A stretch of 64,000 nt of DNA from a virus. Taxonomy: Duplodnaviria > Heunggongvirae > Uroviricota > Caudoviricetes. Location: IMG/VR virus record IMGVR_UViG_3300034357_000765. One strand, given 5' to 3'. Positions 1 to 64,000 of this stretch are shown piece by piece. Numbering within the stretch: the stretch's first letter is position 1; the number at the start of each line of letters is the position of its first letter. The translations under genes and the position numbers were made by a program. The notes below the pieces were generated by a model, which had not been told where the DNA came from, did not search any database, and saw nothing but the letters and a program-made list of their open reading frames with translations.

Positions 1-1997
1 AAGACTATCTAACTGGTGCTACATTCGGAAACATAAACAACATAATATTCAGAGGAAATACGGTAGTTGTTCATCCTACAAGTGGTGCTACTGCAACTGG
101 TGTTCTTGTAACAGAAGATAATCCAGTAGAGGCTGGATCGGTGATGGTTTGGATACCTGCACCTAACTATGTAAACTTTTTTGCACCCTCTATTGGTTCG
201 GGAGATGCAAATAGATATGTTATGAATCCTACAAGTAATCTAATAGCAGGAACAACACCTGGTGAATATAGTATAGGTACTTGGAACGTAGGAACAGATT
301 TTAGTGCATCAACTACACGTTCAGTTAAAGTTTATAATACAACACTTACTGCATTTACAACAGGTTCTTCTTATTTCTCTTTATCAAGTGACACTACATC
401 GATTACCTTTACACTTTATGCTGGAGACGGTGCAACGGTGTTGAGATCAATATCAGCAACTCCAGTAAACGGAGACTTTGCTTATACAAGTACAACTCCT
501 GGATTGACACTTACAATAACTGATTGGGCAGTAGATAATGATAGATGGAAAGCAAAAGTATCTGGAACTATAGATGTTGCTACTATATTCCCTTATGGTG
601 GAAGATTTAGTTGGAAGATAGAACATGATAACAATGGTGTCGGACCTGGTTACAACAATGTTGCAGCAACAGTTGTAGGTATCTACTCTTATTCATCTGC
701 AGCAGTTTTCTATGATATAGATTTAGGTTCGGATTCACAAGATTCTAGTTCTACTATTGGTAATGTCACATTTGATGAAAAAACTTCGGCGTTGGTATAT
801 TATTCAGGTGTTGCTTATTATGATACCGGCTCTACATTTGGATTTACCGTTTCTGGAATAGATTTACTAAATGATACAACAATTCCTGTTACTAAACAAA
901 TCGATATAGACGCTTATTATATGGCGATTTCAGGAACTCTTGAAGGATACGCCGATGGAACAAAAACTTCAGTAGGTACTATCATAACAGGGTGGACTGC
1001 AAGCTGGAATAAATCAGGACTTACTTTCTCAAGAACTGCCACCGTTAATGTGGCTGGTCAATACATTCCTGATTTTGCATCAGGTGTAAACACATTGAAT
1101 ACAAATAACTTTTCTTATGCAAAATCTAACATATACGATTTCGGATTAGCGGCAACATTTACAACATCCGTAAAAAAGATGCTTTTTGATACTGATACAA
1201 CAGATCCAGTAACTTATAACAGTAATCCATTGGATAGTGAGAGTGAAAGACTTTCTTTTTCTGGTCTATCTAGTGCTTCAAATAAAGGAGTTCATCCTTC
1301 TTCTACTACTCAGCTAGGAACAGCAACTTTTAGTTCCATAATATCATTGAATACTGCAACTGATGAGCTTCAGTACATCTTTGGAAGAGTTATTTATCCT
1401 CAGACAAACTTTACTGAATATTTTCCAGTTGCTAACACAACTGCCACGGTAGACTACTCTAGTTTAAGTGGAGTAACTAAGTCTTTTGATATCTATACTG
1501 CTCTTGGATTGAGTACTACAGACTCTGGTGCTGGTGGTGGTGACTATACAACAACTTCATTTGTAGATTTTAAATGGCACGTTACATCATATTCAAAAGA
1601 TTCTGTTGCAGGTACAACATTCAATAACGCACTCTTCACATTTAATGCAAACTTCAGAGAGCTTGATATGGAAAAAGCTTACAACACTGATGGAAGTTTT
1701 ACTCTAAATGGAACACCAGATTTAGTGGTACTATTAGGTTTAGATAGTACTGGTGACAATCTAAAACCAGACAAGTTTGCTTATATTTCTGGAGACGCTG
1801 ACACTTGGGGTGCTAGAATGGACGAACCTACATACAACTTCAACGGAACAAATGCTACTAAGCAGTTAAGATGGCAGATTGGACAATGGGGATCTACAAT
1901 AGCCACTAAAAAAGTATGGCTTTTTGTTGGATATAGAAACACTGCAAGAGGTAAACAAATTTGGATTACTGATATAAACCTATCATTTCCGGTTTAG
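1..1997 (+). CDS. virion structural or fibre-like protein, 5' partial. The frame is open from the window edge, and the ORF-track start at 141 is internal.
   Basis: Frame 0 is open from position 3 through 1997 with a TAG stop. The protein is Thr/Ser/Gly-rich and beta-rich with no catalytic motifs. It sits in a block of structural genes. Confidence 0.5.
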   Translation, partial: DYLTGATFGNINNIIFRGNTVVVHPTSGATATGVLVTEDNPVEAGSVMVWIPAPNYVNFFAPSIGSGDANRYVMNPTSNLIAGTTPGEYSIGTWNVGTDFSASTTRSVKVYNTTLTAFTTGSSYFSLSSDTTSITFTLYAGDGATVLRSISATPVNGDFAYTSTTPGLTLTITDWAVDNDRWKAKVSGTIDVATIFPYGGRFSWKIEHDNNGVGPGYNNVAATVVGIYSYSSAAVFYDIDLGSDSQDSSSTIGNVTFDEKTSALVYYSGVAYYDTGSTFGFTVSGIDLLNDTTIPVTKQIDIDAYYMAISGTLEGYADGTKTSVGTIITGWTASWNKSGLTFSRTATVNVAGQYIPDFASGVNTLNTNNFSYAKSNIYDFGLAATFTTSVKKMLFDTDTTDPVTYNSNPLDSESERLSFSGLSSASNKGVHPSSTTQLGTATFSSIISLNTATDELQYIFGRVIYPQTNFTEYFPVANTTATVDYSSLSGVTKSFDIYTALGLSTTDSGAGGGDYTTTSFVDFKWHVTSYSKDSVAGTTFNNALFTFNANFRELDMEKAYNTDGSFTLNGTPDLVVLLGLDSTGDNLKPDKFAYISGDADTWGARMDEPTYNFNGTNATKQLRWQIGQWGSTIATKKVWLFVGYRNTARGKQIWITDINLSFPV

Positions 1998-2033
1998 AAA
2001 AATAATATATAATAAAAAATAATAATATTTAAA

Positions 2034-2204
2034 ATGGTAGAAGTAAAACTAACTAAAACATTCATAGACAACAATACCGGAAAAGACATATATGTTCTTT
2101 CTATTAAAATGGGAGATTCCTATCACAATATTGCTTGTACAAAAGAACAGTTTGAAAGCTTGTTCTATGGTATTAGATCAATATTCAACAACTCATTGAA
2201 GTAA
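2034..2204 (+). CDS. small hypothetical protein (56 aa)
   Basis: ATG at 2034 to TAA at 2202-2204, below the ORF-track size cutoff. It is preceded by an AAATAATATATAAT motif variant and followed by the terminator hairpin at 2222-2256. Confidence 0.3.
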   Translation: MVEVKLTKTFIDNNTGKDIYVLSIKMGDSYHNIACTKEQFESLFYGIRSIFNNSLK

Positions 2205-2221
2205 AAAAATTAAAATCAAAA

Positions 2222-2256
2222 AATAAGGCCATTTTAAATGGCCTTATTTTTTTGCA
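2222..2256. terminator. intrinsic terminator hairpin (aataaggccatt / aatggccttatt) followed by a T-run
   Basis: Perfect inverted repeat with a GGCC core read directly in the sequence, followed by tttttt. Confidence 0.65.
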
Positions 2257-2289
2257 TATAACAATATTCTTTATTTTCTGAGTTGAAAA

Positions 2290-2300
2290 TTTAATATATA
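2290..2300 (+). promoter_or_regulatory. TTTAATATATA(C) conserved promoter-like element upstream of the 2155-aa collagen-like gene
   Basis: Exact 11-mer 34 nt upstream of the ATG at 2334. The same 11-mer recurs upstream of six other + strand genes in the window. Confidence 0.6.
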
Positions 2301-2333
2301 CCATAGTTAATTTAAAATAAAAATTTTAATAAT

Positions 2334-5300
2334 ATGCCTAATAAGATTTCAAATAGCCAATTAAAAGCCGGATTTTTCCACTCACTTGGAAAGTTCTTTT
2401 CAGAAGATGCCCAAATACCTGGTGCGGAGCTTTATAAAAGTGCACATAATGTTAGATCGACAGAGGTTTGGATGGATATCATACCTTTTGCAACAACAGG
2501 TGCTGCAGATGCTATAGTGGCTGCCAATCCAACAATACTAAGGAAGATTAACGCTGGGTATTTGTATCCTTTACAATTTTCAAATTATCAAACTTGGTTT
2601 TTAGATTTTGGAGATCCTACATGGGCAGGATCTGGATTTAATCCTTCTAATCAATGGGCAAAACCTCTTATAAATCCTACTGACGTTACTGATGCGACCG
2701 GTCTTCCATCTAATGGTTATGAGTTTAAAATGCTTGGTAGAAACGGACTAAATTCTATTAGTTACACAAGTACTTCTTATGATGTTGACTATTTTTCAGG
2801 ATTCGTAAGATTTGATATTGGAAAAACTCCTATAGATTTAGGAAATGGATTGGGTTTTACACTCAGTAAAACTGGTCTTGAGGGTGCCGGTGATAAGTTG
2901 GCATATATTAGAAATAATGCTACTTGTGGACCAAGAGCCACTGCATATCAATACATAGGACAAAGACTTTCTAACTATAATTTTAGTGGAGGTGCTACTG
3001 GTGCTACTGGTTCATCTGCATATGATGTTTGGATTTATAATGGTGGTGTAGGAACTGAAATAGACTTTTTGGAATCTCTTAAAGGTGCTACTGGTGCTAC
3101 AGGAAATGATGGTATTCAAGGTACACATGGTACTTCAGGAACTTCAGGTATTAATGGAACTTCAGGAATCAATGGAACTTCTGGAACATCTGGTGAGAAT
3201 GGTGATAAATATAGATATCAATTTTCAACTACTCTCAATTTATCATCTTTTCCTACTACTCTTACTATTGGACTCGGACTTGCTTATAGTCCTGCACAAT
3301 CTATTATAATAGGTTTTGATGGTACTAAATATGTCGAGGCTATTGTTACATCATACAATCCTGGAACAGGTGTTATAACCTATACGATAAGTACTACGGT
3401 GGGTGCTGGTTCACACACTGGTGATTGGACAGTGAATCTTGCAGGTGCATCTGGTGGTGATGGATCTTCAGGAACATCAGGAGTAAATGGTGTTGATGGA
3501 ACTTCAGGAACTTCAGGGGTAAATGGTGTTGATGGAACATCTGGAACTTCAGGTGTTGATGGAACATCAGGAACATCTGGAACTTCCGGTGTAAATGGAA
3601 CTTCTGGAACAACTGGAACTTCGGGTACTACGGGAACTTCAGGAACTTCAGGTATTAATGGTATAAACGGGGTTTCTGGTGTTGCAGGTAATAACGGTAC
3701 GTCAGGAACAACAGGAACTTCTGGAACAAGTGGCGTAAACGGAACATCAGGAACATCAGGATTTACTGGTGCTAATGGAACATCAGGAACTTCTGGAACA
3801 ACAGGAACTTCTGGAACTACGGGTACTTCAGGTACTACGGGTACTTCGGGTACTTCAGGTGTAAATGGAACTTCAGGAACTTCTGGAATCAATGGAACTT
3901 CAGGTACTACGGGTACTTCAGGAACTTCTGGAATCAATGGAACTTCAGGTACTTCTGGAATCAATGGAACTTCCGGAACTTCTGGAATAAACGGAACATC
4001 AGGAACATCAGGAATAAACGGAACTTCTGGAACTTCTGGAATAAACGGAACATCAGGAACATCAGGAATAAACGGAACATCAGGAACATCAGGAACTTCG
4101 GGAATAAATGGAACTTCAGGAACAACAGGAACATCTGGAACTTCAGGAACAACAGGAACATCTGGAACAACAGGAACATCGGGTACTTCTGGTGTAAATG
4201 GAACGTCAGGAACTTCTGGTACAAGTGGAATCAACGGAACATCTGGAACAACAGGAACTTCAGGAACAACAGGAACTTCAGGAACAACGGGAACTTCAGG
4301 AACAAGTGGATCTTCAGGAATTGATGGAGTACCTGGACCAAATACTTTATTCTATGAATTAGGTGGTTCTCCATTGGGAGAAGTAGGAACTTGGGACACT
4401 AATAATAATGCAGATCCAACACTTGTTAATACAATCTATATAAGTAAGACTTCTATGCTTGGTCATGATGGTGGTGTTGCTACTACAAACAATGCAACAA
4501 CTTGGCTTTCTTATATAGCAGTCAATGGATTCATACAGATTTGGAATAGTGACGACGCGTCATTGTTTTCTATCTTTAGAGTATCCGTAATAAGTGCACA
4601 GGCCACATACTATCAATTCACGGTGACATATGTCGTAGGAAATGGTGCATTCCCTACACATGATGTTGCAATATCATATGTAAACAATGGTACATCAGGA
4701 AGTACAGGAACTTCGGGTGTCAATGGAACATCAGGAACTACGGGAACATCAGGAACTTCTGGAATCAACGGAACATCAGGAACTACGGGAACATCAGGTA
4801 CAAGTGGAATCAACGGAACTTCTGGAACTTCTGGTAGAAACGGAACATCAGGAACATCAGGAATAAACGGAACATCAGGAACATCAGGAATAAACGGAAC
4901 ATCAGGAATAAACGGAACTTCTGGTGTCAATGGAACATCAGGTACTTCTGGTATTAATGGAACATCAGGGACAAGTGGTATTAATGGAACATCAGGGACA
5001 AGTGGTATTAATGGAACATCAGGAACTTCTGGAACATCAGGTATTAACGGAACATCAGGAACAAGTGGTGTCAATGGAACATCAGGTATCAATGGAACTT
5101 CGGGTACTTCTGGAATCAACGGTACATCAGGAACATCAGGTATCAATGGAACATCAGGTACATCAGGTAGAAACGGAACATCAGGAACGTCTGGTATCAA
5201 CGGAACATCAGGAACGTCTGGTATCAACGGAACATCAGGAACTTCTGGTGTAAATGGAACTAGTGGTATCAATGGAACATCAGGAACTTCTGGAATCAAT

Positions 5301-8300
5301 GGTACATCAGGAACATCAGGTATCAATGGAACGTCAGGAACATCGGGTATAAGTGGTGCTAATGGAACATCAGGAACATCAGGTGTGAATGGAACATCAG
5401 GTGTGAATGGAACATCAGGTGTGAATGGAACATCAGGTGTGAATGGTGATAAGTATCTTACAAGCACTAACGCTTCGGTTACTTTATCTAACCCAGGAAC
5501 ATCTTTATCATTCACGATTGCTACAGGATTTGCATATACTATAAACCAGTCTATAATAATCAGTATTTCGGCTGGTGTCTATATGGAGGCCATAGTTACC
5601 GGATATAATTCTGGAACTGGAGCAATGACAGCAACCGTTATAAATAAATATGGTGCATCTGGATCTGGAGTCGCTATAGTCAACCTTGATGGTGCGTCTG
5701 GTGGTGATGGTACATCAGGAACATCGGGTGTCAATGGAACATCAGGAACTTCTGGCATCAACGGAACATCAGGAACTTCTGGCATCAACGGAACATCAGG
5801 AACTTCTGGCATCAACGGAACATCAGGAACTTCTGGTATTAATGGAACATCAGGAACTTCTGGTATTAATGGAACATCAGGAACATCGGGTGTCAATGGA
5901 ACATCAGGAACTTCTGGCAGAAACGGAACATCAGGAACTTCTGGTATCAACGGAACATCAGGAACGTCTGGTATCAACGGAACATCAGGAACATCGGGTG
6001 TCAATGGAACATCAGGAACTTCTGGTATTAATGGCACATCAGGAACTTCGGGTGTCAATGGAACATCAGGTACTTCAGGTAGAAACGGAACATCAGGAAC
6101 ATCGGGTGTCAATGGAACATCAGGAACATCAGGTGTTAACGGAACAAGCGGTACTTCAGGAACAGGATTTAATACTATATCAACCCCTGCGACAAGCAGA
6201 GTATTGATTGCAAATGGTACTTCAACAAATAGTGCAATAGCACAAACTAATCTTACTTTTGATGGATCACAATTAGTTGTTACAGGAACGGTAAAAATAA
6301 CAGGTGGAACTCCAGGCACAAACAAAGTACTTACTTCATCAGATGGTGTAGGTTCTGCGGTATGGTCAGACGCTTCGACCGTAGTAACCAACGGATCTGG
6401 AGTTACTATTGCTTCACTCAACGCTTCGAATTTGGGAACAGGTGCTCAGTTCTTTAAAGACAAAATTGGTTCAGTATTAAACTTTAGAACTATAAAAGGT
6501 GGTGAAGGATTTAAAGTTACTCAGGGCGTAGATGAAATACTCATTAGTAAAGACTTACTTATTGGACCTGATACGTATATCTATATCAAATTAGATACTA
6601 CTTCATTAGGCGCTGCGACTAGATCTCAGTTCTATAACATGAAGAACACCATCATGAAATCCACACTTCAAGATTTATATGCCACAGGAAAGAGAGTGTC
6701 TGAAGGAAACTTAGATCCTGCAACAAATGGTTCTAATAGATACGATACACACGTATTTGTTCAGGATGACGGAAGTGAACAACCATTCCTTGCTATAGTT
6801 TCCGCACTTGGAGACGCTCCAAATACTAACTTCCCTGCAGATGCGACTAATATTATATCAATGTTCTTCATAGATGAGTGTAGTAGTTCATATACACCAA
6901 GTGATAGTTCACCAATCGCAAGTTCTTATATGACTGCAACTTTTCAAAGTAACATAACTACTATGAAATCACGCATAACTTCAATTAGAAGTACGGGTGT
7001 AACATTTAAAGGATTTGTTTTTAACGTGAGAACTGGAAATCATGGTGCATTTGAATCACTTATTGGTCACCTTAACACTAACGCAGGATTGTATGCGGGT
7101 ACTTATGGACTTAATGATGATTCTGAAAGATGGGGTGTAAAATGTATACCTAAAGTAGTAAATGCTTGGGGAACATTGATTCCAAATACTATAACCACTG
7201 CAACTTGGCCTGCGATCGATGCTGCTGCATTAGATGCGACCAGAAGATTTAGAACATATGAACAATATCTTTTAGAAGTAGTAATAGATTCTGTTAATGA
7301 TGCAGGTGCTCAAAGAGAAATCAAAGCAGAAGTTTCATCAGGTGCGGTATTGGAAGACCAACCAACAATCGATTTAGAACATAGTATCGCTATATGGACC
7401 TCTAGAAAGAACATTTCTAATCCAAACTATAGCTCGGCTAAAATATATGGTCAGTTTTATTCGGTATTAACCGGAACACAGAGTGTTGATATAAATAATA
7501 GTGGTTATTCTATTCCTGCATTTTCTTCAAATACGATATATGTAAACTGGGAAATTGGTAATAATCAAAGAGTATCACTTGCTTCAGCTACCGGCAATGT
7601 TATAATGAACTTTATCAATCCTAAGGCAGGTGCTCACTACATTCTTAAAGTTAATCAAGGAACAACACCAAGAACAATAACTTTTGGAACTAACTATACC
7701 GGTGCGTTGAATCATGATGCAAATATAACTTCTATTGGTGCTGTGGTATTAGATCCAACAAACTATCAAATTGATCAACTACCAAGTTCTGTAACTGTTA
7801 TTAGAATGTGGTTTGATGGTTCTACTTATCATACGGAGTCTTTTGGAGATAGTAACTCTAGTAATGCTAGTGTTAATACTACGGATTTAGATCCTGCCAT
7901 AACTCTTACGCTAAATACACCACCAACGGTTCCAGCACCTATTGTTGGTGATAGGTATCTAATACCAACAACACCTGCCGCAACCGGTGCATGGACTGCA
8001 AAAGAAAACCAAGTTGCCGAATGGGACGGAACTACATGGGTTTACACCGTTCCGGTTGCAGATAATGTTATTTTCATAACAGATACTCTTACTACTTTAA
8101 GATATAACGGAACTGCCTGGGTTACTTATAAAGGTGTTGCTATATTACAAAACGGTAACAAGCTTACAAACCACATAAACATTGGAAGTAATGATAACTA
8201 CAACCTAAACTTCAAGACTAACGCCATCCAAAGAATGACAATCTTGAAAGATGGCAATGTCGGTATTGGTTTAACAGGACCTAATGCTAAGCTTCAGGTC

Positions 8301-8801
8301 AGAGCTACTCCTGCAACTACTGGAACTACGGTATTTAAAGTAGACGGAAACGTTGGTGAGCTTTTCACTGTGACTGATAACTTAACAGGATCACTTATGT
8401 CTGTGAATGATATATCTGGTCTTCCTATCTTAGAAGTATTTGACAACAATACTATCTTGATGGGAGATTATCAAGCACCATCTCTATACTCTACTACAAA
8501 ATCTGTAGTCGGAGTAGTTACAAACAACGTAGTGTATCAATTTGTGGCTTCTCTTTACACTTCTGTATTCTTTGAATACAACGTTCAAAACTCGACAAAT
8601 CTAAGAGCAGGAACTATTATGGCAGTTTGGAACAATACTACTATAGAGTTTACAGAGACTTCTACTATGGATATTGGAAACACATCAGGTATAAACTTCA
8701 ATGTGGTTCTTACGACAATATTAGGCGTGGTTTATGTACAGCTTAGAGCAACAACAATAAGTAGTGGATGGACGATAAAATCTATAATAAGAACAATATA
8801 A
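2334..8801 (+). CDS. giant collagen-like fibre protein (2155 aa) with three proline-free G-T-S/G-I-N/G-V-N triplet arrays and a C-terminal globular region
   Basis: Long runs of [13 protein letters not shown]... (Gly every third residue) at about aa 250-668, 785-1043 and 1122-1282. These are separated by beta-rich segments. The gene is preceded by the promoter-like motif and followed by a terminator. Confidence 0.85.
3085..4340. repeat. collagen-triplet coding tandem array 1 (9-nt/27-nt periodicity)
   Basis: Repeated ggaacttcaggaacttctggaatcaatgga-type units. The antisense strand yields artefactual PEVPDVP ORFs. Confidence 0.9.
4690..5465. repeat. collagen-triplet coding tandem array 2
   Basis: Same periodic GGA ACA TCA GGA... 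units. Confidence 0.9.
5700..6180. repeat. collagen-triplet coding tandem array 3
   Basis: Same periodic units. Confidence 0.9.
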
Positions 8802-8808
8802 AAAAGTA

Positions 8809-8836
8809 AAAAAATCCAAGTTATCTTGGATTTTTT
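8809..8836. terminator. intrinsic terminator (atccaag ttat cttggat) with flanking A and T runs
   Basis: Inverted repeat immediately after the stop of the 2155-aa gene, followed by tttttt. Confidence 0.65.
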
Positions 8837-8855
8837 CTTTTTATGTATAAAAATA

Positions 8856-8866
8856 TTTAATATATA
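8856..8866 (+). promoter_or_regulatory. TTTAATATATAC promoter-like element
   Basis: Exact motif 45 nt upstream of the ATG at 8911. Confidence 0.6.
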
Positions 8867-8910
8867 CAACATAACTTGTTTTGGAAAGTGAAAAAATAAA
8901 GTTTTTTTAA

Positions 8911-10791
8911 ATGGCAAATGAATTTTACGTCAGAAAAGGTCTGGCAATCGCAACTTCATCAGTTGCAACCGCATCTGGTATAACACAATCTAGTAAATAC
9001 TTAGTAGTCGGAGATGATAACATCGTAAGATGGGCAAGTGCTAGTTCTGCAGGTTCTGCAGGTGTTTTGGCGGCGAGTCCTGCGTTTTCTTTTCAGATAA
9101 ACGATGGAAAGCCAACTCCCGGTCTTACATCTTTTGGTGTTGCACAATTTAGTTCTAACTCGCTACATTTCAATAATCAAAGTGGATTACTTTCGGGAAC
9201 TATTTCTGTAAACAACACATTGGTTGGATTTAATGCAGGTCGTTCTATGACAACTGGTAGATCGAACACTTTTATGGGTGCGTCTGCAGGTGGTGTGAAT
9301 ACAACAGGAAATAGTAATACTTTTATTGGATTTGGTTCAGGTAGAAGAAACACGATTGGTAATGATAATGTATTCTTAGGAGATTCTTCAGGTAACAACA
9401 ATCAGTGTGGTTCTCGAAATACCTATATTGGATCTGGTGCAGGATTCTCGACAAATCTAAATACTTTTTCAGGTAGAAACGTTTTTGTTGGATATGCAGC
9501 AGGTGCTTTTACAACAGCATCATGTGAAAGTACTCTTGTAGGATATTCTGCAGGTGGTTTTGCCAATAACCTAGAACACATGACTGCAGTAGGTGCATAT
9601 GCAGGTGCTTCTTCACTTACTGGTTCAAATACATTTGTTGGAGCCTTTGCAGGTAACTCAAATTTAACAGGAACAGATAACGTTTATTTTGGACATGATA
9701 CCGGTGTAAATAACTATAACGGATCTTCTAACACCTATGTTGGTGCGGGTTCCGGATTCGGACCTACGGCAGGATATACTGCAAGTTTCAATACATTTAT
9801 TGGATACAACGCAGGTCTAAACAATATGGTAGATTCAAATACATTCATTGGTGCTTATTCAGGACTTTTAAATACTACAGGACTTGATAATACATTTATT
9901 GGTACTAATACAGGTGCATCAAACTCTACTGGTGAAAGAAACATATATATAGGCTCGAATGCGGGTAGACTTGGTATAACAGCATCTTGTAACATAATCA
10001 TAGGAAATAACGCAGGAGCCAGCAATATCGCGAACGGAAACGTTTTTATGGGTGTCGGTGCAGGTCAGGCGAATACTACTGGTACAAACAACTTCTTTCT
10101 TGGTGCTGGTGCTGGTAATAATAATCTAGGAGGTAATGGAAATTTCTTTCTTGGTTGGCAGGCAGGACTTAATACTAGTACCACCGTAACCCCTACAGGA
10201 GTTCCTCCGGTCAACGTCACTAGAATTTCAGAGCTTAATACTTTTATAGGACACGAAGCCGGTAAAGGTAATTATTGTGGATGTTTCAATACTTTTATAG
10301 GATATCAATCCGGTTTTACAGACAACAACCCATTAGCAAATGTATATATTGGACTTTATTCTGGTCAATACGCTGGTAGTGGTGGTGGAACGGGTCCAGG
10401 TGTACGTGAAAATATTTATATTGGATATGATAGTGGTAAAGGACAAGGAGCTGCTGCCAATCTTAGAAATACCGGTCAAAGAAACGTTTTTATTGGAAAA
10501 GAAACAGGTTCGCTTAAATTAAGTGGTAATAACAACATATTTATAGGTACTCTAACCGGTAGAGGAAATACGACTGGACAGAATAATACTTTCTTAGGTG
10601 CTTGTGTTGCGGTTACATCTAATTTTAGCGACACCATTGCAATAGGTGCTTGTGCGACACCTACCGCAAATAACCAGCTGGTTATTGCATCAACTACGGT
10701 TACTATAGCTACTGCAAGTAGTGGAGTTTTTTCTCACTTCCTTAATGCCAAAATAAATGGTGTAGATGTTAAAATACCAATATATTACTAA
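8911..10791 (+). CDS. tail-fibre-like protein with about 14-residue NTF(I/L)G-x-x-AG repeats (beta-helix or haemagglutinin-like)
   Basis: Dozens of degenerate repeats of the form N-T-F-I-G-x-x-A-G-x-x-N-T-T-G. This is typical of fibre or adhesin beta-solenoids. Confidence 0.65.
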   Translation: MANEFYVRKGLAIATSSVATASGITQSSKYLVVGDDNIVRWASASSAGSAGVLAASPAFSFQINDGKPTPGLTSFGVAQFSSNSLHFNNQSGLLSGTISVNNTLVGFNAGRSMTTGRSNTFMGASAGGVNTTGNSNTFIGFGSGRRNTIGNDNVFLGDSSGNNNQCGSRNTYIGSGAGFSTNLNTFSGRNVFVGYAAGAFTTASCESTLVGYSAGGFANNLEHMTAVGAYAGASSLTGSNTFVGAFAGNSNLTGTDNVYFGHDTGVNNYNGSSNTYVGAGSGFGPTAGYTASFNTFIGYNAGLNNMVDSNTFIGAYSGLLNTTGLDNTFIGTNTGASNSTGERNIYIGSNAGRLGITASCNIIIGNNAGASNIANGNVFMGVGAGQANTTGTNNFFLGAGAGNNNLGGNGNFFLGWQAGLNTSTTVTPTGVPPVNVTRISELNTFIGHEAGKGNYCGCFNTFIGYQSGFTDNNPLANVYIGLYSGQYAGSGGGTGPGVRENIYIGYDSGKGQGAAANLRNTGQRNVFIGKETGSLKLSGNNNIFIGTLTGRGNTTGQNNTFLGACVAVTSNFSDTIAIGACATPTANNQLVIASTTVTIATASSGVFSHFLNAKINGVDVKIPIYY

Positions 10792-10808
10792 AAAATAAAA
10801 TTTTAAAT

Positions 10809-11195
10809 ATGATAAAAATAGAAAACAAAGAACTAATAAATGTTCATACTATAACATCTATAGAAATATTAGATGGTAATATTTCTATGAAAGATAGATA
10901 TGCAAGTTTCCCAGTAAGATTGTATGATCAAAATGGCAATTTTTTCTCAATGACAAACGTGGAAATACAAGGTAATGAGTATGATGCTTGGAATTCTGAT
11001 GATTATATTGAAGACTTGATTCTTTCTAGGTTAGAAATGGTTAAAGTAATAGAACCAGAACCGGTTGTTGAAGTAGTTCCTGAGGCAACTCCAGAGGCAA
11101 CTCCAGAGGCAACTCCAGAAGCAACTCCAGAGGTAACTCCAGAAGCAACTCCAGAAGCAACATCAGGTACTGCTTCGGATGCTAGTGGTTTATAA
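10809..11195 (+). CDS. small protein with a C-terminal (P-E-A-T)7 tandem repeat
   Basis: A 12-nt tandem repeat ccagaggcaact x7 encodes PEATPEATPEAT..., a possible O-glycosylation or linker segment. Confidence 0.6.
   Translation: MIKIENKELINVHTITSIEILDGNISMKDRYASFPVRLYDQNGNFFSMTNVEIQGNEYDAWNSDDYIEDLILSRLEMVKVIEPEPVVEVVPEATPEATPEATPEATPEVTPEATPEATSGTASDASGL
11079..11162. repeat. 12-nt tandem repeat x7 encoding (PEAT)n
   Basis: Read directly in the sequence. Confidence 0.9.
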
Positions 11196-11209
11196 AAAAA
11201 ATAAACATT

Positions 11210-11242
11210 TTATCCATATCATATATAACATGATATGGATAA
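11210..11242. promoter_or_regulatory. perfect 13-bp inverted repeat (ttatccatatcat / atgatatggataa) with a 7-nt loop that contains the start codon of the next gene
   Basis: Read directly. The ATG at 11235 lies in the right arm. The loop and arm contain a TCATATATAAC motif variant. Confidence 0.6.
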
Positions 11243-19447: not shown

Positions 19448-22400
19448 ATGGCAATTCAAAGTTCATTTCCTAAAGTGGCGGATCAAGTAATAAGCTTCAA
19501 CAAAAACATCGTTGACATACTTACAAAAATAAATAGTGTTACTACAACAACCGAGCCGTCTGTAAATGTGCAGATATTCGACGACAACGGAGTTTTAAGA
19601 AACTTCGCTATACCATCTGTTAACTCTTTGAAATCTGAGATAGATAGGCTTAATAACAATATCAACTCTTTATATAGTATCGATACTACCGGATCTCTTA
19701 TACAGACATCTCCAAACAACTTTAAAAAGCTTATAACGGTTGACTTAAACAGAGAGCCTTCACCTATTGCTAATCTTGGTACGGTAAACTCTTTCAAAGC
19801 AACTAATAACTGGTTTTTTGATTCTATGCTTAACCCAATGTTATCTGTTGAAATAGATTTATCTGGTCAAGTAGAAGACAATGTTAGAAAAGTACAAGTT
19901 AGGAGATATATTGTTGATTTTAACAAAGATGCAAATGGAACAATAACAAATACAGGGCAAGCAGCTCTTAACTCATTCAATCAGCTTTTTAGAAACACAT
20001 CAAATATTGTAATCACAGATTTCGAAAACTGGCACAGAACTACTCCTGGTGTTGTAGCACCTTTGAATCCTAGAATGGATGAACAAGTATTTGATTTAGA
20101 TCCAAACGAACTTCTTTATGAAGGAAACTTTTCTATATTAAGAATACAAGAAGACAGACTTAATAGAAAACTTTGGTACGTACTTGATACATTAGACTAT
20201 TTGAATATTTCTACAAATGGTATTCAAAAACTTTCAGTTGGTAGTGAAGTAATAATAAACAGAAACCAAACATCAACAAGATATAAAGTAATCGAAGTTT
20301 CTACTGCAGAAACAAATCCAAGAGTAAGATTTGAAAAAGTAGAAGGAATGGAAGCAATACCTGTAGGTATTGGAGTATTGAAAATATACTCTCCTATTAT
20401 ATATAACAAAATGATAAAAATCAGTATTGGATACAACGAAAGAAACGTAGTTTTTGCAAAGGCGTTGAATACTGATAATAACTTACTTTGTAGAACTTGG
20501 AGTCCAGGAACAGGATATTGGTCTAATGACCTTAGATTGAGTGCAAACTCTTCTGACAATGGAACTACTATGGAACAATTCTATACTGATTTTGTTTATG
20601 ATTATGGAACAGTTATTCAAGATTTAGTAGCAAAGAAAACTCCTAACAAACTTGCAGGAACTCCTGTGGCACCTACTCTTAATTTGACAAACTTCAAAGT
20701 TGTTCAGATAAACAAACACCTTACGGATACCGCTGATTCAAATGCAATAAAGCAAAAGCACAACCAACAACAAACGTTAAAATCTGAGCTTACCCAATTG
20801 CAACAAGCCATTTTGGATAAAAACAAGAAAGCAAAGGTAGAAAAATATCAATCGGATTCTGGTAAAAAACAAGCATTACTTGAAATACAAGATCTTACTA
20901 AAAAGAAAGAAAGTAAGTCAAGATTGGCTGCAACTCTTACACAAGAGATTATAGACATATCGAGAAATCCTATGTCTAAGGTAGAGCCTAAGTTTAGAGT
21001 TAGAGGATTCTGGACAATACCTGATGCGATAATAACCAGAGGAACTAAACCACAGGAAATAGTTCAGTTCAGAGTTCAATACAGATACATCAGTAAAGAT
21101 GGAAAAGAAACTCCTATCGAAACTTTTAAAGTAGATGATACTCAAAAAACTGCTAGTTTTTCAAACTGGAATGAGTTTAAAACTGATGCTAGAAAAAGAA
21201 CTTTTGATAAAGGAACTGGTCAGTATTCTTGGCAAATAGAAGATGTTACGGCGGCAGATACTCCAAACATAAACCAGTTGGATTTAGCTATACAAGCAAA
21301 TGAAAACATCGAAATAAGAATCAAATCTATTTCAGAAGTTGGGTGGCCTGAGTCTGCAGTAGAATCTGATTGGTCTGAAATATTGACTGTCGCTTTTCCA
21401 ACGGATCTTAATAATGTTCTTAACGACAATGACTTTATATTGAAGGAAGCAACTAAAGAAGACTTAAAGGTTAGAATGGATGCAGAATTGTCTGCCAAAG
21501 GATTGGATGATCACCTTTCTGATACGGTTACTTTAAATAGTAAAACGTACCATCACGATTCTGATAAAATACTATCTGGATTTAAAGATGAAAATGGTGT
21601 TGCATTAGACCTTTATGAATATCTTAAAAAGATGGAAGACAGAATTAAAGGCTTAGAAGAAAAAATCAAAAGAGCTAAAGGTGAACTTGAGATTGTTATT
21701 CTTAGAAACAACCAAGAGTTTATTATCTCTAATGGTTCTGAAACTACATTCACTATTGAATGTGAAGACTACTTAGATCCTTACAAAGCAACTGGAATCC
21801 CTACAGGTAGAGTTTATGCAAACAATATTTATGTAATAAAAGATTTTGTTGTAAAAGTTAAAAACAAATCTGTTGACTCCCCATTAGGATTACTTTCAGA
21901 TAAAAGTTATACTTCAAATGCGACTGCTTACAACTCAAACTCTCCACAGGTTTTTTGGGTAAATGACCATGATGAGTTAATAACAACAGATACTTCTGGA
22001 CAAACTAGAACTCAAATGAACAACCAGTTTATTTGGGCGGTGAACTATAGTTCAATCACTTCTAATAGTGTAAACAAACTAGGCGAGAACATAGGAAACT
22101 CTTTTAAAACAAAGGCAAGTAACTCTATAACGAATGTTCTTTCTTCTACCGAATACAACTTAGGATATAACGAAACTACTATACTTTCTTTTGTAGGAAA
22201 CAACAAGTCTGTTTTAGATAACTCTAAGTGGTTGGATACTAACGTAACGGTAAGTTCTACAACTAAACTTCTTACTACTATACATCCTGTAGTAAAAGAC
22301 CTTGATGATATTGTAGAAACTAATTCAGATAAAGTATACACTATGAAAACTGGTGATACAAATTCTACTATAGTTCCTTTGAACATTTACTTTAAACTTA

Positions 22401-22696
22401 ACGCTTTAGATACAAACCAAAACGGCTTGAACTACAAATATGTAAACTTTAATAATGCTAGAGAAACAGTCAAACATATTAAAAAGGTGAAATTTTCACT
22501 TGAAAATGAGGCAGAAAACAAACCGTTTACATTTACTATCAAGTTCAACATAAACAGAAACAAAGTTATATTCAAAAGACCGGATTCGTTTACAACTCCT
22601 TATACAACCAGAGCAATAAGAGATAACTTCAGACCTTCTCAGTTCGCACTAAGAGAGGCACAGGTATCTACTTTCAACAGAAACATATTTGACTAA
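19448..22696 (+). CDS. large virion structural protein (1082 aa) with coiled-coil segments
   Basis: Long ORF with Lys/Gln/Glu-rich heptad-like stretches at about aa 430-500 and 700-740. Preceded by the promoter-like motif. Confidence 0.55.
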   Translation: MAIQSSFPKVADQVISFNKNIVDILTKINSVTTTTEPSVNVQIFDDNGVLRNFAIPSVNSLKSEIDRLNNNINSLYSIDTTGSLIQTSPNNFKKLITVDLNREPSPIANLGTVNSFKATNNWFFDSMLNPMLSVEIDLSGQVEDNVRKVQVRRYIVDFNKDANGTITNTGQAALNSFNQLFRNTSNIVITDFENWHRTTPGVVAPLNPRMDEQVFDLDPNELLYEGNFSILRIQEDRLNRKLWYVLDTLDYLNISTNGIQKLSVGSEVIINRNQTSTRYKVIEVSTAETNPRVRFEKVEGMEAIPVGIGVLKIYSPIIYNKMIKISIGYNERNVVFAKALNTDNNLLCRTWSPGTGYWSNDLRLSANSSDNGTTMEQFYTDFVYDYGTVIQDLVAKKTPNKLAGTPVAPTLNLTNFKVVQINKHLTDTADSNAIKQKHNQQQTLKSELTQLQQAILDKNKKAKVEKYQSDSGKKQALLEIQDLTKKKESKSRLAATLTQEIIDISRNPMSKVEPKFRVRGFWTIPDAIITRGTKPQEIVQFRVQYRYISKDGKETPIETFKVDDTQKTASFSNWNEFKTDARKRTFDKGTGQYSWQIEDVTAADTPNINQLDLAIQANENIEIRIKSISEVGWPESAVESDWSEILTVAFPTDLNNVLNDNDFILKEATKEDLKVRMDAELSAKGLDDHLSDTVTLNSKTYHHDSDKILSGFKDENGVALDLYEYLKKMEDRIKGLEEKIKRAKGELEIVILRNNQEFIISNGSETTFTIECEDYLDPYKATGIPTGRVYANNIYVIKDFVVKVKNKSVDSPLGLLSDKSYTSNATAYNSNSPQVFWVNDHDELITTDTSGQTRTQMNNQFIWAVNYSSITSNSVNKLGENIGNSFKTKASNSITNVLSSTEYNLGYNETTILSFVGNNKSVLDNSKWLDTNVTVSSTTKLLTTIHPVVKDLDDIVETNSDKVYTMKTGDTNSTIVPLNIYFKLNALDTNQNGLNYKYVNFNNARETVKHIKKVKFSLENEAENKPFTFTIKFNINRNKVIFKRPDSFTTPYTTRAIRDNFRPSQFALREAQVSTFNRNIFD

Positions 22697-22720
22697 AAAA
22701 TTTTAAAGGAAATACTATAA

Positions 22721-25700
22721 ATGAAAAGTTTTGCGATACTTAGAACCAATGCTGGTCTTACTACAAACATTAAAGTTGTGGTGGAAAGTGATTATAGTCT
22801 TAGCTTAGATAGCATAGATTCTACTCCTGAACTTTCTGTTACAAAGCTTAAGAAAATGAGTTTCAATAAGAAGAACTACTTCGATGAGTTGATTCCTTAC
22901 TTCTTTAAGGGATTTCCTGTTGATACTGCGTTTGCTATAAAGTATGAAGATGATTCTGAGTCGATGACTGATAATTTTGCCAATCAATATGATGAGATAT
23001 ACCAATATGGTGCACGAAATATAGTAAGTAACAAAGATTATAAAGAAGAGTTTGAGTATTTTGCACCTCTTCATTTCTCTAAAGGAAAACTTCCAAAGTA
23101 CTTCATCATCTTTAGAGTTGATGGACCAGGTATGATAAAGTTGGATAGACATAACATAAAAGATGAAATATTCAATAACTTCAAAACGGTAAAGCTTTTT
23201 GACATGACCAAAAGCACAAATCTTGGAGAATGGTTAGATAACAATTTTGTGAACAACGAATATTTTCCTACTACTGCAGTCGAAATAAACTTTGATAAAA
23301 TGGAGTTTTCACAATGGAATGGAATAGACTACGATTCCGGTGGCTATACTACAAAGTCTTTGTTCTTAGAAGATTACTTTGAAAAAGAAAAAGAGATATT
23401 TGAATTTGAAAAGTTCGTACTTGACGGATTTAAAAACAACAAAGTCATATATCCGAACATATTAAACTTTTCTTTTCTTTTTGATGACACTCCAGCAACA
23501 GAAAACTCGTTGAAAAAGTGGTCTATAAACAGATATTACGGATTCTATCTTGAAGAGATGGATCAGGTAAAAACTTTGTCACCATACAGAACTCCATTCA
23601 TAAAAGCAGATGCTGTTATAAAGACCGGAAACATATTAGAATCACCTACTGGTGATCCGTTCTCAGAAGGTTGGTCAGATGATAGACCTTTCTATGTAGA
23701 GTATTTAGGTGAATACTATAAGGTAGAAAAGTTTGTAGAAAAACTAGCAAAACCATCTCTTAAACCAGTTGTTAATAAAAATCAGAATCCAGGTCAGGGT
23801 GCAAGAGTTACCACTATGAAGACCAGAAGTAAAGAAATGCCAATGGCGGTTCGTGCAGAAATGGAAGAATATTATGATATAAAACCACTTACCAGTGGAA
23901 CGGTTATAACACAAGAGATTACTGCTACTTATGTAGATAAATGGAGAATAATATCAAATATTGATCTAACTGGAAAACAAGCACTTTTGAACAAAAACAT
24001 AGGATATATAGAATCAACAACTAAAGCGTTGATGAACTATGACAACACACACTTTGATATAGTAGATTTCGAACTTGCGGACCTTTGGGTAATAGAAATA
24101 GACGGTGTATACCATAATCTTATAAAAGAAGATGGTGTTATAAAGATATACAGTGACTATGCCTTCAAATTTTATCAAAACGAATACGAATATTGGATAA
24201 ACAAAACAGACTCTACTTATACTAAAAAAGTAAGTTTTATTGTAGATGCACAGACTATTCCTAAAAAGTTTAAAATATATAGGCTTAGGTTGAGTGATAT
24301 AAAAGACTTTGATGATAAGATTGTTGATACCGAATATTCTAAATTTGAATATGAGATGGATGACGACCTTACCGATACAGAAGAGACAAAGCTATACATG
24401 AACAATCTGAATAGTTTTACACATCCTAAAGAATTAGATGATTTCAACTACAAAAACAAAGTTGTTCACATACCAGCATCTTCTGAATACACAGTAAATC
24501 ATGAAACCTTCAAAATTGTAGGAGACGAAATTTCACCTATATGGAGAAAGAACTCTGTTCATTGTAGATGGGCATTCGAAAACTCTTTAGGTGCAAACGA
24601 TTATCCTTATGTTTTAAACAATTCAATAAGATTTGAAGATTATAACAGAAGTGTTAATCCGTTTGACCCGGACCCTCAGAGAATGGAAAGAAACTTAGAT
24701 TACTTTTATACAATAAACTCTTCTACGTTTTCTTATCTACATCATACACTACATGTTGAAAATAATTCCGAAAAAGGTATTAGTAGATTTTACTTTGATA
24801 TTGATAAATATTTAGGTACTGATACATATGCAGACGGAACAACTACTAAAAAATATAATTTTGACTATTTCTCTTGGTTCTTTGATAGAAAGACTACATT
24901 TTTATCTAATCAAATACAAAAAAACACCAGAAAATATTCTTTATTCTCTGGTGGTGACCAAACTATTCCAAACATTACTTTATTTAGAGGAATAAAGTTT
25001 TTGATACATGAAGTTGATGGTATTAAAAAGAACTCAAATGGTCAAATAGAAACGATAAATACGAAAACATCTAACAAGTTTGAAGATTATAAGTTCAGTA
25101 TACTTTTATCTCACAAGAGTAATGGTATGTATTGGGATGTAATAGACGAATGGAAGATGGATAAAGACTATAAAAAGTCAGATATAGTAGTTTATAACGA
25201 CATACTATATAGAGCACTAAGAAATAGTAAGACAACAATGCCAACGGTTAATAAAAACTCTATTCAGATAAAGGCATTACCATATAATCTAAGTGCAGAC
25301 TGGGAATACTATGTCGATCCAGACATGATAATGTTCAATCCTTTAAATAGTCAGAATAACTACTATTCAAAAGGTTCTGATACACTTTCAAAAGCAGTCG
25401 TTTACAATAGCGGTGACTTTTACATGTTTAACGGATATGAAAAACCTATCGACTTTTGGAATCCTATTATTGCATACAAAACAAACTCTAGGTTATTTAG
25501 AGACTCTAATGGTAGAATAAGTCATATGGGATATTCAATGGGATCTATTGTACTTTATAGAGGAGACTACTATAAATCTACTTTAGATAACAACATATAT
25601 CCACCTAACTATACTCAGGAGTTTTTAAACTCAGTAAACTCATGGCAGAAATATTGGGAGAAAATATCTCCGGTAGACGCTAACTCTACAAGATGGATCG

Positions 25701-27748
25701 AAATACAGATATGGAATCCAAGTTCTACTTATAAACCTAAGGATTATATAGTTCATCATGAGATACTTTATATAGCTAACAATTTAGCTACTACTATAAG
25801 TAGTGGTGATGAACCAGGTATTTCAAATCTATGGAATAGACTATATAGCTTTGTTGAAGATACGACTTTTAAATACCAACCTAATAAGAATCCTTTGATT
25901 AAAACAAACAATGAGTATTATCAGATAATATCAAATCCTTGGGAAATGACTTTAGAAAATGGTATAAACATTTATATAAATGAAAAGTGGAAGCATGTCT
26001 TTGTTAACATAGCAATAAATGATAATACACTGACGGGTTTAAGTAATAAAAACAGAGATGAACTTTATGTTTCTTTGAACAAAAAACTTACTGCAATGAA
26101 TTTTATCGCAGCAATAAATAATCTTTCAAATAAACACGATTTTACAGACTACATTAACTACAAAGTAATAGACTCTAATGGTGTATTGAAGAACTATAAT
26201 TTTGATAACATAGAAAGTCTTCCTTATATAATTTTTGCAGAAAAACCAGAAAGAGTAGATATAAAAGTAAACTCTTTGAATATTAGTCAAGTGAAGGTAT
26301 CTGGTCTTAAAGCAAGCAAAACATTGCCAGATGGTAAGATCGATGATATTACTGAGTTGAACTACTTCAACAACACACATATTGCAACTACGATAGAAAC
26401 AAATCAAAACAATCCAGTTGTTCGAAAAAACTATCATGGTGGTGAAAACATAATAAACGACACCGTATTCCGATTTGGTGGAAACTATGTTCCTTTATTC
26501 TATGATATCGAGCTTTTCAAAAAAGATAATGCTACTGAATATAACGAGATGCAAATCGCTCTTAATGTCGAAAATACACAAGAACTGATATTCTCATTTA
26601 AAAGAAATGGTACTGCAGTTGAGAAAAGGTATACAATATATTCAGGAGCTTCTTACTCTTATGTATCAAACACTATATTTACCGTTCAAAATAATCCTGT
26701 GGTAAAACCAACATCACCAAGTGCGTCTTCAATAAGAGAACTTGGTTCTGCAATTTCAAGATCAAACACACCTATAGTTATTGCAACACAAACTAATAGT
26801 CCAAATCCTAGTTTGGTATGGACTGCTGGTGCATTAGAAGGAGATAAGTATTTGGTAGGAACATCACCAACACTTGATTGGTCAGGAACTTATTCGGTTC
26901 CGGGAACATCTTCTGTATTTTTAAGAAAGAATAGTATTGCTAGTGTAGTTAGAGGATTGGTTGATCCTACTGGAACTTTTATACCTGCATCAAGTACCGC
27001 ATCTATTGTAGGATGGACATCAACATATGCAAGTCTTTCAGGAACTTGGTCTTATACACCTCCAGAAATAAATGATGTCGTGTATATAAAAGATTTGGAC
27101 ACAAACCTAAGATATGATGGTAAAAACTGGATAACTCATATAATAAGTACTACAGGTGTTTTTAGAAACGTTTCTAACTTTGTTGGTGCAGGTTTCTACA
27201 ATCAGATAAAATCCATAATTCTAAACGAAAGTATCTTTTCCGGAATAGACTTCATATTTGAGACACATCCGGTAGATTCTACATATGTCGTAGATGATGT
27301 TCGTAAAGGTTTTTTAGACTATGATAAGACACAAAAAGAAAATGGTCTAATGAGAAACTACAATATTTTGTCTGTAAAATATAAATCTACTTATGGTGAT
27401 TTAAAAGTTGATATATCTAGAATAAAACCAACTTTTTCTATTGATATAACAGACTTCACATCTTTTGGATCTAGTTTACTTGTAACTCTTGGTGCGACCG
27501 GAATGAATCCACCTTTCCAATGGGCTTTTGGATATTCTCCTGAAATAAGTTATGATTCAGATATGTTCGCAACTCAGTCGTTTACTACATCTAACACGTA
27601 TAGTATCTTAGATAGTCCTGATACTCCAATGATCTTTGATGTAAAAGTAATGGATGCCACAGGATTGACTTCAAGTGTAGGATACTATTCTATTAACCAA
27701 ACAGATCCAATCCCTACTAATGGAACATTTAGCTATATAACACTTTAA
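22721..27748 (+). CDS. large virion structural protein (1675 aa)
   Basis: Long ORF 25 nt after the previous gene. Asn/Tyr/Lys-rich with no enzymatic motifs. Located in the structural block. Confidence 0.55.
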   Translation: MKSFAILRTNAGLTTNIKVVVESDYSLSLDSIDSTPELSVTKLKKMSFNKKNYFDELIPYFFKGFPVDTAFAIKYEDDSESMTDNFANQYDEIYQYGARNIVSNKDYKEEFEYFAPLHFSKGKLPKYFIIFRVDGPGMIKLDRHNIKDEIFNNFKTVKLFDMTKSTNLGEWLDNNFVNNEYFPTTAVEINFDKMEFSQWNGIDYDSGGYTTKSLFLEDYFEKEKEIFEFEKFVLDGFKNNKVIYPNILNFSFLFDDTPATENSLKKWSINRYYGFYLEEMDQVKTLSPYRTPFIKADAVIKTGNILESPTGDPFSEGWSDDRPFYVEYLGEYYKVEKFVEKLAKPSLKPVVNKNQNPGQGARVTTMKTRSKEMPMAVRAEMEEYYDIKPLTSGTVITQEITATYVDKWRIISNIDLTGKQALLNKNIGYIESTTKALMNYDNTHFDIVDFELADLWVIEIDGVYHNLIKEDGVIKIYSDYAFKFYQNEYEYWINKTDSTYTKKVSFIVDAQTIPKKFKIYRLRLSDIKDFDDKIVDTEYSKFEYEMDDDLTDTEETKLYMNNLNSFTHPKELDDFNYKNKVVHIPASSEYTVNHETFKIVGDEISPIWRKNSVHCRWAFENSLGANDYPYVLNNSIRFEDYNRSVNPFDPDPQRMERNLDYFYTINSSTFSYLHHTLHVENNSEKGISRFYFDIDKYLGTDTYADGTTTKKYNFDYFSWFFDRKTTFLSNQIQKNTRKYSLFSGGDQTIPNITLFRGIKFLIHEVDGIKKNSNGQIETINTKTSNKFEDYKFSILLSHKSNGMYWDVIDEWKMDKDYKKSDIVVYNDILYRALRNSKTTMPTVNKNSIQIKALPYNLSADWEYYVDPDMIMFNPLNSQNNYYSKGSDTLSKAVVYNSGDFYMFNGYEKPIDFWNPIIAYKTNSRLFRDSNGRISHMGYSMGSIVLYRGDYYKSTLDNNIYPPNYTQEFLNSVNSWQKYWEKISPVDANSTRWIEIQIWNPSSTYKPKDYIVHHEILYIANNLATTISSGDEPGISNLWNRLYSFVEDTTFKYQPNKNPLIKTNNEYYQIISNPWEMTLENGINIYINEKWKHVFVNIAINDNTLTGLSNKNRDELYVSLNKKLTAMNFIAAINNLSNKHDFTDYINYKVIDSNGVLKNYNFDNIESLPYIIFAEKPERVDIKVNSLNISQVKVSGLKASKTLPDGKIDDITELNYFNNTHIATTIETNQNNPVVRKNYHGGENIINDTVFRFGGNYVPLFYDIELFKKDNATEYNEMQIALNVENTQELIFSFKRNGTAVEKRYTIYSGASYSYVSNTIFTVQNNPVVKPTSPSASSIRELGSAISRSNTPIVIATQTNSPNPSLVWTAGALEGDKYLVGTSPTLDWSGTYSVPGTSSVFLRKNSIASVVRGLVDPTGTFIPASSTASIVGWTSTYASLSGTWSYTPPEINDVVYIKDLDTNLRYDGKNWITHIISTTGVFRNVSNFVGAGFYNQIKSIILNESIFSGIDFIFETHPVDSTYVVDDVRKGFLDYDKTQKENGLMRNYNILSVKYKSTYGDLKVDISRIKPTFSIDITDFTSFGSSLLVTLGATGMNPPFQWAFGYSPEISYDSDMFATQSFTTSNTYSILDSPDTPMIFDVKVMDATGLTSSVGYYSINQTDPIPTNGTFSYITL

Positions 27749-27749
27749 T

Positions 27750-27760
27750 TTTAATATATA
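27750..27760 (+). promoter_or_regulatory. TTTAATATATA element
   Basis: Exact motif starting 2 nt after the stop of the 1675-aa gene and 19 nt upstream of the ATG at 27779. Confidence 0.55.
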
Positions 27761-27778
27761 ATAAAAATAATCTTTGAT

Positions 27779-28195
27779 ATGTCCTTTTATAGTCAGACTT
27801 CATACACAAAATCAGAATCTTCTTTCTACAAACCTTTGTATGGAAATTACAAGTTCGATACGGATCTTACAGACTTTGGACTAATGCTTGAAAGAAGAGT
27901 AAGAAAGGTCAATAGAAAAGGTAGTGTTTTAAAACTTCAAACAAATTCTATATACCCTATGCTTGATGAGTTTGGTTACACTTTCATGGACTTCTTCATA
28001 TTCAGATCTACGTGGGATCAAGGATATCATTTTGAAACAATAGTTCCGGAAGAAAGAACTTTCAAAGATACAAGAAGTTTTAAATCTCAAGAAGTTGACA
28101 ATGTAGACAGAGTAATAAAGAGATTTGAAAAAGAAAACTTTGTGATTGGAAGATCCTATGTTCAAACTAGAAACCAAAACAACTTAGATAGATAA
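27779..28195 (+). CDS. hypothetical protein (138 aa)
   Basis: ORF whose stop overlaps the next start (TAATG). Confidence 0.5.
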   Translation: MSFYSQTSYTKSESSFYKPLYGNYKFDTDLTDFGLMLERRVRKVNRKGSVLKLQTNSIYPMLDEFGYTFMDFFIFRSTWDQGYHFETIVPEERTFKDTRSFKSQEVDNVDRVIKRFEKENFVIGRSYVQTRNQNNLDR

Positions 28196-28884
28196 TGAGA
28201 AGAAACTATATATCACCAGAATTTGAACATAAAGAAGTATATGGAACCTACAATATGGTCGAAGAAAGTAATTTCTTTGGTGCAAAAATGCTTGAAATAG
28301 AAGATAGTATATTAATAAACAATCAAAACATAATCTATTACCAGATGCCAAACGGTGAACAGTTAGATTTATCGGTTGAGAACACACTTCAGTCGTATGT
28401 TTATTCTGCTTCCGTAGACAAAGAAAAGAATCATATATTAACTATTGATCCAACACAAACAGAATATACAAAAGAAAATCTTACTAATTGGACACTTGAT
28501 TTGAACCTAAAAGGAATACTTGCAAACTATCTTTTCGCAGAACTGAAAAGTTGGAGAACATTTGAAGGAATAAGAACCAATATGAACTATTACAATGATG
28601 TAAATGCCGCAATAAACAACTACATAAATTTCAATGTAATAGATAGATACAAACTATCAAGTATAGATTTGTATTTAAGATATAAAGATTTGAGAAGTCA
28701 AAATCTTCTTAGATATAAGAATGCATGGAATTCTGAAATAGTAAGTCCCACAACTAAGTTCACAAAGTTTCAATCTGAAATGTCAGTAGATGGTGGATAT
28801 GCCAAAGTAACTTTCAACCAGCAACAACCAAGTTCTTTATATACTTTTGAATATTTCTTTAATCTTAATTTTGAAAAGTTATAA
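28195..28884 (+). CDS. hypothetical protein (229 aa)
   Basis: ORF followed by a bidirectional terminator. Confidence 0.5.
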   Translation: MRRNYISPEFEHKEVYGTYNMVEESNFFGAKMLEIEDSILINNQNIIYYQMPNGEQLDLSVENTLQSYVYSASVDKEKNHILTIDPTQTEYTKENLTNWTLDLNLKGILANYLFAELKSWRTFEGIRTNMNYYNDVNAAINNYINFNVIDRYKLSSIDLYLRYKDLRSQNLLRYKNAWNSEIVSPTTKFTKFQSEMSVDGGYAKVTFNQQQPSSLYTFEYFFNLNFEKL

Positions 28885-28890
28885 AAATAA

Positions 28891-28921
28891 AAAAAGTCTC
28901 AGATTTCTCTGAGACTTTTTT
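28891..28921. terminator. bidirectional intrinsic terminator (agtctcaga tttct ctgagact) with flanking A and T runs
   Basis: Inverted repeat between the convergent genes 28195..28884 (+) and 28938..30044 (-). Confidence 0.75.
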
Positions 28922-28937
28922 ACTTGCCTACCAATTC

Positions 28938-30044
28938 TTAACCAATAGTTAAGAATATTTTTCTACTCATTCTGTCGACAGATAGAACTTTCACTTTAAG
29001 TTCTTGTCCAGGAATAAACTTTTTACCAAGTTTCTCCATTTCAGATGTGTGGATCAATCCAACAGTCTCTGCGTCAAGATTGATTAGAGTACCAAATTGT
29101 TTGGTGTCTTTAACAACTCCATCCAATACTTGTCCGTTTTTGATGTTGTCCCAAAGGGTCTCTCTCAAAATCTGAGTAAGGATGATTTTGTCTTTGATAA
29201 TCTCTTTCACGTAGAATTCGATTTCAAATCCAGGCTTGATGTCGCCAAGTTTGTCTTGCCATTCAGGGTGTACGTTTGCTTTGTGGATCATACCAGTCAA
29301 GCATTCGTTGAACTCTACGAATACACCAAATGGTGCAGTTCCTGTAACGTGTCCGTTGTAGACCGTTTCTTGGTTAAGTTCTTTGATTGCAGCACCACTA
29401 AGAGTGTGAAGGTATTTTCTTCTACTCACGATGTAAGTTCCCTCATGCTCAGAAAAAGACTCAATCATTACTTCAAAAGTAACACCAACGATAGAAGTTG
29501 GATCAACTAACTTGTTGATTCCTGCTAAAGTGTTTGGCATGAATCCTGGAAGTGTAACACCACCATTGTAAATCTCTACTTCGTATCCAGCTGGGTTAAG
29601 AGCTTTAACTAATACAGTTACTGATTCACCTTCTTCTAAAGATTTAAGATTTGCGTGAGCTCTTGATTCATAAAGAGTCGCAATACTTCCTTTGATAAGG
29701 TAGTTTTTTTCGTTGATGTCAACGATGATAACATCTACAACATCACCAACTTCGATGTTTTTAAGATATTTTGCTTCATTTGGTCTGTCGTCTACTCTAA
29801 CGTAGTCTTTGTAACCAGCAACTTCAAAAAGATATTGATCTCCTTTGTGACCAACATATACAGAAGGAGAAACCGCTCCTTTTTCCGGAACCTGAACTTC
29901 AAAATCTCCGTAGAGTTTTTCTAACGCCAAATACTCAGGTGTCTTTTTAACGTTTTTGTTTTTTTTACCATTTCTGGTAGTGAAAGAAGTGTCTTCAAAT
30001 AAGTAAGCCAATTCTTCGTTTCCGATTGTGTTATTCATATTCAT
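28938..30044 (-). CDS. ribosomal protein S1-like protein with four tandem S1 (OB-fold) RNA-binding domains
   Basis: Four segments of about 70 aa each, with a G-x-V-x-G-x-V and ...GL.H.SE... S1-domain pattern (GDVVDVIIVDI..., GESVTVLVKAL..., GHVTGTAPFGVFVEF..., GQVLDGVVKDTKQFGTLINL...GLIHTSE). Confidence 0.7.
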   Translation of the reverse strand: MNMNNTIGNEELAYLFEDTSFTTRNGKKNKNVKKTPEYLALEKLYGDFEVQVPEKGAVSPSVYVGHKGDQYLFEVAGYKDYVRVDDRPNEAKYLKNIEVGDVVDVIIVDINEKNYLIKGSIATLYESRAHANLKSLEEGESVTVLVKALNPAGYEVEIYNGGVTLPGFMPNTLAGINKLVDPTSIVGVTFEVMIESFSEHEGTYIVSRRKYLHTLSGAAIKELNQETVYNGHVTGTAPFGVFVEFNECLTGMIHKANVHPEWQDKLGDIKPGFEIEFYVKEIIKDKIILTQILRETLWDNIKNGQVLDGVVKDTKQFGTLINLDAETVGLIHTSEMEKLGKKFIPGQELKVKVLSVDRMSRKIFLTIG

Positions 30045-30091
30045 ATTTTTTAGAGTGATGATATTTATAGTTTGTTATTTGTTAAAGTTTT

Positions 30092-30484
30092 CTATTTTAT
30101 TCTTTTTATTTTATTCTTTGCCATATAATCTCTGACTCTTGCAGCATCTTCATATTTCTCTTCAAATAGAAGTTTATCCAACCTTTCGTTTAAGTCTGCT
30201 TCTATTTCTTCCGGAGTCTTTCCCTTTTCGAGAAGTTTGATGTCATCTGTAAATGAACTATAATAATCGTTCATTTTTCCTATGTCCAAAAAGTATATAG
30301 GTTGTTTGGCTTTATCATCATCTTCCGAAGAAAGATTTGTGAGCTTTCCATTTTCTGAAACTTTTTTGATGAATTCTGGACTGAACGCAGAATTTTCTAT
30401 AAGATATTTAGCCAGGTGATAAGGCCTGTTTTTGAACATCTTTAGTAAGATTACTAAGTTTCTGTATAAATCCTCATTTTCCAT
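30092..30484 (-). CDS. hypothetical protein with a C-terminal UVR-like motif (FEEKYEDAARVRDYM). The start is trimmed to the ATG at 30484.
   Basis: The ORF-track N-terminal extension to 30559 overlaps the divergent gene. MENEDLYRNL begins at the ATG at 30484. The C-terminus resembles the UvrB/UvrC UVR helix (EFEEAARLRD). Confidence 0.4.
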   Translation of the reverse strand: MENEDLYRNLVILLKMFKNRPYHLAKYLIENSAFSPEFIKKVSENGKLTNLSSEDDDKAKQPIYFLDIGKMNDYYSSFTDDIKLLEKGKTPEEIEADLNERLDKLLFEEKYEDAARVRDYMAKNKIKRIK

Positions 30485-30510
30485 AAATATTGTATCCAAA
30501 AAATGAAATA

Positions 30511-30523
30511 AGTTTATTAATAT
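30511..30523. promoter_or_regulatory. TTATTAATATATAG motif variant in the divergent region
   Basis: Lies 10 nt upstream of the ATG at 30533. Its reverse complement faces the minus-strand gene that starts at 30484. Confidence 0.45.
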
Positions 30524-30532
30524 ATAGAGATA

Positions 30533-30999
30533 TGAAACATTTAGTATTATTTGAAGCATTCAATAGACCTTACATAGACAGAAGAGCTATGGCTTCCAGA
30601 AAGCCGGTAGAGATTGGTTATTTAAAACAACCAGTTGAGATAAGGATCGAGATTGAAAAGCCACCACATGCTGCCGATAGACAATGGAGACACGGTGTGA
30701 GTGAAATGATAACGGACGATGATATCATTGAAACCGTAGAATTAGCGATTGAAGAGTTGACTATCGCACTTATGCAGGATCAGTTCGACATCTATCAAAA
30801 CGAGGACAACTACCCAACAAGAGGAGTGAAGGCAGGAGAGCCAAACAGATTCGTAATAAGAAACAAAACAAACGATTTGAACGTTGTTTGTATACTTCAG
30901 CCAGGTGATTATGAGTTTAAACTGACCGTAATAACTATAATGACAAAAGAAGATTTTAAAACAAATCCAGGACAATACGTTCTAGAAGTTGAATCATAA
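30533..30999 (+). CDS. hypothetical protein. The start is taken as the ATG at 30533 (MKHLVLFEAF).
   Basis: The ORF-track start at 30490 would overlap the divergent gene and the motif. The ATG at 30533 sits just after the motif. Confidence 0.45.
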
Positions 31000-31031
31000 A
31001 AAAAGCCCTCTGATTTCAGAGGGCTTTTTTA
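31000..31031. terminator. bidirectional intrinsic terminator (gccctctga tttc agagggc) with flanking A and T runs
   Basis: Inverted repeat between convergent genes. Confidence 0.75.
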
Positions 31032-31045
31032 TTATAAAGTATTTA

Positions 31046-32935
31046 TTACTTTTTGTTAGTAGGTTTTACTTCTTCAGAAGTGACATCTTTCACATCATCT
31101 TCTTTATTGATTTTCTTACCCATCATATCTAAGATTTGTAATCCTAATAGGCCTTCCATTGGACCACCACCACCATTTTGTCCGCCACCAATCAACATAT
31201 CAGGCATGATTTTGATGTTGTTTCTACCAATCTCTTCAGTTACTTTGAATGTTGTAAAGTTCTCTTTACCCATCGCATCAACTGCCAATCTATAAGATTC
31301 TGCGTCAGCTTGTCCTTTTGCAAGTGTAGCATCAGCCTCAGCTTTACCAATCAATGTTGTTTTAGTCGCGTCAGCTTGTGCTTTCATTTTGGTAGCCTCA
31401 GCATTTGCAGATGCAGAGATTTTAACAGATTCGGCATCACCTTTTGCTTTCTTAACAGAAGCATCGGCGTGTCTTTCGGCAATCTGAACACCTTGGTCTG
31501 CTTTCACAACTTCAGCTTGCATATCAGCAATCGCTGTTTCTTTTTCCAATGTTTGACGTTGAACTTGAGCTTTCTTCTGAGTTTCGAATGTTACTTCTTG
31601 CTCTTCTGCAATCTTACGATCTGTCAAAGTCTTCATCAAAGATTCTGGTGGAGTAATATCTCCAATCAACGTATCTACTGCGTGAACATTGTATTCATCT
31701 AATACTTTAGAGATATGGTGTTTTGCAGAGTCTTGTCTTTCTTTACGAGTAGATAAGAATGCAATAACGTCTTGATCTTGTGCAGAGTTACGGAAGTAGT
31801 TACCAATCGTAGGCTCTAATACTTGAGATACAAGGTTGTTCATATTTCCAAATCGAGCGATTACTTTTGGTGCTTCATTCATAGGAATGTGAATGATTTG
31901 AGATACGTCTAAGTTGAATGGGAAACCATCTTTAGAACGTACGGTGATTGTACTCAATCCTTTATCTAAGTTATGAGACTCAGAACGTGCGTTCGCCCAG
32001 TTTAAAACTAAGTTTGTCGTAGGAACGATTTCAATCTTGTTAGTGTATTTGTTGATTGGATATTTACCAGGTCCAAGTGGCTCTGCCCATACACCTTTTT
32101 CACCTCTAGCAACTAAGTTACCGTGTTTGAAAGTATCTCCAGATACGTCTACTCCTTCATCACCAACATAAGAGATAACAACACCAACGTGTCCAATCGC
32201 AATCTCAGTCATTTGAGTTTCTTCAATATTGATAGCCCAAGGATTTAAGTTATAAGAACCGGCTAAGATTACTTGTTGTTGTAAACCACGATTACCACCT
32301 GCTTCTAAGAAAGCATCAAAATCTTGGTAGTTGTTGTTGTTTCCTGTAATAAGCTTTCCAGCAATCTGTCCAGCCTCTAATGGATCACCATCTAATGTAG
32401 TAACGATTCCCACCATGTTCTCTTGAATATGAACCTGTGCGACTGTAGATACTTCGAATAAGTGTGTGTTGATTTTATAAGATCCGTTAGGAATGTAAGC
32501 AGACTGACGACCTTTTTGTCCATTGTTATTAAGGAATCCTACTGCGTCTTGAAAGTTTTCACATTCAACTCTACGTCCTAAGATACGTCCTGTTTGTGGA
32601 ACTTTACCATCTTTAGCGTTTACTAAACCAACATGTCCTTCAGGAATGATTACGAATCCCTGCATGTCTACATTATACTGCCAAGGCCACATCCACCAAT
32701 GTAAACCCGGTGAAAGAGTTTTTGCTTGTAAACCTGCTTCTCCGTTTACTGCGATGATTCTATCACCACCTAACTCTTTGTTCTCACCGAAAAGAACGAA
32801 CTTTTTGGTCACTAAACCAATTTTGTCTTCTGGTACGATTGCCAAACCGAAGAACACTCTAAGGACGAACTTATACATTACTAAACATAATGCTAAAGCT
32901 CCAATCCACCAATAACTTGTTAAAATACTAATCAT
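31046..32935 (-). CDS. SPFH/band-7 (flotillin-like) membrane protein
   Basis: N-terminal hydrophobic segment, an SPFH-like core, and a long Ala/Glu/Lys-rich coiled-coil (flotillin-type EA repeats: AEVVKADQGVQIAERHADASVKKAKGDAES...). Confidence 0.7.
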   Translation of the reverse strand: MISILTSYWWIGALALCLVMYKFVLRVFFGLAIVPEDKIGLVTKKFVLFGENKELGGDRIIAVNGEAGLQAKTLSPGLHWWMWPWQYNVDMQGFVIIPEGHVGLVNAKDGKVPQTGRILGRRVECENFQDAVGFLNNNGQKGRQSAYIPNGSYKINTHLFEVSTVAQVHIQENMVGIVTTLDGDPLEAGQIAGKLITGNNNNYQDFDAFLEAGGNRGLQQQVILAGSYNLNPWAINIEETQMTEIAIGHVGVVISYVGDEGVDVSGDTFKHGNLVARGEKGVWAEPLGPGKYPINKYTNKIEIVPTTNLVLNWANARSESHNLDKGLSTITVRSKDGFPFNLDVSQIIHIPMNEAPKVIARFGNMNNLVSQVLEPTIGNYFRNSAQDQDVIAFLSTRKERQDSAKHHISKVLDEYNVHAVDTLIGDITPPESLMKTLTDRKIAEEQEVTFETQKKAQVQRQTLEKETAIADMQAEVVKADQGVQIAERHADASVKKAKGDAESVKISASANAEATKMKAQADATKTTLIGKAEADATLAKGQADAESYRLAVDAMGKENFTTFKVTEEIGRNNIKIMPDMLIGGGQNGGGGPMEGLLGLQILDMMGKKINKEDDVKDVTSEEVKPTNKK

Positions 32936-32988
32936 AATTTTTGTTTTGTTTATTTATTTGTTTGTTTTACTTTTTTAAATCAAAAGGT

Positions 32989-33480
32989 TTAGTCGTGATC
33001 ATAATCATCTACTTCAACTCCTTCTTTTGTTACCGTAATCTCACTATGGTCTCCGAACTTTCTGATATAAAAGTCATCATCGAACGTCTGTAAAAAGTTT
33101 CTGATTTCATCGGTTGCATCTTCAAGCTCTTTATCATACTTTTCGTTTGGTATTTCTACTCTACCATCATAGACTTTAGTTTCTCTGTTGTAAGTTCCCC
33201 AGTTTGTTACTACAGTTTCTCCCATCCATTCTGCATCATCTACATATTCACCATTTACACTCAAATAGTCTGTATTCGCAGAGAATGTACATGTATCTCC
33301 ATCATTGAAGTAAGGAGTGTATTGGTTCCATCCAAAAGATTCTATCTTAGAATACTTTTCAAAAACGTTCTTACACCAATCTTCAAAAACATCTTTTGAT
33401 AGATTGAAAATTTCGTCTTTCAGATTGTATACCTCTGAGTTTTTAGTTCTAAGCAATTTAATTTTTTCTTCTAATTCCAT
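32989..33480 (-). CDS. hypothetical acidic protein (163 aa)
   Basis: ORF in the long minus-strand operon. Confidence 0.5.
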   Translation of the reverse strand: MELEEKIKLLRTKNSEVYNLKDEIFNLSKDVFEDWCKNVFEKYSKIESFGWNQYTPYFNDGDTCTFSANTDYLSVNGEYVDDAEWMGETVVTNWGTYNRETKVYDGRVEIPNEKYDKELEDATDEIRNFLQTFDDDFYIRKFGDHSEITVTKEGVEVDDYDHD

Positions 33481-33484
33481 ATAT

Positions 33485-34216
33485 TTATTTGTTATTGGTT
33501 TCTAATAATTCAAGTACTTCTCTAAGTGGTAGATCCATAAGGTATTCAAAGTCAGATACTACCAATGAAAGTTTTGATGCTATTTTCTCGCAAGCCCATT
33601 CCGGGATTGTAAGGTGATGTCTATTTGGATCTATGATAGACTTTGATAATATCTCCATAAGAACTGTGTCTTTGTTTGACATCAAATCTATTTTTTTGAT
33701 GTTCTGAGATTTTATGACCGGTGCTTCTTCATCATTTAGCAACGTGTTTAAACTTATCTCTCTCGACTCTTCTGAGTTCAATTGTCTGAAAGTCCATGTG
33801 TTGAATTTCAACTTCCTCGTTACTCCTTCGAACTTGATATGTTGTTCTGTATAAGTGTGAGGCATATTGTTCCAACCGGTTTTTTGAGTAGAGACGGAAT
33901 GCAACTTTTCTATTCGATACATACCACCCTTTAAAAGGGTCTTATAGTTATCTGAAGTACAAACTAATATGTCTCCTTCTTTCAAATCAGAGAAAACCAT
34001 TCTTTGAATCGGTGCTAAAGGTTTTACAATCTTTACTTTAGGAAGTTCGTTTCCATTTGTGTCAACAAAGTTTCCTACACAAAACCTACCGACATCTTTT
34101 ATACTAACTCTACCTTCGACCCATCTTTGGCTAGTTCCGTCATTCCATAGGTTCTCTACTTCGTATCGAACTCCTTTAATAAGTCTTTTTGTGGGTCTTT
34201 TACAAACTACTATCAT
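33485..34216 (-). CDS. hypothetical protein (243 aa)
   Basis: ORF, coupled to its neighbours. Confidence 0.5.
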   Translation of the reverse strand: MIVVCKRPTKRLIKGVRYEVENLWNDGTSQRWVEGRVSIKDVGRFCVGNFVDTNGNELPKVKIVKPLAPIQRMVFSDLKEGDILVCTSDNYKTLLKGGMYRIEKLHSVSTQKTGWNNMPHTYTEQHIKFEGVTRKLKFNTWTFRQLNSEESREISLNTLLNDEEAPVIKSQNIKKIDLMSNKDTVLMEILSKSIIDPNRHHLTIPEWACEKIASKLSLVVSDFEYLMDLPLREVLELLETNNK

Positions 34217-34217
34217 A

Positions 34218-34613
34218 CTAATCAGCCATTACTTTAATATTACCTTTTTCTTTGAGTTTTGTGAAAGAACTTGGAATGTCTTTAATACCATTCTGCATCC
34301 AGTCTTTGAAATCCATATTTTCTAAATAATCTTGTGCTGTAGGAATGAATCTCATACCAAAATCTTCTAAGATATGTTGTTCACAAATATCTTTTACACA
34401 GATGTCTTTACCAACAGAATTTTTAAATGTATATCCAAAAATCGGAATCATAACTTCATGAATCCAAAAGTTGTTATGAGTTAAAGCTCTATGGCGATTG
34501 TCTGCTACATAAGCTTTAGAACAATCCATTTTTATGTGAATCGCCAAATAGTCTTCTGGAGTTCCACCGAACTTTCTAGCAGATGATTTTGAATGTATGT
34601 GAGCGTTTGCCAT
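34218..34613 (-). CDS. hypothetical protein (131 aa)
   Basis: ORF, coupled to its neighbours. Confidence 0.5.
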   Translation of the reverse strand: MANAHIHSKSSARKFGGTPEDYLAIHIKMDCSKAYVADNRHRALTHNNFWIHEVMIPIFGYTFKNSVGKDICVKDICEQHILEDFGMRFIPTAQDYLENMDFKDWMQNGIKDIPSSFTKLKEKGNIKVMAD

Positions 34614-34614
34614 A

Positions 34615-35034
34615 TTATATTGTTTTTATATTATCGAATACTTCTTTCAAATCATCCTTAGACAATTTATTTAAAGCTAAGTTAAGTAATTCTTTTTGAT
34701 TTATCATAGCTTCTTCTAAAAAAGAAACATAATCTTCTTTTTCTCCAAGTCCAAGAACGAGTAGTTTTCTGTTTCTTTCAAAATCTGTACCACCAGACAT
34801 ATTGAACTCTAAACCTATTTCTGATAGTTCTTCTCTAAATAATTTTGCGTATTCATTTGGATTGATGTCAACCGGCGGGTCAAGTAAAAATTCGACTGGT
34901 TGATAAGGTAATTCATGTAATCTATCACAAATTTCTTTAGAATCTTTTAGACCAAGTCCTGTATGATTTTTCAATATCTTTACAAACATCAATTTGTTTA
35001 GACAATTTGTTTTGATTTGTAATTTTACTTTCAT
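34615..35034 (-). CDS. protein with a ribosomal bL12 (L7/L12) C-terminal-domain-like N-terminal module and no bL12 N-terminal anchoring domain
   Basis: KVKLQIKTNCLNKLMFVKILKNHTGLGLKDSKEICDRL...PVEF...LSEIGLEF aligns with the bL12 CTD [36 protein letters not shown]...ALEEAGAEV. The TGLGLK signature is present. Confidence 0.4.
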   Translation of the reverse strand: MKVKLQIKTNCLNKLMFVKILKNHTGLGLKDSKEICDRLHELPYQPVEFLLDPPVDINPNEYAKLFREELSEIGLEFNMSGGTDFERNRKLLVLGLGEKEDYVSFLEEAMINQKELLNLALNKLSKDDLKEVFDNIKTI

Positions 35035-35651
35035 AGTGCAAATGATTGTTCTTTGATTAGGTATTTGTCGATTATCTTTTGATCGATTTTGTTTACTTGA
35101 TCACACGAATCTCCAAACGCGATGGTAGCACTTGAATAGTTGTGTATAACATAGTCTGACAATTTATTTTTGACTAAATCATTCATTTCACCTTTCATAA
35201 GTTCTGATATGTTATAAGAGGATTGTTTTGTTATTTTCTCACATCTAAGACTTCTCACATCTTTTGGTGCAAACACGTTTATGGTAAAGTCCATGTCTTT
35301 GTCCCATCCTCTTTCAAAGAGGATGGATGAATGAAATATGGTGTAGACCGATTGCTTGTTTTCCAATCTGAATCTTTCGTATGCTCTCTTAAGCTCAAAC
35401 TCTGCAAAGTTTACAAGCTTATCAAAGTCTTTCTTAGAACGTATCTTCTTAGGATCTATCATAGAGTCTGGTCCTGTGAAGATATACTCTCCATAGTTGT
35501 CTAAAATGTCTTTATTGACGTTTATGTCAAAGTTGAGTATGAACTTCAATATAATATCTGCATTGAATACAGGTACACCAATCTGCTCAAACAATTTGGC
35601 TACCGTATCCTTTCCTGAGTATCTATTTCCTGTTAGTCCTATTTTAATCAT
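35031..35651 (-). CDS. dephospho-CoA kinase (CoaE)-like P-loop nucleotide kinase
   Basis: IGLTGNRYSGKDTVA P-loop and the VPVFNADII motif resemble CoaE IGLTGGIGSGKSTVA...VIDADII. Confidence 0.55.
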   Translation of the reverse strand: MIKIGLTGNRYSGKDTVAKLFEQIGVPVFNADIILKFILNFDINVNKDILDNYGEYIFTGPDSMIDPKKIRSKKDFDKLVNFAEFELKRAYERFRLENKQSVYTIFHSSILFERGWDKDMDFTINVFAPKDVRSLRCEKITKQSSYNISELMKGEMNDLVKNKLSDYVIHNYSSATIAFGDSCDQVNKIDQKIIDKYLIKEQSFAL

Positions 35652-35701
35652 TGTCTGTGTTTTATTCTACAAATATACGCAAACAAATTCGAAATCTATA
35701 A

Positions 35702-35712
35702 TTTAATATATA
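35702..35712. promoter_or_regulatory. TTTAATATATA element in the divergent region; its reverse complement TTTTATATATTAAAT faces the CoaE-like operon
   Basis: Exact motif 18 nt upstream of the ATG at 35730. Confidence 0.55.
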
Positions 35713-35729
35713 AAAAAAATCAAAATATT

Positions 35730-35843
35730 ATGGAAGAAGAATATATACCATTGTTCAACGATAGCGACGTAGGATATTGCGACTACGATTTCTATGAAGA
35801 AGAAAAAAAAGAAGCTTATGAAGAAACTGAAACTATTTGAAGA
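35730..35843 (+). CDS. small acidic ORF (37 aa). It may be the true N-terminus of the next gene through the A8 run at about 35806.
   Basis: ATG sits directly after the motif. Its frame differs by +1 from the 35794/35818 ORF, and the two overlap across gaagaagaaaaaaaagaag. Confidence 0.25.
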
Positions 35844-36324
35844 ATTTTCTAAAGAATCATTCAATAAATTAGAATGGCAAGGTCAGGTTTTAGAGGCAAG
35901 TAATGTTATTGATATTCTATATGATTTGAAAGAAGTATCTCTAGAATACCTGGATGTTAGACACACTCATCTAAACGACGATGACGAAGAAGAGCTTGTT
36001 GACAAAAAGATTGTATTCATCGTAGACTTACATGATAAAGAAATCGAATATCTTGGAAATCTTTTTGGTGGAGAATATAGTTTTGATAATATAGATATTG
36101 AAGAAAATCTTTATTGGTCTAGCGACATAACGGCACCTATTGAAGAAATTGTAGAAGGTTTCAAATCAGGAAAGCTATACCTTAATATAACATTCTGTAT
36201 AGTAGCAGGTGAAGATGGTCATGTAACCGCCGTAAATGACGATACCGGAAATGTTTATCAAAGAATAAGTGATATGTACCCAGAAGTAGGATTTGATACT
36301 TTCAACCCTTGGGATTTGAACTAA
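35794..36324 (+). CDS. hypothetical acidic protein. An alternative ATG at 35818 is possible.
   Basis: The ORF begins in a Lys-rich run encoded by the poly-A stretch. The body is Asp/Glu-rich. Confidence 0.45.
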   Translation: MKKKKKKLMKKLKLFEEFSKESFNKLEWQGQVLEASNVIDILYDLKEVSLEYLDVRHTHLNDDDEEELVDKKIVFIVDLHDKEIEYLGNLFGGEYSFDNIDIEENLYWSSDITAPIEEIVEGFKSGKLYLNITFCIVAGEDGHVTAVNDDTGNVYQRISDMYPEVGFDTFNPWDLN

Positions 36325-36363
36325 GTGTAATAAGAGAATATAATATAAAAATAAAAATCTAAA

Positions 36364-37470
36364 ATGATAATAAACTTAAAAAGCCAAACAGACTTATCAG
36401 GTTTCTATGTTGTCTATGAAGGATCAACAAACTTAGAAAAAGCAGGTTGGTATGGAATCAGCCATTTGATGGAACACTTAATGTGTAAAAACTTTGACCA
36501 TCTACAAGAAGACTTTGATAAAGATGGAATTGATTGGAACGCATATACTTCAGGAAACGAGATTGTTTTCTATCTAACAGGATTGGATGAGAAGGTAAAC
36601 AAATGGAAAGGTCAGTTCATGGACTTACTTGGACAATTTAATGTAACTAAAGAACAGTTCGAAAACGAGAGAAACATCGTATTGGAAGAATATATGGATT
36701 CGTTCAATGACCAAACACAGTCTCATATGTTGAACCTTTCTAGAAAGATATTCAACGACTACGATCCAATCGGATTGAGAGAAGACTTACAAAAGATGAA
36801 GTTTATGGATTGTCTTAACTACTTCGAACTTCAATATGCGAAACCTAGTAAGATAATCAACGTTTCTAAAAACAAGCCATATAAAAACAACTCTATTGAT
36901 TTCGCAGAAAGAACTATTGTCAAAAATCTTTCTTTTGGAGATCATAAAGTTCCTTTTGAACTAAATAACGATTTCAAAGACAAATCTTCTTTAGTAATGC
37001 TTTCACCTATCATTGATGAAGACTTTGCTTATGTACACTTCATAAACTCAATGCTTTCTTTAGGATTGAAATCTCCTTTGTATCAAGAGATAAGAGAAAA
37101 AAGAGGATTAGTGTATTATGTACATTGCTATCAATCAAGAGTGAACAATCAAGGTTTGAACATGATTGCTACCCAAACATCAAATAAAAACTTCAACGCT
37201 TGTGTGGACTCTGTTAAATTAGTACTTGACAATCCTAAGAAACATCTTACTAAGGATAGATTCGAACTTGTTAAAGACTACTATAAAGTAAGAATGCAGA
37301 AAGACGAGATTTTGAGATACAAAAACGTGAATCAATGGATAAACCCAGAGGGTTGGTCCGTGTATGATATCATAGAAGATGTGAATCTTAAAAAAGTAAA
37401 AGAAGTCTATGATAAATACTTTCAGTTTGACAACTTTTATGTTTCTAACGACAAGAAAGAGTTTAAATAA
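36364..37470 (+). CDS. M16 (pitrilysin/insulinase) family zinc peptidase-like protein
   Basis: GISHLMEHLMCK carries the inverted zincin HxxEH motif. Downstream NAYTSGNEIVFY matches the M16 N-terminal-domain pattern. Confidence 0.6.
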   Translation: MIINLKSQTDLSGFYVVYEGSTNLEKAGWYGISHLMEHLMCKNFDHLQEDFDKDGIDWNAYTSGNEIVFYLTGLDEKVNKWKGQFMDLLGQFNVTKEQFENERNIVLEEYMDSFNDQTQSHMLNLSRKIFNDYDPIGLREDLQKMKFMDCLNYFELQYAKPSKIINVSKNKPYKNNSIDFAERTIVKNLSFGDHKVPFELNNDFKDKSSLVMLSPIIDEDFAYVHFINSMLSLGLKSPLYQEIREKRGLVYYVHCYQSRVNNQGLNMIATQTSNKNFNACVDSVKLVLDNPKKHLTKDRFELVKDYYKVRMQKDEILRYKNVNQWINPEGWSVYDIIEDVNLKKVKEVYDKYFQFDNFYVSNDKKEFK

Positions 37471-37474
37471 AAAG

Positions 37475-37501
37475 AAACCCACTCAAATGAGTGGGTTTTT
37501 T
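37475..37501. terminator. bidirectional intrinsic terminator (aaacccactc aaat gagtgggttt) followed by a T-run
   Basis: Inverted repeat between convergent genes. Confidence 0.75.
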
Positions 37502-37503
37502 AT

Positions 37504-38061
37504 TTAGTTTGATTTTACGTGGTCAATCAGTTGTAAAAGATTTTCAGTGTTGTTTGGATATTTATCTAACAAAGATTCTAAGAATTTCAATCTTCCTTCT
37601 TTGTATTTTTCTTTTGGATAAACAGAGAACTCTTCTGAGATTCCTTTCTCCCAATCTAAAAGTTGGTCAAAATCTCTTTCTACGATATTCATATCATAGT
37701 AGTTGAACGATTCTGATAAGTTAGTTGTAGAGTTATGAGTCTTAGTATCTAAAATCATTTGTTTAACCTCTAAAATGTCTTTATTAGATTTATCAACTAC
37801 ACACTCCATTAAAAAATTTGCAGAATCTTCTTCGTTTGTAGAGCTTGATGGATCATAAACAATGTCGTGAAAGATTGCAGAAAGCATAAGCTTTTCATAT
37901 TCACTTTCAGAGAATTTTGATTTGTTTTCGTTTATCTGAGAGATTAAATCATTTAAGTGATTAAGATTGTGATACGATCTATGTGATTCGTTCCACATTG
38001 ATAAAACGGTGTTGATATCACATTTGATATTCCACTTTTCTAATAGTTGTTGTAAGTCCAT
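37504..38061 (-). CDS. HD-domain metal-dependent phosphohydrolase
   Basis: HNLNH followed by FHDIVYDP (H...HD motif). Confidence 0.6.
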   Translation of the reverse strand: MDLQQLLEKWNIKCDINTVLSMWNESHRSYHNLNHLNDLISQINENKSKFSESEYEKLMLSAIFHDIVYDPSSSTNEEDSANFLMECVVDKSNKDILEVKQMILDTKTHNSTTNLSESFNYYDMNIVERDFDQLLDWEKGISEEFSVYPKEKYKEGRLKFLESLLDKYPNNTENLLQLIDHVKSN

Positions 38062-38070
38062 TGTTTTATT

Positions 38071-38436
38071 TTATTTTTGGTAGAAATCAACACCGTGTTT
38101 TTCGGCGATTTCTTTTGCTTTTGATAGATTCTTTTCTTCAACAAAAAATACGAATTTGAATCCAGGATATTTATCTCTCAACTCTATAACACCAGCGTTG
38201 TCTGTGATTCTGTTTCCGTTTACATCAACAAACTGAGGAAATGTTTGGAATCCTTGATTCCACATAAGATTATCCATATCTTTTCTAACAGCATCTCTAA
38301 GTTGCCAGCTAGTCTTCATGAAATCGATCATAACACAAGGATGTACAATCTTGTCCTCACCTCTGGAGTTTTTGAAAGACATTGGTTCTATTCGAAAAGA
38401 GTTGTCGAAATCTTCGTTGAATTTCTTTATTATCAT
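38071..38436 (-). CDS. hypothetical protein (121 aa)
   Basis: ORF whose ATG lies 4 nt downstream of a TTTAATATATAG element (the reverse complement is at 38441-38451). Confidence 0.5.
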   Translation of the reverse strand: MIIKKFNEDFDNSFRIEPMSFKNSRGEDKIVHPCVMIDFMKTSWQLRDAVRKDMDNLMWNQGFQTFPQFVDVNGNRITDNAGVIELRDKYPGFKFVFFVEEKNLSKAKEIAEKHGVDFYQK

Positions 38437-38440
38437 AGAC

Positions 38441-38451
38441 TATATATTAAA
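38441..38451 (-). promoter_or_regulatory. TTTAATATATA element (minus-strand reading) 4 nt upstream of the ATG at 38436
   Basis: The + strand reads tatatattaaa at 38441-38451. Confidence 0.5.
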
Positions 38452-38518
38452 AATCTTCTTCACTTTTACGATTCGTTCTAAAGCGTATCGTCTTCTGTGC
38501 ATGACACGAAACATTCTA

Positions 38519-38737
38519 TCAACGCTTTGTGACAGCTTCTGTATTCTCTCTCCATCTACTATATTGGATGTCTTCAAAAGAGGTAGATGATCCAACACTA
38601 TTATGTCTTTCTTCATAGATTCGTTCTATTTTTGTCTTTCTACCATATGCACGAAACATTTTCTCCATACGTAAATGTATTTCGGTTCCTGCATCAGTTA
38701 TCGACTGAGCTTTTCCTTTGTCGTATAAATAAAACAT
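38519..38737 (-). CDS. hypothetical small protein
   Basis: ORF only. Confidence 0.35.
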   Translation of the reverse strand: MFYLYDKGKAQSITDAGTEIHLRMEKMFRAYGRKTKIERIYEERHNSVGSSTSFEDIQYSRWRENTEAVTKR

Positions 38738-38973
38738 CAGTCTAAGATTGAGTCAATTCTTTCGTTTCTTCTTATGGCTTTCTCTCTGGCTTCTCTGGCA
38801 ATCCTGTCTTCTTCGGACTCTTCACAAGGATCTATACTCATATAGTATTTCGAAGCGTAAGTATACCAGTTTTTGGCTTCTTCGTAGTTTCCGAACTTTT
38901 TGTACGATCCATTATAGTCTTTGACTTCGTAGTATTTTCCATATTGGTCTTCGTATGTTGTTATCTCTTTCAT
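38737..38973 (-). CDS. hypothetical small protein
   Basis: ORF only. Confidence 0.4.
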   Translation of the reverse strand: MKEITTYEDQYGKYYEVKDYNGSYKKFGNYEEAKNWYTYASKYYMSIDPCEESEEDRIAREAREKAIRRNERIDSILD

Positions 38974-39305
38974 TCCAAAATGTTTTTAATTTTCCAATCT
39001 CTTAGGTTCTCTCTGTAGTTTATAAAACTATCCAACTTGTGGTTTTGATACTTTTTGTATTCTTCTACCTTTTTTACTATGTAGTCTATTATACTTTGTT
39101 CTTCAATCAGTTCCGAGTCTTCTTTTCCTGGATATCCAAACCAAAACTTTGGTTCTTTTCCTAATCTGAAGTCTAAACAAATCTCAATCTCTTTATTTCT
39201 TCGCATCTCCAGATAGGGTACTTCCATCCAACTAACCGCCATCATACAGTGCATAGAAATGGTTCCACCATCTCTATAGCTTTGAAATTCAGATATTCTA
39301 AGCAT
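38970..39305 (-). CDS. hypothetical protein (111 aa)
   Basis: ORF overlapping the Sir2 stop. Confidence 0.45.
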   Translation of the reverse strand: MLRISEFQSYRDGGTISMHCMMAVSWMEVPYLEMRRNKEIEICLDFRLGKEPKFWFGYPGKEDSELIEEQSIIDYIVKKVEEYKKYQNHKLDSFINYRENLRDWKIKNILE

Positions 39306-40011
39306 CTTTCAAAATATTTAAAAGTGTTTGCATTCCTGTCGTTGCTGGTTCTTTTATGTGATGAAAGAAATCATTTCTGAATTCTGGAACATAGAAATCC
39401 ATTTCACTTGGGTCTACATAAAATATTATACAATCTTTTTTGGTTAAGAATGGAATTTGATTTGCCGGAAAAACTTGCATAGAAGTACCAACGATTATAC
39501 AGATATCACATTTACCTGCAGCAACTTCTGCAGTGGTTATATTCATAGGATCTAAGTTCTCACCAAACCAAACAATATGAGGACGAAGTTGTGAACCTCG
39601 TGGACATTTGTCACCAATCTTTATATCTTCCGTACAATCATAAGAATCTGTTGAGCCCGGGAAAGTAGAACGAGATTTGTTAAGTTCACCATGTAAGTGA
39701 ATAACATTATTAGAACCAGCACGTTCGTGTAGGTTGTCTACGTTTTGTGTTACTAATGTAACATCATAGTCTTTTTCTAAATCTGCGATTATCTGATGTG
39801 CCAAATTAGGATGAACATCTTTCAATTGAGCACGTCTTTGATTATAAAAATCTAATACCAATGGTCTATTTCTTCGCCAAGCGTCTGTTGTTGCAACATC
39901 CTCAATCTTATAGTTGTTCCAAAGTGAATCTTTCGAATCTCGGAACGTCTCGATTCCGCTCTCTTTAGAGACACCGGCACCGCTAAAAACTAATATTTTC
40001 TTCTTTTCCAT
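39298..40011 (-). CDS. Sir2-family NAD-dependent deacylase / ADP-ribosyltransferase. The start is trimmed to the ATG at 40011.
   Basis: GAGVSKESGIETFR (GAGxS), TQNVDNLHERAG and HG catalytic motifs. The ORF-track start at 40023 is a TTG. Confidence 0.8.
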   Translation of the reverse strand: MEKKKILVFSGAGVSKESGIETFRDSKDSLWNNYKIEDVATTDAWRRNRPLVLDFYNQRRAQLKDVHPNLAHQIIADLEKDYDVTLVTQNVDNLHERAGSNNVIHLHGELNKSRSTFPGSTDSYDCTEDIKIGDKCPRGSQLRPHIVWFGENLDPMNITTAEVAAGKCDICIIVGTSMQVFPANQIPFLTKKDCIIFYVDPSEMDFYVPEFRNDFFHHIKEPATTGMQTLLNILKDA

Positions 40012-40068
40012 AATATTATACAAATATAGTCAAAATATGTTTGATAAGATAATACAAACCGTAGAAGA

Positions 40069-40080
40069 TTTAATATATAC
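40069..40080. promoter_or_regulatory. TTTAATATATACT element in the divergent region between Sir2 (-) and the 2888-aa gene (+)
   Basis: Exact motif 23 nt upstream of the ATG at 40102. Its reverse complement AGTATATATTAAAT faces the Sir2 operon. Confidence 0.6.
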
Positions 40081-40101
40081 TCAAAAGATAAGTAATATTT
40101 A

Positions 40102-43100
40102 ATGCCATTTCCTAAAGCAATCATTACAAAGCCATTTCTTGTTTCGGACACCGAATACAAAGACTTAGGTCTGAACATCAATCTTGTAGGCTACGATTCT
40201 TTTAGCCAAGTCGCAGAAAACACAAAGCAACATGCTAGTCCAAGACTATTGAACTGGGTAGAGCCATATGAGATTTCAGGAGTAAGAAAGACACTTTTTT
40301 ATACCGAAGTAAACACTAATTTTCAAGTTGGAGACAGAGTTTATATCGTAAATGGGAATTACGATAATGATTCTTTGATTAAGAAGGATAAATATAAAAA
40401 GGGTAGAGACGGATATAAAATATTAAAAGTTGAACAATGTAAAGTTGTTCTTGATATTGATTATACAGGTGCTCTTCCATATAAAGATGATTCTTTAGAT
40501 GATTATATCAAAGTCTACTACATAGACAACCCTGAAAGTTTTGTAAATGCAAACAGACAAGTAACTACTCGTGGTGGTACATTCAGTTATAAATTTAACT
40601 ATTATCAAAACAACATTGCTTTTATCGACAAAAATCAAGGACCTATTAAAGATTGGGGATTTAATGCCGGAGTTTCCGGAACACCTGGATTCTTTGTGAG
40701 AGAAGAAGAACAAGGTTGGTCTAAAATATCGGATGAGCTTGTATATTTAGGATCTTTTTCAGTAGCACTTTCACCTACGTACAAAAACAATGGAAGAATA
40801 CTTATAATGGATGGTTCATTCACTTATAACGGAATCCAATTTAAAGAAGGATTCGTTTATACGTGGAATGTTGGTCCAACATCTTCGTCTTGGCAAGTAG
40901 ATCCTTCATATTCACCTGCGATTATAACAAAATCAAACTTTAGAAACGGAACGTTCAATGGAAAGTTCAATAATGGACTATACGGAACACAACAAAACAA
41001 GCTTAGTTGGAGTGGTAAAGGAACTTGGAATGGTGGATCTATGGTAAATACTTTATGGAAGTCAGGAACTATTGATTCAAAAATAATTTTCAATAATACT
41101 TACAAGGCTATATTTGATGAATATGGAATTCCTTTTCAAAAGTCATATACAAATAACAATGGTGGGTTTGGTTATAACTATATTTTTGATTCAGAAGTAG
41201 AAAAGTCTTTAGTAAACAACGGAAACTTTTATAATACCTCTTTTAATCAAATTGCAACTGGATCAGTTGTGGAAAACCATGTTCTTTCAATAACACAAAG
41301 TTTTGAAAACAGAATATCAAAAGGATATTTTGATCTTTGTATTTTCAAAAATATACAGATAGATGGTGGTGAAATAAAGAACACTAGATCTATAAATAGT
41401 AAGTTTTCAAATGTTAAATCAATAAACTCTTATTTTGATAAATCTGTATTAAAAGACTCTACTTATATAAGTGATAAAATAGTAAAAATACTTGGATATG
41501 ACGAATGGAATATGTCTGAATACCGAACTGCACAATCAGGTAAATTTAGTTCTATAAGAGATGTTAATAGTAAGATATACAAGTTTTACATAAGTAAAGA
41601 AAGCTACAAAAGACTAAAGACAGAAGATGTTTTTTATATAAAAGGATTAAAGATTAAAAATAGTCCTACACTTACAGACTTCTTTGATTCAAAATTCAGA
41701 CTTACATCTTGGACAGAGTTCTACAATGATCTTAATTACACAATACCAAAATCAATATCAGGTGTAGACATATATTCATTCTATAAGAGAGGTTATGAAT
41801 GTTCTGCATTCTTATCCACACCTGAAGAAAATGCTTATATAATAAACTCTTCGGAAACTCTATATAATGTTGCTGGTGCAACGGCAAGTAGATACACAAC
41901 ACTACTTTCAGGTGTTAATAAAAATGCAGCATACTCTATAGACATCATAGTATCCAGACATGATATTTTTAACAAAAATCAATCAATAGACACAACTTCT
42001 GAATGGGATGCACCAAATCCTATTAACTACAACTATAGTAGTGATGTCATAGTCGGAACAACATCTCTTCCTCAATTTTTAGGAAGTAACATAGATATTA
42101 GTAATGCTTACATATTAGATTCTGATTTCAATAGTGGAATAATAGAGACATCTGATTGGAATAGTGGATACCACATAAACTATAATAACGATGTTGTAAT
42201 AACATCAGTTACTTCAAGTGGTATATACAATCTAGAAATTGATGACAACAAAGATTATTTGATAGCACATACTAACTTAAATTTTCTTTATCCTGAAAAA
42301 ATAGGTAAAAGTGTTATTGAGAAAGATGATATAATTTTCTTAAACTCTGTTGACTACGACACAAGAGGTATGGTTACAAAAGTAACACTACTAACACAAG
42401 GATCAAGTTATAGCACTACTTCAGATCCTATATTTTTAACTAATACTAAAGTTAGCTCTTTAACAATGAGTAATGTAGGTACTTATTATAAAACTGAATC
42501 TGGATTAGCTACATACAATACTAATGGTGTTGGTACTGGTTTGACAGTTGATATAACAGCTAAGAATATAGGTTCTGTTACTGGAATCACATACTCCGGA
42601 CCTTTGAGTGGTGGTGGTAGTTATTCAATGACTTTTGTCAATCTAATACCTGATGCGGCAGGACCTATAGGAACATCTTTTTCTGCAGGTGCTAGTCCAT
42701 CTGCAATTCTTCCTGCATCATACGTAAGTACCGGAATTTTAGTTGATACCAACGGATCAATAACTGGTGTACCCGGTGCAACATATTCAAATTTTGGACC
42801 TCCATTGGTTTCTGTTCCTAGTGGTGCAACAGGCGTTGGTGCTATCTTCTTTACCGGACCAATAGTAACACTACCTAATGGATCAACTGCGTCTCCAAAC
42901 ACTTTAGGTTCAGGATTGACAGTAAACTATAGAACTTCTGCAAACGGAACTATAACATATCTTGAGATAAACAATAGTGGTCTTAGATATGATGTAAACC
43001 AAGTTTTTAAAATAGAAGGTGGTAATGCAACCTTTTCTATAAAAACGGTTGGTAATGGAGAGATAACAAGCTTCAACATAAATACACCAGGTGAGGATTA

Positions 43101-46100
43101 TCTTATTGGAGATGTTCTAAATATAATAAATCCGTTTGATCCAAACTCACAATTTGTTGGTGGATTGACTGCATCTATTACGGTTACATCTATAACCGCA
43201 TCCAACAAAGATACAAGAGGTCTTTCTTTAAACCTTTTCACAGGAATAGGTGCGACAGAGGGTAAAATAGAAGATATCACAATAAACGGTGCGGGACTTT
43301 ATTACAATGAAGGAGAAATCTTCACTATAAGTGATGTAGATTCTAATTTAGATGCACTTGTTAGAATAGATTCTGTTACTGGATCTGTAACAAGATTGAA
43401 CGACACATACAAAGTAATAGAAAACGATAAAGGAAGATTGACTCTTAGAGATTTGGGTACTACCAATATAGTTGCAGGATTAACCGCAAATGGATTATTC
43501 TACACAACAGATGCAAAAAACAGATGGGGTTATATAAGTAAGACTAAGATAGACAAAACTAAGATAAAGTCTGGTATATTCAAAAGACCATACATAGTAA
43601 ACTCTCTTATAAGAGACATCGACTATGATTCTACAGACAAAGACTTTAACAACATCGATAAGGTAAAAAATCTTATTATATCAGATACTCTTTTTTCAAA
43701 CAATTCAAACATATTGTCTTCTGCTACTTATCTTTACTCTAACTTAGTGGGAGGAACAGACATATGGAACGATGGTATAATAAACAAATCTATTATAAAC
43801 GGACTTACATTCTCAAAAGGAACTATTAAGCAAGCAACATGGATCACTGGAAACTTTACGGGTGGAATGTTTTACAACTCAAAAAGTTTTGATGCAAAAC
43901 CTACTTTAGATAGACCAAACTATCTAAATGATAGAGTAAGATCTTACTATATGATTGGAAATATTGGTGCAACATTATCAAATAATAGATATTCTTGGAG
44001 AAACGGAAAATTTAGTGGAGGTCAGTTCTACAAAAGTGACTGGGAAAATGGAGTTATGGACAACGGACTTTTCTTCTACTCTAAATTCTATGCAGGAACT
44101 ATAAACGGTGGAAAGATAGGAACTAAACAAGTTGCTGCAGCTGATACAAAAATCTATAATGGTTTAATCAACTACACTACAGTAGATAATGCCAACGTTT
44201 ATTCGGAAGATACAAGCTACACTGGACTTTCAAGCTCAAGTATTGAGTGGATGAATGGAGTGTTCAATAATGGTATATTCGGATCAAATAATGATGATGT
44301 TTTGGGAACTACTTTTTCCAACATTTCATACAATTTAGATTTACAATCACTTGCTATAGCAGACTATAAGATAACAATAGCAACTCAAAGTATTAATGAT
44401 ATAAATCCTATATTAGGAGATTTTGAGATAGATTTGAATCTTACGATAAAACACACATATCTTGGTGACCTTATAATAAACCTTATGTCACCAAATGGTA
44501 GAATAATAAACATAAAGAAAAGATATTCTTGTGGAGGAAACGACAATCTTCTTTCAACAAACTTCACTAGCGATTCTACTAAACCAAACTTAGAAATAGG
44601 AACTCCTCCTTATACCGGAGAGTTCAAATTCGACGCATTAATAAACCAAGGTGTGTATTACGATTTGAACAACAGACTTCTTCCTAATATAGCTTACAAC
44701 GCGACAGAAAATATCATTCCTACGGTAATAGACTATAGAAGTCAACCACCTGCAAATGTGTATGAAAGTGATCGATATTTGGTAATAGCAACTGCTAGTG
44801 ATCCAAACTGGGTTGCACCTGCTGCAGGTACTGCAGAGGTATGGCCTGTCAGCTTTGTTGGTAAGATAGTAGAGAGATCAACAAGTAGTGATCCACTATA
44901 CGCTTGGGAACTATATTTTGTTAAAAACAACGATAAGTTATTTGTTAAAAATAAATCAGAATACCTTAAATACATAGTTTCGTCATCATTCACAGGATGG
45001 ACTAAGTCATATCATTCAAACGCAACTAAAATATCGGAACTTTTGAACACAGATAAATCGGTCAAAGGAATATGGACTCTTATGGTTATGGATTGTGCGG
45101 CGGTAGATAGTGGTTTTGTTGAAAAATTTAATCTTACTTTTAACTACAAAACAAGTTATATAATAAAGTCTTTTAAAAACGATGCAGTATGGCACGATGG
45201 TATATTTAATGGTGGTCAGTTCATAGACTTAGGTGTGTGGAAGAACGGTAAGTTCAACGGTGGTAAGTTTATATCTACTTATGGCTACAAGAAAAGTGGA
45301 AGTTATTTAGTTCCAAACGAAAATATATTAGACTATTCATGGCATGCAGGTGAGTTCAATGGTGGAGAGTTTGGAAACGAAAGTCTTCTATCTAACTCTA
45401 CATGGTTTAATGGTGTATTCAATGATGGTGTATTTAAAGGAAAACTTTGGAACAACGGAGTATTTACATATGGAGAGTTCAAAGGTGGTTCTTCTGTTCC
45501 TGCTGCAGGAAATGGAATAAAGTCTGTAAACGCACAATTATTCATCGATTCTTTCAAAACTGAATATTATGGAGTTTGGAGAAGTGGAGTTGTATCTGAT
45601 AAAAAAGATAACTTTGTAACGGATAAAAAACTATTTACTACACCAGTAAGAGCAATGGCTCCTGTTAAATTAGGGAAAAGTGCAAAGTTTAGTAATATGC
45701 TTTGGTTATCAGGAACGTTTGACCATCCAAGTGGTGAAATAAACAACTCTGTTTGGTTGAACGGACTCTTTAAGATGGGAAGTTTCAAATCAAGTGCATT
45801 CAATCCATATGTTACTAGAAAGTCAGATAGACCAGAGTTTATCAAAGACGATTCATGTATTTGGGAAAATGGAAAACTTATAGATAGTGAATTCCATATG
45901 TCTAAATGGAAATATGGACAATTCATATCAGGAACAGCAGTTGGAATGATATGGCAGAATGGTATTTCTAACTATATGAATGCTTACAACATATTCTGGG
46001 AAAATGGAGTATGGAGAAACGGAAACTGGTATGGATCTAACTTCGAATACAGAGGTAGAGTAGATGACGGATTCTCAAAAGAAATACTTAATAGAGGAAT

Positions 46101-48768
46101 TGAATGGAGTGGAACATCTTCTTGTCATATATGGAATATATTTGAAAGTGATGTTGATACAACAGTATCTATGGTAGAAACTAGGATTTTAAAACCTAAT
46201 ATAGATTCATTCACGACGACAAATCAAGACGATGCCGGAATTTTTCCTCCTGCTATAGACATCGTGTATGTTGAGAAAATAGGAAGTCCTACAAAAGTAA
46301 AGGCAACCTTTAATATAATAAACAATAATGGTGCTCCTATAGGAGAGGCCGGTGTTATATTTGTCGAATCTGCAAGTGAGTCAGATGCAAACAATGCATT
46401 TCCTTCGTTGTCCGTAACAGGCGGAATAGCAACTCCTGCAGCAGGAACTAAGCCAAAACAATCCACAGTGTTGTCTGCGACGACTACACCTATTTTTACA
46501 ACAGGAGATGCCAACACTGGATTTTTGATCACCTTTGAGATAACCGTAACGGGTCTAATTGCAAGTAAGTGGTATTCTTTAAGAGGATACGCAATAAACA
46601 GTGCATCCAGTGTTGATGGACCTGCAATAACTACAAATACGGTTGTTTTCCAAACTGTTCAGAAGAATGAACCAATAACAGTGAACGCACTTCCTGTTCC
46701 TAGTGCTACAACAGAGGTGTATACAGGGGCTTTCCAAGGGCCAGCAGTAGCGTCGAGTTATACACAGACAATTAAAAGTAGTATAACTATTACAGCTAAC
46801 TATACCTTTGTTGCAGGTTCACAACCAGCACCAACAGAAAAAGGACTTTTATACACTACGAGTTCATCTGCTGTATTAGAATATTCTAGTGTTGGTGGTG
46901 GCAATGTGTTTAATAAAACAAACGCATCAACTGGAAATACTTTCACCACTACACTTTTAACAACTGGTTTTAACGCAATTGTTGCAAATACGACTTACTA
47001 TATAAGACCATACACATCCAACACAGGTGGTTACGGATACGGTCCGATTATAACTGTAACTTCGGGAGTTGACGTTCCGGTAGTGACTCAAGTTACTCCG
47101 ACAACAACTATACTGAAAGGAAGTCTAACAAGTACTGGTGGCTCTACGACATTAGAAAAAGGATTCATCATATCAATCGACGCTGCTGCGACAAATGTAA
47201 CTCCTACTACGTATGCAACAACATATACTTCAAATCAAATTAGAGTCGTTGTCGCAACCGATGGTACAACCGGTGATTTTACACAAACAATCGCCAATAT
47301 AGTTGGTATTGCATCAAATACATCATACAGAGTTCGTGCATACGCATATAGTACGACACAGCCATCTGTTTATGCTTATAGTTCTGAAAAACCATTCTTT
47401 TCGGCACCTGGTGCAGTTGACGTTACGACAACCTTACCTTTACTAATCAGTAGTAACATAACAGAGAACGGTGCCACACTAAAAGGAGACATAGTCAATA
47501 TAAATGGAAGTCCTATAGTGGCCAATGGAACTGGATTTGTTTATACAACCACAGGAACAGGATATCCTACGGGCACGACCGCACCAACTACCATGCCACA
47601 ACCAAATACAAATACATTAGGATATTTCGCATTCACAGATACTATTGGCAATTTCAGTTATACCGTGACTACGTTCGATTCAGGACAGAAATACTTCTTT
47701 AAAGCATATGCGACAAACGGCATCGGTACTGGATACGGTTTAGAGTATAGTATAACGACTTTGGCAAAAATTACAACCACATTAATATCTACTGCGACTA
47801 CCATAACGCCGACTATTGCAATAACAAGTGCAATAAATTCTGGTGCTGCAGCCCCTACAGCTAGAGGTATTATTTGGAATACATCATATTTCACACCTGC
47901 AACAGCAGCTACTCTTCTTACGACAAGAACCGCGGACACTGCAGCACCACCTACTTCGGCGACAGGTCTTACACCAAACACAAAATATTTTTTACGAGGA
48001 TACGTAACAAATATAAGTGGAACTTATTATGAAGAAGTGGTCGAAAAAATAACACTACCGGCATTTGAACCAACCACGATAACGGAGGTAACCGAATCAG
48101 CAGAATCTGTTATTATTAATACTAATGCTGCGGGAGTGGGAGGTATTGGAAATGTATTATTAGGAACTGCGGCATTGTTGACCGAAAAAGGAATCGCTTA
48201 CTCTACTTTACCGAATTCTGCCACACCAACAACCATAGCCTCCGCCACAGCTATAAACAAATTAAACTACACCACTAATATAAACTCGTTGATAATAGGG
48301 CAGAAATACTACTATAGGCCTTATGCCAAAAATGCTGCAGGCACAGGATATCTTGGTACTACAGATTTAGAGTTCACGACTTTAGTAAAAGTAACCTTAC
48401 CAACACCAGAAGGTAATGATGTAACATATGATTCGTCTAATAAGAAAATGATTATTGGTACTACAGGAAACCCTATTACTATAACCAACAACGGTTCGTC
48501 GACAATATTATCATACGGACTATGCTTCACAACAGATGGTAGTAATCCAACAGATCAAAACCCTAGTTTGCCAGCAACCGGAACAACTGCTAATGCTACG
48601 AGCTTCTTCGATAGTATATCGGTTGTCACACCTGCATCCGGACAAACTACTACTTATAAAGTAAGAGCATACGTTACTAATGATGGAGGTACTGCTTATA
48701 GTAGGATGATAACATTTACTATAAATGCATCAAATAATATTACTTCTGGACCTTCTTTTACTACCTAA
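40102..48768 (+). CDS. giant virion protein (2888 aa) with a proprotein-convertase P-domain-like module and C-terminal FN3-like Thr/Ala-rich repeats
   Basis: The P-domain-like segment is EIDLNLTIKHTYLGDLIINLMSPNGRIINIKKRYSCGG at about aa 1430-1480. Repeated Y-x-(F/Y)-R-x-Y-A-x-N-x-x-G-x-G-Y FN3-type strands fill the last roughly 700 aa. Confidence 0.8.
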   Translation: MPFPKAIITKPFLVSDTEYKDLGLNINLVGYDSFSQVAENTKQHASPRLLNWVEPYEISGVRKTLFYTEVNTNFQVGDRVYIVNGNYDNDSLIKKDKYKKGRDGYKILKVEQCKVVLDIDYTGALPYKDDSLDDYIKVYYIDNPESFVNANRQVTTRGGTFSYKFNYYQNNIAFIDKNQGPIKDWGFNAGVSGTPGFFVREEEQGWSKISDELVYLGSFSVALSPTYKNNGRILIMDGSFTYNGIQFKEGFVYTWNVGPTSSSWQVDPSYSPAIITKSNFRNGTFNGKFNNGLYGTQQNKLSWSGKGTWNGGSMVNTLWKSGTIDSKIIFNNTYKAIFDEYGIPFQKSYTNNNGGFGYNYIFDSEVEKSLVNNGNFYNTSFNQIATGSVVENHVLSITQSFENRISKGYFDLCIFKNIQIDGGEIKNTRSINSKFSNVKSINSYFDKSVLKDSTYISDKIVKILGYDEWNMSEYRTAQSGKFSSIRDVNSKIYKFYISKESYKRLKTEDVFYIKGLKIKNSPTLTDFFDSKFRLTSWTEFYNDLNYTIPKSISGVDIYSFYKRGYECSAFLSTPEENAYIINSSETLYNVAGATASRYTTLLSGVNKNAAYSIDIIVSRHDIFNKNQSIDTTSEWDAPNPINYNYSSDVIVGTTSLPQFLGSNIDISNAYILDSDFNSGIIETSDWNSGYHINYNNDVVITSVTSSGIYNLEIDDNKDYLIAHTNLNFLYPEKIGKSVIEKDDIIFLNSVDYDTRGMVTKVTLLTQGSSYSTTSDPIFLTNTKVSSLTMSNVGTYYKTESGLATYNTNGVGTGLTVDITAKNIGSVTGITYSGPLSGGGSYSMTFVNLIPDAAGPIGTSFSAGASPSAILPASYVSTGILVDTNGSITGVPGATYSNFGPPLVSVPSGATGVGAIFFTGPIVTLPNGSTASPNTLGSGLTVNYRTSANGTITYLEINNSGLRYDVNQVFKIEGGNATFSIKTVGNGEITSFNINTPGEDYLIGDVLNIINPFDPNSQFVGGLTASITVTSITASNKDTRGLSLNLFTGIGATEGKIEDITINGAGLYYNEGEIFTISDVDSNLDALVRIDSVTGSVTRLNDTYKVIENDKGRLTLRDLGTTNIVAGLTANGLFYTTDAKNRWGYISKTKIDKTKIKSGIFKRPYIVNSLIRDIDYDSTDKDFNNIDKVKNLIISDTLFSNNSNILSSATYLYSNLVGGTDIWNDGIINKSIINGLTFSKGTIKQATWITGNFTGGMFYNSKSFDAKPTLDRPNYLNDRVRSYYMIGNIGATLSNNRYSWRNGKFSGGQFYKSDWENGVMDNGLFFYSKFYAGTINGGKIGTKQVAAADTKIYNGLINYTTVDNANVYSEDTSYTGLSSSSIEWMNGVFNNGIFGSNNDDVLGTTFSNISYNLDLQSLAIADYKITIATQSINDINPILGDFEIDLNLTIKHTYLGDLIINLMSPNGRIINIKKRYSCGGNDNLLSTNFTSDSTKPNLEIGTPPYTGEFKFDALINQGVYYDLNNRLLPNIAYNATENIIPTVIDYRSQPPANVYESDRYLVIATASDPNWVAPAAGTAEVWPVSFVGKIVERSTSSDPLYAWELYFVKNNDKLFVKNKSEYLKYIVSSSFTGWTKSYHSNATKISELLNTDKSVKGIWTLMVMDCAAVDSGFVEKFNLTFNYKTSYIIKSFKNDAVWHDGIFNGGQFIDLGVWKNGKFNGGKFISTYGYKKSGSYLVPNENILDYSWHAGEFNGGEFGNESLLSNSTWFNGVFNDGVFKGKLWNNGVFTYGEFKGGSSVPAAGNGIKSVNAQLFIDSFKTEYYGVWRSGVVSDKKDNFVTDKKLFTTPVRAMAPVKLGKSAKFSNMLWLSGTFDHPSGEINNSVWLNGLFKMGSFKSSAFNPYVTRKSDRPEFIKDDSCIWENGKLIDSEFHMSKWKYGQFISGTAVGMIWQNGISNYMNAYNIFWENGVWRNGNWYGSNFEYRGRVDDGFSKEILNRGIEWSGTSSCHIWNIFESDVDTTVSMVETRILKPNIDSFTTTNQDDAGIFPPAIDIVYVEKIGSPTKVKATFNIINNNGAPIGEAGVIFVESASESDANNAFPSLSVTGGIATPAAGTKPKQSTVLSATTTPIFTTGDANTGFLITFEITVTGLIASKWYSLRGYAINSASSVDGPAITTNTVVFQTVQKNEPITVNALPVPSATTEVYTGAFQGPAVASSYTQTIKSSITITANYTFVAGSQPAPTEKGLLYTTSSSAVLEYSSVGGGNVFNKTNASTGNTFTTTLLTTGFNAIVANTTYYIRPYTSNTGGYGYGPIITVTSGVDVPVVTQVTPTTTILKGSLTSTGGSTTLEKGFIISIDAAATNVTPTTYATTYTSNQIRVVVATDGTTGDFTQTIANIVGIASNTSYRVRAYAYSTTQPSVYAYSSEKPFFSAPGAVDVTTTLPLLISSNITENGATLKGDIVNINGSPIVANGTGFVYTTTGTGYPTGTTAPTTMPQPNTNTLGYFAFTDTIGNFSYTVTTFDSGQKYFFKAYATNGIGTGYGLEYSITTLAKITTTLISTATTITPTIAITSAINSGAAAPTARGIIWNTSYFTPATAATLLTTRTADTAAPPTSATGLTPNTKYFLRGYVTNISGTYYEEVVEKITLPAFEPTTITEVTESAESVIINTNAAGVGGIGNVLLGTAALLTEKGIAYSTLPNSATPTTIASATAINKLNYTTNINSLIIGQKYYYRPYAKNAAGTGYLGTTDLEFTTLVKVTLPTPEGNDVTYDSSNKKMIIGTTGNPITITNNGSSTILSYGLCFTTDGSNPTDQNPSLPATGTTANATSFFDSISVVTPASGQTTTYKVRAYVTNDGGTAYSRMITFTINASNNITSGPSFTT

Positions 48769-48782
48769 TGGACAAATTAAAT

Positions 48783-48793
48783 TTTAATATATA
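48783..48793 (+). promoter_or_regulatory. TTTAATATATA element only 4 nt upstream of the ATG at 48798
   Basis: Exact motif. Confidence 0.55.
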
Positions 48794-48797
48794 GTTA

Positions 48798-51700
48798 ATG
48801 GGAATCTGGAAACAAAGAATAGATGAGAGCTGGTTAAAATGCTCAGGTACTGCTGCTTTTAAAATAATAAACGTAAGAGGTGGTGCCGGCGATACTTCGA
48901 AACAAGCAACCGCAATAAGTTTAAAACATACTAAGATAGACTCCAATACGGGAACAGTTTATTCGTATATTCCTTCTACCAATACTACTTTTTTCCCTTT
49001 AAATAGTCCTCAAATTTCTGGTTTCATGATAAGTGACATTGGTAGTAACTCTTTGCTTGGTACTGGAGTATATTCATACATATTAGATTACTATTTTGGT
49101 CCTTCCATAAATAGTACCAAAAAATTCGTTGCAACCAAAAACTACCAGTTCAAAACACACGTCTACAACTTTGCATACGCAAATAATAGAACCGTAGTTG
49201 AATCATATCTTAATACACCAGCAAACAAACAACCAAACGGAGGTTTATACAACTCTTTTTTAAATATATTTAAAGGAGCACTTGGAATAAATCCAACATG
49301 GGAAGATTCATATTATTTTGATGTTCCTTATTATAAAAATTTTATTCGTGCATCAACACTACAACCGACGATGTATATATTATACTATTATTCAAATCCT
49401 AAAGTTGATACCGATTCTGGATATATCGCACTTACAAACAAATTGAGTTCCTCCAAAACAGAAGTTCTCAATGCATCAGGAAATCCCACATCGTATAATT
49501 TTAGTACTGCAGTATCTTCCACACAATCTGTATATGCTGCTGGTTATGGATTAGGTGGTGTTGAGATAAATGAGATTGGATGGAAGATACAAGGTTACTC
49601 ATTTGTATCATATGACAATGATCCGTGGATTGGAGACTACCCGTCCGATCCGACGGCACCAGCCGCAGGATTAACAAACTCATACACAGGAAAATTCACA
49701 AACACTTCCAATGGTTTAACTCTTGCTAATAAACTACCTCTAAAAAGATGTCTTTTTGGAAAAGGTTGGTACTACGATGCCGATAATAACGAATATACAT
49801 GGTATGATCAACAATTTGATTCAGTATCTTCTGATTTGAATGATAACAATAATCCTGTTGGTGGGGATGCTGGACTTCAAGAGTCTCACTATGGATATAG
49901 AGAGAACAACTATATAGCAAAATATATACCTTTTCAAAAATTTAACCTTTCTTTTTTATATGAAAGTCTTAGATCTGATTCGGGAATAAAGATATATCTT
50001 TCACCTACTCTACCTACATCAAAATCATTAGGCAGTAGTTTGTACAAAGGAATTCTTAGATTTCCAGATACTTACTACTTATCATCAAATCCCGCTACAA
50101 CTACAGAGATACAAGCATTCAATGCTGCAAATTCTGGTCCAAATTCAAGAGGATTGAGTTTAGTCATGAGTAGATATCAGGTTCCATATACTTTAGATCC
50201 TTTATCTCTACCAGCTTTACAAAAGATTCTTTTACCATTAGGAACTGCACCATATACAACAGATGGTCTTATTAAAGGTGATCCAAATCCTGGACAGGGA
50301 AATGGAATTGCAATATCAGGATCACAGGGAAAATTCACATATGTTGGAACAAATAACGTATATGCACCAACGGTGGCTGCCGGTGCGTTTTCGGGTTCTG
50401 CAAATGCCTCAAGTGACTCCACTTTTCCTACTGCAAATATTAATATCTCAGCTCTTACAGGACCAATTAAAGTAGGTAGTATAGTTACTCTTTCGTTTAC
50501 GAGTCAGTATTCAAGTAACTATACACAATACACGTTCAATAAATCGTATACGATATTGGGTAATAATGGTGCCGACTGGTCTAATTTCCTTGATGCCTTT
50601 ACTAATGAGATAAAAGTAAAACAAGGACCTTTTGTATCTCAGTCACATCCTGATAGAGTATATGATGCTCCTATTTGTACAACTACAAATTTTTCTGTAA
50701 AAGGAACCGAAAAAGGAACCAATTGGAATGGATTTTTCCAAAAATATGGTAGAATAAGTGCAAGTATAACGATAAGAGTTCCTTCGGATGCAAGTAGAAG
50801 TACTATCATAAAAGATTACAATAGTGCAGATTCAAACAAAGCACTTGTAAACAACATAATAGTAGATGATGATAGTACGAATCTGAAAGAGATAAGAGTA
50901 AACATAACATTAAGACATACTTACATTGCAGATATGATAATAAACCTTAGAGTTCCTAACGGAAACGTCATAAATCTAAAGGCAAAGTATTCAGGTGGTT
51001 TTTTCAATGATCTTAGAAACATAACATTTACTACAAATACTAATTTTCCTAAAATGCAAGGACTTGACTTTTGGCCAAATAGTAAAAGTAAAGGATATGT
51101 TTATGACCCTATTGGTCTTCCTGCAAATACAACAACTGGTGCTCCAGCAACTGGACCTTCATATCCTGTAAAGTCACCTTGGTTACAAACACCTTATTCT
51201 TCTTCGTCATACAACTTTGACTGGTCTCAACTTATGATATTACCTGGTCTTACTTTTCAAATGGATAAAAACAACGGACAAGGAACAACAACAATGTTAA
51301 ACGGGTTCAACAACATATCGACAACCGGAGATGAAACCGTTGACTTTAGATCAAGTGTTAATGACTTAAAATATCTTTCTAATGTAGATGGAACTTTTAA
51401 TGGTACTTACTCACTTTACATAAAAGATGATTGGGGTGGAGATAGTGGTATCTTTGAAGATTGGAATATAGAATTCTTATACAAAAAAGTATATACTCCT
51501 ATATTGACACTTACACAAAGTGATGTAGAAAATACGACCAATCCCGGTGCTGCAAAACTTCAGTATCTGTTTGGATTAGAAGGAAATCAATATTTATTCA
51601 TAGTAGGTGATCAAGTTAGTAAGGTTGAAGATCCTGCAGTCGATTTTAGAGGTGTTAAGAAAGCACCCGGTTACACACCGTTGCTAAATCTTAGATCTTC

Positions 51701-54140
51701 TCTGAAAAATCTGAAGATAGATGGTGGATACCATGACGCGAACAACAGGTTGTATAGAGTAAACGACGATGTTTTTGGAGTAAACAATTCCCCTACTGAG
51801 AATCCTTTAGATTCTGCAACAGGATTACCAAGAGTTGCATTGGGTTCAACAATAGGATCAACCACTCCGGGTGCAACAGATTTATTATTTGCTACTGCAG
51901 CAGCCGGTGCTGGTGGAGATAACACTTTTTCTCTTATGGACACGATTGAAAATGTATCTTACTCTACTTATGTAGGAACTGGAAACTTAAACGATCCAAA
52001 CACTCTTTCTCTTAGCTCAGTGACTGCCAAAATAGGAAATGGAAAATTCATGGCAGGTGTATGGGAAAATGGTGCTTGGAATAGTGGTTGGAGAAAAGAC
52101 GAAAACTTACATGAATTCCATAACATATCGGATTTCTTTTCTTACAACAGAGACAAAAGATGGAGGTTCTCTATATCCGGATCAATGGATGCAGTTTCTA
52201 GATTTGAAGTTGGTGATAAAGTCTCTATAGGAAACATTGTAGCAATAGATGTAAATGAAGAAAGAAAGCTTATAAAGAGCTATTTCACTATAATGACAAA
52301 AACAACTAAGTCTATAGCAGTTGAGTTTGAAAGTGACTTCCCAATAAGAAGAATAAAGATAGACTCTGACATACATAGAATCTACATAACTAAAAACGTT
52401 TGGCTTACTGGTGGGTTCTTTAACGGATACTTTACTGGAGTTTGGAACAACGGACTATTTAGAGGATTTCCTTATATAACCGAAATGTTCGATACACATT
52501 GGCTTGATGGTAAATTTGACGGTGGACATTTCCAATCTAGAAAAAGAATTTTAGAATTTTCAAATACATATTTAGCTACGTTAGATATGATAAAAGTAGG
52601 AATAATTTTTGATAAAATACATAGTCTTACGGTAGGAGATTCAATAACAATATCATCTACTTTCAGTACGTTTGGAACAACCAAAATACTTTCTATTCCT
52701 GATGACTATAGAGTAATAGTGGATTTGGCATGGGCTACTGATAAAGATCCAAATACGTATGGTACTGCCATCAAAGGAACTATAACAACCAACATATCAA
52801 CCGGACTTGTACAGAACGTAGACTTCAATGCTAACAATGCATCTAAAGTTACTTCCTTACAATCTATGGATAATACAAGAGTTTTCATGTACGATTCTTG
52901 GATGGATGTTAACTTTGATAATACTAGTGCTGTAAACATTGGTAAACCACAATCTACAATAGATAATTCTGTTTCAACTTATGCATATTCAGACAATAAC
53001 CTATACGGATATCCTACTTATGATGTATTGTCGAGTAGTGTTACTTTCAGAGATAGTTTTTCTACTAACATAAGAAAATATAGATTAGGATCTAAATACA
53101 AAATATATGAAGACTATATAGGTGACGCGGGAGACTTTGGTGATCATTTTGATATAACTGGATGGACTACCAAAGCAGGTTTATACAGAACAAACACATT
53201 TCCTTATTTTCAAACTAAACCTGTAGGACAACAGTTACCAACATCTACAGATTTTGCCAATCAAGGATGGGTATTTGCCAAAGATGGAAATCCAGGGTCT
53301 GCTATTTCATTTGAAAGAACAACAGAGGCACTTGATGATGAAGATCCAGCGGCTGGTAAAGAAATGAAGGTCAGTGCCGTAGGAAAAGGTGGTGTTTTAA
53401 ACATACAACCTTCTTATGATGTTGCAAACAGAACAAACTCTCCTATAGCCAAACAAAGATACACTATTGTAAAATTTGATTTAATACAAGCACTTGTTCC
53501 TGACTTTATATTTGAAGATGGTAACACAAGTCTTTATGATGATAGTTCTAAATATCAACCACTTATACATTTTAACAACTTAAACTACGCACTTAGAAAA
53601 GTATATGTTCCTGGAATTGGATACAAAGAAAGAAAATTAGACACAACTTATTTCCCAGTGTATAAAAATATTAATCACGTTTCGACTCCTAATAAAACTA
53701 AAATAGAATTCTTCTATAACAAAACAAACTTATCAATGTTCTTTAGAGGAAATGGTTTAAATGGATCTAACGTATCTAATATCACAATAGATAATCTTAA
53801 GCTTTATGAAGTAGATATGATACCTTTCTTTCAATATTTCAATACAAAGAATATAAATAAAAGTGTATCTGTTCCTTATCAGGCAATCGCTCCTAATATA
53901 GAGTATGTTGAAAATGATTTCTCTTTGTTGGATAATAGTATATACGGATTAGATAGTTTCTATATCTACCAGCCAAGTGGTGAGGTATCTATACAAGCAG
54001 AATCTGCCGCTGCTGCTGCGGAAGCGGCTTCTGTTGCAGATCCTGCAGTTGCTGCAGTTACTGGATTACCTGGATTACCTGCACAACCTGCAACTTTTAA
54101 TAATACGGTTGCGGCCAATAATCAGACAAATACAAATTAG
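48798..54140 (+). CDS. giant virion protein (1780 aa) with a P-domain-like module and an Ala/Pro-rich C-terminus
   Basis: VNITLRHTYIADMIINLRVPNGNVINLKAKYSGG parallels the P-domain segment of the preceding gene. The C-terminus is AESAAAAAEAASVADPAVAAVTGLPGLPAQP. Confidence 0.8.
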   Translation: MGIWKQRIDESWLKCSGTAAFKIINVRGGAGDTSKQATAISLKHTKIDSNTGTVYSYIPSTNTTFFPLNSPQISGFMISDIGSNSLLGTGVYSYILDYYFGPSINSTKKFVATKNYQFKTHVYNFAYANNRTVVESYLNTPANKQPNGGLYNSFLNIFKGALGINPTWEDSYYFDVPYYKNFIRASTLQPTMYILYYYSNPKVDTDSGYIALTNKLSSSKTEVLNASGNPTSYNFSTAVSSTQSVYAAGYGLGGVEINEIGWKIQGYSFVSYDNDPWIGDYPSDPTAPAAGLTNSYTGKFTNTSNGLTLANKLPLKRCLFGKGWYYDADNNEYTWYDQQFDSVSSDLNDNNNPVGGDAGLQESHYGYRENNYIAKYIPFQKFNLSFLYESLRSDSGIKIYLSPTLPTSKSLGSSLYKGILRFPDTYYLSSNPATTTEIQAFNAANSGPNSRGLSLVMSRYQVPYTLDPLSLPALQKILLPLGTAPYTTDGLIKGDPNPGQGNGIAISGSQGKFTYVGTNNVYAPTVAAGAFSGSANASSDSTFPTANINISALTGPIKVGSIVTLSFTSQYSSNYTQYTFNKSYTILGNNGADWSNFLDAFTNEIKVKQGPFVSQSHPDRVYDAPICTTTNFSVKGTEKGTNWNGFFQKYGRISASITIRVPSDASRSTIIKDYNSADSNKALVNNIIVDDDSTNLKEIRVNITLRHTYIADMIINLRVPNGNVINLKAKYSGGFFNDLRNITFTTNTNFPKMQGLDFWPNSKSKGYVYDPIGLPANTTTGAPATGPSYPVKSPWLQTPYSSSSYNFDWSQLMILPGLTFQMDKNNGQGTTTMLNGFNNISTTGDETVDFRSSVNDLKYLSNVDGTFNGTYSLYIKDDWGGDSGIFEDWNIEFLYKKVYTPILTLTQSDVENTTNPGAAKLQYLFGLEGNQYLFIVGDQVSKVEDPAVDFRGVKKAPGYTPLLNLRSSLKNLKIDGGYHDANNRLYRVNDDVFGVNNSPTENPLDSATGLPRVALGSTIGSTTPGATDLLFATAAAGAGGDNTFSLMDTIENVSYSTYVGTGNLNDPNTLSLSSVTAKIGNGKFMAGVWENGAWNSGWRKDENLHEFHNISDFFSYNRDKRWRFSISGSMDAVSRFEVGDKVSIGNIVAIDVNEERKLIKSYFTIMTKTTKSIAVEFESDFPIRRIKIDSDIHRIYITKNVWLTGGFFNGYFTGVWNNGLFRGFPYITEMFDTHWLDGKFDGGHFQSRKRILEFSNTYLATLDMIKVGIIFDKIHSLTVGDSITISSTFSTFGTTKILSIPDDYRVIVDLAWATDKDPNTYGTAIKGTITTNISTGLVQNVDFNANNASKVTSLQSMDNTRVFMYDSWMDVNFDNTSAVNIGKPQSTIDNSVSTYAYSDNNLYGYPTYDVLSSSVTFRDSFSTNIRKYRLGSKYKIYEDYIGDAGDFGDHFDITGWTTKAGLYRTNTFPYFQTKPVGQQLPTSTDFANQGWVFAKDGNPGSAISFERTTEALDDEDPAAGKEMKVSAVGKGGVLNIQPSYDVANRTNSPIAKQRYTIVKFDLIQALVPDFIFEDGNTSLYDDSSKYQPLIHFNNLNYALRKVYVPGIGYKERKLDTTYFPVYKNINHVSTPNKTKIEFFYNKTNLSMFFRGNGLNGSNVSNITIDNLKLYEVDMIPFFQYFNTKNINKSVSVPYQAIAPNIEYVENDFSLLDNSIYGLDSFYIYQPSGEVSIQAESAAAAAEAASVADPAVAAVTGLPGLPAQPATFNNTVAANNQTNTN

Positions 54141-54141
54141 A

Positions 54142-54849
54142 CTATCTAACAATCAAAAGATATCCAGACTTTCCGGGCTCATTCTTTGAATGATGCCCCA
54201 TAGAGTCTACTTTTGTCTCATCTCCATCAAGCTTTATACCAGAAAGCTTTTGTTTACCCAGTATTCTTTTTTCACCATCACACTTTTTACAATGTGTCAT
54301 TCCAATCTTACCCTGACCAGAACAAAAAGAACACGGATTTCCGGCATAGTCTTTACCACTTCCTTCACAGAAGTCACAACCATCATCCGCATCAAATGTT
54401 CTTAGAATGTTTCCATCAACATCTCTTATGACTATTTTAGAAGAAAGGTCTTTTCCAGAACCATCACATGTTTTACATTTGACATATCTTTCATATTCGA
54501 CAGATCCGTTGAAGTCTTCACCAACCTTTATTTGAATATTAAGAACTTCAGAGTCTTTAAACTTTTCTCTCTTACTTTTAACATCATCGTACTCAAGCTC
54601 AGAGTTTATGTTGAATAACTCAAAATATTCATTATAGTTATTTCCAAACTTAGACTTTAAGTCATAGTCAGATCTTTCCTTTGAACAAAGAACGTCATAC
54701 GCTTCTGTAAGCTCTGCGAAGAACACCGCATTACCACCCTTATCAGGATGATGTGTAAAAGAAAGCTTGTAGTAAGCTTTCTTTATCTGCTTTTCTTCCG
54801 CATCTCTTGCGACACCCAGCAAGGCGTAGTAGTTCTTTCCTAAGTTCAT
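54142..54849 (-). CDS. DnaJ-like co-chaperone: a J-domain plus four CxxCxGxG zinc-finger repeats, with no DnaJ C-terminal domains
   Basis: YYALLGV...HPDKGG is a J-domain with the HPD motif. Zinc-finger repeats are CKTCDGSGK, CDFCEGSGK, CSFCSGQGK and CKKCDGEKR. Confidence 0.8.
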   Translation of the reverse strand: MNLGKNYYALLGVARDAEEKQIKKAYYKLSFTHHPDKGGNAVFFAELTEAYDVLCSKERSDYDLKSKFGNNYNEYFELFNINSELEYDDVKSKREKFKDSEVLNIQIKVGEDFNGSVEYERYVKCKTCDGSGKDLSSKIVIRDVDGNILRTFDADDGCDFCEGSGKDYAGNPCSFCSGQGKIGMTHCKKCDGEKRILGKQKLSGIKLDGDETKVDSMGHHSKNEPGKSGYLLIVR

Positions 54850-55046
54850 TCTGCTATCATTTTTTCTATCTTCTCACCAGCGATATATCCGTCGTCATTC
54901 ATTACTATATCCACGACCTGCTCCGAGAATTCGTCTTCTATTATAAGACAGTCCGACATCGATATGTATCGGACAAGGGATTCCAAGCCTTCTTTGTATT
55001 TCATTATTACATTTTCTTTGTTGATGTACCTTTTGTTAAATCCCAT
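54846..55046 (-). CDS. hypothetical small protein
   Basis: ORF only. Confidence 0.4.
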   Translation of the reverse strand: MGFNKRYINKENVIMKYKEGLESLVRYISMSDCLIIEDEFSEQVVDIVMNDDGYIAGEKIEKMIAE

Positions 55047-55057
55047 GTTTTTAGTTT

Positions 55058-55246
55058 TTAGTCTTCTAGTCTGTATTTTTTGTTTATATATACGGCTCTT
55101 CCTTTGGCCGCTCTTTTTTTATCAGTTGTTTTGATGAACTCTTTTCTTGACCTAAGTTCTTTAATCATTTTGGTTTTGTCCCACTTTCTTTTGAGTTTTT
55201 TCAACGCGGCTTCAATACCACCTTTACCTACTTCTACTTCTAACAT
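55058..55246 (-). CDS. rpsU: ribosomal protein bS21 homolog (short Bacteroidota-like form)
   Basis: IEAALKKLKRKWDKTKMIKELRSRKEFIKTTDKKRAAKGRAV aligns with bS21 [42 protein letters not shown]. Confidence 0.8.
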   Translation of the reverse strand: MLEVEVGKGGIEAALKKLKRKWDKTKMIKELRSRKEFIKTTDKKRAAKGRAVYINKKYRLED

Positions 55247-55249
55247 AAT

Positions 55250-55504
55250 TTACATCTCCTTTCCTTTTAATACACTATCTATCTTCAAATCTCTAAGCAT
55301 GGCTTTTCTATCAGAACTAGACATCTTCTCAAACTCCGAATACTTCAAATCGATACCCATTATCTCTAATGCAAATTCAACAAACTCTACCATCGTGTCA
55401 TTTTTAGACGACCATGAAAGAGTTCCACTCGAATCGGTCATAAGATATGATCCAGGTGCTCCCGATGTAAGTGTTCCTAATGTACTATTGCATTGTGTTG
55501 CCAT
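55250..55504 (-). CDS. hypothetical small protein
   Basis: ORF only. Confidence 0.4.
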   Translation of the reverse strand: MATQCNSTLGTLTSGAPGSYLMTDSSGTLSWSSKNDTMVEFVEFALEIMGIDLKYSEFEKMSSSDRKAMLRDLKIDSVLKGKEM

Positions 55505-55516
55505 ACTCTTCTATTT

Positions 55517-55807
55517 TTAAATACCTAATTGTTTTAGTTTTTCTTCTCTATCTAACATCTTTAGTATGCCTTTGGCATTGGTAGTACCAAACCTCTGTTC
55601 ACAATAGTCTTTGAAAGACTTCTCGTAGACTTCCCAGTCATATCCATCATCTGACGTGTCATTTAGCATATTGTGAATATCTCTTACAGAAATTCTCTCA
55701 TCTTCACGAGTTCTGGCCGCGTCATCCCATTTCTGCATCATTGCAAAATCTTGCTTAAGCGACCTAAGATTTAGACACTCAATAAGTTTCTTCTCCAATT
55801 TGTCCAT
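55517..55807 (-). CDS. hypothetical protein (96 aa)
   Basis: ORF overlapping the end of the gp46-like gene. Confidence 0.45.
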   Translation of the reverse strand: MDKLEKKLIECLNLRSLKQDFAMMQKWDDAARTREDERISVRDIHNMLNDTSDDGYDWEVYEKSFKDYCEQRFGTTNAKGILKMLDREEKLKQLGI

Positions 55808-57521
55808 TTCCGAATATGTCGTTTTCTAAATAACTTACTTCTTCTATAGAAGAAAAAACTTCTTTGTTTATTTTAAGAATCCTATCGAACATCTCTTGGT
55901 TCAGAATCGCGTGGTGAACTACAAATATATTGATGTTATACTCGTTTGCGAACGATTTTAAGAGCGTTAGTATAGAATCTATTCCCTCTATATCAATAGA
56001 AGAAAAGACTTCGTCTAAGAAGAGAATATTGATGTGTCTCTTAGTACGTATAAGTTTTAGGTAAGCAATAAGGATTGCGATGTTCACTCTTTTGTTTTCA
56101 CCGGTAGATAAAGAATCACTTTCAATCAAAGATCCAAATTGTCTTATTTCTGCAGTAAATGTTTCATCTAACTTAACACCAAATGGTATTCCCATCTTAC
56201 TAATGTTTTCTCCAATAAAGTGATTTAAAGGTTTGATAATACCTGCTATGATAGATTTCTTTACACCATCTTCACCAAAGATTCTGTTTAGTTCTTTGTA
56301 GAAAAGTTCTTTGTCTTTACTAACTGCAACATTGTCTTTACTTAAAGACTTTTTATCTTCCAACTCACTAATAGACTTTTCAAACTCTTCGATATTTGGA
56401 GATACTACTTTAGATTCTTGGTCTTTCTTTCTGGTAAGTTCTTCAATCTTAGATTTACAATTTTTTAAGAAATAACTCATATCATTAAAAGTGGTTGTAG
56501 TAGTTCCTGCAATCTCTTTCAGCTTTGTTTGTCTATCCTTAATAGTTTGTATATTTGCTTCTATTGTAGATTTTACGTCTTCGAATTTGGTCTTCTTTTC
56601 TACAAGTGCTTCTCTTAAAGAATTAAAGTGATCAGAATCAAAATCTGTTCCACAAGTGGGGCACTTCCCGGAATCATATAAATCAATCTCTCTTTGAACG
56701 TTCTTAATGTCGTTCTGAACCGTGATATATTGTTTTTTCTCTGCATCGATTTCTGTTATTAGTTGTTCTTCTTTTTCTTTGATTTTATCGACCTTTTCTT
56801 TTAAAGCCTTATAGTCGTCTTTCTTAGCAGTCATCTGTTCCATAAGTTCGTCTATGTCTGCTTGAATATTCAACTTTTCTTTTTGAACAGTTCTTTCTAT
56901 AGATTTTTGAATAGAACCAATAGAGTCTTCTAAAGTTTTTATTTCTGAATCCAAAGAAGCGATTCTTGTCTTATTAGATTTATTAAGGTCTTTAAGAATT
57001 CCGTTTAAAATGTTGATCACTTCAAGGTTGAAAAGTTTGTCTAATAAAAGCTGTTTTTCTTCATTTGATAGTGATATAAAGTTTTTGAAGTCATTTATTG
57101 ACATTGATATGAAAGACTTGAAAGTCTCAATATCCATACCAACATACTTTTCGATTGCGTCGTCGATGTTTGATTTTCCTGCTCTCTCATTAAGCATTCC
57201 ATTTTCCCAAAGCTCAAGTTTGGACGGTGATATTCCTCTTTTGATTTCTACGTCAACACCACCAGATTTGAATGATATTCTGTTTAAAAGTTCTCCGTTG
57301 ATTCGGTTTGGTAATGTAGATAGTGTACTCCACTTCTTTTGTCTACCACCTCTTACTTTACCGTAAAGTGTGTATTCAAAACTTGAAAGAAAACTTGATT
57401 TACCATTTCCGTTGTTTCCAACTAAAAGTATTAGCTCTCCTTTTTCTGTATTTAACTTTACCGTCTGTTCGTTGTTTCCAAATGACTTAAAGCCTCTTAT
57501 TCCTATTTCGCTTATCAGCAT
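55779..57521 (-). CDS. Rad50/SbcC-family recombination ATPase (T4 gp46-like)
   Basis: Walker A LVGNNGNGKSS, a long coiled-coil with a GKCPTCG zinc hook, an ABC signature LSTGENKRV, and Walker B / D-loop ILFLDEVFSSID. About 580 aa, as for phage gp46. Confidence 0.8.
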   Translation of the reverse strand: MLISEIGIRGFKSFGNNEQTVKLNTEKGELILLVGNNGNGKSSFLSSFEYTLYGKVRGGRQKKWSTLSTLPNRINGELLNRISFKSGGVDVEIKRGISPSKLELWENGMLNERAGKSNIDDAIEKYVGMDIETFKSFISMSINDFKNFISLSNEEKQLLLDKLFNLEVINILNGILKDLNKSNKTRIASLDSEIKTLEDSIGSIQKSIERTVQKEKLNIQADIDELMEQMTAKKDDYKALKEKVDKIKEKEEQLITEIDAEKKQYITVQNDIKNVQREIDLYDSGKCPTCGTDFDSDHFNSLREALVEKKTKFEDVKSTIEANIQTIKDRQTKLKEIAGTTTTTFNDMSYFLKNCKSKIEELTRKKDQESKVVSPNIEEFEKSISELEDKKSLSKDNVAVSKDKELFYKELNRIFGEDGVKKSIIAGIIKPLNHFIGENISKMGIPFGVKLDETFTAEIRQFGSLIESDSLSTGENKRVNIAILIAYLKLIRTKRHINILFLDEVFSSIDIEGIDSILTLLKSFANEYNINIFVVHHAILNQEMFDRILKINKEVFSSIEEVSYLENDIFGNGQIGEETY

Positions 57522-57532
57522 AATATATAAAA
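57522..57532 (-). promoter_or_regulatory. TTTTATATATT motif variant abutting the gp46-like ATG
   Basis: The + strand reads aatatataaaa immediately 3' of the cat start triplet at 57519-57521. Confidence 0.35.
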
Positions 57533-57567
57533 TATTTTTTAATTTATACCGATTTATTGAAATAAGT

Positions 57568-57918
57568 TTATTCTTTTGTCTCTATATCTTCTGGGTCTAT
57601 TTCATCTGTTATGAAAGTAGTTTCACCATCATAATCTAAATACTTTGAAAAGTCAACATCGTCCATTCTAGTAAGAAGTTCTTCACATGGTATAAGTTTT
57701 TTGAGAACAGATTCTACCAAATCTTTATAACCTGACCAAAGTTCTATCTTTGTTCCTATCTTTTTTTCAATCTCTTCAGAAACGGTCAGAGCAAGATTAT
57801 CAGGTGTATAAAAAATGGTTCCCTCAGAGAAGGAACCATCACAATTGACAGAAAGTAGTACCAAAATACCACCATCCATCTTACCCATATAGTCTACTAT
57901 GTCTATTTTAATTTCCAT
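57568..57918 (-). CDS. hypothetical acidic protein (116 aa)
   Basis: ORF only. Confidence 0.45.
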   Translation of the reverse strand: MEIKIDIVDYMGKMDGGILVLLSVNCDGSFSEGTIFYTPDNLALTVSEEIEKKIGTKIELWSGYKDLVESVLKKLIPCEELLTRMDDVDFSKYLDYDGETTFITDEIDPEDIETKE

Positions 57919-58126
57919 CTAAAAGCTCGGTAAGTTTTTCATCTCTAAAATCTACAAGATAACCACTTTTGATAAGTGTATTCATTATAGATATACCCAT
58001 CTCTTTTCTACCATCCTGAATAGAATAAAGCATGTCTTTATAATAAGAGTGTATCTGATCTCTTTCTTGCTGGTCTTCTAGTTTATGTACTTTATTAAGG
58101 TCTAAATAATAGTTTTCAATTTTCAT
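57908..58126 (-). CDS. hypothetical small protein
   Basis: ORF only. Confidence 0.4.
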   Translation of the reverse strand: MKIENYYLDLNKVHKLEDQQERDQIHSYYKDMLYSIQDGRKEMGISIMNTLIKSGYLVDFRDEKLTELLDGN

Positions 58127-58134
58127 TAAAAAGA

Positions 58135-58410
58135 TTAGATTTTGTCGCCAACGATAAACTGCAATTTTTTGAATTTATCATCAGTATCGGTGAAGATGAT
58201 TTCCACCTTGTCGATGTCTTTGAATTCTTTGGCCTCACCTGTGAACTCATTAACCATCACGTCTTTTTTATATACGATATCTATTCCTGGTTCTTCACCT
58301 AAGAATCTTCTCATATCTTCTTTTATTTGAGATAACTTCCAGTCATCTGTTTTGAAGTTTATCTTTGCGATATATTCTTTTATCGCCATTTCTTTCATTG
58401 AACCAATCAT
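58135..58410 (-). CDS. hypothetical protein (91 aa)
   Basis: ORF only. Confidence 0.45.
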   Translation of the reverse strand: MIGSMKEMAIKEYIAKINFKTDDWKLSQIKEDMRRFLGEEPGIDIVYKKDVMVNEFTGEAKEFKDIDKVEIIFTDTDDKFKKLQFIVGDKI

Positions 58411-58440
58411 GTCTTTTATATTGTTTTTTAGTATATTTGT

Positions 58441-58776
58441 TTAAAATCTTCCACCTCTATCTATGTAGTAGGTATTGCTAGATTCTATTATATCAAAGTT
58501 CTCGTGCATCGCCTGACATTTACTTTTAAAAGTTGCTATGTCTTCTTCATCTAAGTCAAACCATTCTCCTGATATTTTCTTAGGTTTCAAAGACCTATGA
58601 AAAGTCGCTTCTATCTTTCTTGCCCATTTCGAAACAAAAGAATCCACTATTATCAGCTCTGCTGCGTTTCCTGTTTTAAACTCTTTTATTCTTTCTGGAA
58701 TGGATCTTTTGGTTATTCCTATCTTGTATAGTTTTTTACCGTTTGCATCTGAAGAAATCAAATAAATGTTTATCAT
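58441..58776 (-). CDS. T5orf172 / GIY-YIG-like domain protein
   Basis: YKIGITKRSIPERIKEFKTGNAAEL matches the T5orf172 (MUG113-like) signature. An AATATATAC motif variant sits 3 nt upstream of the ATG. Confidence 0.6.
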   Translation of the reverse strand: MINIYLISSDANGKKLYKIGITKRSIPERIKEFKTGNAAELIIVDSFVSKWARKIEATFHRSLKPKKISGEWFDLDEEDIATFKSKCQAMHENFDIIESSNTYYIDRGGRF

Positions 58777-58816
58777 GAAGTATATATTCTCGCTTCATGA
58801 CTCCCATCCGATATTT

Positions 58817-59047
58817 TTAAGAATGATTTCCACAAATACCTGGAGTACCAAGAGTGCCATTAGAACCTATAGGACCATCCTTCATTACTGGATAAAGACT
58901 TTCATCTTTGAATATCTTTGAGATTTTCATTCTTCTGGACATAGACAATCCACTTTGCCTTATACCTTTCATCACTTCTGGTGGAAGCCAATAGTCGGAG
59001 TTTCTCTCGGTCGTATAGACACCTGGACTTTTGAATATAGTTGTCAT
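58817..59047 (-). CDS. hypothetical small protein
   Basis: ORF only, overlapping the upstream gene. Confidence 0.3.
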   Translation of the reverse strand: MTTIFKSPGVYTTERNSDYWLPPEVMKGIRQSGLSMSRRMKISKIFKDESLYPVMKDGPIGSNGTLGTPGICGNHS

Positions 59048-59526
59048 AATATAGTATTTGATTCTGTTCCGCCGTATTGGAAATCCAAATAGAAAAGTTC
59101 TCCTCTGGGTCCTACTGACTTTTTGTAGTCTGGGTGGTCTTCTACTTTCATCTCTTCAAATTCTTTGTCTTCGACGATTGATTCAATCTTTCGGTCCCTA
59201 TTTTCTATCTTCACGTCTTGTCGGATCGATTCCATCTCTGGGCCTGAGTTTCCACCACCGATTGGCATAACAGGAACTATGTCAAGACCTACCGTTTTTG
59301 CGAATATTTGTTTGGCCATTGGTAGAAGAGTTGGAAAATCTTTGTTTGTGGTATTTGATTCGGTATTTGATAAGTCTTTCAAATCTCCAACCGTACCCCA
59401 ATGATTATTCGTAGAATGCATCTCTGCATATTCCGACATCCAATCAGCTTTGGATCCGGTCATACCCATCCTTTCAAGAATTGGAGCCCACTTCTTAATA
59501 GTATCTTCTTTTGAAGGTATATTCAT
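59044..59526 (-). CDS. hypothetical protein (160 aa)
   Basis: ORF only. Confidence 0.45.
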   Translation of the reverse strand: MNIPSKEDTIKKWAPILERMGMTGSKADWMSEYAEMHSTNNHWGTVGDLKDLSNTESNTTNKDFPTLLPMAKQIFAKTVGLDIVPVMPIGGGNSGPEMESIRQDVKIENRDRKIESIVEDKEFEEMKVEDHPDYKKSVGPRGELFYLDFQYGGTESNTIL

Positions 59527-59563
59527 GATTTTTGCTTTTCTTTTTATATGAAAAGCGTATAGT

Positions 59564-59857
59564 TTAGTTTAATGATTGGTAAGTAGCTTTGATTTCGTCT
59601 TCTAACGCAGCGAAATCACTTTCTTCTATTTGTTTAGAAAACTCTCTTTTGAACCAGTTTATCATTTCTTGAATAACAACTTCTTCAGCTTCTCCGTTTC
59701 CATTACTAGAGTAGAATTCATCATCATCAGACCACTCAGAGATTTCTTTAGTAACCATTGAAGAAACTTCTTCTTCTGAGAAATGTTCTCTTATTTTTAC
59801 TATAGCGAAATCTATATCAAGACCTGCGTTTTCGTTATATTTTCTAAGATGTTTCAT
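59564..59857 (-). CDS. hypothetical acidic protein (97 aa)
   Basis: ORF only. Confidence 0.45.
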   Translation of the reverse strand: MKHLRKYNENAGLDIDFAIVKIREHFSEEEVSSMVTKEISEWSDDDEFYSSNGNGEAEEVVIQEMINWFKREFSKQIEESDFAALEDEIKATYQSLN

Positions 59858-59860
59858 TTT

Positions 59861-60823
59861 CTATTTTAGTTTTATGTGAATATATAACCAATAAGAGTTT
59901 GGTTTAACACTGATAAGTACTTTACTACCCCAGTTTTTAGAAAGAAGCCACGTTACAAAGTTGTTTTTAAGATTCATCAATTCTGATTCATCCAACTTAC
60001 CGTTGTCCCATTTTCCTATTCCTTGATATCCAAAACTCATCACTCTATCTTTTAGTTCTGGTTTAAGTTTTCTTTCGTGGTATCCTGGATTGTACTGAGC
60101 CATTTCAGACTTTACTTTTCCTAATACAATAATATCATTATAAGAAAGATTTACAAGTTCCTTTTTAAGAGCAAATGCTGATTTAGACTCTATGTTGTTC
60201 AACCATTTTATGACCGATTGATTAAGTTTGAAGGTACCAAACGCGGTGAAGTTTCCATCATACGATACTCCGTATTCAAGTTCACCATCACATTTAACAC
60301 CAAAATAAAGACTTACCTCGTTCTTTCCATAGTCTATGTGCTCCAAGTATGGAACTAAAGATTGGAATCGACTGAAGACTTGTTTTACGACACCTGCGTC
60401 TAAGTTACCATAGAAGTAAAATAAAAGGAAGTTTTCAGGACATCTTTCTATTTCAGAAGCCTTTTCTTTTTGTCCTAATGCCGTCAAAGTTTTTAAGAAA
60501 GAATGAAATATTCCTCTACCTGCTTTTGTTATTTCTGATTCGGTTAAAGCTTCTATATCAGTAGATGCTGCAATGATAGGTTCTTTTTCTTCAATCCCAA
60601 CTTCTTGATATTGTTCAATCTGCTGCGTTATTTCTTTTTGAGTTCTTTCATCGAGAAGATTTATAGCATTTGCAAGTCTTATATCAGAACCAATCTCACC
60701 AATATATCTATTTACTATGTTTTTAACATATTCATCTTGATACAATGATTCAACCCATTCACCGATAGAATCAAATCCATCGGCTTGGTTTTCTTTTATG
60801 AACTCTAAATATCTTTTTATCAT
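59861..60823 (-). CDS. hypothetical protein (320 aa)
   Basis: ORF directly downstream of the collagen-like gene. Confidence 0.5.
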   Translation of the reverse strand: MIKRYLEFIKENQADGFDSIGEWVESLYQDEYVKNIVNRYIGEIGSDIRLANAINLLDERTQKEITQQIEQYQEVGIEEKEPIIAASTDIEALTESEITKAGRGIFHSFLKTLTALGQKEKASEIERCPENFLLFYFYGNLDAGVVKQVFSRFQSLVPYLEHIDYGKNEVSLYFGVKCDGELEYGVSYDGNFTAFGTFKLNQSVIKWLNNIESKSAFALKKELVNLSYNDIIVLGKVKSEMAQYNPGYHERKLKPELKDRVMSFGYQGIGKWDNGKLDESELMNLKNNFVTWLLSKNWGSKVLISVKPNSYWLYIHIKLK

Positions 60824-60838
60824 AGTCTATATATTCTT

Positions 60839-63232
60839 TTAGATAGTCGTAACTCCTGTTATTATTCCCGAAATCACCGTAACAACTGATGCAGTACCAA
60901 TAGAGTATGTTCCAGACCAACCAGAAACAGAGTTGATTGACATCGTTCCAAATATATTTACAAAAGAGCTTGCTGTTCCTATTATTACGTTTCCTTTTAC
61001 ACCAGTACCTATTCCTAAACCAGGAGTTATAAATATAGAACCGCCATTGTAATCTCCATCACCAAGTGCATCTTGAGAGGCATTTGATCCAATCAATCTA
61101 ACATTATATCCAGGTCCATACTGATTGTCATTTCTATTATATGGTTGCAAATAAACATCACCCCTTGGTCTTAATCTAACTGCACTACCATCTTTACCTG
61201 TAGTAAGCCTCAAATCATATTTGTTCGCAGATATTATAGAAGATGGTAGTCCTGAAAAATCTCCTATATCATAGTTTAAAGATAAACCATATTGATTCAA
61301 TGGATCAATATTTATTGTTGTTTTAGTTCCTTCAGATACTTTATAAACACCTGGTCCGACAAATTTTATTTCATTTGTAGACTGAGAATAGCTAGCACCT
61401 GAAGTTATTGATAAAATATCAACCGTATTTAGCACTGTATTTGTCTTTTCGTCGTATGTAGGTACTGCTGTAAATCTCTCTACCCAGTTTGTACCATCAG
61501 ATACACCATACACACCACCAGGATTTCTAAGATTTGACCAAACTCCAAATGGTGCAGCTGTTTTTTCGCCATAACCAAGAACCAATTTTATATCATTTGG
61601 TGAGTTGAAGTTAAAAATCATCTCCCATACTATAGTTGGGTTGAAAAGAAAATCACCAGATTCATCGTGACTACCTTCGTATCTTATTCTGAATATCTCT
61701 TCTGCCACGTCGTCGAATCCAAAGTAATATCCCTGAAGACTATTATCACCAGCACCAACAAATATCGCAGGCGGTACAACAAGACCAGGTGCAATAGATT
61801 GTGATGCAGAACTACTCGCACCAAAAGTCAAATAGCTATTGGTGTTTAGCCAAACAGAGCTATATGTCGTACCTAAGAAGTTTATATCCCATGGTAGTAG
61901 TATCTCATAAGAATCATTATTTACGTCTACAAAATAGTCTCCTGGTAATAATATATTTGGATCTAAAAGGTTAAAATCATACGATGATAAAGAAAATATA
62001 TTATTTATTATATCTAAACTCCCACTAACACCTGAAGTTCCTGAAGTTCCGGTTGTTCCAGAAGTTCCGGTTGTTCCTGATGTTCCAGAAGTTCCTGATG
62101 TTCCGTCAACTCCAGAAGTTCCTGATGTTCCGTCAACTCCAGAAGTTCCTGATGTTCCGTCAACTCCAGAAGTTCCTGATGTTCCTGATGTTCCGTCAAC
62201 TCCAGAAGTTCCTGATGTTCCGTCAACTCCAGAAGTTCCTGATGTTCCGTCAACTCCAGAAGTTCCTGATGTTCCTGATGTTCCGTCAACTCCAGAAGTT
62301 CCTGATGTTCCGTCAACTCCAGAAGTTCCTGATGTTCCTGATGTTCCGTCAACTCCAGAAGTTCCTGATGTTCCGTCAACTCCAGAAGTTCCAGAAGTTC
62401 CAGAAGTTCCATTTTCACCTGGAAGTCCTTGAGCACCTTCTATTGCACCCATATCAATCCACCCATCAGAGTTTGCAACACTTTGTGAAAGACCTAAAGA
62501 TGCTGTAGGTCCATAGACCCAAACATGTGATGTATCTTGTAGGATATAAGAATCAAAGTTATTTGGTGGTGTTATAGAACTCATAGTACCTACAACTAGT
62601 GTAAGTCCTGCATAATCTGGGAATATTCCTAATATTGTAAATGTAGAACCTACTGCACCTCTTTCACCGGATGTTCCAGAAGTTCCTGATGTTCCGTCAA
62701 CTCCAGAAGTTCCTGATGTTCCGTCAACTCCAGAAGTTCCTGATGTTCCAGAAGTTCCTGATGTTCCAGAAGTTCCTGATGTTCCTGATGTTCCAGAAGT
62801 TCCTGATGTTCCGTCAACTCCAGAAGTTCCTGATGTTCCGTCAACTCCAGAAGTTCCTGATGTTCCGTCAACTCCAGAAGTTCCTGATGTTCCAGAAGTT
62901 CCTGATGTTCCAGAAGTTCCTGATGTTCCTGATGTTCCAGAAGTTCCTGATGTTCCGCTTGTTCCTGCAGTTCCGGTTCCAGTACCACTAGTACCGCCAG
63001 TCTGATCTATCCATTCTAAGTCGTAGTCAGTTCCACTAACTTTTGCCAATACTTGACCTCCAGTTCCACCTGCAGGAACAAGTGGTAAACTTGCTAAAGA
63101 TTGAGATACTCCCAATACTAAGTCTTCTAAATATACGAAGTTACCATCAAACTGTAAAATAGAAAGTCTTTGTCCTGTTTCACTTCTTAGTACTAATGAA
63201 CTTTGAGTTATTCCTGAATGTATAATGCCCAT
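60839..63232 (-). CDS. collagen-like fibre protein with two G-T-S/G-V-D triplet arrays and a C-terminal globular domain. The start is trimmed to the ATG at 63232.
   Basis: [13 protein letters not shown]... arrays. The ORF-track start at 63274 is a TTG. The ATG at 63232 reads MGIIHSG. Upstream is a TTTTATATATAG motif variant. Confidence 0.85.
62000..62990. repeat. two collagen-triplet coding tandem arrays, at about 62000-62440 and 62650-62990
   Basis: Periodic gttcctgatgttccgtcaactccagaa units. The antisense ORFs here are artefacts. Confidence 0.9.
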
Positions 63233-63257
63233 GTTATAATTATAATTTTTATATACT

Positions 63258-63270
63258 CTATATATAAAAA
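63258..63270 (-). promoter_or_regulatory. TTTTATATATAG motif variant 26 nt upstream of the collagen-like gene ATG
   Basis: Minus-strand reading of ctatatataaaa. Confidence 0.4.
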
Positions 63271-63303
63271 TCAAATAATAAATATTTGAACAAACCTAAA
63301 GGT

Positions 63304-63930
63304 TTATGAATTTTGAAAGTATTTTTCTATTCTTTTTGAAAGTCTTACTCGAGGATCGTTTTCGTCTCTATTCATTGTTGAATATGGAACTATAAATCCT
63401 ATGCTTAAGAATATTCTTCTAGAGTTGAATTCGTTTGTCCAGTGCTTGTATAATGATGCTTCGAAACAATATAGGTCTTTTTCTTGTATATTTGTAGAGC
63501 TATCACCTATGAAGATTTTGTAGTCTTCTGACAGAACGCTTATGTTACATTTGTAGTTGATATATCCGTTTATTGCGGCATCATAGTGTGGATTTATTTT
63601 TCCACCTTGCCTCATATCTACGGCCTGCATAAATATGTTATTGTTTGGTAGATCCAATGCGTTTGAGACTCTATTGATTATTTCCTTTATGAAAATGGGA
63701 ACATTTCTTTCTATTTTGGTCACTGCCTGAAAGTTTGTTATATAGTTGGTAAGCTCGGTATTCGATATATCAAATATCGCGGCCTTACCCTTAACCACTT
63801 TGGACAATTCCGATAGGTGATGGTTAGGATTTGCAGACTCAGGAGACAAGCCATCGATCCATTCGACGATCTGGCCTGCCTCGTTGTCCGAAATAAAGCT
63901 TTTTATTACTTTATGATTTTTAGGTTCCAT
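63304..63930 (-). CDS. possible 2OG-Fe(II) oxygenase-fold protein (weak call)
   Basis: H-x-D (NPHYD), a second His about 45 aa later (YKHW) and a following Arg (SRRIFLS) fit the HxD...H...R pattern of 2-oxoglutarate/Fe(II) oxygenases. This is a weak motif-level call. Confidence 0.3.
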   Translation of the reverse strand: MEPKNHKVIKSFISDNEAGQIVEWIDGLSPESANPNHHLSELSKVVKGKAAIFDISNTELTNYITNFQAVTKIERNVPIFIKEIINRVSNALDLPNNNIFMQAVDMRQGGKINPHYDAAINGYINYKCNISVLSEDYKIFIGDSSTNIQEKDLYCFEASLYKHWTNEFNSRRIFLSIGFIVPYSTMNRDENDPRVRLSKRIEKYFQNS

Positions 63931-64000
63931 TTTTCTAAGAATTCTTTTGGTCCACTTATTTCTATCGTAGTAAGTTTTGCCTTTGCGACCATTTCGGTTG

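Follow-up and report, generated by a model that had tools for sequence, protein, structure and literature searches.

The 64,000-nt stretch of DNA analyzed here, referred to as the window, is part of a megaphage genome with about 70% protein identity to the huge-phage records LR745206, a complete relative of 634 kb, and LR756502. Genes were called throughout as simple ATG-ORFs. The 11-nt box TTTAATATATA is present in the window in nine exact copies against 0.22 expected, a count reached in 0 of 100 shuffles. All nine copies are intergenic, in a window of which 3.1% is intergenic by these simple ORF calls, and all nine are co-oriented with the next gene. They are given below in coordinate order, together with the gene for a sigma factor that is a candidate reader of the box.

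2290..2300, plus strand: exact TTTAATATATA, 33 nt before ATG 2334 of a 2155-aa collagen-like tail-fibre protein; preceded by a terminator hairpin at 2218-2252
8856..8866, plus strand: exact TTTAATATATA, 44 nt before ATG 8911 of a 626-aa tail-spike-like protein; preceded by a terminator hairpin at 8808-8837
15822..16421, minus strand: ECF-type sigma factor gene, 199 aa, heading an operon that continues with a prohead-protease-like gene
16527..16537, minus strand: exact TTTAATATATA, 105 nt ahead of ATG 16421 of the sigma gene
19416..19426, plus strand: exact TTTAATATATA, 21 nt before ATG 19448 of a 1082-aa virion-module protein, with a 1675-aa ORF next; between divergent genes
27750..27760, plus strand: exact TTTAATATATA, 18 nt before ATG 27779; within a 30-nt same-strand gap
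35702..35712, plus strand: exact TTTAATATATA, 17 nt before ATG 35730 (36-aa ORF) or 81 nt before ATG 35794; in a divergent region
38441..38451, minus strand: exact TTTAATATATA, 4 nt before ATG 38436; predicted leaderless
40069..40079, plus strand: exact TTTAATATATA, 22 nt before ATG 40102 (2888-aa ORF); in a divergent region
48783..48793, plus strand: exact TTTAATATATA, 4 nt before ATG 48798 (1780-aa ORF); in a 29-nt same-strand gap; predicted leaderless

Eight of these copies (2290, 8856, 19416, 27750, 35702, 40069 and 48783 on the plus strand, 38441 on the minus strand) had been listed in an earlier, sequence-only reading of this DNA and were recovered at the same positions; the comparison of intergenic with coding counts, which it had named beforehand as a test, also came out as it expected. 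The ninth copy, at 16527-16537 on the minus strand, and the fixed 4-nt spacing described below are both absent from that reading. Its statement that the box marks the start of nearly every transcription unit was too broad, as several units begin with a host-type box or with neither box. It was also mistaken in placing most copies just after an intrinsic terminator, which is true of 2290 and 8856 only (2/9), and just before a giant structural gene, ORFs of >1000 aa standing behind just four of the nine; upstream of the copy at 27750..27760, no terminator was found. The copy at 16527..16537 belongs to a subclass of the form AAACT-TTTAATATATA-N6-TATAAT, and that at 38441..38451, with the following G, forms the final codons and stop (TTT AAT ATA TAG) of a 58-aa ORF at 38440..38616 on the minus strand.

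A weight matrix trained on LR745206 alone gave, at a threshold of at least 13 bits, 15 intergenic matches and one coding match in the window. Variant and core-only copies are as follows.

2001..2011, plus strand: variant AATAATATATA, two mismatches with the core TAATATATA intact, 22 nt before ATG 2034
30516..30526, plus strand: variant ATTAATATATA, one mismatch, 5 nt before ATG 30532 (155-aa ORF)
58781..58788, minus strand: core AATATATA, exactly 4 nt before ATG 58776 of a T5orf172/MUG113-domain gene; weak, core-only
60828..60835, minus strand: core AATATATA, exactly 4 nt before ATG 60823 (320-aa ORF); weak, core-only
63259..63269, minus strand: variant TTTTATATATA, one mismatch, 26 nt before ATG 63232 of a collagen-like protein

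The one-mismatch variants reported earlier before ATG 30532 and before the collagen-like gene are present, the former falling within the 5' end of the opposite-strand ORF 30092..30559. Two others had been described as one-mismatch variants: the one before 2034 has two mismatches and scores 14.6 bits with the LR745206-trained matrix, and the one before the T5orf172 gene (58441..58776, Pfam) has three (GAGAATATATA), its 8-nt core being exact. The copy near the gp46/SbcC-like gene, at 57538 on the plus strand, was ruled out as the promoter of that minus-strand gene, as it points away from it.

The box is also found well beyond the window. LR745206 carries 80 exact copies genome-wide, of which 73 fall in intergenic DNA, 8.7% of that genome. 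The most over-represented intergenic 11-mer of LR745206 is TTTAATATATA itself, with 71-73 copies versus about 2 expected (Markov), and the second over-represented family is the host Bacteroidota sigma-A box TATATTTG / TATATTTGTA. Box copies are kept at syntenic positions despite only about 70% protein identity: the position corresponding to 19416..19426 has an exact copy in LR756502 and a one-mismatch copy in LR745206, and that corresponding to 35702..35712 has an exact copy in LR745206. Across a deep megaphage clade the box is conserved. It is absent from PTm1 and MA9V-1, sigma-less PAU-like jumbo phages of Flavobacteriia examined as controls, and it was not found in Lak-A1, although the sigma factor of this phage is 32% identical. 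One box lies 18 nt upstream of the tRNA-Met gene that heads an array in LR745206; a second clear case of a tRNA-proximal box was not found (n=1).

Host-type boxes are present in the window as well and form a contrast class.

19371..19378, minus strand: host-type sigma-A -7 box TATATTTG, 4 nt before the ligase ATG 19366
35670..35677, minus strand: host-type TATATTTG, 18 nt before ATG 35651 of a CoaE-like operon
40021..40028, minus strand: host-type TATATTTG, 9 nt before ATG 40011 of a Sir2-family gene

The earlier observation that the phage box lacks a TTTG element holds, and boxes of the host type exist but stand before other genes. At the eight positions aligned with the host -7 box, the phage box reads AATATATA, with A replacing both G-5 and T-7, and it has an extra T-rich extension at -15 to -13. 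In the host-box class TATATTTG, a -33 TTTG element is visible, with G at 40-48% at -33/-32, whereas neither a positional profile nor a k-mer contrast from -42 to -17 revealed a -35/-33 partner in the phage-box class TAATATATA; TTTG occurs within that interval at 20 of 162 phage-box sites versus 39 of 97 host-box sites. By profile and k-mer contrast, ECF-type AAC (-35) and CGT (-10) elements about 16-17 bp apart were likewise not found. The composition of the box is all A/T.

The two boxes are almost mutually exclusive, only 1 of 205 genes having both, and their gene sets differ in content and also in strand. In LR745206, phage-box genes include portal, head decoration and endolysin, as well as SbcC-like, UvsX-like, PhoH and DNA methyltransferase genes. 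Host-box genes of the same genome comprise ligase, RNase H, polynucleotide kinase (PNK) and nucleotidyltransferases, and no structural genes were found among them. Since recombination and repair genes are served besides structural and lysis genes, this looks like a middle-plus-late class and not a strictly late one, and "phage-specific middle plus late class" is a better name than "late". Of the late promoter proposed earlier, the promoter part is supported, indirectly, and the late part only to some extent.

The distance between box and ATG is two-peaked in both families, with a sharp peak at 4 nt (38 of 162 phage-box and 14 of 97 host-box sites in LR745206) and another maximum at 17-29 nt. 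Hardly any phage box or host box lies 8-16 nt from its ATG, and the two-peaked spacing is repeated in LR756502, LR756504 and LR756501. A box 4-7 nt before an ATG coincides with the place expected for a ribosome-binding element. The position 5 nt past the box end is A in 75% of sites without a nearby ATG, and the predicted start site shows a preference for T at -1 and for A at +1. In Flavobacterium, the host sigma-A box TAnnTTTG has been mapped at -12 to -5 (PMC9723704). As this box ends at -5, a 4-nt spacing would place +1 on the A of the ATG, and, given the shared spacing, the phage box probably occupies -15 to -5. The 4-nt spacing would thus yield leaderless mRNAs, which are rare (5.5%) in the Flavobacteria studied (PMC9723704). 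Both the start-site position and the leaderless class are considered reasonably likely from these spacings, and many phage-box messages probably have no leader.

Short distances to the ATG could also be explained if the box worked in the mRNA as a non-Shine-Dalgarno translation-initiation enhancer rather than as a promoter, for example, if ribosomal protein S1 or an S1-domain protein of the phage itself landed on this AU-rich stretch. About 40% of copies are 4-7 nt ahead of the ATG, in the place of a ribosome-binding site, an S1-domain protein is encoded in the window (28938..30044), and Shine-Dalgarno sequences are rare in S1-carrying huge phages (PMC7162821), which was counted in favor of this explanation. 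However, the distance to the ATG is 17-105 nt for more than half of the copies and has an identical distribution for TATATTTG, an established promoter box, and the phage box stands before only about 15% of genes, upstream regions being generally A-rich with no TATATA signal. Moreover, one copy lies before a tRNA gene, and the preference for A 5 nt past the box end holds without a nearby ATG. A translational role is considered quite improbable.

Sequence statistics, namely the restriction to intergenic DNA, the orientation, the conservation, the host-like spacing, the near mutual exclusion with the host box and the copy upstream of a tRNA gene, instead argue that the box is most likely a promoter. 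The TATATA core is palindromic, and 16-bp palindromes TTTAATATATATTAAA occur between divergent genes in relatives, as might be expected of an operator for a phage DNA-binding regulator; an operator, or an RNA-processing site, would merely accompany the true promoters. Its orientation, however, strictly tracks the downstream gene, no other conserved promoter-like element is found beside it, and the gaps of 29-30 nt that hold some copies are too small for a separate promoter. An accessory site of either kind is the least credible of the explanations considered, with hardly any probability given to it.

If the box is a promoter, the question of its reader follows. As the earlier reading had claimed, the window encodes a bona fide ECF-type sigma factor at 15822..16421. 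The ECF-type sigma is also the single sigma homolog found in the 634 kb of LR745206, and a phage RNA polymerase catalytic motif (NADFDGD/DFDGD-type, large proteins) was not found in that genome by a motif search, which is a crude test. As neither another sigma nor a phage RNA polymerase was found, the ECF sigma is a plausible candidate reader of the box, an assignment given about even chances. Ahead of the sigma gene, the box stands at 105 nt in the window and at about 90 nt in LR745206; the copy in LR756502 is degenerate, and in LR756504 and LR756501 the 230 nt before the gene contain no box. The first two cases favor the assignment and the last two speak against it, as does Lak-A1 with its 32%-identical sigma and no such box. 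ECF sigmas normally need both a -35 (AAC) and a -10 (CGT) element. The region 4 helix of the phage protein is well conserved (NLSTIKSQIRNGR), and an observation that runs against the assignment is that a sigma with this conserved region would be reading a box without a -35 element and without the AAC/CGT signature.

The promoter could alternatively be read by host sigma-A as a variant -7 box, with the phage ECF sigma serving another, smaller regulon; a small phage appropriator protein may help, by analogy with MotA/AsiA in T4. A-11, T-8 and T-6 are common to the phage box and TAnnTTTG, five of eight aligned positions match the phage's host-type version TATATTTG, and the distance to the ATG, and by extension to the predicted start site, is equal. 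The intact region 4 of a sigma whose supposed box has no -35 partner, and the lack of a box upstream of the sigma gene in distant relatives, also fit this explanation. On the other side, the phage box has neither G-5 nor T-7, which are invariant in the sigma-A box, and no -33 TTTG element, the two box classes are nearly mutually exclusive and serve different gene sets, and sigma-less jumbo phages of Flavobacteriia do without the box. Altogether, reading by host sigma-A is regarded as unlikely.

For a promoter read by a phage sigma, the closest precedent is phiEco32 (Kuravirus), whose middle and late promoters have one element only, tAATGTAtA, recognized by host core RNA polymerase carrying the phage sigma gp36 (PMC12276001, PMC4331800). 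Both systems have a single AT-rich element in the -10 region, without a -35 element and repeated before many genes, with 9-mers that differ in a single letter (TAATGTATA in phiEco32 and TAATATATA here), and both combine a phage-encoded sigma with host-type promoters on early genes and a phage box on middle and late genes. In contrast, the window sigma is of canonical ECF type with regions 2 and 4, whereas the region-2 score of gp36 does not reach the Pfam threshold; the centre of the phiEco32 element is at -11.5, compared with a predicted span of -15 to -5 here; and the present phage has a Bacteroidota host and a genome about 8 times larger. BLASTP of the window sigma against gp36 gave no significant similarity (E = 0.18 over 57 residues), so this precedent is an analogy only, the resemblance being functional and not by descent.

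Late promoters of T4 carry TATAAATA at -10 and are recognized by gp55, which acts together with gp33 and the sliding clamp. They resemble the present class in being AT-rich late elements confined to the -10 region, on late genes that lie largely on the strand opposite to early genes. However, gp55 is without region 4 and needs gp33 and gp45, whereas the sigma described here has a conserved region 4, and the gene class here includes recombination genes and is not strictly late. Canonical ECF promoters, with -35 AAC, -10 CGT and an autoregulated operon, share with this system a sigma of the ECF superfamily and, as far as the window and its nearest relative go, a box ahead of that sigma's gene; the all-A/T phage box differs in having neither element.

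The explanation considered likely as a whole is that a clade of Bacteroidota megaphages has a promoter class of its own, specific to the phage, with T(T)TAATATATA as the -10-region element. The box would lie at about -15 to -5, where the host has its sigma-A box TAnnTTTG, and would work without a -35/-33 element, transcription starting 5 nt past its last A, usually on an A. With 4 nt, or up to about 7, between box and ATG, the transcript would begin at or beside the start codon and be leaderless; other spacings would give a leader of about 14-25 nt, leaders of 1-12 nt being avoided. The phage box would drive middle and late expression of genes for the virion, for lysis and for recombination and repair, together with the sigma operon and at least one tRNA array, and the host-type box would drive early nucleic-acid-metabolism genes, often on the opposite strand. 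The most likely reader would be host core RNA polymerase with the phage's single ECF-type sigma, comparable to gp36 of phiEco32.

Megaphages of 0.6-0.7 Mb have not been brought into culture, and for most of their genes no function is known. A two-letter promoter code, host box versus phage box, would allow about 200 transcription units per genome to be assigned to temporal classes from sequence across the clade. The position of the box also corrects start codons: for example, the variant 26 nt before ATG 63232 speaks for this codon and against a TTG start at 63274. The predicted abundance of leaderless genes would be out of the ordinary for Bacteroidota and has a bearing on the way in which huge phages redirect translation in the host. 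A more far-reaching version, put forward tentatively and regarded as rather doubtful, is that the middle and late programme of the largest phages known is run by an ECF-type sigma whose region 4 is intact and which recognizes an extended -10 element of 11 bp, all A/T and without a -35 element, close to half of the promoters firing directly onto the start codon. If true, a host that rarely uses leaderless mRNAs would be flooded with them by the phage, which could keep the translation of phage and host apart, perhaps with the help of the S1-domain protein and other phage translation proteins.

The AT-only 11-mer TTTAATATATA, with its 9-nt core TAATATATA (hereafter the phage box), is a real and clade-wide motif, and it is almost certainly regulatory. 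The window is AT-rich (GC ~35%) and densely coded; ATG-ORF calls give it 54 genes and leave only 1,981 bases (3.1%) between them. Nine exact copies were found there against 0.22 expected from dinucleotide shuffles, and copies with at most one mismatch number 22 against 7.6 expected. The sequence-only reading had listed eight exact copies preceding genes; this holds for all nine, each being intergenic and aimed at the next same-strand gene at a box-to-ATG distance of 4 to 105 nt, and the additional copy, 16527-16537(-), precedes the gene for a 199-aa ECF-type sigma factor (15822..16421(-), P0001) by 105 nt. A weight matrix trained only on LR745206, a complete 634-kb relative, gave 15 intergenic matches and one coding match of at least 13 bits in the window. 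Whole-genome statistics were taken on the full LR745206 sequence (a 70%-identity relative, assembled from 14 fetched pieces). The comparison of intergenic with coding counts proposed by the same reading came out there as in the window: 73 of 80 exact copies fall within the intergenic DNA, which makes up 8.7% of the genome. Chance from AT-richness was rejected, since intergenic DNA should hold ~2 copies under a first-order Markov model and 71-73 are observed. The phage box is the most frequent intergenic 11-mer of LR745206, and its core is the most frequent intergenic 9-mer (n=149). It was also found in 4/4 sampled environmental Mahaphage genomes, where sigma identity goes from 74% down to 35%, and was absent from PTm1 and MA9V-1 (Flavobacteriia jumbo phages with no sigma hit).

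Box variants named for the clade
TTAATATATA
TTTATATATA
...ATAG

The window encodes a 2155-aa collagen-like tail-fibre protein, tail-spike-like and prohead-protease-like proteins, an NAD-dependent ligase, an SbcC-like protein, Sir2, DnaJ, an M16 peptidase, an S1-domain protein and the sigma factor. Its proteins find their best tblastn matches in the huge-phage records LR745206.1 (634,780 bp) and LR756502.1 (642,428 bp), with ~70% identity for a 1082-aa protein and the sigma factor; more remote relatives are LR756504, LR756501/3 and the Lak phages. Genomes >634 kb were assigned to the Mahaphage clade, with Bacteroidetes as predicted hosts (Al-Shayeb et al., PMC7162821). Synteny with both close relatives spans window ~12,000-61,000, and within it a block at 28938-30559 (the S1-domain gene and a 155-aa gene) has the reverse orientation compared with both, with flanking synteny intact. 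No megablast match to 11 kb of the window was obtained among GenBank phages, nor any match in an exact 50-mer scan of IMG/VR. Public contigs with the identical sigma factor number 44, and homologs of at least 80% identity are found on contigs up to 687 kb, so this megaphage lineage is widespread in public metagenomes. Genes of host-takeover type include those for a protein with S1 RNA-binding domains (28938-30044(-)), a DnaJ-like protein (54142-54849(-)) and a weak match, below the Pfam cut-off, to the L7/L12 C-terminal domain (34615-35034(-)). The window's k-mer spectrum is dominated by Gly-X-Y collagen-like repeats (GGAACATCAGGA and relatives, up to 82 copies), and both collagen-like genes (2334-8801 and 60839-63232) have a phage box or variant upstream.

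Several other claims about placement had to be revised. The box does not open nearly every transcription unit of the window, and an association with intrinsic terminators, said to precede most copies, was rejected, as only two of nine (2290 and 8856) follow one. A one-mismatch copy assigned to the gp46/SbcC-like gene (57538 (+)) faces away from it, and the variant before the T5orf172 gene does sit exactly 4 nt from the ATG but retains only an 8-nt core. Long, perfect hairpins resembling bidirectional terminators, with flanking A-runs/T-runs were seen at 2218-2252, 8808-8837 and 11209-11243, the last just before ATG 11235 and with no phage box after it. At 57519-57548(+), two minus-strand genes are separated by 46 nt that contain degenerate copies (CATAATATATA, TTTAATTTATA); in the corresponding position of LR745206, an exact copy stands 4 nt ahead of an additional 212-aa plus-strand gene. 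By this comparison, those of the window look like the relic of a lost gene. A 16-bp perfect palindrome, TTTAATATATATTAAA, consisting of two overlapping back-to-back phage boxes 5-9 nt from each ATG, lies between divergent genes in LR745206 (362259-362274; piece L002 42259-42274) and LR756502 (piece L004 33490-33505), and imperfect versions occur in the window at 19416/19421 and 27750/27755. At 38440-38451(-), box plus G (TTT AAT ATA TAG) forms the last three codons and stop of a 58-aa ORF (38440..38616(-)), and the start of the next gene follows after 4 nt.

A second intergenic family in LR745206, TATATTTGTA (64 copies), corresponds to the Bacteroidota sigma-A -7 box TAnnTTTG (the host box). 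In the window it precedes the ligase gene, a CoaE-like operon and the Sir2 gene, sharing divergent intergenic regions with plus-strand phage boxes; both boxes stand within 60 nt at only 1/205 genes of LR745206. At host-box sites, TTTG stands at -33 as expected, and T at -16. Positional profiles of phage-box sites revealed no -35/-33 or other upstream partner element, the only deviations being an excess of T at -15/-14 and a weak one of A at -31/-30 and -25, and a k-mer contrast gave no class-specific upstream k-mer. Lacking a partner, the phage box reads as a single-element, extended -10-type promoter; that it is specific to the phage and consists of the -10 element only is the best reading and quite likely. 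The defining features of sigma-A promoters and of canonical ECF promoters are both missing from it. One subclass, AAACT-T(T)TAATATATA-N3-6-TATAAT, precedes tRNA arrays and, in the window and LR745206, the sigma gene.

In LR745206, intergenic TAATATATA sites lie at two preferred distances from the next same-strand ATG, measured from the end of the box, one at 4 nt (n=38), 5 nt (n=20) and 6 nt (n=6) and another at 17-29 nt, with 8-16 nt nearly empty. The host box TATATTTG is spaced alike there (14/97 sites at 4 nt), and the same pattern recurs in LR756502, LR756504 and LR756501. The sigma-A box of Flavobacterium psychrophilum was mapped at -12 to -5 (PMC9723704), so that a 4-nt spacing makes the A of the ATG position +1; placed in the same way, the phage box would span -15 to -5. 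Sites of the 4-7-nt class would thereby yield leaderless or near-leaderless mRNAs and those of the second mode leaders of ~14-25 nt, and we infer that the empty zone represents leaders too short for 30S binding. Sites in LR745206 prefer T at -1 and A at +1, and the fifth base after the box is A in 75% of sites without a nearby ATG. A start site 5 nt downstream of the box, and hence a large leaderless class, is on balance favoured. Only 5.5% of F. psychrophilum mRNAs are leaderless (PMC9723704), which makes the frequency predicted here unusual. The ligase case in the window indicates that the predicted leaderless design is not confined to the phage box.

Short-spacing sites in the window
ATG 38436, phage box at 4-5 nt
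ATG 48798, phage box at 4-5 nt
ATG 30532, phage box at 4-5 nt
ATG 58776, phage box at 4-5 nt
ATG 60823, phage box at 4-5 nt
19371-19378(-), host box TATATTTG, exactly 4 nt before ligase ATG 19366

Boxes of the 4-7-nt class also occupy the position expected of a ribosome-binding element, and the phage encodes an S1-domain protein, so a role in translation rather than transcription could be envisaged. It is improbable, as more than half of the copies lie 17-105 nt from the ATG, a bona fide promoter box (that of the host) has the same spacing distribution, and the phage box marks only ~15% of genes, upstream regions being generally just A-rich. Moreover, one copy lies 18 nt upstream of the tRNA-Met gene heading an array; this supports a promoter, thinly, being the only clear case among 59 tRNAs. 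In LR756502 (piece L004 ~38530-38562), a tRNA-like sequence left uncalled by ARAGORN, GCGGGGTAGGGAAGTGGTCATCCCGAG..., is preceded at 9 nt by a copy, TATAATATATA.

If the box is a promoter, the genes behind it are best described as middle plus late. First genes were scanned in LR745206, 127 behind the phage box and 55 behind the host box. The former include portal, head decoration, endolysin, RNA-ligase/tail-fibre attachment protein and peptidase genes, in keeping with the late promoter proposed earlier, but also SbcC-like, UvsX-like, PhoH and DNA methyltransferase genes, which a purely late class does not cover, and NUDIX. Host boxes precede genes for ligase, RNase H, polynucleotide kinase, nucleotidyl-transferases, HNH proteins and ATPases; no recognisably structural gene was among the 55. 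Host boxes lie on the majority gene strand, and phage boxes often on the opposite one. In the window, the phage box precedes tail-fibre and tail-spike genes, giant ORFs, the M16 peptidase unit and the sigma-protease operon.

The candidate reader is the ECF sigma factor, which matches TIGR02937 (sigma70-ECF) at 82.8 bits (cut-off 42.9), carries Pfam regions 2 and 4_2 and has SigW as nearest solved structure. Among the 909 ORFs of LR745206, phmmer found one sigma factor and no second, and a search of LR745206 and the window for the RNAP catalytic motif (NADFDGD, then DxDGD) gave nothing credible and none in a large protein. The presence of the phage box in all four Mahaphage genomes and its absence from PTm1 and MA9V-1, which gave no sigma hit, speak for the same reader. 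With a single sigma factor and two promoter classes, this is a parsimonious assignment. Against this, Lak-A1 has a 32% identical sigma factor yet lacks the phage box, the region 4.2 helix is strongly conserved despite the missing -35 element, no AAC/CGT signature was found in the phage-box class, and two distant relatives have no phage box upstream of the sigma gene. From sequence comparison, the assignment is plausible and evenly balanced. In the 735-kb phage LR756501 (piece L019 ~46573-47440), a ~90-aa insertion in the sigma factor splits the region 4.2 helix-turn-helix between its two helices; this would be unusual in a domain that binds a -35 element and would fit -35-less promoters. In LR745206, LR756502 and LR756504, the sigma start codon is preceded at 20-60 nt by a conserved TTAACGG(C/A)A(A)T stretch, which may be a regulatory site and is not obvious in the window.

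Middle/late promoters of phiEco32 consist of a single element, tAATGTAtA, with AATGTA centred at -11.5, and are used by host core RNAP carrying the phage sigma factor gp36 (PMC12276001, PMC4331800). This 9-mer differs from TAATATATA by one base. The two sigma factors show no significant homology and no detectable relation beyond superfamily, so phiEco32 serves as a working analogy and not as evidence of family membership. A second analogue is T4 gp55 with its element TATAAATA. In the literature searched, no prior description was found of the motif as a phage promoter, of huge-phage promoters or of leaderless Bacteroidota-phage mRNAs. The concept, the promoter set of a phage sigma factor, is already known, and the motif itself is without earlier description in that literature; what makes it of further interest is the leaderless design, together with a readable regulatory code for the largest phages.
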